64,000 nucleotides of DNA from Thermoanaerobaculia bacterium (GCA_963664405.1 OY761158.1:4832001-4896000); one strand, 5' to 3'; numbered from the stretch's first letter, positions 1-64,000 are shown. Notes: generated by a model from the letters alone, not told the origin. Numbers and translations are program-made.

Positions 1-1
1 G

Positions 2-1171
2 CTGTTCGAACACGTCGAAAAGGGGCGCTCAGAGTTCAAGTTCGTACGTGGAGCGTACGGCGCAGGGAAGACCTTTCTTTGTTCTTGGTTATGCGAACGA
101 GCTTTCGAACACGACTTCGCGATCTCAGCCGTCCGCATCGGTCCCGACCAACCACTATCGGATCTTCCTGTCTTTTTCTCATGCCTGATTGATGGTCTAC
201 GTACACCAGAGAAGCGTGACGGCTCCGCGTTGGCAGACATTCTGGAGTCGTGGCTACTCGCCGTCCATCAACGGACGGCCAGGCTCGATGCACCCGCGGC
301 CACGGGGCTCGAAGGCGAGCGGGATCTCAGATCGCTCGTCGAGGTTCGAATCGGGGAGAAGCTGGCTCAACTCGCAGACATCGACCCGGGCATAGCGCCC
401 GCACTCCGCGCCTTCTATAAAGCACGAGTTGAGGGTAACCATGACACGGCAGCGAACGCGCTCACGTGGTTCAGAGGCAGTCGTCTTCTCGCAGCGAGCG
501 CCCTTCGGTCGATTGGCGTTCGCGGGCAGCTAACCGCCGACGAAGTATTCCCAAGAATGCGAGCGCTTCTCCAGGTGATTGCCGAAGGGCGACTCCGTGG
601 CCTGGTCTTGGTTGTGGATGAGATCGAACTGGTCCGACGGTTTCCTCATGCGAGACAGCGTGAGCAGGCCTACGAGACGCTTCGCCTGTTGATCGACGAG
701 TGTGGCACGAACAATCTTCCCGGTTGCCTCTTGATCTGCACTGGTACAGATCAACTTTTCGAGGACGAGCGATATGGAATCAAGAGCTATCAAGCTCTGG
801 CAGATCGCGTTGAAAATCCCCGCGGCACTGAAGGTCCAGCTAGTGTTAGGCAACCGATCTTGCTGCTCGATCCGCTGGATTCGGAGCGACTACTTGAGGT
901 TGCAGAACGAGTGCGAGACATACACGGCAGCGCATACGACTGGCCAGCAGAGGAGAGAGTGCCGACCGCTGTTCTAGAGCGAGTGGCTCGGGAATGGACC
1001 GCGTTTGGAGCCGAGGAAGTGGGTCGATTGCCACGCGAGTTCCTGCGCAATGTTGTTAACCTTCTCGACCTCTGCGAGGAGCGACAGGATGTACCTGCGG
1101 AGAGCTTCCTTCTAGAGCCTTCGACGCTGCGAGACTCTGCGTCATCGGTTCTGGCGCTTCTGCAGAAGTAA
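2..1171 (+). CDS. P-loop ATPase, DUF2791/BrxD-like (BREX type 2 BrxD or Shango SngB family); 5'-partial at window edge
   Basis: Frame open from base 2: ...FKFVRGAYGAGKTF (Walker A), GLVLVVDEIE (Walker B), GIKSYQALADR, QPILLL motifs typical of DUF2791. Confidence 0.8.
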   Translation: MFEHVEKGRSEFKFVRGAYGAGKTFLCSWLCERAFEHDFAISAVRIGPDQPLSDLPVFFSCLIDGLRTPEKRDGSALADILESWLLAVHQRTARLDAPAATGLEGERDLRSLVEVRIGEKLAQLADIDPGIAPALRAFYKARVEGNHDTAANALTWFRGSRLLAASALRSIGVRGQLTADEVFPRMRALLQVIAEGRLRGLVLVVDEIELVRRFPHARQREQAYETLRLLIDECGTNNLPGCLLICTGTDQLFEDERYGIKSYQALADRVENPRGTEGPASVRQPILLLDPLDSERLLEVAERVRDIHGSAYDWPAEERVPTAVLERVAREWTAFGAEEVGRLPREFLRNVVNLLDLCEERQDVPAESFLLEPSTLRDSASSVLALLQK

Positions 1172-1263
1172 ACCGCTGCCTTCCCCAGAACGGTTTGGGC
1201 AGATGCTCACGCTTGGCGCTCTCTGGTCGACCATTTAGCCAAGTCATGACCGACGGGCTCGGT

Positions 1264-3495
1264 TCACTCACGAGCGGATTGGCCAAGGAGATGGAGCAAT
1301 CCAGAGCAGTCCAGTGTCTGCTCGACAAGGGCGGAAGCCCAGAGTCCCCTAGGCAAACACTTTGCGAAGGCTGAAAAGAGCGACAGCGGTTGAGATTCCT
1401 CCAACATTGCCATCAGAGCCGCCTGTGCCTCCCTGACTGGCTGTTCGCGCAGACTACCCAGAGCATGCTTGAGCTTGGTAAGCAGGACTCCTGCCCCCTG
1501 CGGACCGTTTTTCACGTTCACCTCCTTGTACGTGGCGTGAGCGTTGCCGAGACTCAAGGCAGTCAAGTATCGAGCGAGTGTTCGATTGATTCGATCTCCC
1601 CCGTAAGTCAGGATCGATGCGGAACCTGCGGAGGTCGCGTCGATGACGATCTCTCCCGGTCGCCATCGACGGTCCGATGCCTCTAGCTGGAGGGAACAGA
1701 GCGCTTTTCTGCCCTTCTCAGAGACAAAGGCAGGGACGTCTCCGCCATGGAGCATCCGGCCTACCGCCTGGGCGGTTTCCAGCGGTACACCTGGACCCCC
1801 GAAACTGTGCCAAGCCGGTGCGGCTCCGTCACTCGAAGGTCGAGCCCGCACCACGTGCGCCTTGGCATCTACACCGTCGGCGCGCCACAGCTTTCCACCG
1901 AGGACGAAGTGGAAGGGCACCTCAAGAGCTTCAACGAATCCGGCGTCAAGAGTGCCAACAGCTTCCCTACCGTTGTGGACTTCATAGAGCGGAGCGCTGT
2001 CGAACACTGCAAAGAGCCGCCTCCAGTTAGCGGCCAAGAACTCGCTCTCTGCTCGATCGCCAACCACGAGGTGCTCATCTATCGTACGAAGATACGATTC
2101 CCTCACCATATTCTCGACAAGAGCGTCGAATTCCTGGCGACTGATCCCAGAGAAGCAATACGCGGGGCCGAGAGTCTCCCACGCCAGCGAAGGTCTAACA
2201 CCGAAGTGCTGTAGAGCCAGACACAGAAGTTGATGCGCCATAAGATGGAAGGCTCGCCGAGGCAACAGAAGTGCCTCTGTCTGGCCCTCTAGGCCGAGCT
2301 GAACAGCGGCGGTCAGCAGGGCGACCTCCCCGCTCGTGACACAGAATCCACGAAAGAAGTGCAGCCCTCCTTGTCGGCGACCGGTGCGGCCGATTCGCTG
2401 AAGAAAGGCCCCTGGGCTCGCCAGAACTCCCATCTGGATGACGCGATCGAGGGCGCCGATGTCAATGCCCAGCTCGAGCGTTGAAGTGCTTATGATGGCG
2501 TCGAGCCCTTTGACGGACCTTAGTTGGATCAGTTGTTCAGCTTCTTCGCGGAAGAACCTACTGACCGACGAGTGGTGGGTTCGAATGTTGATCGGTCGCG
2601 CCGACGGCGCGAGATGGCGAGTCTTTACAAAGGCAGCGGCGAGATTCTCGGCTCTCTTCCGAGACGACACGAAAATGATCGATCGACTTCCTGGTAGAAG
2701 ATCTCGAACTGCTAGAAACCGACGGAACTCGCCACGCTCCTGGCCAGGCGTCCTTTCATCGTCTGCATTCTTGTCAAAAAGACAGACTTCAACATCCCGC
2801 CTTTCCGATCCCTGAAGCCTCCCGCTGATTTGGACTCGCCTAGCGGGACGACGGTTAGCACCACTAATCCACGATGCCATGGCCTCAGGGTTTCCAATTG
2901 TTGCACTCAGCGCGATTCGCTGCGGCTTGTCGAGGCTCGGTGCGACTGCGCGCTCGACTCTCTGAAGAAGAGACAAGAGGTGCCCCCCTCGGTCTCCGGC
3001 GGCAAAGTTGTGGGCCTCATCTACGACAATGCTTTGGAGATGCACGAACAGTTGTTGCCAGTTCTCCCTGCGCAGAAGGATTGCTTCCAGAGATTCCGGG
3101 GTTGTCAGCAGCAAATCAGGTGGTTTCTGCAGAGCTGTCAGTTTCTCCCGAAAGGCGACATCGCCGTGCCACTTGAAGGCAGTGAGCCCGCAAGCAGAGG
3201 CATACAGTTCTCCGCGTCCCTCCAGGTTGTTCAGAAGGGCTCTGAGTGGTGCTAGGTATAGAATGCGGACGCTCTCTCCGGAGCCCTCAGTCGCCCTTGT
3301 CAGACATGGGAAGAGAACTGCCTCTGTCTTGCCACCCGCTGTAGGCGCTTCAACGAGACAGTCATTGCCATCAAGGATGATTGGGATCGCAGCTCGCTGG
3401 ATCTCGGATAGCCCTCGCCAGGTAGTGGATTCCACCCACCGCTGAAGGCCCGGGTGCAGCGTCGCTAACACATCATTGGATGTAGGGGGGATCAC
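1264..3495 (-). CDS. Lhr-like DEAD/DEAH box helicase (BrxHI/SngC-like)
   Basis: APTAGGKT, TTPESLE, DEAH, LSAT, STSTLELGIDIG, QRIGRTGRR helicase motifs. Confidence 0.88.
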   Translation of the reverse strand: MIPPTSNDVLATLHPGLQRWVESTTWRGLSEIQRAAIPIILDGNDCLVEAPTAGGKTEAVLFPCLTRATEGSGESVRILYLAPLRALLNNLEGRGELYASACGLTAFKWHGDVAFREKLTALQKPPDLLLTTPESLEAILLRRENWQQLFVHLQSIVVDEAHNFAAGDRGGHLLSLLQRVERAVAPSLDKPQRIALSATIGNPEAMASWISGANRRPARRVQISGRLQGSERRDVEVCLFDKNADDERTPGQERGEFRRFLAVRDLLPGSRSIIFVSSRKRAENLAAAFVKTRHLAPSARPINIRTHHSSVSRFFREEAEQLIQLRSVKGLDAIISTSTLELGIDIGALDRVIQMGVLASPGAFLQRIGRTGRRQGGLHFFRGFCVTSGEVALLTAAVQLGLEGQTEALLLPRRAFHLMAHQLLCLALQHFGVRPSLAWETLGPAYCFSGISRQEFDALVENMVRESYLRTIDEHLVVGDRAESEFLAANWRRLFAVFDSAPLYEVHNGREAVGTLDAGFVEALEVPFHFVLGGKLWRADGVDAKAHVVRARPSSDGAAPAWHSFGGPGVPLETAQAVGRMLHGGDVPAFVSEKGRKALCSLQLEASDRRWRPGEIVIDATSAGSASILTYGGDRINRTLARYLTALSLGNAHATYKEVNVKNGPQGAGVLLTKLKHALGSLREQPVREAQAALMAMLEESQPLSLFSAFAKCLPRGLWASALVEQTLDCSGLLHLLGQSARE

Positions 3496-3757
3496 GTCGA
3501 TCTCGCTTCCTGGTACGTCGCAAAGCGCCTCGCTAGGATGTCGCGACCGGGCCGAACAGCGTGGCAGAAGGATCCGCTTGACGTGGGTCTCTTGTTGTCC
3601 AAGGCGGAGAATAGGTCCGGCGTGCTCATCTCGGACTACCCCGCGCAGGTGAGCACGAGGAATTCAAGAGTATGGGGCATCACCCAAGGCTACGCCGTTT
3701 AGGCTCGCGATGGCCGATGGCTTCCGCGCCGATTCAGCTGCCTCGGCCGAGCTTTTG

Positions 3758-3868
3758 CGCCATACGGCGTGGCTGATGATCTCGGGCGGAAACCGGTTGC
3801 GGCGGTAGCTGGGTGTGCTGCTCTTCATGAGCAGACTCTGCCACCCGTCGGCTCAAATTGACAGTACC
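3758..3868 (-). mobile_element. IS6-family remnant: left inverted repeat plus first ~23 codons of transposase
   Basis: Minus strand GGTACTGTCAATTTGAG (IS6-type IR) ending at 3868, then ATG 3828 MKSSTPSYRRNRFPPEIISHAVW, the characteristic IS6 transposase N-terminus. Confidence 0.8.
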
Positions 3869-3942
3869 CAAGAAGCGATCACGAAGGCAACGGCGGAGGG
3901 CACCGCGTTTCCTAAGCGCCGCTGACACGACTAGGGCTCCGC

Positions 3943-4311
3943 ATGCCTTTCTACGCCGGCGACCGAAATGATCACCGAACCGGTGTGGACTTCCTCACTC
4001 ACCTCACGACTCAGGCCAAGCGATCTCTTAGCAAGAGGGGGGAGGACGCGAAGGGAAGAGACGTGTGGGTCAAGAGAGAGGATTCGACACGAACATGGAA
4101 AGAATGTATTGACCTTCTCGTGACTCACGGCAACCTCGCATCCCACGGCGGCACCGTGACCCTGGCCGAAACGAAGCGGCTTATCGAAACCTGCGAGAAA
4201 GCGCTAACGGCCTTGCGCTGCGACGTGTGCGACGAGCTTGTGTGGACCGTTCCTAGTGGCCAGGACTTTGAGTGTGGCTGCGGGGATGTGCGTTGGAAAT
4301 GGTCGTTCTAG
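3943..4311 (+). pseudogene. Probable C-terminal fragment of a larger protein (HEPN-like NxxSH helix plus CxxC/CxC zinc ribbon)
   Basis: GNLASHG...CDVC...CGCG; follows the IS6 remnant with no clear RBS; resembles the tails of AAA-ATPase defence proteins. Confidence 0.4.
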
Positions 4312-4733
4312 TTCACATCCTTCAGACTCAACACATACTCGAATCGATCACTCTCCTCCGAGAGAGCGTGCACGTAGAGCTCGAGCTCGTTCGAATCGAG
4401 GTGCTCTGCGAGATGCCGGACTCGTGAGATCAGGTTATCGTCTTCGTCGAAAGTGAAGGTGACGATGTTGCTTTCGGCGTTTCGCATCCAGCACCGCACC
4501 GTGAGTAGATCTTTGCTGCGGCGATTCCTCGCTACGTCGGGACTCGCCACCACGACGGTGCTGAGCACGACATGCTCGCGGTCGATGCTGAAGCCGATGT
4601 CCTGATGACGATTCCCCACGGGGACACGGAGGAGGTCCTCATCGGGGCGCAGACGCCATTTGGGGTCCTGCTGCGCCGCTACACTTTCGAGCATGGAGCG
4701 GAGCACTGCCAGGTTCACGACGGCTCCTCCCAA
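4308..4733 (-). CDS. YbjN/T3SS-chaperone-like domain protein
   Basis: R-x-Q-x-I pattern and terminal 'LSEESDRFEYVLSLKDVN' helix typical of YbjN-like folds; overlaps helicase stop. Confidence 0.55.
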   Translation of the reverse strand: MGGAVVNLAVLRSMLESVAAQQDPKWRLRPDEDLLRVPVGNRHQDIGFSIDREHVVLSTVVVASPDVARNRRSKDLLTVRCWMRNAESNIVTFTFDEDDNLISRVRHLAEHLDSNELELYVHALSEESDRFEYVLSLKDVN

Positions 4734-6595
4734 AGGTCTTGGCCGGCCTCAGCGTCCCGGGCGAGGAGGACCTCTTCGATCCAGTCGGCTTGCAGAGTGA
4801 CTTCACGTACGAGCGCCTCGACTTCTTCGTACTGGCTTGTTTCGGGATGGAAGAGAAGGCTCGCCTCGACGGCAATATGGTGACTCTTGTGACGTAGATC
4901 ACGGTGCGCACAAACTCGAGCGTGACCTAGAGTGCGCTGTAGGTCGTGGAGCTCGGCAACTGTTTCCTGGTCGGAAAGGTCTACGAGACCGACCGGGCTC
5001 TCGCAGCGGATGAGGGTCGCGTCGCCGAGGGCGCGAGAGCGCAGAGCGAGGCGAAAGAACTGGTGGCGAACACCTTCGGCCTTCGGGGCGATCCCGCGAG
5101 GTGCGAGCCTGCGCCCGTGGAAGAGCAGCAGGCCCTCTCTCTGATTACTTCCGACCTCGGGCTCTCGCACGTCCAGGGCCTGGACGAGTCGCTTCCAGAT
5201 CGATTCGAAGTGATTGCTGAGTGTCTCGATGGGGATCGGAGTCGCCGCCTTCTGGCCGAGCTCTCCCCGCAACCAGTCCTGCCTTACAGGGAACGCCGAC
5301 TCGAGTGGGCCCTGTGGGGGGGACAACTCGGGCAGCCCCGCGATCATCTCCACGTTCTTGTCGATCGTGGACTGGTACTGAGCGTGCTCGACGTCACGTC
5401 GGTGCATCAAGCGCATAAAGCGGTCGAGCCGATCGAGCACCCTTCTCACCTGTAAGACTTCGATCGTGTCGGCCAGATGCGGGTAGAGCACCTGGATCTT
5501 CTCTTCAGGCTCGGCCGGGGTGTCACGGCCGTCGAGCTGGCGTTGAACAAGGCTGCCGATTCGATCGATGCGGCCTGTGCGTTGTTCCATTGACGAGGGC
5601 GTCCAGGCGATGCCGTAATGCACGACGTTGCGGCAGAAGGTGTGGAGATCTTCGCCTTCCTGGAGGACGTCGGTCGAGATGAGGACTAGGGGGAAGCCGG
5701 GCATCCGGAATTGGCCCACGAGCCTCTTGCTCACGCCGCCCGACATGCGGCCCACGGGAGCCTGATGCTGGAGAGAGCGTCCGAAGATCTCGCTCAGTTC
5801 GGCGAGCCTTGCAGTCGGAACCTGCGAGAAGTTGACCGCGAGCAGGGTGTCGAACGCTCCGGCCGCGCCGTGTAGCTCGTAGAAGGCATGGAAGCCGCGC
5901 TCCGTGCGCTGACGGTTGAGAAGCTCGACGAAAGCGCGAGCCGGCCCACCCTCCTGAGTATCGGTGGAAGGTGCCGGACGGAGTTCAAAGGAGCCAGCCT
6001 CGCGCATGGCGAGTAGGTAGAGATCGATGTAGGCCCCTCCGAGGCGTGCCATCGCGCTCAAGAGCTCACGGCGCTGTTCGCTCTCACGCAAGCGCTGTGG
6101 GAATGGGAGGTTGCGGGCATCGGGCCAGAGCATGGCTCGGAGCTCGGGCCGCTTGACGAGCTCGGTGAAGAATGTAGTGACACCGATCTGCGAGCTCGCC
6201 TCGGGGAACCCGGGCGGCGCTTCTTCGTGTTGTCCCTTGAAGTCGGGGAAGCGTCCTCTGAGAACGACCGCGGCTTCTTCGGCTGCCAGACCCCCGGCGT
6301 TGTCGAGCAGAAAGAGTGCTGCGGCCTGGTAGCACTCAAAGACGTAGTAGCGCGGGTACCCTGTGGCTCGCCTTGTGCGGCGCCGGAAGTGTGCCCAAGC
6401 TAACTGGCTCAGCTCGGCTTCGACTGAGTGCCTGTGCCTGTTGAGTACCTCGGCGAGGCGTTGGAGTGGTAAGGCTGGGCGGCCGAGCAGTCGGGCGACG
6501 TAATCGTCTTCAAAGAGGGTGCTGTAAGCGGCGGCGATATTGCTGAGACGGTTCTTTTGGAAGGCCGCGCCGGACAATATGCCGGGCGGACCCCA
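4715..6595 (-). pseudogene. 5'-truncated SF2 (SNF2-like) helicase, HelicC domain plus C-terminal YbjN-like domain
   Basis: STDVLQEGEDLHTFC, HYGIAWTPSSMEQRTGRIDR present; no Walker A or DExx motif in the ORF; ORF begins at the GGTGCCACCC repeat. Confidence 0.75.
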
Positions 6596-6600
6596 GCAGT

Positions 6601-6630
6601 CTTCAGCTGCCAAGGGTGCCACCCGAATAT
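6601..6630 (+). repeat. GGTGCCACCC repeat, subfamily A (terminal part only)
   Basis: cttcagctgccaagggtgccacccg, compare 32727 cttcggccgccacgggtgccacccg and 23772 cggctgccaaaggtgccacccg. Confidence 0.7.
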
Positions 6631-6645
6631 TCCCAGCCCAGCTAG

Positions 6646-6748
6646 CTCGGGCGCTCAGATGTTCGTGAGATCATCCAGGGGCGGTTCGTATTGTCTACCG
6701 CGTCGAGCCGAGCCGAGATGTGCATTCTCACTGTCAGGCGTTCAAGCT
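6646..6748 (+). pseudogene. RelE/ParE toxin remnant (frameshifted)
   Basis: Translates in shifting frames as LGRSDVREIIQG / RIVYRVE / ILTVRRS. Confidence 0.6.
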
Positions 6749-6877
6749 GGCTGTCTTACGCATCCAAAGCGAAGTAGTGGTGCGACCTAGGCTTGAGCAT
6801 GTCAATGGCAGTGCAGCATCACTTCCCGAGAGCAGTGAGTGAAATGTCAGCACCTTGTACAGCAGAGGCACTGAGTT

Positions 6878-7357
6878 GTGGGGCTTGAAGCCGCCGTCTA
6901 CTGCGATTGCTTTGAACGAGGCGACCTCAAGGTCCAGCCTCGGCCAGAATGGGGGGTCTATGTTGCAGAAAACGGATCCAGAGAAACCACCGCTACGGAT
7001 CTCGATCTACAAACAGCTTTCGATTGTTGGGACCGCGACCAAGCCTGCTGCCACGAGGGTGGCGTTTTTCTTGCCCACTACATCGGCAATATTGGTCTTG
7101 TTGGGGTGTTTCGTGAGCTCATCGGCGAGCATCCGAATGACTTCCCACTAATACTGGAGAAAGTCATTTACAGTGGCAGTCATTGCGGGGACTATCTGGT
7201 AGTTGGAGAGGTAGAGGCAATGCAGGCGGAGGTTGAAAGGATCGCTCACGTTCATTCCCAAGACGAAGAAGCTGAACAGTGGCTCCGCGGTTTCGAAGCA
7301 CAGATGCGTGAGCTGGTTGGATGCGCATTGCGAGTCAAGAGGCCCATAGCATTCTAG
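6878..7357 (+). CDS. Hypothetical protein (MGLxAxVYCDCFE family)
   Basis: 159-aa ORF with plausible composition, CDC, CCH and SHCGD motifs. Confidence 0.65.
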   Translation: MGLEAAVYCDCFERGDLKVQPRPEWGVYVAENGSRETTATDLDLQTAFDCWDRDQACCHEGGVFLAHYIGNIGLVGVFRELIGEHPNDFPLILEKVIYSGSHCGDYLVVGEVEAMQAEVERIAHVHSQDEEAEQWLRGFEAQMRELVGCALRVKRPIAF

Positions 7358-7422
7358 AGCTCGGACAAGGTATTCCAAGACCTCCTGCCGATGGCGGTTG
7401 ATCCACGCGGCATCTTCGACCC

Positions 7423-7535
7423 GGGGACTTCACGCAAACTCGTCCCGAAACGGACTCAGGAATCGCCTCTCGGCTGACCAGTCCGTGACCGCGAAGACCA
7501 CGTCAGAGAACGCCCCTCGGAACTCGCCCTCGAGC
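7423..7535 (-). repeat. Diverged direct-repeat copy of the 3' end of the TIGR02452 gene (9477-9590)
   Basis: LEGEFRGAFSDVVFAVTDWSAERRFLSPFRDEFA* versus LEGEFQGAFSDVVFAVTDWSLGRRFLGPFRDEFG*. Confidence 0.9.
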
Positions 7536-7538
7536 ACC

Positions 7539-7715
7539 GTTGACACCCGCGACAACGACCCTGTCGGCGCGATCGTTGGCGCTCTCGTAGGTGCGCAGCA
7601 TGGCGCGAGTTCACTGCCCGACCGGTGGCTCGACGGGCTGCTGGGCCGCACCGGTGCCGACGATGACGGGCGAGTTCAGGAGTTAGTGGAGCTGGCAGTG
7701 CAGAGGTGGTGCTAA
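7539..7715 (+). pseudogene. ADP-ribosylglycohydrolase (DraG/ARH) C-terminal fragment
   Basis: DTRDNDPVGAIVGALVGAQHG..LPDRW matches the ARH D-x-D-T/GA-x-x-GA-x-x-G motif; no 5' part. Confidence 0.75.
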
Positions 7716-7777
7716 AGACACTGGCGATCGACGTGGTGGCCAGGAGCGCGCCGCAGACGCCACCAGTCGAAATCGTA

Positions 7778-8839
7778 CTAGGGAGCGGACAAGCGGCCCA
7801 AAGCAAGCTCAATCAGGCGGTCATCGAACATCCGGAGCTTACGTTCTGCCACGCGTCGGTCCCCGGGCCACGAGGATAGCCCCTCCTTAATATCCCTCAG
7901 CTCGGGTCGCCTACCCTCGCGGCTAAGCAACCAGTCAACAGAGGCGAGCAGCTCCAAACCAAGCGGAGACTCGAATCCGTCGATCTTCTTCGCGGTTCGC
8001 TCGAGAGCTTCAAGGTAGGGCTTCGCTTCCGATCTCAGATACGCCGCTAGGCGCTCCCTCTTCGAGTCGTTGAACGCGATCAGGTCGGTCGGCCTAGCAT
8101 CGGCGATCCGCAGTTGCGAATGGAGGTAGCTGCCGTCCAGGCTATCGAGGAGATGCCTGAGTCGTTCAGCGTAGGGGCCGTACCTGTTCGCGGTGAACTG
8201 CAATTCGAGAGGGTTGTTCAGGCGGCAGGCGCTGATCTCACGCTCAAGAAACCAGGCTAGTTTCTGGATCTCTAGCAGCGAGCAGTCGATTCCAAGGATC
8301 CAGTATCGGCGGACGAGCTCGGCGATGAGAGCTCGCGCAGGCGTCAATTTCTCAGCACCCGCCCTCTTGGCTACGTTCTGGTACTCAAGGGTTGGTTCGT
8401 AGATCCGTACTTCGACATCAGGAAGATCGGCCAGGGTCCGCTCGATGAGCGGTCGAACAGTCGACCATGCCAGCCCTCCGTTGCCGCAACCCAACGGCGG
8501 AATGGCGATGGATTGGATCGTATTCTCGTTTACGACGGACTTTAGGTCCTCGAGGCCGGCCTCGATCCACTCGATCCGGGTCGCGGTTCGCCAATGCTGC
8601 TTTGTAGGGAGGTTGATGATCCATCGTGGCCCTATCAGCTCGGCACGTTCGGTAACGAATACTCGGCCGACCTCGACCTCCCCTCGCTTGCAGGCAGCTG
8701 CGTAGGCGCGGAAGTTCTCGGGGAAGGCTTCTTTGAACATCAAGGCAATTCCCTTCCCCATGACACCGACTGTGTTGACCGGGTTGACCAGAGCCTCTAC
8801 GTCGGCTTCGAGAAGATTGCCCTTTGTATAGTGGAGCAT
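7778..8839 (-). CDS. darG: DarG antitoxin (macrodomain DNA ADP-ribosylhydrolase)
   Basis: [68 protein letters not shown]. Confidence 0.93.
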
Positions 8840-9197
8840 CAGAAGTACCAGCCAGGCTGAACGACGGTCTTGAGCTCTAGACCGCGCTTGGAGGCCTCAG
8901 CGTCGATCGCGGTCTTCACCTCAGAAGTGTAGCAAGCCAGGCCCTCGAGGGCCGCGAAGGGTACGTGCCTATGCGCAAGTGCTTCGGCCTGGTACCCCTC
9001 GGAGGGACCGGCACCTCTCGATGACTCCGCTTCTCTATGAGCTCGGCACTTCCTATGGCGGCGAAGTTCGCGTCCTTGATGTCCGATCGACTGCAGTGGA
9101 GCCCATTCTTCAAGATCCAGGGCACGTTGGATCTATGGGTGATCCGGAAAATGAGCGCCTTGCCGGCGGTGAGGGTTTCGTTGAGGGGCCTCGCCAT
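8839..9197 (-). pseudogene. darT: DarT DNA ADP-ribosyltransferase with internal deletion and frameshift
   Basis: N-term LIFRITHRSNVPWILKNGLHC...IGSAELIEKR...PVPPRGT fused out of frame at GGTACC (8991-8996) to YQAEALAHRHVP...VQPGWYF*; stop overlaps darG ATG. Confidence 0.88.
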
Positions 9198-9262
9198 AGC
9201 TGCCGATAGGAGTTTAGCTCCCGGAGTGAGCCGGCGCACGTGCCCCTGCTCAGAACAGATCC

Positions 9263-9360
9263 GGCTGAGCGCTCAACCGGTTGGAACACTGGATCTCATG
9301 AGCCTGCGCGACTTGGACGGCTGCCTCAACGAAGAGGTTGCCACCTTACGGGGAACCCTT
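9263..9360 (-). repeat. GGTGCCACCC repeat, subfamily B (diverged copy) upstream of darT
   Basis: Minus strand ggtggcaacctcttcgttgaggcagccgtccaag...ctcagcc aligns colinearly with the 16002 copy. Confidence 0.6.
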
Positions 9361-9483
9361 CCCATGGGAACTCAGTCCTTCTCTACCTCCGGCCCTATCA
9401 CCCGGTAACCTCGGTTGCGAGGCGCTCTGCCAATTTCAATTCCCTTCTCACGAGGCGCCCGGCCTCCTAGCGCGGCGGGAACT

Positions 9484-10155
9484 TCACCCAAACTCGTCCC
9501 GAAACGGACCCAGGAATCGCCTCCCGAGCGACCAGTCCGTGACCGCGAAGACCACGTCGGAGAACGCCCCCTGGAACTCGCCCTCGAGCGCCCTTCGGAA
9601 GTCGGCGGCGCACCGTCTCGCATCGTTCCCGAACGCTCCACAGCCCCAGGCCCCCAGGACGAGAGCCGAGTGCTCGTATGCCCTCGCGACGGCCAGCACT
9701 CGATGGATACGCCGCTCCAGGAGATCTCCGGCTTCGGGCTGACCGATGGCGGGAGCGTAGGGCGCCGCGCAGGTCAGGAAGCTGAGAAGCCAGGGTTGCT
9801 CGAGCTCTTCTCCGGCGTCGAGACGAAAGACGGGGACGTGAGGGGAGTAGATGGCCCAGTCGGTAGAGTCCGGCCGCGCGCGCGCAGCGTGTTCGGGATA
9901 CATCGGATCGCCGACCAGAGTCGTGTGCAGTGCGCTCGACCGGCACAGCACCTCCTCCTGCGCCCGCGCACCGCTGAGGAAGCCGCCGCCAGGTGAGATG
10001 CCGTTGGCAAAGTTCAGGGCGAGAGGCTGGTGACCGCTCTCGACGAGTCGACGTGATGCTCCCAGTGTCGTCTCGTTGACGACCTGAACCCGGGTTTCCG
10101 GAAGCACGGACTTCTCGAGCTGCGGAAGAGGCGCGTCCGGCGGGATGCTGACCTT
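9484..10155 (-). pseudogene. TIGR02452 family (bacterial PARG-like macrodomain), 3' part, disrupted by IS21
   Basis: LNFAN..PGGGFLSGARAQEEVLCRSS, LVLGAWGCGAFGND; continues the reading frame of 13482-13702 across the IS. Confidence 0.9.
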
Positions 10156-10368
10156 TGTCAACGGCGCTTAAGAAGCGCGCGATCCCGGCTTTCTGACCGC
10201 GTTTCCTGCTGAGAGTCTCTTCAGCATCATCGTCGCGCGCGAGCGCGCGAGCAGCGTGGCAGGTGGGAGTATGGGGAGACCGGCGGGGGCGACTCCAAGC
10301 AAGGTGACCGCCCACCGCCGGAAGGCCTGGGGTATGACGCCCCAGAAGAGGGAGTATTCCGCCTGCGG

Positions 10369-10893
10369 GTGGCGAAGTCCAGGCCGAAGGAGGCCTGGGC
10401 CGTGCGCCGCCGTCCCGATTGTCGCCGTTTCGTTTGCGATCGTTGCCGGCAAGCTGTCTACATTTGCTCTTGGTGCGATCGCGGCCATCGTTATTGCACG
10501 CCGGAGTGCCGGGATGAGGCTCGGCGCCACAGCCTTCGCGGGGCCGGGCGTCGCTATCAGCAGACGCCGCGAGGGCGCCGCTTGCATGCTCGTCGTCAGC
10601 AGGCCTATCGAGATCGCAAGCAGCAAGGCTCAAAGAAAGTGACGCATCACAGTTGCCGCACCGGGGGCTGCCCTGCGACGGTGGCGTCATGGCCCACCGC
10701 GCCGCTTCCGTTGTTTTTGCAAGGCTTGTCCGTTGGAGGTCGGAACGAGGAGCTTCTCTGCAGGCTGTGCCGCCATCCTTGCGAGCCGATTGTCCGCCAC
10801 GACTTCTTGCGATCGCGCCGAGTACGCCCGGTGCGCAGGCGGGCGCGGGATGATCTCTCCCGAGCTCGCCGCCGAGATCCGCCGTCTCTATGA
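10369..10893 (+). CDS. Cys-rich basic (putative zinc-binding) accessory protein of IS21
   Basis: FVCDRC.QAVYICSWCDRGHRYC...C and CRLC..C; lies inside the IS and overlaps the istA start. Confidence 0.65.
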   Translation: MAKSRPKEAWAVRRRPDCRRFVCDRCRQAVYICSWCDRGHRYCTPECRDEARRHSLRGAGRRYQQTPRGRRLHARRQQAYRDRKQQGSKKVTHHSCRTGGCPATVASWPTAPLPLFLQGLSVGGRNEELLCRLCRHPCEPIVRHDFLRSRRVRPVRRRARDDLSRARRRDPPSL

Positions 10894-12349
10894 GTCGGAG
10901 GGCTGGCGGCGCAACACGATCGCCCGCCATCTGGGAATCCATCACTCGACGGTCACTCGAGTCCTTCGACGCGAAGGGCTGAGCCGGCCTCGATCGCCGC
11001 GACGAGCGTCCATGGTCGATCGCTTCGTCCCCTTCATCCAGGAAGTCTTTGAGCGCTACCCGGAGCTGCCGGCGAGCGTGCTCTACGAGATGGTCAAGAA
11101 GCGTGACTATCCCGGTGGGGAGGATCACTTCCGCCACTGCATTGCCGAGCTCGGCCTGCGCCCCCGCAAGGCGCCTGAGGCTTTCTTTGTGCTCCGTACG
11201 CTTGCCGGCGAACAGGCCCAGGTGGACTGGGCTCACTTCGGCACCCGAAAGGTCGATGGCGGAGAGCGCCGTCTCTACGCCTTCGTCATGGTGCTGAGCT
11301 ACTCGCGAGCTCTCTTTCTGCACTTCTTCTACGACGCTCGTCTGCCGAGCTTCCTGACCGGGCATGTCCTCGCCTTCTCCTTCTTTGAGGGTCTGGCCAA
11401 GATCCACCTCTACGACAATCTGCGCAGCGCTGTGCTCGAGCGGCGCCGCAGCGCCATTCGCTTTCATCCACGGCTTCTCGAGCTCGCCGACTTCTACGGC
11501 TTTGATCCAAGGCCCGTTGCTCCCAGACGAGGAAATGAAAAAGGTCGCGTCGAACGAGCCATTCGTTTTGTCAGAACTTCCTTCTTTCCGCTGCGTCGCA
11601 CCTGGGACAGAGAAGCGCTGAACCGGGACGCTCTGGAGTGGTGTCGCGACCGAGCGATGAAGCGCCCGTGGCCCCAGGACCGGCGTCGCACCGTCGAGCA
11701 GGCCTATCTCGAGGAGCGCTCTCATCTCGTGAGCCTTCCGGCGCAGCCTTTCCCCTGCCACGAATGGGTCGAGCGGATCACGCGGCGCACTCCTTACCTG
11801 AGCTTCGATGCGAATCGCTACTCGATCCCGCATGATCGCATCGCCCGCTCGCTACAGATCGCCGCAGACCCGGAGCGTGTGCGCATCTTCGATCGCGAGC
11901 AGCTCATCGCCGAGCACACAAGGTCCTGGGACAAGGGCCAGATCATCGAAGACCCCCGTCACCTAGAAGAGCTGGAACGACAGAAACGCGAGGCACGTAC
12001 ACAGCGCGGCCAGGACTACCTGCTGCGTACGGTGCCCCAGGCCGAAGAGCTCCTGCGGGAGCTGGCCCGACGGCAGAGACGACTCTCGAGTGCCGTCGCC
12101 AGACTCCTCGAGCTCCTTGCCGAGAGTGGACCCAGGGAGCTTGCAGTGGCGATCGACGAGGCCCTCGAAAAAGGATCCCCGCATCCCGAAGCGGTGCGAC
12201 TCATCCTCGATCGTCGGCGCCACGAGCGGGGACTCCTACCCGCGCTGCCTGTCCAGCTCCCCGACGATCCCAGGATCCGGGAGCTCACGGTCACTCCCCA
12301 TGCACTGGCCGACTACGACAACCCCAACGACGAGGAGGACGACGAATGA
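10850..12349 (+). CDS. istA: IS21 transposase IstA
   Basis: HTH, GEQAQVDWAHFG, LSYSR, YDNLRSAV, KGRVERAIRFVR DDE motifs. Confidence 0.95.
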   Translation: MISPELAAEIRRLYESEGWRRNTIARHLGIHHSTVTRVLRREGLSRPRSPRRASMVDRFVPFIQEVFERYPELPASVLYEMVKKRDYPGGEDHFRHCIAELGLRPRKAPEAFFVLRTLAGEQAQVDWAHFGTRKVDGGERRLYAFVMVLSYSRALFLHFFYDARLPSFLTGHVLAFSFFEGLAKIHLYDNLRSAVLERRRSAIRFHPRLLELADFYGFDPRPVAPRRGNEKGRVERAIRFVRTSFFPLRRTWDREALNRDALEWCRDRAMKRPWPQDRRRTVEQAYLEERSHLVSLPAQPFPCHEWVERITRRTPYLSFDANRYSIPHDRIARSLQIAADPERVRIFDREQLIAEHTRSWDKGQIIEDPRHLEELERQKREARTQRGQDYLLRTVPQAEELLRELARRQRRLSSAVARLLELLAESGPRELAVAIDEALEKGSPHPEAVRLILDRRRHERGLLPALPVQLPDDPRIRELTVTPHALADYDNPNDEEDDE

Positions 12350-13119
12350 ACAACACCGACCAAGAGCGTGCCACAGCCCTGAAACTCCATGGCCTCCTAG
12401 CCCACTGGGATGAGGTCGCCAACCAACCCTGGCTCCCCGACCTGCTCGACTGGGAAGAGCAGGAGCGAGCCCGTCGCGGACTGGAGCGACGCCTGGGTCG
12501 GGCCCGGCTCGGCACCTTCAAGCCGCTGGCCGACTTCGACTGGAATTGGCCCAAGAAGATCGACCGCGAGCAGATCGAAGATCTCTTTCGGCTCGAGTGG
12601 CTCGCCCGAGGGCACAACGCTGTCTTGATAGGGCCAAACGGCATCGGCAAGACGCTCATTGCCAAGAATCTCGCCCATCAAGCCGTACTACGTGGAGCCA
12701 CCGCCCGATTCCTCACCGCCTCGGAGCTGCTCAACACCCTCGCCGAACAAGACTCCTCGACCAGCCTTCAGCGCAAGCTCGCGCTCTTTGCGCGCCCATC
12801 CCTGCTCTGCATTGACGAGCTCGGATATCTGTCCTACGACACGCGCCACGCCGATCTACTTTTCGAGGTCGTTTCCCGCAGGTACGAAAATAAGTCCCTT
12901 CTCATCACCACAAACAAGTCCTTTGGAGAATGGGGAGAGGTCTTCCCCAACGCTACTACCGTCGTCACCATCGTCGATCGCCTCGTCCATCGCTGCGAGC
13001 TCGTCAACATCGAGGGCGATTCCTATCGGCTCAAGGAGTCCAAGGAGCACGCCAAGAAGCGCGCTTCGGCCCGCCGAAGCGGCACTCGCCCTCGACGGCG
13101 CAGTGCGAAGACCTCGTGA
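12346..13119 (+). CDS. istB: IS21 helper ATPase IstB
   Basis: GPNGIGKT, LLCIDELGY, ITTNKSFGEW, DRLVH, GDSYR. Confidence 0.95.
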   Translation: MNNTDQERATALKLHGLLAHWDEVANQPWLPDLLDWEEQERARRGLERRLGRARLGTFKPLADFDWNWPKKIDREQIEDLFRLEWLARGHNAVLIGPNGIGKTLIAKNLAHQAVLRGATARFLTASELLNTLAEQDSSTSLQRKLALFARPSLLCIDELGYLSYDTRHADLLFEVVSRRYENKSLLITTNKSFGEWGEVFPNATTVVTIVDRLVHRCELVNIEGDSYRLKESKEHAKKRASARRSGTRPRRRSAKTS

Positions 13120-13469
13120 TCCGACAGGAGTATCGCGCCGAGCTCATCCGCCTCTACCTCGACGCTCCTAAAACCCCGCCTAGACCTCGGCGCCGAGACT
13201 GGGCCATCGCCGACAAGCTCTATCAAGCCAACGTCCCCCTCGAAGAGCTTGCCCATGCCATTCGACTCGCCACCTTGCGACGGCGCCTCAGCACCGATCC
13301 GCTGCCGCAGATTCACTCACTTGCCTACTACCGCTCCGTACATCGAGCCCTGACCAACGACGAGCTCGACCCTCAATACGTCCGCTACATCCTCCTTCGG
13401 CACCGGTCCCTTCTCGAGGAGGATGAAACCAAAAGCGCCACTACACAGCCGGAATCCCGCACTTTATGA
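13116..13469 (+). CDS. Hypothetical accessory protein of IS21 (4th ORF)
   Basis: GTGA-coupled to istB; YLDAPKTPPRPRRRD..A..L...V...IHSLAYY; stop lies within the right IR. Confidence 0.6.
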   Translation: MIRQEYRAELIRLYLDAPKTPPRPRRRDWAIADKLYQANVPLEELAHAIRLATLRRRLSTDPLPQIHSLAYYRSVHRALTNDELDPQYVRYILLRHRSLLEEDETKSATTQPESRTL

Positions 13470-13481
13470 CCGCCGATAACA

Positions 13482-13702
13482 ACCTTGGATGCCCGCGCGA
13501 CGTCGACCTGATGACTCCAGTCCACGCGCTTGCCCGTCGGGGAGATGTAGCTCCCTCGGGAGACCGCCTCGACGGCGGATCTGCCGAGGGCGGCGGCCGT
13601 GTCGCGGGGGATGTCCAGTTCCCGCCGGCAAGCGTCGGCCATCGTGTCCGAGTCGGAACAGGGGAGTATCTTCAGCAACGGCAGTTCCCTCTCATCTGCC
13701 AA
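13482..13702 (-). pseudogene. TIGR02452 family protein, 5' part
   Basis: ...ARASKV| joins |SIPPDAPL across the IS21 TSD. Confidence 0.8.
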
Positions 13703-14117
13703 GCCAACTCTCCAAAGCCGCGAGCTGACCTGGTAGCGGAGCGATCCGTGCTCCCAAGGAGCGCAGCTTCGCCACCGCATCCTGCGCCGCGAGCCCCTCG
13801 CGGCGCGCCAGGTACGCAGCTAGCACCACCCCCGTTCGCTCTCGGCCCGCCCGACAGTGGACGTACATCCCGTCGATCCGATCGTGGTGTCTCGACAGCA
13901 CCTGCCAAGACCGATCGAGAGTCTCCGGGCTTGGTGCATTCATATCCACGATCGGTAGGCTGACGCGCTCGATGCCGCACCACCGAGTCGCCGCGACCGC
14001 CTCACGTCCGTAGCGTCCGGTGCTATTCCGAACAACGTACGGCTTGTAGAGGTGCGACCCACTTCGAAGCGCTGGATCTCGTTTGCCCAAGTATCTGCGA
14101 AGTGCCTGTTGCGTCAA
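13692..14117 (-). CDS. Dual-specificity/tyrosine protein phosphatase family
   Basis: VHCRAGRERTG = HCxxGxxR P-loop; IVDMNAP acid loop. Confidence 0.85.
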   Translation of the reverse strand: MTQQALRRYLGKRDPALRSGSHLYKPYVVRNSTGRYGREAVAATRWCGIERVSLPIVDMNAPSPETLDRSWQVLSRHHDRIDGMYVHCRAGRERTGVVLAAYLARREGLAAQDAVAKLRSLGARIAPLPGQLAALESWLGR

Positions 14118-14914
14118 TCAAGTGGCAGCGAAGTCTGTTGCTGCCTCGGCGGCCAAAACGTGCCGAGCACGAGCCATGTGTTGTGCGGGAAGTAGGTGCC
14201 GACGAAGAACCTGGTGTCTCTGCCTGGGGCGCATATCTCGTCCAAGAACTTCTTCTTCACTGATTCAGCAGCCGCCTCGTCGTTTCCAAGTCGCTCCCTC
14301 TCCTTGAGGAACAGAACCCCCAGTTCCCAATCCTCGTTGAGCATCTCGTGAGGCTTTGGACTGTCTTCGCACTCGAACACGTATTTGAACTTGAATGGAA
14401 TCTTCGCGAGAGGCTTGGGTGGCGGTCCGAAGAGACGGGTCTGGGAGTAGATCTTCTGCCACTCGGGCTTCCACTCCGGATCAGCAGGCTCCACTTTCAG
14501 GTCGACTACGCGCGAGGGACGCACCACTCCAAGTGACGTTTGATCTTGCTCGTAGAGGGCTCGCAGTTCGAGTATCGTTCGGTGCGGCAGTGCGTCGATG
14601 ATGGCCCGTCGGCTTGCCCAAGCGTTTTCGGTGCCTAGCGGCGGTGCGACGACTTCGATCGAATCAAGCAGAGGTCGACGACTCTCTCGACGATGGTCGT
14701 TGCCGGCTCCGCTGAGCTCGAGGTCGACATCGATCCACTGGTACTTCCGAAACCGCTGATCCGGTGGTCGGTATCGGTAGTCAATCGGATAAAGCCTTAC
14801 CCAGTCGAGGGCCTCGGTCACGCCTGCCGTACAGACGACCTCATCGTATCTGGCTGAAGGGTGCGGGTAGGTCATGACCGTGATCAGTACGCGGAGTCGT
14901 TCGATGTCACCCAT
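14114..14914 (-). CDS. Conserved hypothetical protein (TYP..S..Y.E.VCTAG family, commonly next to DUF488)
   Basis: LITVMTYPHPSARYDEVVCTAGV..WVRLYP; coupled in the operon. Confidence 0.7.
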   Translation of the reverse strand: MGDIERLRVLITVMTYPHPSARYDEVVCTAGVTEALDWVRLYPIDYRYRPPDQRFRKYQWIDVDLELSGAGNDHRRESRRPLLDSIEVVAPPLGTENAWASRRAIIDALPHRTILELRALYEQDQTSLGVVRPSRVVDLKVEPADPEWKPEWQKIYSQTRLFGPPPKPLAKIPFKFKYVFECEDSPKPHEMLNEDWELGVLFLKERERLGNDEAAAESVKKKFLDEICAPGRDTRFFVGTYFPHNTWLVLGTFWPPRQQQTSLPLD

Positions 14915-15794
14915 CGATTGTCAACTCAGGCTGGCCTTGGAGCCGCAGGTCGAGCATGGGCATCTGCAGCCGGCTGGCCATCTTCGCCGCAAGTCGATGC
15001 CGATGGCAGTGTGCAGGTAGCCTCTCTGAGCAGAGGAGAACAGAGGCACTGCTGGTCATCAGCTCCTCGAGAGAGCTTAGTTGCCTGGAGGCCTTGGCTA
15101 GGACGTCGGTCTCATACCGCTCGAAGAGGCGAGGCAGATCCTCAATTCGGAGATCTCTTCGCCATTCTCCGGGGATGCCAAGCGTAGGAAAGTGCTCATA
15201 CCGTAGGCCCAGGTTCTCGCAGAGGCGGCTGAGCGTGCTGCGATGAAAACCGTAGCGTCTAGAGATCGGATTGTGTCGCGTGTCGATGAGAGTCTGGATG
15301 CCGTTTCGAAGGAGCAGATTCAGCAGGCCGTCGACAGGGAGACCTTCATAGCCAACGGTATAGATCGCAGGCGCGGCCGTAGGCCGAAGCATCCGTCGGC
15401 GCCTTCGGTCTCGAGCATTCACCGTGTACCACGGATAACGCTTGTAGATACTGGCGATCAGTTCGTCCGTAGAACGGTTCCCAAGCTCCTCCACGAAGGC
15501 CCGGATCGCCTTAGCATGACCGGGCGTTGGGCGAGGTCGAGCTCGTTGGCCGTAAGGAGTCAGCCGCAGTCGATCGCTTTGGGTCTTGACGATACCTTTC
15601 GATTCGAGCTTGCTGAGCTCGTGGTAGAGAACGAAAGAGAAGGGCCCGAATCTGTAAGGTACGAAGTCGTAGAAGCGATCCTCGAATCCCAGATCATGTC
15701 TCAAGAGGAACACAGACTTCACAAGTCGAAGAAGGTCTACTGGACCGCCGGAAGCGGCAAGTAGTTCGAGTATAAGCCTTTGTCGATTAAGCAC
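14907..15794 (-). CDS. DUF488 family protein with N-terminal wHTH/SocA-like domain
   Basis: YDFVPYRFGPFS N-term; IYTVGYEG, IDTR..P.SRRYGF, LLCSE....CHR. Confidence 0.85.
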   Translation of the reverse strand: MLNRQRLILELLAASGGPVDLLRLVKSVFLLRHDLGFEDRFYDFVPYRFGPFSFVLYHELSKLESKGIVKTQSDRLRLTPYGQRARPRPTPGHAKAIRAFVEELGNRSTDELIASIYKRYPWYTVNARDRRRRRMLRPTAAPAIYTVGYEGLPVDGLLNLLLRNGIQTLIDTRHNPISRRYGFHRSTLSRLCENLGLRYEHFPTLGIPGEWRRDLRIEDLPRLFERYETDVLAKASRQLSSLEELMTSSASVLLCSERLPAHCHRHRLAAKMASRLQMPMLDLRLQGQPELTIDG

Positions 15795-15872
15795 TTAGGA
15801 CTTCCATCCAGCTTCTCTATCTAGGAGCCTAACGTTGGAGATTGTCTCATGAGCAAGGCTTCGAGAGGTAGG

Positions 15873-16016
15873 CTGAGTCCTCGCATTTCTGAGCAGTTCC
15901 TCCTCTGATGAAGACGCAATCGAGGCTGAGAACCTTGCTGGGGCCTTGGGTCGCGTCAGACCGCGGGTCTCGGATCGCTGCTCCGATGAAGAGGGTGGCA
16001 CCTCCTATGGGGTAAC
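15873..16016 (-). repeat. GGTGCCACCC repeat, subfamily B (most complete copy) upstream of the DUF488 operon
   Basis: Minus strand ggtgccaccctcttc...tcagcctcgattgcgtcttcatcagaggaggaactgctcag, matching blocks at 38226-38303, 27321-27343 and 9263-9345. Confidence 0.75.
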
Positions 16017-16025
16017 GCGCTGGAC

Positions 16026-16856
16026 TCAATCTTCGAGCATCCGCTCATGCCCGGAAGGACACTGTCCCCGAATGCAGTCGTGAAAGCCATCTTCGAACAC
16101 ATCCCAGCTGATCCAGTGGTCGCCACAGTAGCTTGCCTTACATTTCGGGCAGTAGAAGGATGCCCATTCGAGATTGAGCTCGTAGATGGATTGGGCGTCC
16201 TTTCGGAGGAGCGCGTCGCGCAGTCTCTCGAACTGGTCCGACTTGATTCGGCCTCCTAGGTGGCTGGTAAAACTCACGCGCTTGATCTCTGGGCTTGCAG
16301 ATGTGCCCATCAACTGAATCGTGCCGGCGGACTTGTTGCAGATCGCGCAGTTGAACTCGGCTTCGGCGATCGGCGCTGCGTCGGCTTCGTCAGCCTGCGC
16401 TGCGGGACGCCTAATCTCCTCTACATACGCGTCGACGATGTCCACGAACTTCGAATGACCAATCAGTAGCTCTGCCCCGCAACTTCGGAGAAGGACCAGC
16501 GGGAGGCCAACATCACCTGCCTTGCTGGCCATTGCCTCGACGAGATCGTTGTACTCCTCGAGCCAGGGGAGGAACGATTCACCCATGTGGGCCAGTCGGT
16601 CAGCCAGGTAGCTGGTCTTCGTCTCCTCCGTCTCCGACAGACGGGCCGCGACAAAGACCTCCAATTCGTTTCGACAGAAACGCTCGAAAGTTGAATCGAA
16701 GGAGTCCAGCAGGCCCTGAATGTTTGAAGTGTCGTGACCCGATGCCAATAGGTGGGCCAGCTCGGCCTTGATGAAGCCGACGTTGACACGGATCCAGACA
16801 ACGTGTCGCTGCCAGCTTGCAGCGAGAGCGGAGGTGCGATTGACGGCTTCGCCCAT
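16026..16856 (-). CDS. Hypothetical protein with C-terminal Cys-rich zinc-binding domain
   Basis: CAIC, FYCPKCKASYCGDHW, CPSGHER. Confidence 0.65.
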   Translation of the reverse strand: MGEAVNRTSALAASWQRHVVWIRVNVGFIKAELAHLLASGHDTSNIQGLLDSFDSTFERFCRNELEVFVAARLSETEETKTSYLADRLAHMGESFLPWLEEYNDLVEAMASKAGDVGLPLVLLRSCGAELLIGHSKFVDIVDAYVEEIRRPAAQADEADAAPIAEAEFNCAICNKSAGTIQLMGTSASPEIKRVSFTSHLGGRIKSDQFERLRDALLRKDAQSIYELNLEWASFYCPKCKASYCGDHWISWDVFEDGFHDCIRGQCPSGHERMLED

Positions 16857-16880
16857 GATCGTGCTCCGGCTGGCGAGCCC

Positions 16881-17468
16881 TCACGCCAGTGGTGCACCTC
16901 GAAGCTCTTCCAGCGACCGCCTCAGCTCCGCCACGAGCGATGGATGGCTCTTTCCCATTCGATCTCGATAGACCTCGTAGAGCGACTCGTAGTACCAGAG
17001 GGTCATCTTCTTCGGCTTCCCGAAGCGGCGCCAGATCTTGCCGGCGATCTGATCGTGATCGCGCCGGATGGCGCCGAGGTTGTGGACTTTGTCGGCAAGT
17101 GAGACCAGGAGGAAGTCTTTCGACCTGGCTGTTCTCAAATGTTCGATGTAGCTCGTCTTCCGCTGCTTCCACGCCGGTTTGGGGTCCTCGAAGGTGTCGG
17201 TGCAGGCCTCCACCATCCTGGCCACGCGTTTGCCGAATAGGTGCTCGATCTCTTTGAGAGTAGCTTCGCCGCCCTGGTCTTCGGGTGCGTCGTGTAGCAG
17301 GGCGGCGATCGCCTGGTCTTCGTCGCCGCCGTGCTCGAGAACGATGGCGGTGACAGCCAGAAGATGCGCGAAGTAGGGGATCTCTGTGCCCTTCCTCTTC
17401 TGGCCATGGTGCAGCCCCCTCGCGTAGGCGAGAGCCTCCGTGAATCGGGGTCCTGGATCTTTCGTCAT
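16881..17468 (-). CDS. HD-domain hydrolase, Mesh1/small alarmone hydrolase-like
   Basis: HHGQKRKG..PYFAHL, AALLHDAPED, LADKVHN; start MTKDPGP (or 17477). Confidence 0.88.
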   Translation of the reverse strand: MTKDPGPRFTEALAYARGLHHGQKRKGTEIPYFAHLLAVTAIVLEHGGDEDQAIAALLHDAPEDQGGEATLKEIEHLFGKRVARMVEACTDTFEDPKPAWKQRKTSYIEHLRTARSKDFLLVSLADKVHNLGAIRRDHDQIAGKIWRRFGKPKKMTLWYYESLYEVYRDRMGKSHPSLVAELRRSLEELRGAPLA

Positions 17469-17518
17469 TGCTTCCATTATAGGGAGCGGCCGCGGGGACG
17501 GGCTCGTAGCCAGCTGGG

Positions 17519-17753
17519 CTGAAGTTTCTCGACTTTTTCTCCCAGAACACTTGACAAGGTTTTTCGGGCCTTTCGGTCCCCACCGTGATGTCGCTTCTAG
17601 AACCGGTCGCAGGGCCACCAGCTTCTCCTGTGCGGGGCGTCCGAAGACGGGCAGAAGATTTGCCCTTTGTCGGCCCGCGTTCGGCCTCGCATGGGAGCTT
17701 CAAGTCCCTCGAAAAACAGGGGTTATGATGGTTCGATCGACCTGGAGAGAACG
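17519..17753 (+). promoter_or_regulatory. Leader of DUF222-HNH element with TTGACA box (17551-17556)
   Basis: Perfect -35 hexamer; the first ~55 bp recur at 32107-32160 in the deleted copy. Confidence 0.5.
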
Positions 17754-19061
17754 ATGAGACAAGAACCCACCGCCCTATCGCCCAGCCCCGTTCCGCCGCT
17801 CCCCGAGTGCCCTGTCGAAGACCTCGGCGAACAGATCGCCGAGCTGTCAGCCCAGATTCAGGCGGCAAACTACTGCCTTCTGGTACTGATCCGTCAATTC
17901 GACGACCGAGGCGGTTGGAACGTGGGCTTCGCCTCCTGCGCCCACTGGCTCAACTGGCGCACAGGCCTGGCCCTCGGGGCGTCGCGCGAGAAGGTTCGCG
18001 TGGCCCATGCGCTGGGCGAGCTGCCGCTTCTGAGCGAGTCGATGAGCCGAGGCGAGCTGTCGTACTCGAAGATTCGTGCACTGACCCGGGTCGCAACGCC
18101 GGAGAACGAAGAGGAGCTCCTCACCTTTGCGCGCTGCGGGAGTGCAGCCCATGTCGAGAGGCTGGTGCGAGCGTGGCGGCGGGTCGATCGGATCGCGGAC
18201 CAGGAGGAAGAGCAGCGACGACACGCGAGCCGATCGGTCGATGCCTTCTTCGACGACGACGGCATGCTTGTGATCAGAGGCCGTCTCGATGCCGAGGCGG
18301 GCGCGGTGGTGATGCGGGCGTTGGAGGCGGCTTCGGAAGCTCTCTACCAATCGACGGAAGAGAAGGTCGAGATCCCAGTCGGTCAACGCCGGGCTGATGC
18401 CCTTCAACTCCTCGCTGAGAGCGCCCTCGCGCACGAGCTCGATCGCGGCACTTCTGGCGACCGCTATCAGGTGGTGGTGCACGTCGATGCCGAGACTCTG
18501 GCCGACGCCGACAGCTCGGGGATCTCGGTGCTCGAGGATGGGCAGCACGTTCCCGCGGGAACGTCGCAGCGCCTGGCCTGCGACGCCGGCAAGGTGGTGG
18601 TGCGCCACGCCAGAGACGGCACGGTGCTCGACGTGGGGCGCAAGACGCGCACTGTCTCACCCGCCATTCGCCGTGCCTTGAATACCAGAGACCAGATCTG
18701 CCGCTTTCCGGGGTGCCAGTCGAAGTTCTGCGAGGCCCATCACGTCAAACACTGGGCACAGGGGGGGGAAACTCGTCTCGATAACCTGGTTCTGCTGTGT
18801 CGGCGCCACCACCGAGCCGTTCATGAGGAGGGCTTTTCGATGAAGCTCGCGGAGGGCGAGGTCTCCTTCTACTGGCCGAATGGGCGGCCCATGCCACAGG
18901 CGCCGTCGGCTCCAACGTTGGCAGGTGAGCCTTTGGAGCTGCTCCTGCGCCTCCTTGAGCAACAAGGAATCAAGATCGATGCGGAGAGCGGGCTTCCGGA
19001 TTGGGATGGGGAGTCTTTCGACCTCGAGTGGGCGGTCGACGCTCTGCGATTGATCAATTGA
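17754..19061 (+). CDS. DUF222 domain / HNH endonuclease (REP13E12-like)
   Basis: SCAHWLNWRTG, GELSYSK.RA.TR, RLACDA, LDVGRKTR, RD..CRFPGC, HHVKHWAQGGET..DNLVLLCRRHHRAVH. Confidence 0.92.
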   Translation: MRQEPTALSPSPVPPLPECPVEDLGEQIAELSAQIQAANYCLLVLIRQFDDRGGWNVGFASCAHWLNWRTGLALGASREKVRVAHALGELPLLSESMSRGELSYSKIRALTRVATPENEEELLTFARCGSAAHVERLVRAWRRVDRIADQEEEQRRHASRSVDAFFDDDGMLVIRGRLDAEAGAVVMRALEAASEALYQSTEEKVEIPVGQRRADALQLLAESALAHELDRGTSGDRYQVVVHVDAETLADADSSGISVLEDGQHVPAGTSQRLACDAGKVVVRHARDGTVLDVGRKTRTVSPAIRRALNTRDQICRFPGCQSKFCEAHHVKHWAQGGETRLDNLVLLCRRHHRAVHEEGFSMKLAEGEVSFYWPNGRPMPQAPSAPTLAGEPLELLLRLLEQQGIKIDAESGLPDWDGESFDLEWAVDALRLIN

Positions 19062-19145
19062 GGCACGAGCTCTGACCTACCTAGCCGGGCACCTGAGAGG
19101 AGCGCGAGGAGGCCGCGGTATCGTCCTCTCTGATAGGGTTTTGGC

Positions 19146-19346
19146 ATGACTAGGGTAGCCGAGTTGGAGCGGGCCGTTCGTGACCTGTCTCCCGAGGATC
19201 TCCGCCGATTCCGCGAGTGGTTTGTCGAGTTCGATGCCGAGCTCTGGGAACGTCAGCTTGAGCGCGACATCGACGCCGGCCGACTCGATAGTCTTTCCGA
19301 AGAGGCCCGGACCGAGCACCGTGAGGGGCGCACCCGGCCTCTGTGA
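19146..19346 (+). CDS. Small antitoxin-like protein (normally paired with a ParE/RelE-like toxin)
   Basis: WFVEFDAELWERQLERDIDAGRLD; followed by GTGA-coupled toxin start VNHFATE cut after ~8 codons. Confidence 0.75.
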   Translation: MTRVAELERAVRDLSPEDLRRFREWFVEFDAELWERQLERDIDAGRLDSLSEEARTEHREGRTRPL

Positions 19347-19380
19347 ATCATTTCGCAACCGAGCGGCTCATCTCCTAGCC

Positions 19381-19565
19381 TGGCCCGGGCGGCGCATGCC
19401 ACAGGCGCCTTCGACGCCAATGTTGGCGGGTGAGCCCCTGGAGCTGCTGCTGCGCCACCTCGAGCGGCAGGGGATCAAAGTCGACGATTCGAGTGGGCTT
19501 CCTGATTGGGATGGGAGTCTTTCGATCTCGAGTGGGCGGTCGATTCTCTGCGGTTGATCAACTGA
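19381..19565 (+). repeat. DUF222-HNH 3'-end copy 2
   Basis: MPQAPSTPMLAGEPLELLLRHLERQGIKVDDSSGLPDWDG...; ends gcggttgatcaactga. Confidence 0.92.
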
Positions 19566-19637
19566 CACTCGGCGGGCGCTCCGAGCGCATCGCCGCACGC
19601 GAGGGGAGCGCACCCGTAAACCGGTCGGAGGGATGTT

Positions 19638-19976
19638 TCATCGGCGGGCGCTCTCGGTCTCCGCCATCACCCAGTCCCGGTAGTCGTCGTTCACGTACGC
19701 GACCTCTACGCCAAGGATGGCTGGCACCTCGTACGGGTGCAGCGCCTTGACCTGCTCGATCACCCTCTCGTATAGGGCGGCGCGAGTTCTCAGGCGCAGC
19801 GGAACCTCTGTTTTCCGCTCGATCTGACCCTCCCACCGATAGGTGCTGCGGATCGCCGGGTAGATGTTCGAGGCCGCGACGAGCCGGTCGCCGAGGAGGT
19901 GCTCCGAAATAGCCTCGGCAACTGCCTCGTCCGGGCAGTTGATCCATATGTCGACGATGTCCATGGCTTCAGTCAT
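19638..19976 (-). CDS. cutA: Divalent-cation tolerance protein CutA
   Basis: LVAASNI...RSTYRWEG.IE, LHPYEVPAI. Confidence 0.9.
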   Translation of the reverse strand: MTEAMDIVDIWINCPDEAVAEAISEHLLGDRLVAASNIYPAIRSTYRWEGQIERKTEVPLRLRTRAALYERVIEQVKALHPYEVPAILGVEVAYVNDDYRDWVMAETESARR

Positions 19977-19999
19977 GCCCGAACACCGAGGAGGACTCC

Positions 20000-21097
20000 T
20001 TATGAACCGGGTTTGCCCACGATTTTGCGCACCATCTCTCGGATGACGGGACTTTGCTCTCGAATATTCAGTACGGAGGTTGCCGTCATGATCACCCCTG
20101 CCACTTCGAATTCAAAGTCTATCCAGGGAGTCGTTCCCCCGGCCCCGGGATCGGCGACTTCGAGAATGTTGCCTTCGCTGTCCACGCGAAGAATCCACGA
20201 GCCAAGTCCATATCCGAGAAAGCTGGCCCCGCGCCCGGCGGCGTAGGCGACTTCCGCCCCATGGGTCTGATCGACTCGCAGCATTTCATGCACCGAGTCG
20301 GAGGAGAGCACGCGTTTGCCTTCGAACACTCCGTCGTTCGCCAACATGCGCATGAACCTGATGTAGTCGTTCAGCGTAGTTGCGATGCCGCCGGCAATGT
20401 GAGGGTTGAGGGTTGGCCGCGAATCGAAGTGAGAGCCGATCAGGCTTCCCCGCTCCGTTCCATTCTCGACGTAGACGAGGTTCCCATGGTAGGTGTCGGC
20501 CAGACCGAGCGGGCCGGTGAGCTTCTCGCCGAAAATCTGATGCCAGGGCTTCCCAGTGGCCATCTCGGCTACCCGAGCCGCAGTCTGGAAGTGCCATCCG
20601 CCGTATTGGAACTTCTCTCCGGGAGGATGCAAAAGATCCACATCCGCCACTCTTTCGACGCACTGCTTCAGGGTGATGGACGTGTCTTTGAGCCAATTCC
20701 GCGGAATCGAATTGGAGATCCCGGTCATGCACGACAAACCATGGCGGATGGTCATTGACGCTTTGTCGCCGGTAAACAGCGGAATGTAGTCCGAAACTTT
20801 GGCATCGAGCGAAAAGACGCCGTCGTCCACCAGAGCCAAGACCGGCGTGACCGCGAACCACTTGGAAGCCGAGGCGATGGGCAATACGGTGTCGGCTTGG
20901 AACGCGCCGAAAACTTCCTTGTAAATGACGCGGTCGTTTTTGATCAGCGCCATGGCCGCGCCTTTCATAGCCCTCTCATCCACCATCCGCTGGACGAATT
21001 CAGTCACCGAAGAGAAGTCGTAGCGTGCGTCCGCAGGATGGGCCGCGCTGGAAACGGCAAGAAGCAAGACCAGAAGACCCGGGATGACTCTCGACAC
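20000..21097 (-). CDS. Secreted serine hydrolase, beta-lactamase/class C family
   Basis: Signal peptide, IASASK (SxxK), PGEKFQY, YGLGSW. Confidence 0.85.
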   Translation of the reverse strand: MSRVIPGLLVLLLAVSSAAHPADARYDFSSVTEFVQRMVDERAMKGAAMALIKNDRVIYKEVFGAFQADTVLPIASASKWFAVTPVLALVDDGVFSLDAKVSDYIPLFTGDKASMTIRHGLSCMTGISNSIPRNWLKDTSITLKQCVERVADVDLLHPPGEKFQYGGWHFQTAARVAEMATGKPWHQIFGEKLTGPLGLADTYHGNLVYVENGTERGSLIGSHFDSRPTLNPHIAGGIATTLNDYIRFMRMLANDGVFEGKRVLSSDSVHEMLRVDQTHGAEVAYAAGRGASFLGYGLGSWILRVDSEGNILEVADPGAGGTTPWIDFEFEVAGVIMTATSVLNIREQSPVIREMVRKIVGKPGS

Positions 21098-21155
21098 GAG
21101 CTGCCTCCTTTCTGAGGTTGCGACGGTTCAGTACAGGCTATCAATCTACCCGGCT

Positions 21156-21310
21156 TCGTCCTCTCTGATAGGTTTTTGGAGCCGAGTTGGAGCGGGCTGT
21201 TCGTGATCTGTCACCCGAGGATCTCCGCCGATTTCGCGAGTGGTTTGTCGAGTTCGACTCCGAGCTCTGGGAACGGCAGCTCGAGCGCGACATTGACGCC
21301 GGCCGGCTCG
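21156..21310 (+). pseudogene. Diverged copy of antitoxin 19121-19286 lacking start codon
   Basis: Same upstream tcgtcctctctgatagg and LERAVRDLSPEDLRRFREWFVEFD; ATG region deleted, 3' truncated. Confidence 0.9.
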
Positions 21311-21439
21311 CTCGAAGACCAGCTGCCGATTGTCGTCGGGGAGAGCCGGTCGCGGCCGATCGTCCTGAGATGATGCCGCCTGGGAGAGGACGGCGATCAA
21401 CAGGGTCGTCGATGCGAAATGTCTGATCGTGCTTTCCAT
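21311..21439 (-). pseudogene. 5' stub of a secreted protein
   Basis: MESTIRHFASTTLLIAVLSQAASSQDD signal-peptide-like start that runs into the antitoxin copy. Confidence 0.45.
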
Positions 21440-21505
21440 GAGATCTCGATCCTACCGGCTAGAAGGTGAGCACTACCCGGGTGTAGCGACCGGCTCTGGT
21501 ATCTA

Positions 21506-21525
21506 CTGTACGTGATAATGTACAG
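21506..21525 (+). promoter_or_regulatory. Putative TA operator (inverted repeat)
   Basis: CTGTAC-gtgataat-GTACAG immediately upstream of phd. Confidence 0.55.
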
Positions 21526-21530
21526 AAGCC

Positions 21531-21812
21531 ATGGCGACCGAAACTCTTTCGCTGACTGAGATGAGACCGCGCTTGTCAGAGCTCCTGGCCCGCGCCCACG
21601 AGCAATTCGACCGATTCGTGATCACCCGTAGGGGTCGAGCAGAGGCCGTTTTGCTCTCGGCCGAGGAGTTCGATGGACTCCTGGAGACCCTCGAGATCCT
21701 GTCGGACGAGAGCCTGGTCGGAAGACTCGTCGAGGCGGACGAAGAGATGTCCACAAGCGGTGGCTACTCCCTCGAGGAGGTACGGCAGGACCTGGCCAGT
21801 GGCCGAGGTTAG
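21531..21812 (+). CDS. Phd/YefM antitoxin
   Basis: LSELL, FVITRRGRAEAVLLSAEEFDGLLETLEIL. Confidence 0.9.
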   Translation: MATETLSLTEMRPRLSELLARAHEQFDRFVITRRGRAEAVLLSAEEFDGLLETLEILSDESLVGRLVEADEEMSTSGGYSLEEVRQDLASGRG

Positions 21813-22059
21813 GCTGTCGAGCAACGCGCGGAAGAGCTACTTCAGGCTCGCTCGGAGCGACCGACGACTCTTCAAGAGGGTCGACCGTGCTCTCGAGCGT
21901 ATCGGAGAGGAACCGGAGGCTGGGAAGCCACTGGCCGGCCCTCTTGCAGGTCACCGATCGTTTCGGGTGGGCTCGTTGCGCATCGTGTACCGCATCGAAG
22001 AACAACGGTTGCTCGTACTGGTGCTCGACATCGCCGAGCGAGGAGGCGTGTACCGTTGA
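21799..22059 (+). CDS. RelE/ParE toxin
   Basis: GKPLAGPLAGHRSFRVGSLRIVYRI; overlaps the antitoxin. Confidence 0.88.
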   Translation: MAEVRLSSNARKSYFRLARSDRRLFKRVDRALERIGEEPEAGKPLAGPLAGHRSFRVGSLRIVYRIEEQRLLVLVLDIAERGGVYR

Positions 22060-22124
22060 GCCATTGGTATCGGAGGGCGTGAGCAGTGAGCGGAGCAAGT
22101 GACAGTAGGACTGAGGGAGAGGCT

Positions 22125-23588
22125 ATGAAACGGATCTGGTTCCTTTTGGGCGTTCTGAGTGTGGCTACGGCGGCTGGTGCCGATGGGGGCAAGGACTGCC
22201 GCAACCTATACCGGATGACGGACCTCAGTTATGCGGTCGAGCCGGGCCGCGTGATTGGCGCCGAGGGCACAACACCCGCGCATTGCAGAGTGCGGGCTGT
22301 TGTAAACCGTGCGATCCAAGTCGAGGTGCGGATGCCAATCGAGGGTTGGAACGGCCGTTTCATGTTCTCGACGGTGGGCGGCTATGCCGGGACGATTGGC
22401 GATACCCGGAGCCTGTTGGGGCGCGGCTTCGCCATGGCGTCCACGGATACAGGGCACACGACTGTCGACGCGGAATTCATGCTGCAACCGGAGGCGCTAC
22501 TCGACTATGCCTATCGCGGCGTCCATCTGGCGACGGCGTTTGCGAAGACCACGATCAAAACGTTCTACGGCGGCGAGATCGAATACTCCTACTTGAAGGG
22601 ATGTTCGAATGGCGGGCGCGCGGCGCTGCTCGAAGCCATTCGCTTCCCCGACGACTACGACGGGATCATCGCCGGCGCGCCGGCGTTCCGCTTCCAGGAG
22701 TTCATGCCTTGGATGATCGAGGTCGCACGCCGGCAGCAACGTCATCCTCTCGATGAGGATGCGCTCCAGGTGCTCGACGACGCATCCAGGGCCGCTTGCG
22801 ACTCGCTTGATGGTGTGACGGACGGCGTGATCAACGATCCGCGTCACTGCAGCGAGGAGGTCTACGACATCGACGAGCTTGCGTGCCGCGTGGGTCAGAC
22901 CGAGGGGTGCCTGAGCAAAGGCCAGATCGAGACGGCGCGGTTCATCTATCAAGACCAGATCGATAGCGCGGGCGACATCGTCTCTCCCGGTGTACTGCCC
23001 GGCGCGGAGGGCGCGGGAGATTGGGCATTCTGGATGCTGCCCAACGCTCAGCGACAGACCTCGGTGATCGACGCGCTGAGCGGCGGGCTCAAAAACTATC
23101 TGAAGGATCCCGAGTTCGATCTCGACGGTTTCGACACCGCTGACGATCGAGCGCTTCTCGATGACATGGCGTCCTACATGGATGTGCAAAGTGCGGACCT
23201 CACTGAGTTTCGAGAACACGGCGGCAAGTTATTGATGTATCAAGGTTGGAACGACTGGCCGCTCCGGCCGCAGCGCGCGATCGAGTATCTTGCGGAGGCG
23301 CAGGCAGTACACGGTGGGCCGCGCGAAACGGCGGAGTTTTTCCGCCTCTTTATGGTGCCGGGGATAGTACATTGCTCGCGCGGTCCCGGGGCCTGGGTAA
23401 CCGACTACGTCGATCCGCTCGTCAAGTGGCGCGAGGAAGGCCGCGTGCCGGAAAGTATTGTCGCGTCGCGTCCGGCGGGAGATGACGGGGGCGATAGCGG
23501 ATTCACGCGGCCGCTCTGCACATATCCGAAGCTTGCGCAATACAAGGGAGGCGACCTCGCGCATGCAGATAGTTACGAGTGTAATTAG
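22125..23588 (+). CDS. Tannase/feruloyl esterase family hydrolase (secreted)
   Basis: GCSNGGR, DYDGIIAGAP, GGKLLMYQGWND, RLFMVPG.HC, RPLC.YP. Confidence 0.92.
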   Translation: MKRIWFLLGVLSVATAAGADGGKDCRNLYRMTDLSYAVEPGRVIGAEGTTPAHCRVRAVVNRAIQVEVRMPIEGWNGRFMFSTVGGYAGTIGDTRSLLGRGFAMASTDTGHTTVDAEFMLQPEALLDYAYRGVHLATAFAKTTIKTFYGGEIEYSYLKGCSNGGRAALLEAIRFPDDYDGIIAGAPAFRFQEFMPWMIEVARRQQRHPLDEDALQVLDDASRAACDSLDGVTDGVINDPRHCSEEVYDIDELACRVGQTEGCLSKGQIETARFIYQDQIDSAGDIVSPGVLPGAEGAGDWAFWMLPNAQRQTSVIDALSGGLKNYLKDPEFDLDGFDTADDRALLDDMASYMDVQSADLTEFREHGGKLLMYQGWNDWPLRPQRAIEYLAEAQAVHGGPRETAEFFRLFMVPGIVHCSRGPGAWVTDYVDPLVKWREEGRVPESIVASRPAGDDGGDSGFTRPLCTYPKLAQYKGGDLAHADSYECN

Positions 23589-23593
23589 ACGAA

Positions 23594-23772
23594 ATGGCGA
23601 CACGAGACCTTAGCGAACGCTCTAGAATCCCGCAGTGTTTTCTGTGGTCACTGCTCGCCCTTGGGCTGTGTGACGAGGCCGATGCTGCGAGCGGTTTCTC
23701 CTGTACCGAGGTCCTTGGCTTCTCACAGTCGGTGGAGTGGTTCGGTGGGTTCTCTCTGGCCCGGCAGCCGCC
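23594..23772 (+). pseudogene. 5' stub of a secreted protein truncated at GGTGCCACCC repeat
   Basis: Signal-like N-term and FSCTEVLGFSQSVEWF, then repeat sequence. Confidence 0.5.
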
Positions 23773-23878
23773 GGCTGCCAAAGGTGCCACCCGTTTGTTG
23801 ACCGGTCTTCGCTGAGTCCGCACCTGTACCTCTGTTACACATTTTGGACGGCCCTTGCTCGCGAACCGCGTAGACCGG
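23772..23878 (+). repeat. GGTGCCACCC repeat, subfamily A
   Basis: ggtgccacccgtttgttgaccggtcttc...ttacacatt...gctcgcgaac aligns with 32742-32828. Confidence 0.8.
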
Positions 23879-23971
23879 AGTGCAAAGAGCACCAGTGTGC
23901 GCCCTCAGCACGGCTTGCCGAGTACCTGCGGAGACCAGCCGGCAGCCAGAGTCGGGTAAGGTACGGCGAAC

Positions 23972-25099
23972 ATGGACGACAGCGACCTCAAACCACTGAG
24001 CCGGGTCGCTACCGACAAGACCGGGCAAGAGGTTGTGGTCCGTACGATCTTGCTCCGCGACCTCACTCAAGAGGACCTGGAGCGTATGGTGGAGCTCCTG
24101 CAGGTGGTCTTCGACGGCTGGCCGGCCTTCGACCCGGGGGTAACGGCGGTTGACCACCTTCGCTGGAAGATCGAGACCCCCTTCGCCGGCGTCGCCGCAA
24201 TCGCGGCGGAGATCGAGGGGGAGCTGGTCGGCTCGGTCACGGTCTTTACACTGCGGGCGAAAGTCGGCGATCGCGAGTTCCCGCGAACGCGCAGCCTCGA
24301 CTACGCCGTTCACCCCGACTTCCGCGGCAGGGGTATTGCCAGTGCCATCAGCCCGGTGATCCAAGACGCAGTGCCGTCACCAAGGCTGCGAATTTCGGAG
24401 ACGCACAGCCAAGAGCTTCTTCATCTCTTGCACAAGAGCGGGGCTCAGGTTGTCGCCAATCCGGTGCGACCTCTCCGCTGTCAGCTGGGCATGCCCGACA
24501 CCAAGACGAGGGAGACAACGAGCGGGCTTCTGATGGCGCTGGGAACCGCAGCGATGGGGCTTGGCAATAGGCTTCGGTACCGCCGCCGCCATTCTTCGAC
24601 TCCCAGACCCAAGACCCTGACCCGATTCGACGAGCGCTTCGATGTCTTCTGGGAGAGCGTTCGAGAGCAATTCGACGTCATCCTGGTCCGCACTCATGAC
24701 TACCTCAACTGGCGTTACTGCGACCCGCGAGGGGGCGAATCCATCGTCCGTGTTGTCGAGAACCAGGACCGTGTGCTGGGCTACGCAGTGCTCAAGATGC
24801 AGGGTGCCGAGGCCGCGTTCGCCGACGTTCTCGTCCTACCAGAACGGCTCGACGTCGTTGACGCGCTGATCGCCGACGGGTTGGAGATACTGCGCGAAGA
24901 CGGCGTGAAGAGCGTGATCTGCTGGCTACCCGAGCGTCATCCTTACCGTCACACCCTGCTCGGGCGCAGTTTCGTACAAGCCCGCCAAAGAGTCCTTCTG
25001 ACGACTCGTCCGGGCTACCTTCCCGACGACGCGGATGCGATATTGAACCGACCAGAGCTACGCTTCCACTATTCGCTCGGGGACTCGGACTGGGTCTAG
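23972..25099 (+). CDS. GNAT-fold (tandem) acetyltransferase-like protein
   Basis: AVHPDFRGRG, YLNWRYCDPR, GDSDWV; paralogue of 55993-57102. Confidence 0.8.
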   Translation: MDDSDLKPLSRVATDKTGQEVVVRTILLRDLTQEDLERMVELLQVVFDGWPAFDPGVTAVDHLRWKIETPFAGVAAIAAEIEGELVGSVTVFTLRAKVGDREFPRTRSLDYAVHPDFRGRGIASAISPVIQDAVPSPRLRISETHSQELLHLLHKSGAQVVANPVRPLRCQLGMPDTKTRETTSGLLMALGTAAMGLGNRLRYRRRHSSTPRPKTLTRFDERFDVFWESVREQFDVILVRTHDYLNWRYCDPRGGESIVRVVENQDRVLGYAVLKMQGAEAAFADVLVLPERLDVVDALIADGLEILREDGVKSVICWLPERHPYRHTLLGRSFVQARQRVLLTTRPGYLPDDADAILNRPELRFHYSLGDSDWV

Positions 25100-25103
25100 G
25101 CCG

Positions 25104-25195
25104 AGTCGCTCGAACGCCCTTACCGAGGTGAGTTTGTGAGCATCATCAGACGCATTACCGTCCAGGACCTACAGCTACGAGCTCGATGACTTCGG
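25104..25195 (+). repeat. Diverged copy of upstream region and first ~20 codons of the enolase-family gene (38311-38404)
   Basis: cgaacgccctta...ttgtgagca(t/c)catcag(a/g)cgcattaccgtccagg...ctacgagctcga(t/c)gacttcgg. Confidence 0.9.
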
Positions 25196-25245
25196 TTCGC
25201 CCATGGGAACCTACTCACTCGTCTGTCTCCTTGTCGTTTTCGCTT

Positions 25246-26412
25246 CTACTCGGGCCGACTGTTTCTCGGAATAAAGCCAAAGATGATGTCCGTGTTCGCC
25301 AGATAGCCGTCTTTACTCTGAATGAGCAGTTCTTGCTGTATCAACCAGTTCACGTCTCGGGTGACCGTCTTATCGGTCTTGTTTCGATACGCCTCTTCGA
25401 TTCGGGGACTTACCGTCCTAATCCTGGCCTTCCTCACCGCCTCGCCCAGCCATGAGAGATCGAGCAGTAGGTCCCGCTTCCGTGTGTCAGATGGAGAGAT
25501 CTTGTCCTCGAAGACTTCGTGCACGTAGTCCCGCCAAGCCAATCCGATCTGGTAGGCCTGCACCTCTCGCAACTGCCCTTGGAGTTGGTCGACGAGGCCC
25601 TCGACCGCGTACAGCAAAAACGGGACAACGTCCCCTCCTGACTCGCTGGCACGGGCAAGCTCCCGCAGGTATCGCTCTCTCGTCAGGTTGTAGTGATTGC
25701 TCAGAAGGTGGGCTGCTGGGGTAGGTGCGCCCGCACCGATGAGGATGAAGAACTCGATCAGTCGAGCCGTGCGCCCGTTGCCATCGCCGAAGGGGTGAAT
25801 CCAGGCTATGTAGAGGTGGGCTAAGACGGCGCTGAGAATCCCAGACACCAGATCCTGAGGCTGTGCCAGCTCGTTCAGCCAGCTGCAAAGCTTCTCTACC
25901 AGATACGGGCAGTCTTGCCACGGCGCTCCGCGATAGCCCGAAACGACAACCGAGTGCTTGCAGTACTTTCCGGGCTCTACTTCTTCGCTTAGCTCCAGAT
26001 CGCGAAGGACCTGGGCGTTGAACTCCCGGACGGCGTCGGGAGAAAGCGGCGATCGCGACTGGCCCACCAGGGCTACTAGTTCCTTGGCCAGCTCTGTACA
26101 GGCATACGCAATATTCTCCACCTCCTGCTTCAAGTAGGCCTGGGACGGAGGGAGGTCCAGCTCATTGGACAGGATCTTCTTGACCTGCTCCTCGTCGAGC
26201 GTATTGCCTTCGATGGCAGTGGAACCGCCAACGCCCTTCGCCAAATAAAGGAGGTGAAGCTGCTGAGCTTCAGACGGCTTCAGAGGAATCTGAGCTATCG
26301 CCTCACACTTGGCCTTCGCTTCCCCGAGAAGCATCCACAACTTTCCGGGGAGGCTCCCAACATTCAGATGGAAGCTGATCCAGGGGTGTGTTCTCGCGTA
26401 CTCGCGGTCAAT
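25246..26412 (-). CDS. Fic family protein
   Basis: HPFGDGNGRTAR, STAIEGNTL; frame extends upstream of TTG 26340 through YARTHPWISF to ATT at 26412 (start uncertain). Confidence 0.88.
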   Translation of the reverse strand: MDREYARTHPWISFHLNVGSLPGKLWMLLGEAKAKCEAIAQIPLKPSEAQQLHLLYLAKGVGGSTAIEGNTLDEEQVKKILSNELDLPPSQAYLKQEVENIAYACTELAKELVALVGQSRSPLSPDAVREFNAQVLRDLELSEEVEPGKYCKHSVVVSGYRGAPWQDCPYLVEKLCSWLNELAQPQDLVSGILSAVLAHLYIAWIHPFGDGNGRTARLIEFFILIGAGAPTPAAHLLSNHYNLTRERYLRELARASESGGDVVPFLLYAVEGLVDQLQGQLREVQAYQIGLAWRDYVHEVFEDKISPSDTRKRDLLLDLSWLGEAVRKARIRTVSPRIEEAYRNKTDKTVTRDVNWLIQQELLIQSKDGYLANTDIIFGFIPRNSRPE

Positions 26413-26644
26413 ATTTGCTGATAAATCTGACGTGTTATGTCCCTCCTAAGTGACTCCATTGGGAATAGATAGTATACACGGTAACCATCTCGATGTCCCC
26501 AAACCTGTTAGAAATCTGCGAAGGAATCTTGGGCCATCGTGGGCCATCGCGGACTCACCCCTTCGTTACCGGATCGCCCACGTTGAATTTGCTCACCCGG
26601 CCGGTTCTGCCATCGCAGGTCAAGAGGTACACGGTACGACCCCG

Positions 26645-27124
26645 GCAATCGGCGAACAGACCTACAAGGGAGTCTTCGCCCTCACGATCGTCGCCTCCAT
26701 CGTCATGATGGTGTTCGGGTGGCGAGCGATTACACCGACCGCCGTCTACAGAGCATCCGCCTGGGGGTACGCCGCCGCCGAGCTGCTGGTGTTCGTCGCG
26801 CTGGTTCTCTTCGTGGCCTCAGGACTCCCCAGCAATCTCAAGCGAGCGGTTCGTCATCCTCAGTTGAGCGGCCTCGTTGTGTGGAGCGGCGCTCATCTGC
26901 TCGCGAACGGAGATCGGCGCTCCTTGGTCCTCTTTGGGGGCCTCGGGTTGTGGGCCATCCTGGCGATGATGTTCACCAACCGCCGCGACGGTGCGTGGGA
27001 GAAACCGGAGCCCGTGCCGATGGCGAGCGAGCTCAAGCCTCTTCTGATAGCGGCCGGCTCCTGGGCGGCCCTCTTCTTCGTACACCCCTACTTCGCGGGC
27101 GTTTCCCTTTCCCTCGCCTGGTGA
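26645..27124 (+). pseudogene. nnrU: NnrU family membrane protein, 5'-truncated
   Basis: GEQTYKG, RHPQL.G...WSGAHLLANGD; first TM helix missing and upstream sequence unrelated. Confidence 0.75.
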
Positions 27125-27161
27125 GCCTTCGGCTGGCAACGGGCACCTGCGACTACGACCG

Positions 27162-27314
27162 TGGCCGCCGATGCCACAGGCGCCTTCAGCGCCAATGTTG
27201 GCGGGTGAGCATCTCGAGCTGCTCCTGCGCCTTCTCGAGCGGCAGGGGATCAAGGTCGATGATTCGAGCGGGCCTCCGGATTGGGATGGGGAGTCGTTCG
27301 ATCTCGAGTGGGCG
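27162..27314 (+). repeat. DUF222-HNH 3'-end copy 3
   Basis: MPQAPSAPMLAGEHLELLLRLLERQGIKVDDSSGPPDWDGESFDLEWA, truncated just before the terminal palindrome. Confidence 0.92.
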
Positions 27315-27320
27315 AGGTAT

Positions 27321-27343
27321 TCACCCTCGATTGCGTCTCTATC
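27321..27343 (+). repeat. Internal block of repeat subfamily B
   Basis: tcaccctcgattgcgtctctatc versus tcagcctcgattgcgtcttcatc (minus strand ~15907-15929). Confidence 0.5.
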
Positions 27344-27389
27344 TACTGGAGATGGACAGTCAAGGGGTGTGCAAGATGAGTCGTACTAC

Positions 27390-27413
27390 GACCATGGTCT
27401 CAAGACCATGGTA
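27390..27413 (+). promoter_or_regulatory. Tandem palindromic TA operator
   Basis: GACCATGGTC-tcaa-GACCATGGTA directly upstream of phd. Confidence 0.65.
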
Positions 27414-27423
27414 CGTTAGATGG

Positions 27424-27681
27424 ATGCAGACGATTGCGATCTCCAAGTTCAAGGCCCGGTGCCTGGCGATTCTCGAGGAGGTTCGCCGCACGGGGGAACC
27501 GGTGAGAGTCACGCGCTTCGGCAGGCCGGTGGCGGAGATCGTCCCACCCGTGCCGTCCGAGGACGAGGGGGAGTGGATGGGTCGCTGGCGTGCTGAGATG
27601 CGGATCGTGGGAGACGTCGTCTCGCCGGTGATCCCACCTGAGACCTGGGAGGCGTTGGGCGAGAAGCCTTCCGATCTATGA
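27424..27681 (+). CDS. Phd/YefM antitoxin
   Basis: MQTIAISKFKARCLAILEEVRRTGEPVRVTRFGRPVAEIVP. Confidence 0.9.
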   Translation: MQTIAISKFKARCLAILEEVRRTGEPVRVTRFGRPVAEIVPPVPSEDEGEWMGRWRAEMRIVGDVVSPVIPPETWEALGEKPSDL

Positions 27682-28076
27682 GACTGCTTCTCGATACCCA
27701 CGTCTGGATCTGGAGTCTGGTCGAGCCGGAGCAGCTGCGTGCGGAGACGCGATCCGCGCTCTCCGACCCCGCGTCTGAGCTCTACCTGTCTCCCATCTCG
27801 GTATGGGAGCTCTTGCTGCTCGTGGAGAGGGGGCGAATCGAGCTAGCCCAGGATCTAGAGCCGGAGCAGTGGGTGGCAAGCACGTTGGCGACGACTCCGT
27901 TGAGAGAGGCGCCGCTCACATGGAAGATCGCGAGTCGCAGCCGCTCACTCGACCTTGCCACCGACGATCCGGCCGATCGATTCCTCGCCGCGACGGCTGC
28001 CGAACGCAAGCTGACTCTGGTTACAGCCGATCGGCAGCTGCTCAGCTGCGCCGAGATCTCGACCCTGCCGGCTTGA
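27678..28076 (+). CDS. vapC: VapC PIN-domain toxin
   Basis: MRLLLDTHVWIW, SPISVWE, DPADRFLAATA, LVTAD. Confidence 0.92.
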   Translation: MRLLLDTHVWIWSLVEPEQLRAETRSALSDPASELYLSPISVWELLLLVERGRIELAQDLEPEQWVASTLATTPLREAPLTWKIASRSRSLDLATDDPADRFLAATAAERKLTLVTADRQLLSCAEISTLPA

Positions 28077-28179
28077 GCACCGCTGCGAGCGAGTCGGCGG
28101 GCCTGCCGCACGCGCGGCGTTGTTGACCGTGATCTATGATGCATGCTGACCAGTGGGGCTCAGACCGGCAGGGACTGTG

Positions 28180-29781
28180 ATGAAGAAGGGGATCGTATCG
28201 ACGCCGCAGCCCGAAGCAACTGAGGCCGGGATCGAGGCTTTGCGGCGTGGCGGCAATGCGGTCGACGCGGCCATCGTAACGGCGCTCGTGCAGGGTGTTG
28301 TCGATCCCCAGATGTGCGGCATCGCCGGCTTCGGCAGCATGCAGATCTATCTCCCCAAAGCCGGCGTCCACACCTTCATCGACTTCCACGGCAAGACTCC
28401 CGCCGCGGCCACGCCGGAGATGTGGGAGGACCTGATCGTCGGCGAGGCGCGGGACGGCTTCGGCTTCTTCTTGAAGGATCACGTCAACGACGTCGGCTAT
28501 CAGTCGATCACCGTGCCGGGTAGTCTCAAGGCCTACTTCGAGGCGCAGACCGAGCACGGCCGCATGGACTGGGCAGACGTGGTGGCACCGGCTATCGCTC
28601 ATGCCGAGGCGGGCGTGATGATCCGCCCTCACATGCGGTTCTTCTGGACACACGACGACCGCAGCGGGCGCGTGCTGACAGAGGAGCGCCTGCGCTTCAC
28701 CGAAGCAGGGCGGCGCATCTACTTCCACCCCGACGGCCGCCTCAAGGGATTGGGCGACACATTGAAGAATCCCGAAATGGCGGCGGCTTTGCGGCGCATC
28801 GCCAAGGACGGAGCGGACGTGTTCTATCGCGGTGAGATCTCGGACGCCATCTCCGCCGACATGAAGGCCCACGGCGGGCTGCTCTCGGGCGAGGATCTCG
28901 CGACCTACGAGACGCGACGCGTCGACCCACTGTGGGGCGAGTTCCGCGGCTATCGGGTCGCCAGCAACCGGCCGCCCGGCGGTGGCGTAATGCTGATCGA
29001 GATGTTGCAGATCCTCGAGAACTTCGATCTCGAAGGCATGGGGCACAACAGCGTCGACTACGTCCGCACGCTGTGCGAGGCGATGAAGCGGGCGACCTCG
29101 GACAAGGACGAGCACGTCGGCGACCCCGACTTTGTCGACGTGCCGCTCGACCGGCTCACCGACAAGGCCTATGCTGCCGAGCTCGCGGCCAGCATCAAGG
29201 CGGGCGACGTGGCTTCGGTGGAGCGCTACTCGGCCGACGCGTCGCACACCACCCACATCGCCATCGTCGATGCGGAGGGAAACGCGGTGTCGATGACCCA
29301 CTCCCTGGGCATGCCTTCCGGGGTGATCACGGAGGGGCTGGGGTTCATGTACAACGGCTGCATGGGGGTGTTCGATCCCCGCCCCGGTCGCGCCGGGTCG
29401 ATCGCGCCGGGCAAGGCGCGGTTCAGCTCCATCTGCCCCACGATGGTCTTCGAGGGCGACGATCCGGTGCTGGTGATTGGCGCTCCCGGCGGCACCCAGA
29501 TCGCCATGGGCGTCTTGCAGGCGACACTGAACGCACTCGAGTTCGACATGCCGATCACCGACGCGATCATGGCACCGCGATTCTCCGCCACCAGCAATGC
29601 CATCGACGTCTCGAACCGGATCCCGCGATACGTGACGCGCGCGTTGGAGGCGCAGGGGTACGACATCGTGCGGAGCTATCTGAGCTACGGTTTCGCTGCC
29701 GTGCACGGGCTCAGACGGCAGAACGGAGAGTGGGCAGGGGCGGCGGACCCCGGCCACGACGGCATGGCGTTGGCGGAGTGA
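28180..29781 (+). CDS. ggt: Gamma-glutamyltransferase family protein
   Basis: GGNAVDAA, VPG, TTH nucleophile motif, GAPGG. Confidence 0.92.
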   Translation: MKKGIVSTPQPEATEAGIEALRRGGNAVDAAIVTALVQGVVDPQMCGIAGFGSMQIYLPKAGVHTFIDFHGKTPAAATPEMWEDLIVGEARDGFGFFLKDHVNDVGYQSITVPGSLKAYFEAQTEHGRMDWADVVAPAIAHAEAGVMIRPHMRFFWTHDDRSGRVLTEERLRFTEAGRRIYFHPDGRLKGLGDTLKNPEMAAALRRIAKDGADVFYRGEISDAISADMKAHGGLLSGEDLATYETRRVDPLWGEFRGYRVASNRPPGGGVMLIEMLQILENFDLEGMGHNSVDYVRTLCEAMKRATSDKDEHVGDPDFVDVPLDRLTDKAYAAELAASIKAGDVASVERYSADASHTTHIAIVDAEGNAVSMTHSLGMPSGVITEGLGFMYNGCMGVFDPRPGRAGSIAPGKARFSSICPTMVFEGDDPVLVIGAPGGTQIAMGVLQATLNALEFDMPITDAIMAPRFSATSNAIDVSNRIPRYVTRALEAQGYDIVRSYLSYGFAAVHGLRRQNGEWAGAADPGHDGMALAE

Positions 29782-29820
29782 TCATCGGCGGCTGAGAGCC
29801 CTTCCCGGATCAACGCGACG

Positions 29821-30535
29821 TCAGTCTTGCGAGGCGAGTCTCTTCACCAGGCGATAGAGGAACTCGTGCCCCTCGTAGAAAGACTCGACCAGCAGGCGCT
29901 CGTCCTGACCGTGGATGCGGATGTCGTTGCGATCGACGAAGAGGCCTGACACGCCGTAGGTGGGGATTCCGGCGTTGCGCATCTTGGCACCGTCGGTGGC
30001 GCCGGTCGTCATGGTCGGGAGAACGACGACGCCAGGCCACATCTCCTCGGTGGTGATCTCGATGGCGCCGAGGATCTCGTCGGTCAGCGGGGAAGGATCG
30101 CTGGGTCTTCCGCCACCCTGAAAGGTGATCTCGATCTCGGGGTTGTCGACCGTGGAGATCAGCGCCTCGAGCACGTCGTGCGGGTCGGTGCCGGGCATCA
30201 TGCGGCTGTTGACCACGGCCTGAGCGGTCTGCGGCAGGGCGTTGGGAGCGTGTCCTCCTTCGAGGATCGTGGGTACGACCGTGGTTCGCAACTGTGCGTT
30301 CAGCACCGGATCCGCCGCCAGACGCTCCAACGCCTCGGGGTCGGGCGGTTCTTCGAGGATCGCCCGGATGTCCTTACCCTTCTGCCCGGGTGTGATCTCG
30401 GCGAGACGCTCGAGTCCCAGGCGCATGACGGGATTCAGCTCCACCGGGAACGAGTACTCCCGGATCGCAAGAAGTGCTGTGGCGAGGTCGTAGATGGCGT
30501 TGTCCCGGCGTGGTAGCGAGGAGTGCCCACCGAGC
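29821..30535 (-). pseudogene. M20/M25/M40 peptidase C-terminal fragment
   Basis: GGHSS.P..DNAIY, GGHAPNALPQ, GATDG, RIHGQDER; N-terminal metal ligands absent. Confidence 0.8.
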
Positions 30536-30565
30536 AGGACAAGCGCACCAGCCGTCAACCGAGTG

Positions 30566-30589
30566 TCGGGGTCCAGGGTCTTTCGTCAT
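30566..30589 (-). repeat. 5' stub of the HD hydrolase gene (copy of 17445-17468)
   Basis: MTKDPGPR, 22/24 nt identical, ATG overlaps the amidase stop. Confidence 0.75.
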
Positions 30590-32037
30590 CACGACCTCCC
30601 GGCGATGAGACTCGGCACCAGCGTGTGCCATTCGGTCGCTTGCTCGTAGGTATTGCCGATCCGGCACAAGGTTGGCTCAGTGAGGCGATCGCCGAGAAGT
30701 TGAAGTGTGAGCGGCACTCCGTCGGGGTTGGTGCCGCAGGGGAGGGACACGGTGGGGGTACCTGCGAAATCGGACGGTGCGGTGAACTGGAGCTGAATGT
30801 GCTCCATCAACGGGCCGAAGCCGTCCATGCCGCCGTATTGCACCGCCTCGTCGGCGGGGAATGGCACGCCTCCACTGGGCCCCGCCACCGCATCGACCCC
30901 GGCAAGGGCGGAACGGAAGCGCTCGTTGAAGGCGGCCCGGCGCTCGCTCGCTGTCGCGTACGCCGCGTCGGTCACCGACGCTCCAACGGCGAGGAACTCA
31001 CGGAAGTACTCACCATACTCGTCCGCCTGCGAAGGGTAGTGCTCGCCGTGGGCGGCGTGCGCCTCGCGGGAGCAGATGGTGAACCAGGCGTCGACGAGAT
31101 CGGGCGGGAAGGCGGGCATCTCGACCTCGACCACCTCGGCACCCTCCTGCTCGAGGACGCCCAGCGCCTCCTCGATCGCGCTCACCAGGCCCGGATCGAC
31201 GTCGGTGCTCGCCCAGGCGCGGTCGTAGCCGATGCGTGTCCCCCCGACACCGGAGTCGATGTGCTCGAGCAGATCGAAGACAGGGCCCGGCAACGACGTC
31301 GGATCCTCGGCGTCGGGGCCCGCAATCGCCTGCAGCACGGCGGCCGCGTCGCCCACGCGCCGCGCCAGGGGACCGACGTGGTCGAGGCTCTCGGCAAGCG
31401 GCAGGACGCCATGTCGGCTGACGAGCCCATAGGTGGGCTTGAGGCCGACCACGCCGTTCGCCATGGCCGGATAGCGGATGGAGCCACCCGTATCGGTTCC
31501 GAGGGCGGCGAAGCAGAGGCCCGCCGCGGTCGCGACGCCTGCGCCGCTCGACGACACTCCTGCCCACAGGCGATCGTCCCAGGGGTTGCGGGGAACCGGA
31601 AAGCTGCGGTGGTAGCCGCCCATGGCACCCTCGGTCGTGGTCAGCTTGCCCAGAAGAACCGCCCCGGCCTGGGCCAGCTTCGCGACCACGGTAGCGTCGT
31701 GGTCCGGCACGAAGCTCCTCAGAAAGGCGTGACCGCCCATGGTGCGTGTGCCACGCGTGTAGCAGAGGTCCTTGACCGCGACGGGCATGCCGTGCAGTGG
31801 CCCGTGCCAGTCACCCGCGGCGATCTCCTCCTCCGCCCGGCGGGCCGCGGCCCGGGCCTCGTCCGCCATCACCGTGGCGTAGCTGTGCAGCGACGCGTCG
31901 ACGGTGGAGAGGCGATCCAGCATGGTCTCCGTCAAGGAGACCGGCGAGAGCTCGCCCGACCTCAGGCGCTCGGCGGTGTCGAGGAGGCTCGCAAAGTGAA
32001 GTGGCGTCTCTCGCGATTCAGGACCTCTCTCGTTCAT
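30589..32037 (-). CDS. Amidase signature family protein
   Basis: GPLHGMPVAVKDL, GVSSSG, GTDTGGSIRYP. Confidence 0.93.
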   Translation of the reverse strand: MNERGPESRETPLHFASLLDTAERLRSGELSPVSLTETMLDRLSTVDASLHSYATVMADEARAAARRAEEEIAAGDWHGPLHGMPVAVKDLCYTRGTRTMGGHAFLRSFVPDHDATVVAKLAQAGAVLLGKLTTTEGAMGGYHRSFPVPRNPWDDRLWAGVSSSGAGVATAAGLCFAALGTDTGGSIRYPAMANGVVGLKPTYGLVSRHGVLPLAESLDHVGPLARRVGDAAAVLQAIAGPDAEDPTSLPGPVFDLLEHIDSGVGGTRIGYDRAWASTDVDPGLVSAIEEALGVLEQEGAEVVEVEMPAFPPDLVDAWFTICSREAHAAHGEHYPSQADEYGEYFREFLAVGASVTDAAYATASERRAAFNERFRSALAGVDAVAGPSGGVPFPADEAVQYGGMDGFGPLMEHIQLQFTAPSDFAGTPTVSLPCGTNPDGVPLTLQLLGDRLTEPTLCRIGNTYEQATEWHTLVPSLIAGRS

Positions 32038-32106
32038 GCCTTCTCCTTGTCGGGTTCACTTGGCAATACCAGCGTGCTTTTCTGATCATCTCATCTGCGC
32101 CATTGG

Positions 32107-32714
32107 TGAAGATTTCTCGACTTTCTTCACCGCAACCCTTGACAGGTTTTTTCGACCCCTTCTCTACGAATCGAGCGAAGAGAAAGTGGAGATTCTAGCC
32201 GCCCAACGACGGCCTGACGGCTTGCAGCTCATGGCCGAAAGCGCCCTCGCGCACGAGCTCGACCGGGGCAGTTCGGGTGACCGGTATCAAGTTGTGATGC
32301 ACGTTGACGAGAAGGTCCTGGCCGACTCCGAGGCTGGTGGCGTTTCGGTCCTCGAGGATGGGCAGCACGTTCCCGCGGGAACGTCTCAGCGACTCGCCTG
32401 CGATGCCGGAAAGGTGGTCGTGCGCCATGCCCGCGATGGCACGGTTCTCGACGTCGGGCGCAGAACCCGTACGACTTCACACTGGGCCCAGGCGGAGAAA
32501 CCAGCCTCGACAACCTCGCTCTGCTGTGTCGATGCCACCATCGATGGCGCAGGCGCCTCGGCCGCCGAAGTGGGCGGGGGAGCCGCTCGAGCTCCTCTTG
32601 CACCAGCTCGAGGAACAGGGGATCAAGATCGACGATGACGGCGGCCTGCCCGATTGGGATGGAGAGTCTCTCGATCTCGCGTGGGCGGTCGATGCCCTGC
32701 GATTGATCAATTGA
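32107..32714 (+). pseudogene. Internally deleted copy of the DUF222-HNH element (leader + middle + 3' end)
   Basis: Blocks match 17520-17575, 18340-18650, 18748-18815 and 18890-19061; CRFPGC/HH region deleted; ends gcgattgatcaattga. Confidence 0.9.
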
Positions 32715-32725
32715 AGCCAGATGGT

Positions 32726-32840
32726 CCTTCGGCCGCCACGGGTGCCACCCGTTTATTGGCCTGGTCTTCTCGGAGTCGCTACCTGCCTCTACCTTACAAA
32801 CATTCAGGTGGCACCTGGCTCGCGAACAGAGGTAGCCCAG
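32726..32840 (+). repeat. GGTGCCACCC repeat, subfamily A
   Basis: ccttcggccgccacgggtgccacccgtttattggcctggtcttc... Confidence 0.8.
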
Positions 32841-32911
32841 TCAGAGCGAAGACAAGCTCTGGGGCGGTGAGACGGTCCAAGTCGACGCGTCTGTGCCAAG
32901 TTGGAACCCCG

Positions 32912-33154
32912 TCAGTGGCAATGGCTGTGCGCCTGCGACCAGATCTGACCGGGCGGGCAGATCGAGGCTTCCGCGTCTTCGCTCAGGCGGAACGACGAAG
33001 CGAGCGCCAGCGCCAGCACCACCACCACTGCCGCCACAATGAGCCATTGAACGTTGGACAGCCCTCCACTCTTCCGCACGCAACATGCTTTGAACTTCTT
33101 GCCACTACCGCAGGGGCAGGGCTCGTTGCGCCCGACTTTGTTTGTTGTGGCCAT
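32912..33154 (-). CDS. SEC-C motif small membrane protein
   Basis: [22 protein letters not shown] helix, [13 protein letters not shown]. Confidence 0.85.
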
Positions 33155-33365
33155 CGGCTCGAGGTCTCTGGATCTATCGCGAGAGCGCCGAGATCATATC
33201 GCCCGAGCAGCAGCGGTGGCTGATCGCAAGACCCATCCTTAACGCTATCCCACGTTTCGCTCCGCGGGAAGGAGTGTCGGTAGCCGAGCGCAACCGGGAG
33301 ACCTTGGCCTCGCCGGGCAACGCGCCATCCCGGCCGCTGCCGCTCGCGAAACGCGAGCCGGGGGC

Positions 33366-33478
33366 GAGCACCGTGAGGGGCGCACCGGCCTCTGTGAATC
33401 ACTTCGCAACCGAGCGCTTCGCCCTCCTCAAAGAAAACCTTTGGCGTCCTTCGCTGCACCTCAGGAGGGTTGGCCAAC
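33366..33478 (+). pseudogene. Antitoxin 3' end plus internally deleted ParE-like toxin (copy of 19312-19363)
   Basis: gagcaccgtgaggggcgcacc...ctctgtgaatca(c)ttcgcaaccgagc then FALLKEN..PSLHLRRVG. Confidence 0.8.
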
Positions 33479-33601
33479 CCTACACGCGGTGATGCTATTG
33501 TCTACTGAGATTACGTAGAAGCGATTCGCGCAGCTTGATTCGGGCGGGCCTCCGGCACTGCTGCCGGTAGTAGGGGCTAACCACAATGGAGGGCGATCGT
33601 C

Positions 33602-33922
33602 ATGCCGAAGTTCCTGATAGAAGCTTCCTACTCAGCCGAGGGTGCGAAGGGACTGCTGGAAGAAGGAGGGAGTGGTCGTAGGGCGGCCATCGAACAGGCA
33701 ATGGAGGGCCTCGGAGGGCGCGTCGAGGCGCTTTACTTCGCCTTGGAGGGCTCCCGTGCCTACATGATCATGGAGGCACCGGATGCCGCCTCCGTTGCAG
33801 CGCTCAGTCTCGCAGCTAGTGCTGCCGGCGTGGCGACAGTCTCGACCGTTCCCCTCCTGACACCAGAGGAGATGGACGAAGCGTGCCAGAAGGCAGTCAA
33901 CTATCGTCCTCCAGGCGGCTAG
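33602..33922 (+). CDS. GYD domain protein
   Basis: MPKFLIEASYS.EG.KGLL.EGGSGR, YRPPG. Confidence 0.85.
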   Translation: MPKFLIEASYSAEGAKGLLEEGGSGRRAAIEQAMEGLGGRVEALYFALEGSRAYMIMEAPDAASVAALSLAASAAGVATVSTVPLLTPEEMDEACQKAVNYRPPGG

Positions 33923-33967
33923 CCGCGCACCGTTCGCCTCGACGGCGGAGAGACCGCGTCCTCGACG

Positions 33968-35122
33968 TTAGGCCGTGACGAAACCAAAGTTCTCGCGCTC
34001 GAGCGGTCGGCTGACCGGTTGCCGCATCAGCTCGAGGGCGCCGACCTCGCTGAGAAAGTCATCCAACCTGCGACGCGATCCGGGGTCGAGATCGTCGTAG
34101 AAGGTCTTGGTCTTCTGGTGCTCCCAAACCATGTTCGCGCGGATCGGCACTTTTAGCCGGACCCCGTAGACGGAAACCTCATGGCTGGCCAGAGAGCCAT
34201 TGCCGCGCATCGCCGGCACTCGCTCGCCTGGGCCGATCTCCGGATGTGCCTCCAGCCAGTCCGCCAGCGATGTGATCGTCTGACCAAGCTCGACGGCAAA
34301 ATCTTCGACGGCGTGCAGGAGGATCGCCTCGAGCGTCGCCGGTAGGGCATCGTCGCGGAACAGCGTTGTCGGGCAATCATGGAACTCGGGCGACGGGCCC
34401 GGTGACATCATCCGCTCGGTCCAGCGGAACAGGTTCGGCGCGATGCGTTTCATCAGGCTTGAGGGATAGGGATCGCGGGCCATGTGCCCATAAAACGGCC
34501 CCATGAAGGCGTAATCGGCCAGCGTCGGATGCCCGCCAAGCAGAAAGGGATGCTCTTCGAAATGTCGGTTGAGCAGGGTCATCAAGGTCTCGCAGGCTGC
34601 GTCGATCGCATCCATCGTCTCCGGCACCAAACCCATTATCGGCAGGTTGCCCTGAATGCGTTGTGCGATTTTCTTGCCGAAAGCGATCTGTTCTTCCTCG
34701 GGCCCCCTGGGACGGATGGTTCGGCCGAACTCGTGATGGATGAAGGCCAAGTTCTCTTCCAGAAACGACCAGCGGAAATGTAGGCCGGGGCGGATCAAAC
34801 TGTGGGAGGCGTAGACCGCCAGGAAGCGGGCGGCCCAACCGAGAACAGCGGTGTCCGGATAGGCCGGCGGCGTGGCAAAGCGCGGCTCCAGGTAATCGAT
34901 AATCTCGACAGTGTCCTGAATGATGGCGCCGTCCGGTGTCTCCAGGATGGGAATGACGTCATACCCCACAGTCACCCGTGCGCGCTCGCGATATCCGCGG
35001 TCGGCGTTCGGACGCTCCACATAGGGCACCCGCTTGGCCAGCAGATAGGCCCGGGCTTTGGCCGAGTAGTAGGAACATTCGGCTGCGTAGAGAATGTAGG
35101 GTGCGGTCATGGCGGGAGCCAT
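33968..35122 (-). CDS. Glutathione S-transferase-like protein
   Basis: SYYSAKARAYL, IQDT..II, FLLGG.PTLAD, RDPYP. Confidence 0.85.
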   Translation of the reverse strand: MAPAMTAPYILYAAECSYYSAKARAYLLAKRVPYVERPNADRGYRERARVTVGYDVIPILETPDGAIIQDTVEIIDYLEPRFATPPAYPDTAVLGWAARFLAVYASHSLIRPGLHFRWSFLEENLAFIHHEFGRTIRPRGPEEEQIAFGKKIAQRIQGNLPIMGLVPETMDAIDAACETLMTLLNRHFEEHPFLLGGHPTLADYAFMGPFYGHMARDPYPSSLMKRIAPNLFRWTERMMSPGPSPEFHDCPTTLFRDDALPATLEAILLHAVEDFAVELGQTITSLADWLEAHPEIGPGERVPAMRGNGSLASHEVSVYGVRLKVPIRANMVWEHQKTKTFYDDLDPGSRRRLDDFLSEVGALELMRQPVSRPLERENFGFVTA

Positions 35123-35631
35123 CAGGCCGTCAGCTCTGTAGGCGTCAGCGCGTAGAGGACGGCGTGCTCCAGCACATCGGTTCGGAGGTGCGAGATCTCT
35201 GCGTATTCGGGTGAGCCGGCCATCGCGAGGAACTTGTCGACACTCGGGTACTCCACCAGGGCCACGATGTCCCACTCCTGCTCGCCGAGGAGCAATTCGC
35301 GGCACTGGCCGACGAAGATCAGTCGGGTTCCGGGGGCGTGCTGTTGCGACGGCCCGTCGAAAGCCTCGGCGTAGGGGGCGATCGACGCCCCTTCTTTGAG
35401 CTTCATCAGGTTGAGCATCACCACCGGCTTCTCGCCCAGCGCTTGGCGGAGCCGCTGCAGGCGCATCCCACGCTCCTGCTCGCTGACCCCGCCACCGGGT
35501 CGGGCCTCTTGCGCTCCAACCTCTTCGATGGCGACGAGCTGGCTGCTGAGTCCGAGGGCGAGTCCGGTGCCGAGACCACGGCTGACCAGGTCGCGGCGAG
35601 TCGATTGGGTCGAGGGGGTCGCTTCTTTCAT
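35122..35631 (-). CDS. DUF1330 family protein with Tat-like signal
   Basis: TRRDLV signal; PVVMLNLMK, WD.VALVEYPS. Confidence 0.8.
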   Translation of the reverse strand: MKEATPSTQSTRRDLVSRGLGTGLALGLSSQLVAIEEVGAQEARPGGGVSEQERGMRLQRLRQALGEKPVVMLNLMKLKEGASIAPYAEAFDGPSQQHAPGTRLIFVGQCRELLLGEQEWDIVALVEYPSVDKFLAMAGSPEYAEISHLRTDVLEHAVLYALTPTELTA

Positions 35632-35726
35632 TGGCTCAGAACCTCACTTTCTTCGCTGCAGGATCACTAGCCATGGCGCAGATAGAGAAACGCTCCCAGC
35701 TACCGAGCATCCAGGACGATGTTCAG

Positions 35727-35918
35727 CTAGCTCCTATCGGGCGTCTTGGCGGGCTCTCGCTCCTTCGCCAGGCCTCGAAGCGCTTCGTTGACCGCCTCGG
35801 ACGTGGGAAATACCTTGGCCACGTCGGGCGCTAACACGACGATTTTCTCGCCGCCGCTCGTCAACCGATCGGTGTATTTTCCCCGAATGCCCTTCGAAAA
35901 ATCGTACTCGTCACGCAT
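35727..35918 (-). CDS. BrnA-like antitoxin
   Basis: MRDEYDFSKG.RGKY, LAPDVAKVF..SEAVNEALR. Confidence 0.85.
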   Translation of the reverse strand: MRDEYDFSKGIRGKYTDRLTSGGEKIVVLAPDVAKVFPTSEAVNEALRGLAKEREPAKTPDRS

Positions 35919-35920
35919 AG

Positions 35921-36211
35921 TCAGAACTCTTCATACTGGCGGCGCTCTCGCCTCGTGGCCGTGCGCGCGCTTATCAGCCGTATTCTATCGCCTCGATCGG
36001 TATGGGCGACGACGAGCAACCGGTTGCGGTTCGAGAACCCCAGAAGTATCCGCCGTTCCTCTTGGTCGGAGTGCTCGGGATCAGGGATGGTCAAGGAGAG
36101 GCGGTCGCGGAAGCTGGACGTCGCCTCCTGGAACGCCACGCCGTGTTTCTGGAGGTTCTCGACCGCTTTCATCGTGTCCCACTCGAAAGCAACTCTCGGA
36201 CTCTTTCCCAC
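35921..36211 (-). CDS. brnT: BrnT family toxin (DUF497)
   Basis: FEWD..K...N..KHGVAF, IRLISAR.AT..ERRQYE. Confidence 0.9.
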   Translation of the reverse strand: MGKSPRVAFEWDTMKAVENLQKHGVAFQEATSSFRDRLSLTIPDPEHSDQEERRILLGFSNRNRLLVVAHTDRGDRIRLISARTATRRERRQYEEF

Positions 36212-36332
36212 TGTCGCGTGACGCCTCCACCAATGGAGACGTGATCGCGAGTGGCAACCTTGCTGCGACCCCGATTTCGGGAGCTCCGGAGCTCGAGGGG
36301 GCTACGTAGTTCTTCTGTCTTCAGAAGAAGAG

Positions 36333-36583
36333 CTTCTCAGCATCGCCGGCATCCATCTGCGGGAGATCATGGGCTACTGTTTCATCGCCCTATTCTGGAG
36401 CGGTATCGTGTTCTCGATATAACCGAAGAGCAGGGTCAGAACGATCTGGTTGGTGAAGGTGAGGAGATCCCAGAAGGAGTCTCCCCACGACTCGAGAGCC
36501 GACTGGGCCGGGTAGCCGGCTACACCGATGGCGAGAGCGAAGGTGAGAAGCGAGAGTAGTGCCGCTACGACAAAAGCATCGGG
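36333..36583. pseudogene. Two opposite-strand fragments of an AtoE-like short-chain fatty acid transporter
   Basis: + strand 36333-36417 LLSIAGIHLREIMGYCF (C-term); - strand 36583-36418 PDAFVVAALL...WGDSFWDLLTFTNQ..L.LLFGY (N-term). Confidence 0.7.
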
Positions 36584-36659
36584 AGCCCGCGCAGGAAAAG
36601 GCGTACGAGATACTGCACGGGAGAACCCTCAGTTGCTGTTGAAATCCTTCATCGCTGCT

Positions 36660-37070
36660 CTACTCGAGGACCGCGACACCAAGGTCGGGAAAGCGACGAT
36701 CGAAAGTGTAGATGCGAGGCGGTCCAATCTCACGAGCCTGCGCCCACTGCATTGCGTCGGCGAACGAGACGCGCCTCGAATCGCGACAAAGCGAGAGCGC
36801 TTCGAGGGCAACGGGCTTCGAGAGGGAGAGCAGCTTCAGATTGCGACGCCGAATCAACGCTTGCAGGGCGTCGACTGTCGAGGCCCGGGCGACGCCATAG
36901 ACCGAAGTCAGAACGTAGGCGACCTCGACCAGCACCAGCTCACTTACGATGCGAAGGTGCTCGCTCTCGATGATCTTTGCGGCCCGCTCCGCGAGGTGAG
37001 GGGGATCATCGGTGAGGTAGCGCACGACCACGCTGCTGTCGAGAAACGCAGCGCCCGATTCCTCACTCAT
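36660..37070 (-). CDS. vapC: VapC PIN-domain toxin
   Basis: AFLDSSVVVRYLTDD, E..YVL.SVY, SFADA, YTFD. Confidence 0.88.
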   Translation of the reverse strand: MSEESGAAFLDSSVVVRYLTDDPPHLAERAAKIIESEHLRIVSELVLVEVAYVLTSVYGVARASTVDALQALIRRRNLKLLSLSKPVALEALSLCRDSRRVSFADAMQWAQAREIGPPRIYTFDRRFPDLGVAVLE

Positions 37071-37344
37071 CCTCAGACTCCTCAGCTTCCGCCACGACAC
37101 TCGCGTTTCTCCACGCCTCGTCGACCGCCTCTCCCCAGGCAGGTGCGTCCGGCCGCACCTTGACCCTCGTCTCGGCGGCAAGGGTCCCGCGCAGGGAGCG
37201 CTCGTGATCGGGCGGAAAGAAGCGAATCTCCACTCGATCCCCAACCGTCTGCTGAACTGCGAGATAGCCCGGCTCAATCCCAAGGCGGTCTCGAATCGAC
37301 TTTTCGATCACAACCTGTCCCTTAGTACCTACTTTCACACTCAT
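37063..37344 (-). CDS. AbrB/MazE antitoxin
   Basis: KVGTKGQVVIEKSIRDRLGIEPG. Confidence 0.9.
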   Translation of the reverse strand: MSVKVGTKGQVVIEKSIRDRLGIEPGYLAVQQTVGDRVEIRFFPPDHERSLRGTLAAETRVKVRPDAPAWGEAVDEAWRNASVVAEAEESEDE

Positions 37345-37475
37345 GTCGTATTACCAACCACAAGTATACTTTTCCAATTGAAGTATGACAATTGCCCTCA
37401 GGTCAGTGACTCGCAGCTGGAGCGACCCGCTCATTCGCCTGCGGTCAAGCCTGCGATGAGACTACCCCTTGTTGC

Positions 37476-37799
37476 TCAGGTCGATCCCGTGCCAGAGATT
37501 GCTCGGCCTACTTCTTTCGTGGATCCGCCCAGCGTGAGCACCGAGCGCGCCAGCTGATCTAGCGTCGCCTGACCCTTCTCCAGCTTCGAAACCCTCCCCT
37601 GACTGGTCTTGAGGATCCTTGCGACGCGCTCCTGGGAGAGCTTCTTCTTTCTGCGCCTGGTCTTCAGCTCCTCTCCCAAGCGGATCTTCATGTCGATCAC
37701 GGCCACTTCCTCCGGGCTGAGGCCGAGCCACTCTTCGACGGTGGTCACTCGTCCATCCATGGCCTCGATTCGAGCGCTCTTCTTTGTACTAAGGGGCAT
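37476..37799 (-). CDS. XRE HTH antitoxin (HigA-like)
   Basis: LSQERVARILKTSQGRVSKLEKG. Confidence 0.88.
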   Translation of the reverse strand: MPLSTKKSARIEAMDGRVTTVEEWLGLSPEEVAVIDMKIRLGEELKTRRRKKKLSQERVARILKTSQGRVSKLEKGQATLDQLARSVLTLGGSTKEVGRAISGTGST

Positions 37800-37814
37800 C
37801 GCTTACCTCTGCTG

Positions 37815-38147
37815 TCAATTCGCGTCGTACTTCCGTAACAGATTCTTGGCTCTGTCGATCAAGCGCTTTGGCGTTTTGCTCGTCTTCTTGCTGAACACGG
37901 CAACCACGAGAACGGCGTCAACGTCAGATCTGTAGATCACTCGCCACGTCTGACCAGCTTCGTTCACTCGCAGCTCGTGGCAGCCTCGACCGATCGCAGG
38001 CATCGGACGTGAGTGGGGCATCCCGATATTGACGCCTTGCTGAAGCTTTCGGATCAGAAAACCAATCTCGCGCCGCGCGTCAAGCGACACCGGCGGCGTC
38101 TTGATTTCTCCGGCCAGTATCACGAGGGCCTTGTCGGTCGCCCGCAC
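37815..38147 (-). CDS. RelE/HigB-like toxin
   Basis: GEIKTPP, MPHSRPMP.IG..CHELR, WRVIYR, FSKKT.KTP. Confidence 0.88.
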   Translation of the reverse strand: MRATDKALVILAGEIKTPPVSLDARREIGFLIRKLQQGVNIGMPHSRPMPAIGRGCHELRVNEAGQTWRVIYRSDVDAVLVVAVFSKKTSKTPKRLIDRAKNLLRKYDAN

Positions 38148-38163
38148 TCCATACTCGGAAATA

Positions 38164-38179
38164 ATACCAGATCTGGCAT
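38164..38179. promoter_or_regulatory. Putative operator of the higBA-like pair
   Basis: ATACCAGATCTGGCAT near-perfect palindrome just upstream. Confidence 0.55.
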
Positions 38180-38225
38180 ATCCTGGAAAGCCCGATCGGG
38201 TATAGTTTCGATCTCTTCCGACCCT

Positions 38226-38303
38226 CTGTGTCTGTGCACCGCTGAGCGGTTCCTCCTCTACTGAAGGACGCAATTGAGGGGGATGGTTCAACGAAGAGGG
38301 TGG
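38226..38303 (-). repeat. GGTGCCACCC repeat, subfamily B (internally deleted) upstream of higBA
   Basis: Minus strand ccaccctcttcgttga...cctcaattgcgtccttcagtagaggaggaaccgctcag. Confidence 0.75.
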
Positions 38304-38344
38304 TAGGGTCAGTCGCCCATCGAACGCCCTTAGCGAGTGGAATT

Positions 38345-39508
38345 GTGAGCACCATCAGGCGCATTACCGTCCAGGCTTATACCTACGAGCTCGACGACTT
38401 CGGCCCGTCAATCGCTACGTATACAGCTGGGGTCAAACTGAAAGTAGGGAAGTTCGTCGTCACCATCGAGACCGACGACGGATTGAAAGGGAGCTATGCG
38501 CCGCACTTCGGGGCCACCGCGCAGGCGATGGCGCAGGTCCACGCGATGGCGCCAGGCTTGATCGGTCAGGACGCCGAGGAACGGGAGCGGATATTCGAAC
38601 GGCTGAAGATCGGTTTTCGGCATTTCGACAAGACGGGCATCTCGGCCTTGGATACCGCGCTGTGGGATCTTGCGGGTAAGAAGTACGGCGCATCGATCGC
38701 GCAACTCTTGGGCGGGTATCGGAAGAGCTTGCCGGTGTATGCGAGCACGACTCCAGGGCAGAAATCCCCCGGTGGGTTGGACAGCATCGACAAATACGCC
38801 GACTTCGCTGAAGCTTGCATGGAGCGCGGTATTCCCGCTTTCAAGATCCACGGCTTCTTCGACGGCAACGTGAAGAGCGAAATCGGCATCATGAAGGCGG
38901 TTCGCGATCGCGTCGGCGACGGGATGAAACTGATGACGGACCCGGCGTCTTCGCTGACATCTTTCCTGGATGCCGTGGAGGTCGGTCGGGCTTGCGATGA
39001 TCTCGGTTTCTTCTGGTACGAGGACCCCTATCGGGATGCGTCTTCGAGCGCTGTTGCCCACAAACGACTGCGTGACTTCATTCGCACGCCGATGTTGATT
39101 GCCGAGCACATTCGAGGATTCGAACAGAAAGCGGACTTCGTGCTGGCCGGCGGCACCGACATCATGCACATCGATCCCGAGTTGGATGGAGGCATCACCG
39201 GGACGATGAAGTTGGCGCATTTCTGCGACGCCATCGGGATGGAAGTGCAGCTCCATACCGCCGGTCCGATGCATCGCCACTGCATGGCCGCCATTGTGAA
39301 CACGCATTTCTACGAGCTCGGGCTGGTGAATCCAGATCGCGCATGGAACGGTCTTCAACCTCCCATTTATGCAGACGACTACGGCGATCGGATCGACACT
39401 GTCGACGCCAACGGATGTGTAACGGTTCCCACGGGCCCGGGACTTGGGGTGGAGTACGACTGGGACAAGGTCAACGCCTGGGAAACGGGACGGAGGGTTT
39501 TCGAGTGA
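38345..39508 (+). CDS. Mandelate racemase/muconate lactonizing (enolase superfamily) enzyme
   Basis: LDTALWDLAGK, LLGG, FKIH, LMTD, WYEDP, GGITG, PTGPGLGVE. Confidence 0.92.
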   Translation: MSTIRRITVQAYTYELDDFGPSIATYTAGVKLKVGKFVVTIETDDGLKGSYAPHFGATAQAMAQVHAMAPGLIGQDAEERERIFERLKIGFRHFDKTGISALDTALWDLAGKKYGASIAQLLGGYRKSLPVYASTTPGQKSPGGLDSIDKYADFAEACMERGIPAFKIHGFFDGNVKSEIGIMKAVRDRVGDGMKLMTDPASSLTSFLDAVEVGRACDDLGFFWYEDPYRDASSSAVAHKRLRDFIRTPMLIAEHIRGFEQKADFVLAGGTDIMHIDPELDGGITGTMKLAHFCDAIGMEVQLHTAGPMHRHCMAAIVNTHFYELGLVNPDRAWNGLQPPIYADDYGDRIDTVDANGCVTVPTGPGLGVEYDWDKVNAWETGRRVFE

Positions 39509-40983
39509 AGAAAAGAACTGTGTTGCTCGTCTGTCTGGCCGCACTCCTCGTCGGGTGCGCGGCCGAGCCGGAGCCGATCACCATCACTAACGGGCAAGGT
39601 GAGATGGCCGGCGAGGTGACCGCCGACAGTGTCATCCTGCAGTCGCGCCTGACCACCGAGAGGGTCATCGTCGATGGCGACGTACCTGGAGCGCCAGGTG
39701 TGGCGCGCTTCGAGCTGGCGACGTCGGAGGACTTCGCTCACGCCACCGAGTCGCCGTGGCTCGAGGCAACCGCCGAGCAGGACTTCATCGTCAAGACCGT
39801 CATGGACGGGTTGGCTCCGGGCACGCGGTACTACTACCGTCTCCGGTACGGACCGAGCCAGGGCAACACACGCCTCGGGGCATCCCGATCGTTCAGCACG
39901 CTGCCTGGCGCCGACGGCGTCACCGAGGTGAACTTCGTCGTGGTCACCGGCATGAACTACGCCCGGTTTCATGGCACCGATCCACGGGCCGGCTCGCCCG
40001 AAGACAAGGCGTTGGGCTACCCGGCGCTCGAAACGATTCTGGAGAAATCGCCGGAGTTCTTTGTCGGCACCGGCGACAACGTCTACTACGACGTGCCGCG
40101 CGAGGAGTTCGAGCGCACCCAGCCCTTCATGCGCCGGAAGTGGCACGAGCAGCTGGTGCAACCGCGCTTCATCGATCTATTCGCTCAGGTGCCTACCTAC
40201 TGGGAAAAGGACGACCACGACTATCGATACAACGACTCCGACAACATGATCGACAACGAGCCCGACCCCTCGCCCGAGCTGGGCGCCGCGACATTCCTGG
40301 AGCAGGTGCCGGTGGTCGACCCGGATGACTCGAGCCCGGTCACCTACCGCACGCATCGGGTGTCGCGGGATCTGCAGATCTGGCTCACCGAGGGCCGCGA
40401 CTACCGCAGCCCCAACATGGCCCCGCCCGGTCCGGACAAGACCCTGTGGGGCGCGGAGCAACTGGCCTGGCTGAAAGCGACCTTGCTCGATAGCGATGCC
40501 ACCTTCAAGATCCTGATCTCGCCAACGCCGATGATCGGGCCCGACGACGCCAACCAGGCGGGGCCACAGGCAAAAGGCCACGATCCGTTCAAGCGCGACA
40601 ATCACTCGAACCCCTACGGGTTTCAGCATGAGCGGGACGCGTTCTTCGATTGGCTTGAGCAGAACGAGTTCCTCGACAAGCACTTCTACATCGTTGTCGG
40701 CGACCGTCACTGGCAATACCACTCGATCCACCCGCGCGGCTTCGAGGAGTTCTCGACCGGCGCGCTGGTCGACGCCAACTCGCGGCTGGGCCGAAACCCC
40801 GGCGACCCGGAGTCGAACGACCCCGAAGCGCTGATCGAACAGCCCTTCTCGTCACCCGAGCCGACCGGCGGCTTTCTCGAGGTCACTGTGACGCCCGGAG
40901 TCGCGCCGAGCGCCGCGTTCCGCTGGTTCGATGAACGTGGCGTGCTGACCTACGAGACGGTCAGAATCGCCGACGGCGTTTGA
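39505..40983 (+). CDS. phoD: Alkaline phosphatase D family lipoprotein
   Basis: LLVGC lipobox, TGDNVYYD, KDDHD, GDRHWQY. Confidence 0.85.
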   Translation: MKKRTVLLVCLAALLVGCAAEPEPITITNGQGEMAGEVTADSVILQSRLTTERVIVDGDVPGAPGVARFELATSEDFAHATESPWLEATAEQDFIVKTVMDGLAPGTRYYYRLRYGPSQGNTRLGASRSFSTLPGADGVTEVNFVVVTGMNYARFHGTDPRAGSPEDKALGYPALETILEKSPEFFVGTGDNVYYDVPREEFERTQPFMRRKWHEQLVQPRFIDLFAQVPTYWEKDDHDYRYNDSDNMIDNEPDPSPELGAATFLEQVPVVDPDDSSPVTYRTHRVSRDLQIWLTEGRDYRSPNMAPPGPDKTLWGAEQLAWLKATLLDSDATFKILISPTPMIGPDDANQAGPQAKGHDPFKRDNHSNPYGFQHERDAFFDWLEQNEFLDKHFYIVVGDRHWQYHSIHPRGFEEFSTGALVDANSRLGRNPGDPESNDPEALIEQPFSSPEPTGGFLEVTVTPGVAPSAAFRWFDERGVLTYETVRIADGV

Positions 40984-41022
40984 GCTCGGCGAAGCCGTCA
41001 CGGGCCCAGATCGATCAGGCGA

Positions 41023-42012
41023 TCAACTGACGCGCGGCTTGTATTGGAGCAGCATCTGCAGCTCGCCGGCCTCTTTGATCGGGTCAATGAAAGACTCTTC
41101 GTAGGCGCCTTCCGGGTCGGCACGAACCATACGATCCAACAAGACGGCGTCATCGCCGACCAGGATCCGCCAGCGCTCCGCTCGGACGCCCTCGAGAATG
41201 ATCTCAGCCGCCTCTTTGGCGCTGAGCGGGGCGTCGGCAATGAAGTCCACCGCACGCTGGTGGGCCGCCTCTCGGATCTCTGCGTCGGTCATCTCTTCCG
41301 CTGCCTGGCCCTGCTGGCTCATGCGCCGCCGGGTTGTCGCGACATCCGCCGCGGACATCTCCAGCGGGTCGGCCTTGCCCATGAGTCGTCCGCTGTTGGT
41401 GACAAGGTAGGTTCCGACGTGGCCAGGCATCGCCACCGATACTTTGACGTGGGGCGCGTTGAGGCGAAGGTCGACGACCAACGCTTCGCTGAATCCCTTG
41501 ACCGCGAACTTCGCCGCGCAGTAGGCGGTTTGCGCTGTGCTCGGGCCGAGACACGCCCAGAAACCGTTGACACTACTGGTGTTGACGATGTGGCCCTCGG
41601 CGCTGCGCACCAGAAGCGGCATGAAGGCGCGAGTACAGTGGTAAACACCACCCCAGCAGATATTGAAGGTCCTGTCCCAATCGCCGCGGTCATCGAGGAG
41701 GAAGCTGCCGGCTCCGCCGATTCCGGCGTTGTTGAAGAGCAGGTTGATGTGATCGGTCCCGTGCTCACGAGCGACAGCGTCACGAAACGCCAGCACATCG
41801 CCTTCGACCGAGACGTCGCACTCGTGGGCCGTCACTCTGACTCCGGCGCGTTTGTGATCGGCGCACAGGGCGGTCGTTTCGGTCATGTTCTCGACCGATA
41901 CATCGCACATCGCTATGTTGCAACCCTCGGCAGCCAGGAGCCGCGCCAGCTCGCGCCCCATGCCGCTGCCGCCTCCGGTGACCACCGCCAGCTTGCCGCT
42001 GAAGTCCTTCAT
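41023..42012 (-). CDS. SDR family oxidoreductase
   Basis: TGGGSGMG, NNAG, YCAAK. Confidence 0.92.
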   Translation of the reverse strand: MKDFSGKLAVVTGGGSGMGRELARLLAAEGCNIAMCDVSVENMTETTALCADHKRAGVRVTAHECDVSVEGDVLAFRDAVAREHGTDHINLLFNNAGIGGAGSFLLDDRGDWDRTFNICWGGVYHCTRAFMPLLVRSAEGHIVNTSSVNGFWACLGPSTAQTAYCAAKFAVKGFSEALVVDLRLNAPHVKVSVAMPGHVGTYLVTNSGRLMGKADPLEMSAADVATTRRRMSQQGQAAEEMTDAEIREAAHQRAVDFIADAPLSAKEAAEIILEGVRAERWRILVGDDAVLLDRMVRADPEGAYEESFIDPIKEAGELQMLLQYKPRVS

Positions 42013-42144
42013 AGCCGCTCCTCTCGAAGATGTCGCTCTACTGTACCTGGGCAGCCGCGTGAGGGGGGCTCGCTGCCGGGGTCTTGGCATGACCGCGGGC
42101 GTGACATAACCTGCCCGTACCGAAGATCAGCCTAGGAGATCCCG

Positions 42145-42576
42145 ATGACGGAGTACATTCCCAGCCCCAGAGATTTTGTGCGCGAGCATGTCGAGCGCTA
42201 CGAGAGCAGCGCCGGTACCCAAGGCGTGAGCCTCCGCGATGGCGGGCCGCCCTGCATCATCGTCACCCATACCGGCAACAAGAGCGGAGCCATCCGCAAG
42301 ACCCCACTGATCCGGGTCAAGGTCGGTAACAGCTACGTCCTGGTCGCGTCGCTGGGTGGGGCCCCGACGAACCCGGTGTGGGTGCACAATCTGCGCGCCG
42401 ATCCCAAGGTCGAGCTTCGCGACGCGACAGAGGTGCAAACGATGCGGGCGCGTGAGGTCGAGGACGAGACCGAACGAGCGCGGCTCTGGGAAGCTGCGGT
42501 CGCGGCATTTCCGCTGTACGAGGAGTACCAAGCCAAGACCACGCGAGAAATCCCCGTTTTCGTTGCGGAGCCGTAG
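42145..42576 (+). CDS. Deazaflavin (F420)-dependent nitroreductase family
   Basis: G.KSGAIRKTPL, VASLGGAP.NP.W..NL, YQAKT.REIPV. Confidence 0.9.
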   Translation: MTEYIPSPRDFVREHVERYESSAGTQGVSLRDGGPPCIIVTHTGNKSGAIRKTPLIRVKVGNSYVLVASLGGAPTNPVWVHNLRADPKVELRDATEVQTMRAREVEDETERARLWEAAVAAFPLYEEYQAKTTREIPVFVAEP

Positions 42577-43558
42577 TATTCGCATCGACTCCATCGTTGC
42601 GGTCGCCGCCGTCGCGGGTCTACTGGCCACAACCGATCTCGGCGCCGCGGGCTCTGACTCGGGCTCTCACCGGACGCCGTGGGGTGACCCCGATCTGCAG
42701 GGGATCTGGACCAACGCGACGCTCACGCCACTGGAGCGGCCGGCAGAGCTCGCGGGGAAGGAAGTTCTGACCGCGGAAGAGGCGGCCGAGCTCGAGCGGA
42801 CGACGGTCGAGCAACGCATCCGCTCCGACGGGACCTCGCCACCTGGCACGGTCGGCGGCTACAACCTGGTGTGGCGCGACGGGGGCACGAAAGTCGTGGC
42901 CGGGCGGCGCACTTCGCTCATCGTCGACCCGGCGGACGGGCGCATCCCCTGGCGGCCCGAGGCCGAGAGGGCATCGAAGAAGGAGTCCGCGCGCTACGGA
43001 GTGGGTCCCTACGACTCCTGGGTCGATCTCGACACTGGCGAGCGCTGCATCTCCGATGGCCTGCCGACGATGGTGCCGCTGCAGCCCTACAACATGAACT
43101 TCCAGATCTTTCAGGCGCCAGGGGTCGTTGCGATGCTGCACGAGATGTACCACGAGGTGCGCATCATCCCGGTCGACGGGCGGCCGCATCTACCCGAGAC
43201 CATCGACCAGTGGCTGGGCGATCCCCGCGGCCGTTGGGAGGGCGACACACTGGTCGTGGAGACGACGAACCTCGCCGACAAGCGCCACTACGTCTGGGCT
43301 CACCCGTGGCGAAAGGCACGCCCTAGCTACCGACTGGTCGAGCGCTTCACCCGGATCGACGAGGCGACGATCGACTACGAGTTCACGGTCGAGGATCCGC
43401 AGATGTTCACCCAACCTTGGACCGCGTCGGCACCGATGACCAACGACCAAGCCGCGCGCGGCGTCACCACCGGTGTGCTCTTTGAGTACGCCTGTCATGA
43501 GGGCAACTCGGCGGTGGCAAACATCCTCAGCGGTGCGCGGGCCCAAGAGCGCGACTGA
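42563..43558 (+). CDS. Conserved secreted hypothetical protein
   Basis: RTPWGDPDLQGIW, G..RGRWEGDTLVVET, EYACHEGN. Confidence 0.8.
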   Translation: MRSRSIRIDSIVAVAAVAGLLATTDLGAAGSDSGSHRTPWGDPDLQGIWTNATLTPLERPAELAGKEVLTAEEAAELERTTVEQRIRSDGTSPPGTVGGYNLVWRDGGTKVVAGRRTSLIVDPADGRIPWRPEAERASKKESARYGVGPYDSWVDLDTGERCISDGLPTMVPLQPYNMNFQIFQAPGVVAMLHEMYHEVRIIPVDGRPHLPETIDQWLGDPRGRWEGDTLVVETTNLADKRHYVWAHPWRKARPSYRLVERFTRIDEATIDYEFTVEDPQMFTQPWTASAPMTNDQAARGVTTGVLFEYACHEGNSAVANILSGARAQERD

Positions 43559-43566
43559 GTAGGGCC

Positions 43567-43977
43567 TTAGGAGGAGCCCTCTTTCGGCGGGAGCTCAGCG
43601 AATTGCGGCGCTCTGCCCCCGATGTGATCCCAGGGAGCCTTCGAGGCCACGAAGATATGCACGTCGATCTCTACTCCTGGATCACCGTCGATGCCGCCAA
43701 GTGCGACTCCATGCACTTCTCCCTGATGCGTTCCACACAGCGTCGTCCCACAACTACGACAGAAGCAGAGGCCCCATCCCGGACTGGACTCGAAGTGGGT
43801 GAGGTTCTCCTCGCCGCCGGTCCAGGAAAACGATTCGGGTACGACTTCGGCGTAGGCTGAACCGGCCCCACTGAACGCTTTCCGACAGCGAGAGCAATGG
43901 CAGCTTCTGCCGCTTCGAAGCGGCTTGGTGATGCGGTAGCGAACTCTGCCGCAGAAGCAGCCTCCTGTCTTAGGCAC
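43567..43977 (-). CDS. GFA family protein
   Basis: GGCFCG, CHCSRCRK, FCRSCG. Confidence 0.9.
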   Translation of the reverse strand: MPKTGGCFCGRVRYRITKPLRSGRSCHCSRCRKAFSGAGSAYAEVVPESFSWTGGEENLTHFESSPGWGLCFCRSCGTTLCGTHQGEVHGVALGGIDGDPGVEIDVHIFVASKAPWDHIGGRAPQFAELPPKEGSS

Positions 43978-44029
43978 GTATCTTCCTCCGTCCTGGGTCT
44001 CTCGTCATTGCGCCCTCCCTGCGATGAGA

Positions 44030-44425
44030 CTACCGCGGCTTGGCGTCGGCGGCGTCGGGTAGGTCTGGGTCGAGGTGCAGCCAGCACACCTTCTCTTCGC
44101 GGCGGTCGTGAAAGCCCGCCGGGAAGGCAGCGGGATCGTCGAAGATCCCAAGTGTTATGTAGATCCGCTCGGGGCGTGGCTTGTAGCCGAAGCAGACACT
44201 CGACCCGCAGGTCGCGCAGAAGCCGCGCCAGGCCCGCTCGCTGGAGTCGTATCGCGCGGGCTCCCGGCTCCACTGGACCTTGCCGCTCTCGAAGGTCGCA
44301 AACGTCGCCACCACTGCGCCGATCGCCTTGCGACAGTTGTTGCAGTGGCAGTGGGTGACTCGACGCGGTGGCCCTTCGGCCTCGAACCGGGTTTTGCCGC
44401 ACAGGCAGCCTCCGGTGACGGTCAA
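44030..44425 (-). CDS. GFA family protein
   Basis: TGGCLCG, HCHCNNCRK, FCATCG; TTG start overlapping upstream stop. Confidence 0.88.
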   Translation of the reverse strand: MTVTGGCLCGKTRFEAEGPPRRVTHCHCNNCRKAIGAVVATFATFESGKVQWSREPARYDSSERAWRGFCATCGSSVCFGYKPRPERIYITLGIFDDPAAFPAGFHDRREEKVCWLHLDPDLPDAADAKPR

Positions 44426-44852
44426 GGCTCGAGCTCGCTGATCAGGTTGGGGATCGCGCGGTCCAGGTTGCGGGCGTATATCGCCGCAAAGAGGCGACCA
44501 AACACGCCGGCGCCGAAGCCTTCGCCATCCAATACGAAGCCAATCTCCGACTCCTCGGGTCCGGTTCGCTTGAACTGGTGATCGTAATGGACGGTGAGCC
44601 ACAAGAATGGCCCCACCCACCTCCAGTTACTGCCTACGTTGAGCTCCTCCATTCGAAAGGTGGAGCGTATGCCGTTGGTCAGTCGCAGGGTGCCTTCCGA
44701 GTCGGACCCCAGGGGGCCAGGAGGGCGCAGAACGATGCTGCGGATGTGGCGAGAGCCCAACTCGGCCATTGCTCGACTCGTTCGAGATGTGCCCAGGCCC
44801 GCTCGACCGGCACTTTGACGGTGAAGCGGCGCTCCAGTAGCCGGACCAGCAT
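44422..44852 (-). pseudogene. SRPBCC/polyketide cyclase family, frameshifted near 44755
   Basis: VPVERAWAHLERVEQWPSWA in one frame continues as RHIRSI...PGPLG in another. Confidence 0.7.
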
Positions 44853-44860
44853 GCTCTCCT

Positions 44861-44956
44861 CTAGTCCAGGTCGCAGTGGCAGTGGGTGACTCGACGCGGC
44901 GACCCTTCCGCCTCGAACTGTGTCTTGCGGCACAGGCAGCCGCCGGTGACGATCAA
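44861..44956 (-). repeat. 5' stub copy of GFA gene (44340-44425)
   Basis: VTGGCLCRKTQFEAEGSPRRVTHCHC* versus VTGGCLCGKTRFEAEGPPRRVTHCHC. Confidence 0.9.
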
Positions 44957-45633
44957 TTTCGCCGTCCCATGATGCTCAAGATCCGCAGGAACAAATTGAT
45001 GACGTCCATATACAGAGAAGCCGCGCTATCGATGGCATTGTCCACCGTTTTCGGAATGGCGTTGGCACGGCCCCAGTCATAGCCGATGTAACCACAGAAA
45101 ATTGCGGCCACGACCCAGTCCAAGATTCCATGGCTCATCTTGAAGATGAAGACTTCGACCACCTGAACGATGATCACCACGATCAATGCGATGGTGAGCG
45201 CGCCGGCTATACGCTGAAAGAAAGCGGGGAAGAGCGTACCCAAGACCATCATGATGCCCGTCACCAGGCCGGTGACTCGAATGGCATCGCCTACGATCTC
45301 GGGGTTGTACTGGGCCACCATCATGTTGACGATGAACCCAAAGGGCACTACGACGAAGTTGTAGCCCGCAAAACTCACGGCAGGGTTGCTCGATTTGGTG
45401 AAGAGATACATGCCGAAGAAGCAGGACGCGAAGTAGCCAAGAATGAGGACCCAGCGATTGATCCCTGCGAGCGTGGACAGTGGAATGTTTCCGACCATCC
45501 ACCAGTTGACCGCAAAGCCCCAGCAAAGCGTGAGCCCGATGATCAGGTTGTAGACATTTTCCGAAATACGCTTGCCGGCGCTCTGCGATTCCGTTCGCGC
45601 AAAGACCCCACCCGCATCGGCTGTTTGTGACAT
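44953..45633 (-). CDS. Bax inhibitor-1/US12 family membrane protein
   Basis: Multiple TM helices, YIGYDW, SLYMDVINLFLRIL. Confidence 0.88.
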   Translation of the reverse strand: MSQTADAGGVFARTESQSAGKRISENVYNLIIGLTLCWGFAVNWWMVGNIPLSTLAGINRWVLILGYFASCFFGMYLFTKSSNPAVSFAGYNFVVVPFGFIVNMMVAQYNPEIVGDAIRVTGLVTGIMMVLGTLFPAFFQRIAGALTIALIVVIIVQVVEVFIFKMSHGILDWVVAAIFCGYIGYDWGRANAIPKTVDNAIDSAASLYMDVINLFLRILSIMGRRN

Positions 45634-45741
45634 GTTTTCAATCCTCCAGGGCCGGCTGTCTGCTGGGTGCCAGCCACCCGATTGTACGCCTGTCTCGCTT
45701 GACTTCCCGGTCTACAATGAGGCCAACGGGGATCGAACCGT

Positions 45742-46644
45742 ATGGAGCTACTCGAGGCGCTCACCGAGCAGGTCACGTTCATCAACTCTACGGTGATCCC
45801 GTGGGTGCTGCGCCTGGTCATGCTGGGGCTCGGCCTGTCGCTGACTCTGGCGGACTTCAAGCGGGTGGTGGTTTTCCCGAAGGCGGCCCTGATCGGCCTC
45901 ACGGCTCAGTTGGTGGGCCTTCCGCTGACGGCGTTCGCCCTGGCCTGGCTGTTTGATCCGGCGCCTACGGTCGCGGTCGGGCTGGTGATCCTGGCGATCT
46001 GCCCGAGTGGGGTGACTTCCAACGCCTACACCTTCGCATCGCGGGGCGACGTTCCTCTATGCGTCACGCTGGCGGCTACAACGAGTGTGATCACGGTGTT
46101 CACGATTCCGTTCTTGACCTTCTTGGCGCTGCAGGTCTTCCTCGGCCAAGACCAGAGGCCGGACCTGCCCGTGCTCTTCATGCTGAAGGAGCTGATGCTG
46201 CTGACGCTCGTCCCGATCGCCCTCGGCATGGCCGTTCGCGCTAAATGGCCCGAGGTGGTGAAGAAGGTGGAGGAGCCGCTGCGACGGATGGTTCTCTACC
46301 TGCTCTTCCTCGTGCTCGGGCTCGGTGTGCTCTCCAGTTGGGAGATCCTGGTCAACGAGATCGCGGGAGTGGGGCTCCTGGTCATCACGATGAATCTCCT
46401 GACCATGGGGCTGGGCTACGGGTTGGCCAGATTCTTTGGCCTACCCGCGCCGCAGGTAGTGACGATCACTTTCGAGGTCGGGGTGCAGAACCTCGCCCTG
46501 GCTTTCGCGATCACGTTCAACATTCTGCAGAATCCCGACCTCGCTGTGGCGGCGCTGGTCTATGCGGCGATCATGCCGGCAACGGCGCTGCTCTTTGTTC
46601 GCTTTGGGAGGAGATTGATCGCAGCGGAAGGTGAGCCGGGGTAG
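45742..46644 (+). CDS. Bile acid:sodium symporter family transporter
   Basis: MLGLGLSLT, CPSGVTSN, EVGVQN. Confidence 0.92.
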   Translation: MELLEALTEQVTFINSTVIPWVLRLVMLGLGLSLTLADFKRVVVFPKAALIGLTAQLVGLPLTAFALAWLFDPAPTVAVGLVILAICPSGVTSNAYTFASRGDVPLCVTLAATTSVITVFTIPFLTFLALQVFLGQDQRPDLPVLFMLKELMLLTLVPIALGMAVRAKWPEVVKKVEEPLRRMVLYLLFLVLGLGVLSSWEILVNEIAGVGLLVITMNLLTMGLGYGLARFFGLPAPQVVTITFEVGVQNLALAFAITFNILQNPDLAVAALVYAAIMPATALLFVRFGRRLIAAEGEPG

Positions 46645-46736
46645 CTGAGTCTTCACCCGTAGACCAGCCCTCCGCCACAGGCATCGGGCTAGAGCGTGGG
46701 ATAATGAACTATTGATTCAACAGAGGTTGGCTTAGG

Positions 46737-49427
46737 GTGATCGGTACCACACTTGCCCATTACGAAGTCCTCGAAGAGATTGGCCGGGGCGGGATGGGTG
46801 TCGTGTACAAGGCCCGCGACACACACCTGGACCGCTTTGTTGCGATCAAGGTGTTGCCCGCAGAGGCTGTTGTCAATCCCGAGAGGAAGCGAAGATTCGT
46901 TCAGGAAGCGAAATCAGCCTCCGCCCTGAACCACGCCAACATCGTCACGATCCACGACATCGCGGAAGAGAACGGCGTCGACTTCATCGCAATGGAGTAC
47001 GTGCCGGGCAAGACGCTGGACGAGTTGATCCCGCGCAAGGGCATGCGACTGAATGATGTCCTGAAGTACTCGGTTCAGATTGCGGATGCGCTGGCGACGG
47101 CCCACGAGGCCGGCATTGTTCACCGGGACATGAAACCGGGCAACATCATGGTGACCGAGAAGGGCGAGGTGAAAGTTCTCGACTTCGGGCTGGCGAAGTT
47201 GACCGAGATGGAACCGGCGGGCGCAGAAGCGCCGACCCAGACAATCAAGGGACCCAGCAGCAGCCCACACACGGAGGAAGGAACAATCCTCGGGACGGTT
47301 TGCTACATGTCGCCGGAGCAGGCCGAAGGTAAGAGTGTGGACGGGCGTTCAGACATCTTTAGCTTTGGCGCGGTGCTCTACGAGATGGTTGCCGGACAAC
47401 GAGCCTTTGCGGGAGATTCCAGGATGTCCACGTTGGCAGCGGTCATGAACAGTGACCCCAGACCGTTGCAGGAAGTGGTGGATACAGTTCCTCTTGAGCT
47501 GGAGAGGATCGTCAGTCGCTGCCTGCGGAAACAGCTGGACCGTCGCTTTCAGCACATGGACGACATCAAGATAGAACTGGAGGAACTGAAGGAGGAGTCG
47601 GAATCGGGAAGGTTGGCGACCGCGCCTGGGACCGCTGGACCAAGATCGAGGCGTGTATCCCCCTGGCTGTTGGTCGGCACGGCTGCCACGGTAGTCGCTG
47701 TGGTGATGGCGGGCTGGTTCTGGCAGCGCCGGGAGAGAGCCGTGGCGCCAGAAGCCGCGCTGAGCGCCCTTCCCATCACCAGCTACTCTGGCCAGGAAGA
47801 AGGGCCGACCTTCTCCCCAGACGGTCGCCAGGTGGCGTTCAGCTGGAACGGGGCCGACGGGAACAACTTTGACATCTATGTCAAGAGGGTCGAATCCGGC
47901 CAGCCGCTTCGCCTGACGAAAGATCCAGCAATGGATACCGACCCGGCCTGGTCGCCGGACGGCAGCTTCATCGCCTTCCGACGTATTCTGAGCTCAGGGA
48001 AGGTAGCGGTGTTGTTGGTACCCCCGTTGGGCGGGCCTGCGCGCACCGCGGGGGAGATCCTGAGTCCTAGTTTCTCCACAGGTCTCGCATGGCATCCTGA
48101 CGGTGAGCATCTTTGTGTCGTTGCCAGGGAGTCGCGTGGGGAGCGTTACGGCCTGTTCTTGCTGTCAACGGGCAGCGGCGAGATGCGAAGGCTCACTTCT
48201 CCCTCTCTGGAGTGGGACCGTGGCGAAGAGGGTCCTTCTTTTTCACCCGACGGTCGCACAATTGTCTTCACACGTCACGCCGGAAGGTTCAACGCCGAGT
48301 TGTTTCGGCTGGCTCTTTCAGAGGATCTTACGCCGGTCGGAGAACCAGAGCGACTGACATTCGAGAGCCTCACGATCAGCGACCCCACATGGACTCCGGA
48401 CGGGAGCGAGATCATGTTCTCGATGGGGGCGAACACAACGCCCAGCCTCTATAGAATGCGCCCCTCCCCCTCCGACAGGCCGAGCCGATTGCCATTAGTG
48501 GGAGAGGGAGGCGTGCATCCGGCGATCTCCGCCCCGGCACGTCGCCTGGCTTACACGCGGGTCGAATTCGACGCGGACATCTGGCGCATAGAAATCGGCG
48601 GTCCCGACGGCAAGACCGCACGTTCGGAAAGTCTGATCCACTCCAGCCGCTGGGACTCTTCGCCGCGATACTCGCCGGATGGGCAGAGAATCGCCTTCCG
48701 ATCAGACCGCTCCGGAAATGCAGAGATCTGGGTTTGTGACAGCGATGGGGCGAACGCGGTGCAAGTGACCTCCTTCGGTGGGCCGCATGCAGGAGGTCCG
48801 AACTGGTCTCCGGACGGCAAGTGGATTGTCTTTGTAGGACGGCCCGAAGGGCAGCAGGACCTTTACGTCATTAGTTCGGAGGGTGGAAGGCCACGACGCT
48901 TGACGTCGAGCTACGCCCTCGACGCCAACCCAGATTGGTCGCATGACGGCCAATGGATCTATTTCCGGTCCAACCGGACTGGCACCAACCAAGTGTGGAA
49001 GATCCCGGCCGAAGGCGGAGAAGCTGTGCGCGTGACGCACGAGACGGCGAGCCAACGGATCGGGACTTTGCTGCTGGAGTCGCCGGACGGCCGTTTCGTT
49101 TATTACGCGAGGATCGGGGAGCGAGGACTATCGGTTTGGCGCGTTCCAGTGAGCGGGGGAGAGGAGAGCCAGATCTTGGATTCGATCAGCTCGCGGAGCC
49201 ACTTTTTCCCGTCAGATCGAGGCGTCTATTATGTTGCGCCGGCCGATCCGGAAGATGGCTTCCCTGTGAGGTTTCTTGATCTCGCCAGCGGGAAGATCCG
49301 CGAGATCACCACACTGCCGAACAACCCGGGCTGGGCCATCTCCCCTTCGCCGGATGGCAAGTTTCTGCTGTATACGCGGACCGAGCAGGCGGGCTCAGAC
49401 CTGATGCTGGTGGAGAACTTCCAGTAG
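46737..49427 (+). CDS. Ser/Thr protein kinase with TM and TolB-like PD40 beta-propeller
   Basis: GRGGMGVVY, HRDMKPGN, DFG, YMSPEQ; repeated WSPDG. Confidence 0.95.
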   Translation: MIGTTLAHYEVLEEIGRGGMGVVYKARDTHLDRFVAIKVLPAEAVVNPERKRRFVQEAKSASALNHANIVTIHDIAEENGVDFIAMEYVPGKTLDELIPRKGMRLNDVLKYSVQIADALATAHEAGIVHRDMKPGNIMVTEKGEVKVLDFGLAKLTEMEPAGAEAPTQTIKGPSSSPHTEEGTILGTVCYMSPEQAEGKSVDGRSDIFSFGAVLYEMVAGQRAFAGDSRMSTLAAVMNSDPRPLQEVVDTVPLELERIVSRCLRKQLDRRFQHMDDIKIELEELKEESESGRLATAPGTAGPRSRRVSPWLLVGTAATVVAVVMAGWFWQRRERAVAPEAALSALPITSYSGQEEGPTFSPDGRQVAFSWNGADGNNFDIYVKRVESGQPLRLTKDPAMDTDPAWSPDGSFIAFRRILSSGKVAVLLVPPLGGPARTAGEILSPSFSTGLAWHPDGEHLCVVARESRGERYGLFLLSTGSGEMRRLTSPSLEWDRGEEGPSFSPDGRTIVFTRHAGRFNAELFRLALSEDLTPVGEPERLTFESLTISDPTWTPDGSEIMFSMGANTTPSLYRMRPSPSDRPSRLPLVGEGGVHPAISAPARRLAYTRVEFDADIWRIEIGGPDGKTARSESLIHSSRWDSSPRYSPDGQRIAFRSDRSGNAEIWVCDSDGANAVQVTSFGGPHAGGPNWSPDGKWIVFVGRPEGQQDLYVISSEGGRPRRLTSSYALDANPDWSHDGQWIYFRSNRTGTNQVWKIPAEGGEAVRVTHETASQRIGTLLLESPDGRFVYYARIGERGLSVWRVPVSGGEESQILDSISSRSHFFPSDRGVYYVAPADPEDGFPVRFLDLASGKIREITTLPNNPGWAISPSPDGKFLLYTRTEQAGSDLMLVENFQ

Positions 49428-49499
49428 GCGGAAGCTCGAGCTGCGGGACTCTTCCCCGTGTGTGCGTCGATGACGTAGCATGGGCACAGGGAGAAACAC

Positions 49500-50300
49500 G
49501 TGGGGAATCGCTTAGAAAACAAGGTCGCGGTGATCACCGGCGGCACCAGCGGCATAGGTGCTGCGACGGCGGAATTGTTCGTCGCCGAAGGCGCCAAGGT
49601 GGTTTTCAACGGACGCTCCGAAAAAAAAGGTGCGGCGCTGGCCGACCGACTGGGGGAGAGCGCCGTCTTCATCACCGGTGATGTAACGCGGGAGTCCGAC
49701 ATCAAAGCCGTCATCGAGAAGGCTGTCGACCGATTTGGGCGGCTCGACGTGCTGTTCAACAACGCCGGCGCGGGTTCTGCGGTGACCCTGGAAACCATCA
49801 CCCCTGGGCAGATCGACGAATCGGTGCATCTGTTACTGACCAGCACGATGCTTGGCGTCAAACATGCCATTGCCCCCATGAAAGCGGCCGGAGGCGGCGC
49901 CATCATCAACAACTCGAGCATCGCGGCCATCCGTCATAACCAGGGCAGCTTTCTCTATTCCGCCATCAAGGCAGCCGTGACCCACTACACGAAGATGGCC
50001 GGTGTTGCGCTGGGAGAGCACAGAATCCGGGTAAACGCCATCTCGCCCGGCGCCATCGCCACGCCGATATTCTGGGGAGGATCCGCGCGGGACAACACGA
50101 TGACGGCGGAGCACAGCGCCAAGAGCATGGCCAAGCTTCAGCGCGGCCTGGCCAAAGCCACCCCGATTCCGGATTCGGGCCTGGCGTCAGACATTGCCGA
50201 AGCTGCCTTGTATCTCGCCAGCGACGCGGGCCGCTTCGTCAACTGCCACGACCTGGTGGTCGACGGCGGCCGCACTTCTCTGTTCCGCGAAGGCGCCTGA
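49500..50300 (+). CDS. SDR family oxidoreductase
   Basis: TGGTSGIG, NNAG, YSAIK. Confidence 0.92.
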   Translation: MGNRLENKVAVITGGTSGIGAATAELFVAEGAKVVFNGRSEKKGAALADRLGESAVFITGDVTRESDIKAVIEKAVDRFGRLDVLFNNAGAGSAVTLETITPGQIDESVHLLLTSTMLGVKHAIAPMKAAGGGAIINNSSIAAIRHNQGSFLYSAIKAAVTHYTKMAGVALGEHRIRVNAISPGAIATPIFWGGSARDNTMTAEHSAKSMAKLQRGLAKATPIPDSGLASDIAEAALYLASDAGRFVNCHDLVVDGGRTSLFREGA

Positions 50301-50318
50301 CACGATCGCGCGCAGCAC

Positions 50319-50966
50319 ATGAAGAGAACGTATCGCTTGTATGGGCAGGCCGGGAGCGGGTCGATGATTGTGGAGGCTGCGATTGCGCTCTGCGATGCCG
50401 AGGTCGAGATCATCGACGTTGAATGGGATGACCTGGGCTGGTCGAGCGCGGCCCTTGGCGAGCTCAATCCGCTAGGACAACTGCCGACACTCGTTCTTCC
50501 GGATGGTTCGGTCATGACCGAGAGCGCGGCGATGCTCATGCACCTCCACGACGCTTACCCGCAGGCACAACTGATCCCGACTGCCTCCGACCCCGAGCGG
50601 AATACTTTCTTGCGCTGGTTCGTGTTCCTCGTTGCGGCCGTGTATCCGACCTTTACCTATGGCGACGTGCCGAAGCGTTGGGTTGGCGGCGATGCAGAGG
50701 CCGGCGCGAGGCTCGAGGCCGGTACCGATGACCATCGGAAGGATCTCGATGCCCAGCTCGAAGAGGCCGCGGCGGGCCCGTGGTTTCTCGGCGACAGGTT
50801 TTGCGCGATCGATCTCTACCTGTGGGTGATGCGCTGGTGGCGCCCAGGCCCCGAGTGGTTTGCCGAGCACTGCCCCAAGCTCTCGGCCATTGGAGAGCGG
50901 GCGCTCACTCTGCCGGCCGTTACCTCTGTGCAAGGCCGAAACTTCCCCGACGGCGATACAGAGTGA
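50319..50966 (+). CDS. Glutathione S-transferase
   Basis: NPLGQLPTL, TESAAM, WFLGDRF.A.D.Y. Confidence 0.9.
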   Translation: MKRTYRLYGQAGSGSMIVEAAIALCDAEVEIIDVEWDDLGWSSAALGELNPLGQLPTLVLPDGSVMTESAAMLMHLHDAYPQAQLIPTASDPERNTFLRWFVFLVAAVYPTFTYGDVPKRWVGGDAEAGARLEAGTDDHRKDLDAQLEEAAAGPWFLGDRFCAIDLYLWVMRWWRPGPEWFAEHCPKLSAIGERALTLPAVTSVQGRNFPDGDTE

Positions 50967-50972
50967 TTCCGT

Positions 50973-52232
50973 TTATGGAACGGTCCAGTCTTTCATCAGG
51001 GGATGACGGGCCGGATCATAAAGCCAGGTGTCTGTGTTGGGCGCGGCGTTATAGGTGCTTGGACCCCGACCTTTCTGAAAGAAGAACTCGTCGGCGTAAT
51101 CGTAGATGGCGTTGAACTCTTCAGGACCCTGGTCGTGGCCTTCTTGCCCGTACCGGTTCTGTGCGTCGCGCCAGTGAAGACGGCACCATTCTTCGGCATC
51201 CATCCATCCGTAGATGAGCATTCCGGCGCGGATGCCAACCTCGTGGGCCAGGCCGTTGTTGATGCCGTCGCCGATGGAATTGAAGTTCAACAGCGGGCGA
51301 GGCGCGACCAGGGCTACCAGCGTCGGCGCGTCCCAGGGGAGCTTATTCTGCCGCTCTGCAAACCGGTAGTAACGTGGGTGATACCAATGCGGTTGCTTCT
51401 CTAGGAAATTCGCCGAATAGTCCATCGTGCCGCGAAACCCCTCGGGATCGCGCTGACGTGTGGAGCCCAACGTAAACGGGCCGCCCGTCGAAGGGGCCAT
51501 GATCGCAATTCGTTCATCGAAGATCCCGCCAGCCATCGCGGCCTGACCGCCCCGGGAATGGCCCGTCACGATGATCTTGTCCATGTCGACAACACCTATT
51601 TTGTCGAGCACGTCTATGACCGGCTGATAAGCCCAAGCCCAGGCGGCGATGGTGTAGAAGTCGTATTCGGGATAGAGACGGAAGATCCCGGCATGGCGGT
51701 CGGCGTTTGATCCGTCGTCCGGCGCAACCTCTGTCCGTTGGTATTCCACCAGCATGTATCCTCGCCGCACCCCCTCTTCCATGCTGTAGGTCGGCGAAGG
51801 ATGGCCATGTTCCGGGGCGTTGTTGATCAGAGTCGGGTACCGTTTCTCCTCTCCCGGGCGCCACAAGGTAAAGCTGAAGGACTGGGTCAGTGATCTCCTG
51901 GATATGGTTACGAGGTACCCCTGCTTGCGCCCCTGAATGGCGGAGTCGGGCGGGGTATAGCTCTCGTCGAGTGTCTGAGTGAAGGAGAGCTCTTCCCCGG
52001 TCGGTCGGGGAGGTACTCGGCCATACAGGTAATGCTCCAGCATGGCGCGCAGGTAAGCCCGATGCTGCGACCACTGACTCAGATCGGCAACCCGAGTGCC
52101 ATCCAGTTTCTCGAACGGATCGGGCAGACTCGGATTGTCGGGTAGCTCGGCCAGCGACGGAAAGTCATAGCTCTGGGCCGCCGCCGTCGCGGCAAGAATG
52201 CTTGCCGCGAGGAGAAACGAGAGTTTCTTCAT
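50973..52232 (-). CDS. Secreted alpha/beta hydrolase, glucuronoyl esterase (CE15)-like
   Basis: LPDPF, AWAW, GHSRGG, FDERI, LVAPRP. Confidence 0.8.
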   Translation of the reverse strand: MKKLSFLLAASILAATAAAQSYDFPSLAELPDNPSLPDPFEKLDGTRVADLSQWSQHRAYLRAMLEHYLYGRVPPRPTGEELSFTQTLDESYTPPDSAIQGRKQGYLVTISRRSLTQSFSFTLWRPGEEKRYPTLINNAPEHGHPSPTYSMEEGVRRGYMLVEYQRTEVAPDDGSNADRHAGIFRLYPEYDFYTIAAWAWAYQPVIDVLDKIGVVDMDKIIVTGHSRGGQAAMAGGIFDERIAIMAPSTGGPFTLGSTRQRDPEGFRGTMDYSANFLEKQPHWYHPRYYRFAERQNKLPWDAPTLVALVAPRPLLNFNSIGDGINNGLAHEVGIRAGMLIYGWMDAEEWCRLHWRDAQNRYGQEGHDQGPEEFNAIYDYADEFFFQKGRGPSTYNAAPNTDTWLYDPARHPLMKDWTVP

Positions 52233-52313
52233 AATGTAGAAAGAACATCCTACTGCAGCCCCGGCGACGGAATTCGGATCTCGCCGTGGCGGCGCTGGTC
52301 GTGAGCCGGACCA

Positions 52314-52348
52314 TAATTGAGTATAATGGGCATCAAATTGCTCAATTA
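52314..52348. promoter_or_regulatory. Inverted repeat overlapping a TATAAT box upstream of fic
   Basis: TAATTGAG...CTCAATTA flanking tataat. Confidence 0.5.
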
Positions 52349-52376
52349 AACCGATCCACTACGCGATTTCTCCGAG

Positions 52377-53432
52377 ATGACAGGCTCACTTGCCCCTCAG
52401 CTCCTCGACTCACTCCAGTTCTCGGCACAGCAGCTGTCGACTCTCCGCCAGCTCGGCGAGTATCGAGGGAAGCAGGCGCTATTCGACCGGCAGAGGCCTG
52501 AAGTTCTCGAGAGCTTGAGAACAGTGGCGATCGTCGAGTCGAGCGAGTCTTCCAATCGACTCGAGGGCATCACTGTCCCTCGCGAGCGGCTCAAGAAGAT
52601 CGTCCTGCAAAGCACTCGTCCCACCGATCGCTCCGAACAGGAGATCGCGGGCTATCGCGACGCACTCAGCCTAATCCACGAGTCGTGGCAGGACATGCCC
52701 GTGTCCATCAACGTCCTCCTGCAGCTCCACTCGATGCTCTACCGCTACCAGGCCGCGGAGGGTGGCCGGTGGAAGATGGTGGACAACCAGATCGTCGAGC
52801 GCTCACCGGGTGGCGAGATCACTCGAGTTCGGTTCAAGACCGTAGGCGCGGCGCAGACGCCGCAAGCGACAGAAGAAGTTTTCGGCCACTACCGGCTTTC
52901 CGCGGATCAAGGCCGTTACGAGCCCCTGGTTCTGGTGCCCCTCCTCGTTTTGGACTTTCTGTGCATCCACCCGTTTACCGACGGCAATGGGCGGGTCGCT
53001 CGTCTGCTCACCGTATTGCTGCTCTACCAACACGGGTACCAGGTGGGTCGATTCATCAGTCTCGAGAGACTGTTCGAAGACTCGCGGGAGAGTTACTACG
53101 AGACTCTAGAAGCGAGCTCGGCGGGATGGCACGAAACGAAGCACGACGTGAACCCGTGGATGAACTACTTCTGGGGCGTTCTGCTCCGTGCCTACCGGGA
53201 GTTCGAAGAGCGCGTGGGCGAGGTCGGCGGGGGGAAAGGTGCGAAGGGGGAGCAGGTTCGCGCAGCCATCGCCAGAAGAGTCGTTCCCTTTCAGATCTCC
53301 GACCTGGAGCGCGACTGCCCCGGGGTCAGCCGAGAGATGATTCGTGTCGTTCTGGGCCAGTTGCGAGAGGAGGGGGCCGTCGCTCTCGAAGGTCGAGGCC
53401 GCGGCGCAAGGTGGCGCCCTCGGGCTCCTTGA
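52377..53432 (+). CDS. Fic family protein with C-terminal wHTH
   Basis: SNRLEG, HPFTDGNGRVAR, GRGRGARW. Confidence 0.92.
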   Translation: MTGSLAPQLLDSLQFSAQQLSTLRQLGEYRGKQALFDRQRPEVLESLRTVAIVESSESSNRLEGITVPRERLKKIVLQSTRPTDRSEQEIAGYRDALSLIHESWQDMPVSINVLLQLHSMLYRYQAAEGGRWKMVDNQIVERSPGGEITRVRFKTVGAAQTPQATEEVFGHYRLSADQGRYEPLVLVPLLVLDFLCIHPFTDGNGRVARLLTVLLLYQHGYQVGRFISLERLFEDSRESYYETLEASSAGWHETKHDVNPWMNYFWGVLLRAYREFEERVGEVGGGKGAKGEQVRAAIARRVVPFQISDLERDCPGVSREMIRVVLGQLREEGAVALEGRGRGARWRPRAP

Positions 53433-53556
53433 AGTCGGGCCCCCAGTCGGACTTTTCCCCTCTGCTAAGGCTAGAATGAGAGCCGTTCACTTTGTTTCTG
53501 AACAGCGCCCTGCGTCCGCTCGGACGCGACCAGAGAAGAGGATGGAGGTGTTCGAG

Positions 53557-54084
53557 ATGTCTTCTGGCTTTAGAATCTTGGCCTTGGCTTTTTCAATCTT
53601 GGCAGCGGGCGGCGCGCCTTCGCTCCTCGCAGCCGGTGCCGAAGTGGACTACGACGACTCGGTAGATTTTTCTGCCTACCGCACTTTTCGCTGGTTCGGA
53701 GACGGACGAGGAAACCGGCCGGACCGTAGCCGCGGGAAGATGTCGCCGCTGGTCGAGAAGGACATCCAGCAGGCCGTGGAGTCTGAGCTGCAGGCCAAGG
53801 GCCTGGAGCTAGTTGACTCGGGTCAGCCCGATCTGGGGGTCGTCTTCAGCACCGGCAGCCGCCGAGAAGCCGTGAACTACGGTTGGGGACCCAGGTATCG
53901 GGGGCCCCGCAAAGTCACGGTCTATCGGGAGGGTGAGTTGACGATCGATCTGATCGACGGGGACAAACGTGAGCTTGTGTGGCGAGGCTCGGTCTCCGCC
54001 ACTTTGAAGGAGAAACCAGAGAAACTGAAGAAGCAGATCGACAAGTCGGTTGCCAAGGTCTTCAAGAACTATCCGCCTCCATAG
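53557..54084 (+). CDS. DUF4136 domain protein
   Basis: DYD..VDFSAYRTF, EG.L.IDLID.....VWRG. Confidence 0.85.
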   Translation: MSSGFRILALAFSILAAGGAPSLLAAGAEVDYDDSVDFSAYRTFRWFGDGRGNRPDRSRGKMSPLVEKDIQQAVESELQAKGLELVDSGQPDLGVVFSTGSRREAVNYGWGPRYRGPRKVTVYREGELTIDLIDGDKRELVWRGSVSATLKEKPEKLKKQIDKSVAKVFKNYPPP

Positions 54085-54085
54085 A

Positions 54086-55102
54086 ATGAAGCTAGACAGC
54101 GTCGCAACCAGCGATCTTGCACAGATGCCGGCTCGAGCGCGCGCCTTGGAGGAGGCGGGCTACGACGGTTTGCTGACGGAGGAGAGCGGGCACGACCCTT
54201 TCTTGCCCCTGGTCCTCGCTGCCGAGCACACCGAGCGCATCGAGATCGGTACGGCGATTGCTGTCGCCTTCGCTCGCAACCCGATGTTGCTCGCCAACCT
54301 CGGACACGACCTCAACGCCTACGCGAAGGGCCGCATGGTTCTGGGGCTCGGCTCCCAGATCCGTCCGCACATCACCAAGCGCTTTTCGATGCCCTGGTCG
54401 AAGCCCGCAGCACGCATGCGGGAGATGATCCTCGCCACCCGCGCCATCTGGGATTGCTGGTATGGAGGCAAGCGCCTCGAATTTCGCGGCGAGTTCTACA
54501 GCCACACACTGATGACGCCTTTCTTCACTCCGACCAACACCGAGCACGGGCCACCGAAGGTCTTCTTGGCAGCCGTGGGGCCGTTGATGACCGAGGTGGC
54601 CGGCGAGGTGGCGGACGGCATCATCTGTCACGCCCTGACGAGCGAGAAGTTCGTACGAGAGGTCACCCTGCCGGCGGTCGAGCGCGGTCTCGCCAAGGCG
54701 GGCAAGCGGCGTGAGGATTTCGAGCTCATGTGCCCGGTCTTCATCGTCACCGGCGAGACCGAGGAGGAGATGGCGAGATCGCGCCAACAGGTCAAGCAGC
54801 AGATCGCTTTTTACGGCTCGACACCGGCCTACAGGCCGGTTCTCGATACCCATGGCTGGGGGGAGCTGCAGGGAGAGCTCAACGCCATGTCGAAGCGCGG
54901 ACTGTGGGTCGAGATGGGAGAGCTCATCGGCCCGGACGTGCTCGACGCCTTCACTGTGCAGGCAGAATCTCCGCAGGACATCGCTGCCGGTTTCGTCGGT
55001 CGCTTCGGTGACCTCATCGATCGCACCGCCGGCGCCTACATGCATCTGTCTCCGGAGCGCGAGCGGCAGCTCATCGATGCGTTTCGGAGCCTTTCCAAAT
55101 AG
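54086..55102 (+). CDS. LLM class F420-dependent oxidoreductase (TIGR03617-like)
   Basis: HDPFLPL, IAVAFARNP, LGLGSQIRPHI, FYGSTPAY. Confidence 0.9.
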   Translation: MKLDSVATSDLAQMPARARALEEAGYDGLLTEESGHDPFLPLVLAAEHTERIEIGTAIAVAFARNPMLLANLGHDLNAYAKGRMVLGLGSQIRPHITKRFSMPWSKPAARMREMILATRAIWDCWYGGKRLEFRGEFYSHTLMTPFFTPTNTEHGPPKVFLAAVGPLMTEVAGEVADGIICHALTSEKFVREVTLPAVERGLAKAGKRREDFELMCPVFIVTGETEEEMARSRQQVKQQIAFYGSTPAYRPVLDTHGWGELQGELNAMSKRGLWVEMGELIGPDVLDAFTVQAESPQDIAAGFVGRFGDLIDRTAGAYMHLSPERERQLIDAFRSLSK

Positions 55103-55113
55103 GATGTGACGCT

Positions 55114-55971
55114 ATGAAATTCGAGACCATTCTCTGTGATGTGAAAGACGAGATCCTGACGATCACGTTGAATCGACCGGACCGGTTGAACGCGTGGAAC
55201 CACCAGATGCTCTACGATCTGATCGCCGCTTTCGATCATGCCGACGAGAACGACGAGGTCGGCGCCGTCGTCCTGACCGGCGCCGGTCGCGGCTTCTGTG
55301 CCGGTGCCGATCTCGCCGGCGGTGGGGGAAAGACCTTCAGCGGCACCGGGAATCAGGTGCACCTGGATGAGCTCGGTGACAGTGGCGGCGCGATGTCACG
55401 GCGGATCTTTCAGTCGCTGAAGCCCGTCATCGTCGCCTTCAATGGCCCCGCGGTGGGCGTCGGGCTCACCATGACCCTCGCCGCCGATATTCGCATCGCC
55501 GCACCGAACATCAAGATGGGGTTCGTGTTCGCGGCGCGAGGTATTATCCCCGAAGGATGCTCTTCGTATTTCCTGCCGCGGCTGGTCGGGATCAGCAAGG
55601 CACTGGAGTGGTGCATGTCGGCGCGCGTCTTTCGTTCGGAGGAAGCCCTCGAGGCGGGGCTCGTGCGAAGTATCCACGATCCCGAGGACTTGTTGCCCGC
55701 CGCCTACGAGCTCGCGCACGAGTTCACGGCGAGCTCGCGAGTCTCGAACGCCGTCTTGCGTCAGATGTTCTGGCGCATGCTCGGCGCTGACGATCCGATC
55801 GTCGCGCACAGACTGGACACCGAGGGCATGATCCAAATCGGCAAGTCTGCCGATGCGACCGAGGGCACTACTTCTTTTCTCGAGAAGCGTCCCGCGAAGT
55901 TTCCGGGCAAAGTCAGTGAGGATCTCCCTGAGTTCTTCCCCTGGTGGGAGGAGCCCAAGTTCCGGGAGTAG
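55114..55971 (+). CDS. Enoyl-CoA hydratase/crotonase family
   Basis: LNRPDRLNA, FCAGADL, NGPAVGVG, SFLEKRP. Confidence 0.93.
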   Translation: MKFETILCDVKDEILTITLNRPDRLNAWNHQMLYDLIAAFDHADENDEVGAVVLTGAGRGFCAGADLAGGGGKTFSGTGNQVHLDELGDSGGAMSRRIFQSLKPVIVAFNGPAVGVGLTMTLAADIRIAAPNIKMGFVFAARGIIPEGCSSYFLPRLVGISKALEWCMSARVFRSEEALEAGLVRSIHDPEDLLPAAYELAHEFTASSRVSNAVLRQMFWRMLGADDPIVAHRLDTEGMIQIGKSADATEGTTSFLEKRPAKFPGKVSEDLPEFFPWWEEPKFRE

Positions 55972-55992
55972 CGAGGGGCTGTAGAGTCGGGA

Positions 55993-57102
55993 CTACACGA
56001 GATCGCTGTCCCCGATCATCAGGTGGAGGTGGGCGTTTTTTAGCCCGACGAAGGCCAGATCCTCGGCCGGCAGATCAACGGGCCGATAGAGAAAGCCACT
56101 CTTTCTGCGGGAGCTAGAGAAGCCCGCCCGAAGCAGAGAAGAGCGGTAGGGATGTCGCCGAGGCAGCCAGCAGGATATTGCGGCCGCACCGCCGGCTCGA
56201 GCCTCGGCGACGGCGGCAGTCAACAAGGCCCTCGCGACGTCACGGCGTCCGGGTAAGACGAGTAGATCCGCGATGTCCCATTTCGAGTCAGAGATGCGGA
56301 CCACCGAGTAGCCCAGGAGCTCTCCTTGCCGCTCGCAGACAGTGACTCCGAAGTGGCCGGCGCGGGGGTCGCAGTAGCGCCAATTGAGATACTCCCTGCT
56401 CTTTTCGACGATGAGATCGAATCCGCCCGCGACGCCCCGGAAGAAGTCGTCCACATGCTCCCCAAAGCGATCGATGTGAGTCAGAGCTCCTGGAGGCTTG
56501 GCGCTCCGGAGCCCGACAGATGCAACCAGGCCTTGCAGTGAAGCCAAGGCGGTCAGCAGCTCGAGGACCGGCAATCTGGAATCCTCGGGTTTGTGGTCCC
56601 GCTTCTGTGCGAAGTCTGCCGGATTGAGGATCCTCACCATGGTTCTGATCGCATTGGCGGGGAGCTGTGCGCCGGTGCGCCGGTTGACTCTCCGCATTGC
56701 CGGATGGACTCCGAGCTCGTCCAAGGCCAGGTCATGGGGTGGACGGTGGGGACCACTGATGTATGCCAACGCCTGCGTGTACACGCCCCGGCCCCGCTCC
56801 GACGGATGGACGGCGGCATCCGGGAAATGGAGCGCGAGAAGCGGCCGACCTCCGACCTGGATGCGACAAGAGCGGATGGTGCTTGCGTGGACCAGGCGGC
56901 CGTCGCGTCGCCCGACGAGAAAGGAGAGCTCTGAGGTAGGGCTCTCCGCTTTCCAGCGGAGCTGATCGACCAGCGGACACTCGGGGTCGCGGGCCGGCCA
57001 TTGCCCGAAGGCGGTGATGTAAAGATCGAGGATCTCGCGAAGGAGCGGGTCCGACGCCTCCGAGGTGTCGACAAACTTGAACTCTACGGCGGAGGCACCC
57101 AA
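55993..57102 (-). CDS. GNAT-fold protein, paralogue of 23972-25099
   Basis: AVHPSERGRG, YLNWRYCDPR, CWLP..HPY, GDSDLV. Confidence 0.8.
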   Translation of the reverse strand: MGASAVEFKFVDTSEASDPLLREILDLYITAFGQWPARDPECPLVDQLRWKAESPTSELSFLVGRRDGRLVHASTIRSCRIQVGGRPLLALHFPDAAVHPSERGRGVYTQALAYISGPHRPPHDLALDELGVHPAMRRVNRRTGAQLPANAIRTMVRILNPADFAQKRDHKPEDSRLPVLELLTALASLQGLVASVGLRSAKPPGALTHIDRFGEHVDDFFRGVAGGFDLIVEKSREYLNWRYCDPRAGHFGVTVCERQGELLGYSVVRISDSKWDIADLLVLPGRRDVARALLTAAVAEARAGGAAAISCWLPRRHPYRSSLLRAGFSSSRRKSGFLYRPVDLPAEDLAFVGLKNAHLHLMIGDSDLV

Positions 57103-57114
57103 CTACGTCAAACC

Positions 57115-57501
57115 TCAGAGAAGGCTCACCTCTTCTGTGGCCTTGGTCACCACCAGAATGCGCTGATTGTTCTCCTCTCCGTCGGCGGGAAACAGGAAGA
57201 ACGCCAGCCGGTCGGCCGAGTAGCCGTTGGTGTAGCCGACCACAGTCTCGCCGTCTCTGAACCGCACCCGGATCTTCCTGCCGAGACCCGGCCGCTCCAC
57301 GTCGTGGCGAGGCTGGTATCCGGAGTCGCCGGCGAAGTCCTTTACGTAGTACACCGCCTTGAGCTCTTCGAGGCCCACCTCGGTAGGACTGTCAGAGTCA
57401 TCTTCCTGGAGATGAAAGATCGGCTTGTTCGGGAAGAGGTCACCGCTGAACCCCTTGCCGATGCGCCCGTTCGCGTAGTGGACCACGATTCTGGCTCTCA
57501 C
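57115..57501 (-). CDS. Conserved hypothetical protein (DUF6982-like)
   Basis: LKAVYYVKDFAG, GRKIRVRFRDGE..G. Confidence 0.7.
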   Translation of the reverse strand: MRARIVVHYANGRIGKGFSGDLFPNKPIFHLQEDDSDSPTEVGLEELKAVYYVKDFAGDSGYQPRHDVERPGLGRKIRVRFRDGETVVGYTNGYSADRLAFFLFPADGEENNQRILVVTKATEEVSLL

Positions 57502-57534
57502 GACGACAGCGTATCGCAGGCTGCCAAGGTCCTC

Positions 57535-57960
57535 CTACTTGCGCTTGATGGTTTCCTCGGGGATGTTTTCTCTCGCCCGGGGCTGACGAACGTTCTGGAT
57601 GATGACGGTCTTACCCCGCTCGGTGATGATCGTGCCTAGAACCATTTCGTCTTTGCCGTTTCGCGCCGGCCATCCCAAGATGGTCACGGTTTCACCGACC
57701 TTGGCAATGTCGCGGCGATTGCCCATGTTGTCCCAGCGGCGTGGGTTCATGCTCTCGATCTTCCAAGTTTCCTTGGTGCCGTCGTCGTTTTCGACCTCGA
57801 GGACGAGTTGAATGTGGGGGGCGTTGAACGAGAACTTCGTCAGTACGCAGGTTCGCCGTATTTTGTTGTCGATGTCATACCCCGCGAAGGAGTGATGGGC
57901 CTGCGTTTGAACAGCAAAGAGTGCCGAGAGAATTGCGAGTATGATGAGGGATCGATTCAT
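57535..57960 (-). CDS. DUF6152 family secreted protein
   Basis: Signal then AHHSFA, N.PH, W.IE, G.PAR.G. Confidence 0.8.
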   Translation of the reverse strand: MNRSLIILAILSALFAVQTQAHHSFAGYDIDNKIRRTCVLTKFSFNAPHIQLVLEVENDDGTKETWKIESMNPRRWDNMGNRRDIAKVGETVTILGWPARNGKDEMVLGTIITERGKTVIIQNVRQPRARENIPEETIKRK

Positions 57961-57994
57961 CGCCTTTGCAGTTTATGACGAGATCGGGGAGTGC

Positions 57995-59809
57995 ATGTCA
58001 AGAAGAGTCCACCCCCTCACCGCCCTGAGCGTCTGCGTGCTGGTGGCGATGAGCGCCCACGCCGCGGAGCGCAACGCCTTTTACGGAGATCTCCACGTCC
58101 ACACCCACTTTTCGTTCGACGCCTACTCCTTCGGCAACCGCAATTCGCCCGACGTCGCCTACCAGTATGCGCGTGGGGGGGCTATCCGACATCCCTCCGG
58201 CTACGTGATCCAGCTCGATCGCCCGCTCGATTTCTACGCGGTCACCGACCACGGCCTCTTTCTCGGCATGTTCATGGCGATGGAGGACCCCGCGCATCCG
58301 CTTCACCAGGATCCCGAGGCCCGTCGTTATATCGACTCTCATACCGGCACCCTGGTCACGGGACGGGGACCGGATCTCAGCGCCACCGTCAGCTATCTCC
58401 GGGACCATCCCGATCCGGGGGCCGCGCGCTCGGCATGGCACGAGATCATCGCGTCGGCCGAGCGCAACTACGAGCCGGGCACGCTCACGACCTTCATCGC
58501 CTACGAATACACCTCCTCTCACCCCGACGGCGGAAACCAGCATCGCAACGTGATCTTCCGCGGCTCGGAAGTGCCCGAGCTGCCCTTCTCGCGGATCGAC
58601 TCGGCCAACCCCGAGGATCTCTGGGCGTGGCTCGACGACATGCGTGCACAGGGTATCGAAGGCCTCGCCATTCCCCACAACTCGAACCAGAGCCTCGGCC
58701 GCAGGTTCGCGCGCCAGCAGGAGTCGGGCGAGCCCCTGGACGCCGAGTACGCCCGGCTGCGCATGCGCAACGAGCCCCTCCTCGAGGTGACCCAGATCAA
58801 GGGCACCTCGGAGACACACCCTCTGCTCTCCCCCAACGACGAGTGGGCCGACTTCGAGCTCCTGCCGCTGTCGACCGAGATGGAGCACCTGCGTGGCAGC
58901 TTCGCGCGCGACGCCTACCTCACCGGTCTCGAGTTCGAGGAGAAGGAGGGCTTCAACCCCTACAAGTTCGGGCTGGTCGCTGCGAGCGACGTCCACAACT
59001 CGGGCTCGGCGTTCGAGGAGTCGAAATACACCAGCAAGCTCGGGCTCCACGACGGGACGCCGGAGGGGCGGGGGTCGATTCCCCCGAACGGTGCCAAGAC
59101 GTGGGACGAGGACCACGTAGGAGTGCGCAGGAGTCTGCCCTACTTCGGCGCTTCCGGCCTGGCGGCGGTGTGGGCCGAGGAGAACACCCGCGAATCGATC
59201 TACGACGCCTTCCGCCGCAAGGAGACCTTCGCCACCACCGGGCCGCGCATCCGCCTGCGCTTCTTCGGCAGCTCCGGCTTTGACGACGAAGCCCTTCAGG
59301 ACGCCTTTCTGATCGCGAAGGCTTACGAGCACGGCGTGCCGATGGGCGCCGATCTCCCTGCTCGCGGAAGCGGTGTGCCGCAATTTCTGGTCTGGGCCGT
59401 GCAGGACCCCGAGTCCGCGAAGCTCCAGCGCGTGCAGGTGATCAAGGGCTGGATCGAAGACGGCCGGCCGCAGGAGCGCGTCTACGATGTCGCCTGCTCC
59501 GACGGTCTGGAGGTGGACGCGGAGAGCCATCGCTGTCCCGACAACGGCGCCGCGGTGAATCTCACCGACTGCAGCGTCAGCGCCGGCCTCGGTGCCACGC
59601 AGCTCAGAACACTCTGGACCGATCCCGACTTCGACCGCAGTCAACGCGCCTTCTATTACGTGCGGGCCTTGGAGAATCCGACCTGCCGCTGGTCCACATG
59701 GGATGCAATACGTGCAGGCACACCACCTCGACCAGATCTCGCGACCACGCTGCAAGAGCGTGCCTTCTCGTCTCCGATCTGGCTGATACCGGAGCGCACA
59801 GGGGAGTGA
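57995..59809 (+). CDS. DUF3604 domain (PHP-like) secreted protein
   Basis: GDLHVHT..SFDA, VTDH, HRNVIF, IPHNSN, QERAFSSPIW. Confidence 0.9.
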   Translation: MSRRVHPLTALSVCVLVAMSAHAAERNAFYGDLHVHTHFSFDAYSFGNRNSPDVAYQYARGGAIRHPSGYVIQLDRPLDFYAVTDHGLFLGMFMAMEDPAHPLHQDPEARRYIDSHTGTLVTGRGPDLSATVSYLRDHPDPGAARSAWHEIIASAERNYEPGTLTTFIAYEYTSSHPDGGNQHRNVIFRGSEVPELPFSRIDSANPEDLWAWLDDMRAQGIEGLAIPHNSNQSLGRRFARQQESGEPLDAEYARLRMRNEPLLEVTQIKGTSETHPLLSPNDEWADFELLPLSTEMEHLRGSFARDAYLTGLEFEEKEGFNPYKFGLVAASDVHNSGSAFEESKYTSKLGLHDGTPEGRGSIPPNGAKTWDEDHVGVRRSLPYFGASGLAAVWAEENTRESIYDAFRRKETFATTGPRIRLRFFGSSGFDDEALQDAFLIAKAYEHGVPMGADLPARGSGVPQFLVWAVQDPESAKLQRVQVIKGWIEDGRPQERVYDVACSDGLEVDAESHRCPDNGAAVNLTDCSVSAGLGATQLRTLWTDPDFDRSQRAFYYVRALENPTCRWSTWDAIRAGTPPRPDLATTLQERAFSSPIWLIPERTGE

Positions 59810-59814
59810 CTCGC

Positions 59815-60645
59815 ATGACCTATGAAACCATCGCGGTGAGACCACTCAATCCGACGATCGGAGCTGAAATCGACGGCGTCGATCTCGCGAAGCCGCTGGA
59901 CAGCGAAACCTTTCAGGAGATTCACGATGCCCTGATGCAGCATCAGGTGATCTTCTTTCGTGATCAGGCGATGACCCTGGACGAGCACAAGGCGTTTGGC
60001 CGGCGCTTCGGGGAGCTGCATATCCACCCCGCAGCCAAGAAGACGGAAGGTCATCCGGAGGTCCTGACCATTCATGCCGACGAGAGATCGAAGGTGGTCG
60101 CGGGCATGCGCTGGCACTCCGATGTGTCCTGCGACAACGAGCCGCCGATGGGCAGCATCCTCCATCTACACGAGATCCCCGAGTCGGGCGGCGACACTAT
60201 GTTCGCCTCGATGTACGCGGCCTATGACTCCTTGTCTGAGCCCGTTAAGGGGTTTATCGGCGGCCTCGAGGCCTGGCATGAATCCGCCCATGTGCACCGC
60301 GACCGCCTGGGCCACAAAGGAGAGCTGCGGGATGGCGAGAATTCCTATCCCGTATCTCTGCACCCGATTGTCCGCACCCACCCAGTGACCCAGCGCAAGA
60401 CCCTCTTCGTCAACGAGAATTTCACCACCCGCATCGATGGCCTCGAGCCCAAGGAGAGCGAGGCCATCCTGAAAATGCTCTACGACCACATCGACACGCC
60501 GGAATTCCACTGCCGCTTCACCTGGCGCGAGCGGTCCGTCGCCTTCTGGGACAACCGCTGTGCTCAGCACCGCGTGGTATGGGACTACTATCCCCAGGTT
60601 CGGCACGGCTACCGGGTCACGGTTGCAGGCGATAAACCGTTCTGA
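59815..60645 (+). CDS. tauD: TauD/TfdA alpha-ketoglutarate dioxygenase
   Basis: WHSDVS, GGDT, WDNR..QH. Confidence 0.9.
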   Translation: MTYETIAVRPLNPTIGAEIDGVDLAKPLDSETFQEIHDALMQHQVIFFRDQAMTLDEHKAFGRRFGELHIHPAAKKTEGHPEVLTIHADERSKVVAGMRWHSDVSCDNEPPMGSILHLHEIPESGGDTMFASMYAAYDSLSEPVKGFIGGLEAWHESAHVHRDRLGHKGELRDGENSYPVSLHPIVRTHPVTQRKTLFVNENFTTRIDGLEPKESEAILKMLYDHIDTPEFHCRFTWRERSVAFWDNRCAQHRVVWDYYPQVRHGYRVTVAGDKPF

Positions 60646-60679
60646 TCGATCAGGCCGGCGCAGGGGCGCTGTAGAAGTC

Positions 60680-62152
60680 CTACGCGTCGCAGGTGGGAAA
60701 GGCACCGAGCCCTTCAGTGGTGGCCTGGATCGCTCCCGGTGGGTTGCTCTGGCCATGCGGAGAGTCGGGAGCAGGCGTGAAGAAGGGCTCCTTGAGCCGA
60801 TTGAAAAACTGGCGCAGCGTGCCCGCCTGAAGATCGACGATGGTGACCTCCACCCGCACGTCGGTGAGACCGGCAATGAAGACCCAGAAATTGCGCAGCG
60901 GATTGCCCGAGGGGAAGCCGCAGGCGTCGACCATCTTGATCACGATCTCGATGTTCCCCACCTCGAAAAACTCGAACGAGACGGCGGAGTCGGTGAGCTT
61001 CGTAGCCCGGCCCCTCCCCGACTCGGTCGCAGTCGCGTAGTCGACGATGACGAGGAAACGGCCGATTAGGCACGCACTCTGCTCGCCGTCCTCGCAAGGC
61101 GCACCCCCGTCGTTGTCGTCGATACGGAGGGTAGCCACGCTCGGCTCCACCAGGACGGCGTCGCCGGTCGGGTTCTCGAGCTCCAGCCACACGGTCTCCG
61201 GGATCTCGCCCTCGGTGTCGTCCAAGAGCGGAATGTCGAAGCCCTTGAAGGCGGTGTCACCGTCGCCCCAGCTCAGGGTCCCGGCGACCTCTGTGTAGTC
61301 GGCGCCGGCGCCGGCGGTGCCCGCTGAAGTGGCGTAGTCCACCGAGATCGCTCCCTGCGAGCTACCGGTGCGGCCAACGACCGCCAACCCAAGGCCTTCT
61401 CCCTCGCCGACGCTGAACTGGGCGGAGCTGAAACGCACGAAGCTGGTGGAGCCAAGGTCATCTTCGACGATCGTCAGGGTGGCGCTCGCCGGACTACCGA
61501 GGCGGGCCCCTCCGGTGGGTGAAGAGAGGTTCAGCTTGACCGTCTCGTCGCCCTCTTCGACGCTGTCGTCGAGGATCGCAACGGTCGCCATCTTGGTGCC
61601 GCTGTCTCCGTCCGGCCACGACAGCGTGGTCGTCGTCTTGGTGTAGTCGCTACCGGCCGTGGCGGTGCCGTTCTGTGTCGCCAGCTGCACCGACACGGCG
61701 CCGTCGAAGCGGTCGACCCTCTCGACCGAGATCACCGCGTTTCCCCCGTTTTCGGGCTCGCTGAAGCTAAAGCTGGTGAACTCGAGGGCACCGCCATCGA
61801 TCAGCTCCTCGACGACAATAGTACCGATCATGCCGTCATCGAAGTGAGGCTCGCAGTGGTAGTCGATCGTGCCGGCTTCCTCGAAGGTCAGGGTGAAGCT
61901 CCAGGCAGCGGTCGAGGCGTCGCCGTCGCCGCCCTCGCCGTCGCAGCCGAGGGCACATCGGAAGCTACCGTCGTCGGCTACGACGTTGTGGAAACCGCCG
62001 GTGTTGGTCCAGGTCACCGAGTCACCGACTCGGATCTCCAGGAAATCGATACTGAAGAAGATGTCCTTGGCCTCGATCTCGAAGTTCGCGGCCTCTGCCG
62101 CACTCGCGATCAGCAGCATTGCACTCAGAACGAAAGTACGCTCGAGGTTCAT
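60680..62152 (-). CDS. Secreted protein: cupredoxin + two Calx-beta domains + acidobacterial C-terminal domain
   Basis: HNV...YHCEPH....M type-1 Cu site; GTATAGSDY repeats; FF..N.E..KMVDAC..FWVFIAGLT. Confidence 0.85.
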   Translation of the reverse strand: MNLERTFVLSAMLLIASAAEAANFEIEAKDIFFSIDFLEIRVGDSVTWTNTGGFHNVVADDGSFRCALGCDGEGGDGDASTAAWSFTLTFEEAGTIDYHCEPHFDDGMIGTIVVEELIDGGALEFTSFSFSEPENGGNAVISVERVDRFDGAVSVQLATQNGTATAGSDYTKTTTTLSWPDGDSGTKMATVAILDDSVEEGDETVKLNLSSPTGGARLGSPASATLTIVEDDLGSTSFVRFSSAQFSVGEGEGLGLAVVGRTGSSQGAISVDYATSAGTAGAGADYTEVAGTLSWGDGDTAFKGFDIPLLDDTEGEIPETVWLELENPTGDAVLVEPSVATLRIDDNDGGAPCEDGEQSACLIGRFLVIVDYATATESGRGRATKLTDSAVSFEFFEVGNIEIVIKMVDACGFPSGNPLRNFWVFIAGLTDVRVEVTIVDLQAGTLRQFFNRLKEPFFTPAPDSPHGQSNPPGAIQATTEGLGAFPTCDA

Positions 62153-62231
62153 CCAGACCTCTCCACGATAGCCAGCCGGCCGCCGCACCGCGGACGCTAG
62201 CGTATCGCAGTACTCGGGGCCTCTGACGGGG

Positions 62232-62804
62232 CTACGGAGCTTCGTCTTCGTCTCTGCCGAGCTTGGCTCGCAGCGAGGAGAAGAGGAACCACGCTCCCAG
62301 CGCCATCAGGAACAAGGGCCAGAGGTTGAGGATCCAATCGATGTCGATGCCGAAGTAGCTCTCGAGCGCCGCCAGCAGGCCAACCAAGAGCAGGGCGCCG
62401 CCGGCGATGGAGCCGCCGTAGCCGTAGGCTGTGGGCCGCGGCTGGTCTGTGAGTCCGAGATCGGTAGTGACGCCGTAGTTGATCAGGTTCGCCTGACGCC
62501 AGGCGTCGAGGACGTTGAAGATCCAGATGAAGGCGACGACGAATCCCCACAGTTCGCCTCGATTAGCCGTCATGTGGATCGCGGTGGCGGCGAGGATGAA
62601 GAAAGTGACCCCACGCAGGTAGAGCCCGTTGTAGATATTGCCGGCGCCGGGGAAGAGGGAGAGGAAGCCTGCGAAGAGGGGGCGCTTGCGCATCGGAATC
62701 GGTTGCGGCGCCTCAGAAGCAGCGGAGTCAGGCTCCAGCGGCGGTTCTGGTGGAGGTGGCGGAGGAGCCGCTTCACTTGCGGGGCTATGGCTGTCGGGTT
62801 CCAT
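62232..62804 (-). CDS. Membrane protein (LiaF/DUF5668-like)
   Basis: PGAGNIYNGLY.RG, LWPL.L..LG. Confidence 0.7.
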   Translation of the reverse strand: MEPDSHSPASEAAPPPPPPEPPLEPDSAASEAPQPIPMRKRPLFAGFLSLFPGAGNIYNGLYLRGVTFFILAATAIHMTANRGELWGFVVAFIWIFNVLDAWRQANLINYGVTTDLGLTDQPRPTAYGYGGSIAGGALLLVGLLAALESYFGIDIDWILNLWPLFLMALGAWFLFSSLRAKLGRDEDEAP

Positions 62805-63384
62805 CGTTGTCTCCTTGGGCCGAGATCGGCTCGAGTACAGCCCCGAGCCCTTCGGCCATCTTTCTGCCTAGACGGCGTGCGCTCTGTTCCGTCTCCGAGA
62901 CCTCTGAGCGCACGGCGCCCAGCCAGCCTGAGACGACTCCGCCGCTGCGATCGAGGGCCTCGGTGGCCGCCGCCGCGGCCGCCGAGGCCGAAGCTGTCAT
63001 ATTGCTGAGGGTGGGGGCGAAAAGGTCGTAGGGATTGCCCCAAACGAGCCCGATCGCCAGAACCAGCACGTAGCTGGCTGCGACAGCGTAGAAAGGTGAT
63101 CCGATGAAGGCGGGAACCAAGCGAGGGCGTGGTGGGAAGATCGTTTGGAGCGATCCGGCGAGCCTCGCCGGCAGAGGCGTCTCTTTCTCCATCGGCACCA
63201 AGGCGCCGCGTGCGGAGATCGAGCGTAGCCGTCGACCGAGCTCGGGTGGCAGTGCCGGATCAGAGACCGCACTTCGCTCGATCAGGCTGAGGTACTCGTT
63301 GCAGCTCGAGCAGCGTGCTCGATGGCGCGACGTCGTACCGGGTCGCGCGTTGCGCAGATACAGACGGCAACCGAGACTCAGCAT
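62785..63384 (-). CDS. Putative zinc anti-sigma factor
   Basis: HRARCSSC (HxxxCxxC), one TM helix, follows the ECF sigma gene. Confidence 0.65.
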   Translation of the reverse strand: MLSLGCRLYLRNARPGTTSRHRARCSSCNEYLSLIERSAVSDPALPPELGRRLRSISARGALVPMEKETPLPARLAGSLQTIFPPRPRLVPAFIGSPFYAVAASYVLVLAIGLVWGNPYDLFAPTLSNMTASASAAAAAATEALDRSGGVVSGWLGAVRSEVSETEQSARRLGRKMAEGLGAVLEPISAQGDNDGTRQP

Positions 63385-63998
63385 GTCGCCACCCGCAGAC
63401 TTCGCTCGGAGATCGCCTCTGTGGCGTCTTGTGTCCCCGTCGAGCTGTGTCTCTTTTGAAGACGCTCGATGAGCTCCAGCCGAGCCCTCCTGAGCCTCGA
63501 CTTGAGAGTGCCGACCCGCAGATCGAGGAGGGCAGCGATCTCGAGATAGGAGAGACCCTGTAGATCTCTCAGTGCAATGACGATCGCCTCCTCTTCTCTC
63601 ATCTCGCGCAGGGTGGCGTGCACTTGAGCCAGAAGCTCGCGTCGCTGGGCGTCGAGCTGGGGATCGTCTCCCGAAGGTGCCAGCTCGAGCGCGGCCTCGT
63701 TGATGAAAGTGGCTTCCCGCTCTCTTCGTGTCTGGCGATAGTGGTCGATGCAGAGATTGCGCGACAGCCTGAGGGTCCAGGCGAGCAGTGGAACGTCGCC
63801 GCGGTATTTGCTCAGGTTGCGAAACAGGCGCAGAAAGACATCCTGCGTCAGATCCTCGGCCTGCTCACGAGTGCTCGAGAAGTGGAGGGCGAGGCTGAAG
63901 ATCCTGCCCCCGTAGAGCTCGATGATCGCGTCCCAGGCTGCGGCCTTACCGGCGACTGCCTGCCGCGCGAGATCGAGGTCGGAGGATAGATCTCGGCT
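63378..63998 (-). CDS. ECF sigma-70 factor, 5'-partial at window edge
   Basis: AEDLTQDVFLRLF, W....SRNLCIDHYR, GLSYLEIA.LL...VGTLKSRLRRAR. Confidence 0.9.
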   Translation of the reverse strand, partial: SRDLSSDLDLARQAVAGKAAAWDAIIELYGGRIFSLALHFSSTREQAEDLTQDVFLRLFRNLSKYRGDVPLLAWTLRLSRNLCIDHYRQTRREREATFINEAALELAPSGDDPQLDAQRRELLAQVHATLREMREEEAIVIALRDLQGLSYLEIAALLDLRVGTLKSRLRRARLELIERLQKRHSSTGTQDATEAISERSLRVATC

Positions 63999-64000
63999 GC

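Follow-up and report, generated by a model that had tools for sequence, protein, structure and literature searches.

DUF222-HNH (REP13E12-like) repeats are common in many soil, marine and actinobacterial genomes, and their function and mode of movement have never been shown; we know of no cleavage activity or target for the encoded protein. The mycobacterial REP13E12 repeats combine PF02720 with PF01844 in multiple, dispersed and partial copies, one of which harbors the phiRv1 element according to the accessible part of the source (PMC9317374). No tail arrays of DUF222-HNH genes are described in the portions of the searched literature that were available. Sequential displacement by homology-facilitated illegitimate recombination is described for Vibrio cholerae T6SS effectors, and displacement of C-termini for rhs; in the available text, a constant 5' part is kept, anchored incoming DNA replaces the 3' part, old ends shift downstream in the same orientation, and one-sided homology with an illegitimate joint is the proposed mechanism (PMC5361080). 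There, each displaced end is a polymorphic toxin domain paired with a cognate immunity gene, and selection for immunity explains why the ends are retained. Homology-facilitated illegitimate recombination, in which foreign DNA is added beside one homologous anchor through one non-homologous joint, is known in transformable bacteria from experiments with short inserts, as given in the excerpt available (PMC3240628). Sedentary chromosomal integrons are arrays punctuated by a co-oriented repeat and include toxin-antitoxin pairs. In the intronless homing of T-even phages, free-standing homing endonuclease genes spread together with their flanks by break repair in a rival allele.

We analyzed a 64,000-nucleotide stretch of a Thermoanaerobaculia genome (the window) in which one intact DUF222-HNH gene, copy A, is followed by three diverged relics (T1, T2 and T3), all co-oriented with it and separated by unrelated blocks of 1-8 genes, as defined by repeat search and BLAST. 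The original prediction, made from the sequence alone, had named the intact gene and its three co-oriented relics, and every element was recovered at or within a few bases of its predicted position. Genome-wide, the same searches found three intact copies (A, B and C) and five fragments dispersed over 6.78 Mb. Three of the five fragments lie within 14 kb downstream of copy A in the same orientation, a cluster with a chance of about 4e-7 under uniform placement by our own simple arithmetic, and the genome search found no tails behind copies B and C. The features of the element and its relics are:

16881-17488, minus strand: HD-domain gene upstream of copy A (Pfam HD_4, E 5e-27), whose initial 8 codons are found again as a stub at 30566-30591
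17522-17753, plus strand: conserved leader of the DUF222-HNH unit, where the homology of A, B, C and T3 begins (A and B 74% identical)
17754-19061, plus strand: intact DUF222-HNH gene, copy A, 435 aa, a B-like/C-like mosaic (Pfam, mosaic test, structure model)
18883-18891, no strand: putative preferred break or entry point, defined by the T1, T2 and T3 boundaries (codons ~377-380, where a disordered linker begins behind the HNH domain in the model)
19146-19346, plus strand: ORF X, 66 aa, 95% nucleotide identity to the ORF behind copy B
19347-19385, plus strand: about 12 codons of the ORF X partner gene, then junction J1 with T1 (19366-19385 assignable to neither side)
19386-19565, plus strand: T1, putative displaced tail, starting at 19386/7, with a 1-nt frameshift and stopping at the stop codon; closest to the copy C tail (89%)
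21156-21310, plus strand: relic of ORF X lacking start codon and C-terminus, 43 aa (98% aa and 86% nucleotide identity; matches 19121-19287)
27163-27314, plus strand: T2, putative displaced tail, 84% identical to the copy A tail, last 27 nt replaced
30566-30591, minus strand: 26-nt stub of the HD-gene start, 24/26 nt identical
32107-32717, plus strand: T3, a whole element in decay that retains leader, middle, HNH piece and tail but has lost sequence in three internal deletions (repeat search, alignment)
33357-33489, plus strand: relic of the ORF X C-terminus and the N-terminal half of the partner gene (33357-33416 matches 19305-19365 at 92%)

Copy A encodes DUF222 (PF02720, E 1.2e-25) and then HNH (PF01844, E 9.5e-9) in one protein, both above the Pfam cut-off, the arrangement that defines the family (~430-500 aa). 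Its HNH motif is intact, and the Cys/His/Asn columns are invariant across 35 DUF222-HNH homologues. A search of genome contigs returned 587 relatives, the closest to copy A (51-65% aa identity) coming from MAGs labelled Acidobacteriota, Rokubacteria/Methylomirabilota and Gemmatimonadota. A fold search with the copy A model against the PDB gave nothing at an E of 0.001 or better, and the weak rows were HNH domains only, including those of McrA and IscB. The gene tail lies outside any Pfam domain and is modeled as a linker plus two short helices. The copy A neighborhood and all other DUF222-HNH copies sit among transposases and broken genes: an IS21-type transposase pair occupies 10733-13119 of the window, a transposase-like ORF fragment is fused to fragment O, and an IS interrupts fragment F.

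Judging from its context, ORF X may be antitoxin-like. It matched no Pfam or NCBIfam family, its 26 homologues bear no informative name (five are 'hypothetical protein', the others unnamed) and its Atlas clusters are unnamed; the partner gene likewise matched no family in Pfam or NCBIfam. Stubs of the genes flanking copy A had been predicted around the relics at 30566, 21156 and 33366, and all three were confirmed (24/26 nt, 86% and 92%, respectively). At 160 distant DUF222-HNH loci, neither ORF X nor the HD gene was linked to the element (0/160).

The cargo between the relics comprises:

19638-19976, minus strand: cutA (Pfam)
20000-21097, minus strand: beta-lactamase-family serine hydrolase (Pfam)
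21531-21812, plus strand: Phd-type antitoxin (Pfam, NCBIfam)
21799-22059, plus strand: RelE/ParE-type toxin (Pfam, NCBIfam)
22086-23588, plus strand: tannase (Pfam)
23972-25099, plus strand: GNAT (Pfam)
25246-26340, minus strand: Fic (Pfam)
26450-27124, plus strand: NnrU, nnrU (Pfam)
27376-27681, plus strand: Phd-type antitoxin (Pfam, NCBIfam)
27678-28076, plus strand: VapC/PIN toxin (Pfam, NCBIfam)
28153-29781, plus strand: gamma-glutamyltranspeptidase, ggt (Pfam)
29821-30558, minus strand: N-truncated M20 peptidase, fused to the HD stub (Pfam)
30589-32037, minus strand: amidase (Pfam)

The predicted cargo agreed with Pfam and NCBIfam, the M20 peptidase fragment (29821-30558, minus strand) having been missed. 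Two pairs, 21531-22059 and 27376-28076, are adjacent small genes with family matches to type II toxin-antitoxin components. Blocks range from 0.5 to 7.8 kb and from 1 to 8 genes on both strands, with cutA, hydrolase, fic, M20 and amidase on the minus strand. GC3 of the T2-T3 block is 0.82-0.87 (z +1.5 to +2.4), and the tannase-to-NnrU genes of the T1-T2 block are typical of the genome. Broken genes are many in the window (truncated DarT, M20, an ADP-ribosylglycohydrolase piece, the stubs of ORF X and of the partner gene). Scans of the window for Rfam families and for tRNAs gave 0 matches each.

The locus is like the rhs/T6SS arrays in its layout, with a constant 5' part, co-oriented old ends downstream and what would be a replaced 3' part, and like REP13E12 in domain content and copy pattern. 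The earlier likening to Rhs/CdiA arrays stands for the co-oriented 3' fragments from other lineages behind one intact gene and falls for the rest: unlike the ends in those arrays, the tails here are mutually homologous (75-90%), carry no Pfam toxin domain and follow no partner logic with immunity genes, and the cargo consists of toxin-antitoxin pairs and unrelated enzymes on both strands.

Clear homology of T1 and T2 begins at the same base (18883 in copy A) and the last T3 deletion ends 8 nt away, a coincidence noticed post hoc. T1 is 83% identical to the tail of copy A itself and 90% identical to T2 over 141 aligned bases. The T1/T2 differences number 1, 3 and 10 at codon positions 1, 2 and 3; because they fall mostly at third positions, the two tails diverged while part of separate working genes and were not copied from a single dead relic. 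No exact core beyond short runs is common to the relics. On the left side of J1 the partner gene of ORF X is cut after about 12 codons, and the left side of J2 lies 38 nt beyond the nnrU stop; comparison of these two left sides found no sequence in common, and the inserted blocks end at arbitrary points. T3 is composed of leader (32107-32162, 77%), middle (32161-32462, matching 18341-18642 at 80.5%), an HNH piece (32479-32544, matching 18749-18815) and tail (32544-32717, 79%). Its deletions show short microhomology, and the last (75 nt) takes out the equivalent of 18816-18890. The leader on T3 shows that displaced tails do not account for every relic.

We examined the tail as a possible gene in its own right: in a set of 5.8 billion proteins, two short proteins (74 aa) matched it as a stand-alone gene, and the candidate was rejected as both start upstream of the tail. 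A crude scan for sigma-70-like sites in the tails, sought as promoters for the downstream toxin-antitoxin genes, found 0.

Copy A itself is a mosaic. Upstream of ~18074 it is C-like (29 C-type versus 17 B-type informative sites) and downstream of that point B-like (78 B-type versus 37 C-type sites; permutation p 0.009 in a breakpoint test). Between A and B, identity rises from 74-85% in the 5' part to 90-95% over the tail and on through ORF X. By tail affinity, copy A is closest to B (90%), whereas T1 and T2 are closest to C (87-89%).

The intact gene is selfish-looking, and the array looks like repeated recombination at one spot in a gene. The reading we favor, at about even probability, is that the array records repeated one-sided recombination at the DUF222-HNH gene followed by decay. 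Incoming DNA from another copy or lineage would use homology in the gene body to pair with the resident gene, bringing its own tail and whatever lay downstream of that tail. Its far end, arbitrary in sequence, would be joined without homology at a preferred break point ~180 nt before the resident stop codon, so that the gene is made whole again by the incoming tail, while its former tail ends up downstream behind new cargo. T3 would be a separate whole copy decayed by deletions, one of them ending at the same point. Such events would resemble homology-facilitated illegitimate recombination, but with blocks of 0.5 to 7.8 kb where the experiments had short inserts, and with a joint that returns to a single position. 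The original prediction had made the 3' end a repeated entry point with old tails pushed downstream. The common start of T1 and T2, the T3 deletion 8 nt off, the coding-type divergence, the B/C mosaic and the arbitrary block ends agree with it; T3, a decayed whole element with its own leader, does not. Also in favor of displacement are the co-oriented cluster of three relics and the GC3 of the T2-T3 block, unlike that of the T1-T2 block. Fine-scale sites around 18883-18918 are mixed (7 B versus 7 C), which counts against displacement, and the copy A mosaic has another possible source in gene conversion between the three intact copies. There is no evidence for a dedicated, selected capture system.

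A rival history has four complete DUF222-HNH elements, part of them accompanied by ORF X and the partner gene, entering a tolerant, island-like region in independent insertions, after which all but one lost their 5' parts by ordinary deletion; the shared boundary would then be chance or a GC-rich spot prone to deletion. T3 is clearly a whole element worn down by deletions with short microhomology, and the broken genes of the window (DarT, M20, the ADP-ribosylglycohydrolase piece, the ORF X and partner stubs), the transposases and pseudogenes around other copies (fragments O and F) and the frequency of partial copies in the family all fit. We nevertheless consider this somewhat unlikely: it predicts neither the co-orientation nor the position of the sole intact copy at the upstream end, nor two boundaries at one base with a third 8 nt off, nor a B-like 3' part of copy A beside a C-like T1.

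The encoded protein is a candidate cause of the break. If the DUF222-HNH protein cut rival copies at ~18883, where the tail starts, repair from a donor would import the donor tail and downstream DNA with no integrase. The same anatomy fits, three coincident break points are expected from a site-specific cut, and the intact HNH motif, its invariant columns and the weak McrA/IscB matches are consistent with a nuclease. We judge this improbable: the accessible text of the literature searched mentions the family only as a repeat; boundaries lie elsewhere in other genomes; arrays are rare; and a cut within its own gene would also strike the resident intact copy. An array is, unlike the spread of T-even homing genes, no known outcome of homing.

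The lead offered by the locus is a single gene position, 18883 in copy A, on which three independent rearrangements converge. Should the encoded nuclease make the break, an activity would be defined for the family together with an integrase-free displacement route of gene gain; under homing, a widespread and so far functionless repeat family would be an integrase-free entry point that builds gene islands, and the position of toxin-antitoxin pairs directly behind DUF222-HNH would be explained. If the position is only a fragile spot, the sequential displacement described at toxin loci would still gain a further setting, a selfish nuclease gene that carries ordinary cargo.

Identical boundaries are also typical of site-specific crossover, and integrative elements with a recombinase might have found an attB site within the gene's 3' part, in the way the prophage-like phiRv1 element sits in REP13E12, and later lost their recombinase genes. 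By the available part of the source, phiRv1 within the REP13E12 repeat uses a serine recombinase (PMC9317374), and the genome holds 12 Resolvase-family matches, including five identical large serine recombinases, one of them 4.5 kb from fragment F. None of these 12, and none of the 25 Phage_integrase (PF00589) matches of the genome, falls in the window, as had been predicted, and no recombinase domain or remnant was detected in the 83 window ORFs scanned. The repeats have no identical core of the kind left in an integrase-built tandem island, the left side of J1 falls in the middle of a small gene and not at an element end, and the left sides of J1 and J2 share no sequence. We regard integrase-mediated accretion as very improbable. 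The broader proposal of a new integron-like system is not supported. Like sedentary chromosomal integrons, the array is punctuated by a co-oriented repeat and includes toxin-antitoxin pairs; unlike them, the window has no IntI or tyrosine recombinase, the repeats are coding tails without single-strand structure (in a test for attC-like folding, shuffled sequences folded as well as the four tails, z -0.14 to -0.97), and unit ends are arbitrary. In place of single-gene, promoterless, co-oriented cassettes there are multi-gene blocks on both strands with no shared boundaries, a repeat search of the window found no other repeat family marking block ends, and no arrays occur at the 160 distant loci.

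Misassembly of mixed strains had been raised as a concern, and repeats of 150-300 nt are where short-read contigs break. The genome is nevertheless one 6.78-Mb contig, and pairwise identity among the relics is 75-90%, short of near-identity. Two other runs from two studies (X3 and X5) contain the same strain and could themselves be the source sample; their contigs cover 19515-25804, 25777-27263, 27244-32380 and 32362-35400 with 0-1 differences and so bridge J2, T2-to-T3 and T3-to-downstream; J1 (18981-19515) is bridged by no contig among those listed. An assembly artefact is scarcely credible. A seawater run (X1, 0.12 share) holds a relative at ~90-96% identity in short, fragmented contigs, with joints among those listed at 19350>33417 and 26644>32803; X8 added nothing.

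Comparison with other genomes limits the displacement reading. Thirty relatives from other genera show at most 75% nucleotide identity and no synteny, and genome and metagenome contig searches returned loci at no more than 65% aa identity and no close relative. Tails had been expected to cluster behind intact genes; this is so for the three of five fragments here, but the 160 distant loci hold no arrays (two short downstream and one short upstream C-terminus bits only), and 56 family genomes yielded one clear parallel and a few ambiguous cases. In the clear parallel (G057, another genus), an intact gene is followed by an MNT/HepT pair, then by two more genes and a frameshifted 3' relic (77%) in the same orientation. 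In the comparison of 56 genomes, essentially no genome but this one has tail-only pieces. Across the 56, relic boundaries differ, most 3'-only copies are isolated and in G012 a relic lies upstream of the intact copy; these three points count against displacement. Partial DUF222-HNH copies are common in the family. In one genus (g11), six partial copies share a boundary near aa 265-272, which was set aside as partly the edge of a hypervariable segment; three of these six copies retain open HNH-plus-tail frames.

The genome, a single 6.78-Mb contig of 62.6% GC, carries a DUF222-HNH gene that is intact in the window (copy A). Searching the window and the complete genome by BLAST with the element as query, we found two further intact copies (B and C), which share 85-87% nucleotide and 91-92% amino acid identity with copy A, together with five fragments, of which three (T1, T2 and T3) lie in the window and two elsewhere. 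The arrangement of fragments behind copy A is real and non-random. If fragments were placed uniformly at random, the chance that three of five would share the orientation of one of the three intact copies and lie no more than 15 kb downstream of it is ~4e-7 by our own arithmetic. The coordinates and gene list of the original prediction held in BLAST and domain searches; an N-truncated M20 peptidase gene (29821-30558, minus strand) was absent from that list. In two other sequencing runs (X3 and X5), which may be the source sample, the arrangement is identical apart from 0-1 differences; the junction to the left of T1 (J1) was bridged by none of their listed contigs.

Features of the array and related sequences (window coordinates unless marked genome; copies and fragments located by BLAST)
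from 17522, plus: leader of copy A, 232 nt; start of homology among copies
17754-19061, plus: copy A, intact gene with DUF222 and HNH domains
19146-19346: ORF X, 66 aa, behind copy A, with a counterpart behind copy B
19386-19565, plus: T1, downstream of copy A
21156-21310: relic of ORF X without start codon and C-terminus, 98% amino acid but 86% nucleotide identity
27163-27314, plus: T2, downstream of copy A
32107-32717, plus: T3, downstream of copy A, a composite of leader, middle, HNH-region piece and tail
33357-33489: relic with the C-terminus of ORF X and the N-terminal half of its partner gene
10733-13490: IS21-family element, istA/istB-like ORFs at 10733-12349 and 12346-13119
genome 2447039-2448865, plus: copy B, intact
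genome 5049983-5048443, minus: copy C, intact
genome 3054507-3055064: 5' fragment
genome 784505-784595: tail fragment, 91 nt

The principal new finding is that the junctions coincide. T1 becomes clearly homologous to the gene at 19386/7, corresponding to copy A position 18882/3, and T2 does so at 27162/3, corresponding to 18883; the last internal deletion of T3, flanked by CCGA/CGATG microhomology, removed the equivalent of 18816-18890 (75 nt, in frame). In an element of 1.54 kb, three rearrangement end points thus lie no more than 8 nt apart. The left sides of J1 and J2 (the junction left of T2) are unrelated to each other: at J1, homology to ORF X and its partner reaches 19365 and the next 20 nt are assignable to neither side, and J2 lies 38 nt from the nnrU stop. 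Tail homologies all end at the stop codon, except that T2 is without the last 27 nt. An AlphaFold model of the copy A protein (mean pLDDT 72, 35-sequence alignment) predicted a disordered linker starting at residue ~377, after the HNH domain and a beta-hairpin and before two short low-confidence helices.

We next compared the tails with one another. Over 141 aligned bases, T1 and T2 show 1, 3 and 10 differences at the first, second and third codon positions, respectively (chi-square p ~0.008, our arithmetic); their divergence therefore took place within working genes, and they are not copies of a single dead relic. The copy C tail is nearest to both (89% to T1, 87% to T2), and the copy A tail is nearest to that of B (90%). 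T3 shows ~75% identity to all other tails and 94% amino acid identity to a database protein fragment (P0002). Copy A itself is a mosaic of B-like and C-like sequence. Informative sites 5' of ~18074 are 29 C-type versus 17 B-type and those 3' of it are 78 B-type versus 37 C-type (maximum chi-square test, permutation p 0.009), and copies A and B share 74% identity over the leader, 85% over the gene's first 320 nt and 90-95% from the tail to ORF X inclusive. At fine scale, positions 18883-18918 are mixed (7 versus 7 sites), which prevents an exact assignment of the B/C switch to the junction point. Third-position GC (GC3) of the T2-T3 block is 0.82-0.87, or 1.5-2.4 sd above the genome mean (0.727 +/- 0.059, 1041 long ORFs), and the T1-T2 block is typical.

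The junctions, the tail origins and the mosaicism of copy A fit sequential displacement, and together they support, in this genome, the predicted anatomy in which a single entry point repeatedly sends old tails downstream. A stretch of donor DNA, extending from within the gene past its tail to an arbitrary end, would recombine by homology with the resident gene on its 5' side, and its other side would attach non-homologously at a favoured point near 18883. This would restore the gene with the donor tail and shift the resident tail downstream. The last such event would have placed a B-like tail, ORF X and 12 partner codons in front of the C-like T1, and an earlier one would have placed T1 and cutA through nnrU in front of T2. 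A displacement mechanism of this kind is proposed, in the part of PMC5361080 consulted, for the orphan arrays behind T6SS effectors and rhs genes. T3 is a whole copy that has decayed; with its own leader and an HD stub, it means that the array does not consist purely of displaced tails. Plain decay of DUF222-HNH copies is a serious rival to displacement because the genome is prone to rearrangement: all copies and fragments besides those of the window lie beside transposases and broken genes, and upstream of the array in the window are a truncated DarT, a macro-domain gene, a PARG-like gene, a helicase and the IS21 element, of which the genome holds at least seven copies at 95-100% identity. 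We consider the array best filed under displacement arrays, at a selfish predicted-nuclease gene, with a precise and testable inferred break point.

The proposal of an integron-like new system was not supported. None of the 25 Phage_integrase and none of the 12 Resolvase hits in the genome falls in the window, where the only mobile-element genes among 83 scanned ORFs are the IS21-type transposase pair (10733-13119). Single-strand folding of the tails was no better than that of shuffled sequence (z -0.14 to -0.97), repeat searches and BLAST within the window found no other repeat marking the block ends, and the cargo blocks range from one to eight genes and use both strands. Lacking an integrase and attC-like folding, and built of multi-gene, two-strand blocks, the array is not an integron on the defining features.

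Genes flanking copy A also recur. ORF X is 95% identical in nucleotide sequence between its A and B versions and is followed at copy A by ~12 codons of a second small gene and then T1. It received no name from Pfam, NCBIfam, 26 database homologues or Atlas; from context, we consider ORF X and its partner a putative antitoxin-toxin pair. The HD gene upstream of copy A is represented again at 30566-30591 (minus strand) by its first 26 nt (24/26 matching), fused to the truncated M20 gene. A 42-nt repeat (30571-30612 and 43990-44031, 86%), which shares only the start with the HD gene, spans an ORF end (..SLIAGR), a ribosome-binding-like GGGAGG and the next start, MT(K/R)DPG; it lies behind the amidase gene at one site and behind a GFA-domain ORF at the other.

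To gauge how general the array is, we scanned 160 distant DUF222-HNH loci (80 genome, 80 metagenome; 51-65% amino acid identity; flanks totalling ~0.77 Mb upstream and 0.83 Mb downstream), each with its own protein as query. They contained no tail arrays, with two short C-terminal bits downstream and one upstream, and no linkage of ORF X or the HD gene to DUF222-HNH. The MAGs that contain these closest relatives are labelled Acidobacteriota, Rokubacteria/Methylomirabilota and Gemmatimonadota, with a few Actinobacteria; the gene family extends far beyond mycobacteria. The mycobacterial prophage phiRv1 leaves a C-terminal repeat piece of ~34 codons on one side. In the parts of the DUF222, REP13E12 and phiRv1 literature consulted, the family is mentioned only as a repeat and as the phiRv1 location, and no report of DNA cutting by the HNH protein was found.

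Across 56 genomes from the bacterial family to which this one belongs, we obtained 121 matches with a 102-aa query from the C-terminus and 108 with one of equal length from the N-terminus (summed by hand), and tail-only matches were essentially confined to the present genome. We fetched loci with two matches close together or with only one end matching, a choice biased towards partial copies. G057, from another genus, provides a clear parallel (L175, G057:C1:4228001-4246000): an intact DUF222-HNH gene is followed by an MNT/HepT pair, a CAAX protease, a methyltransferase, a co-oriented, frameshifted 3' relic (77% identity) and a DDE transposase; a Fic gene lies nearby. In G050 and G048 the clusters are messy, with IS elements at their borders; in G012, close to a contig end, a 3' relic precedes an intact copy on its upstream side; and G005 has a 5' fragment. 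Ten further fetched loci are isolated copies with the 3' part kept. In genus g11, the alignment of several copies begins only at a conserved motif; we did not count this boundary as evidence, since it is partly the edge of a hypervariable segment and three of the copies have open frames. From these counts, the 3' end is retained somewhat more often than the 5' end in the family, and arrays like the present one are rare.

The surroundings showed several further features. Window positions 4715-10161 form a decayed defence-like cluster of helicase, macro-domain (DarG-like), DarT and PARG-like genes, in which DarT is cut to its first 56 profile positions and a 120-nt repeat occurs at 7422-7541 and 9476-9595 (90%). 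A second IS family, related to the IS21-family element, has 23 matches at 71%. The isolated 91-nt tail (L173, genome 784420-784595) is fused directly to a transposase-like ORF fragment, presumably IS6-like, in a neighbourhood with IS110 and ISL3 transposases. The 5' fragment (L174, genome 3054507-3061712) is cut by a DDE transposase, and its neighbours include a group II intron reverse transcriptase and one of five identical large serine recombinase genes (744-aa frame). A repeat of ~100 nt is present three times, at window 32726-32832 and 23772-23866 and at genome 4984304-4984420 (minus strand), the copies being 73-75% alike; it comprises a GC hairpin and then a long-range perfect inverted repeat (GGTGCCACCCG ... 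CGGGTGGCACC), had no Rfam hit in the window and may represent either a miniature mobile element or a small structured RNA. At 32912-33154 (minus strand), an ORF of 80 aa carries a SEC-C metal-binding motif; in the compared runs, its bin (32764-33427) is covered to very high depth by contigs of many organisms. Downstream toxin-antitoxin-like genes (35921-37799, all minus strand) comprise a BrnT toxin (35921-36211), a PIN-domain ORF (36660-37283) and an HTH ORF (37476-37799). The last 73 nt of a RelE/ParE-type toxin gene (21987-22059) recur at 95% at genome 4799187-4799259, another orphan 3' end, 33 kb upstream of the window.
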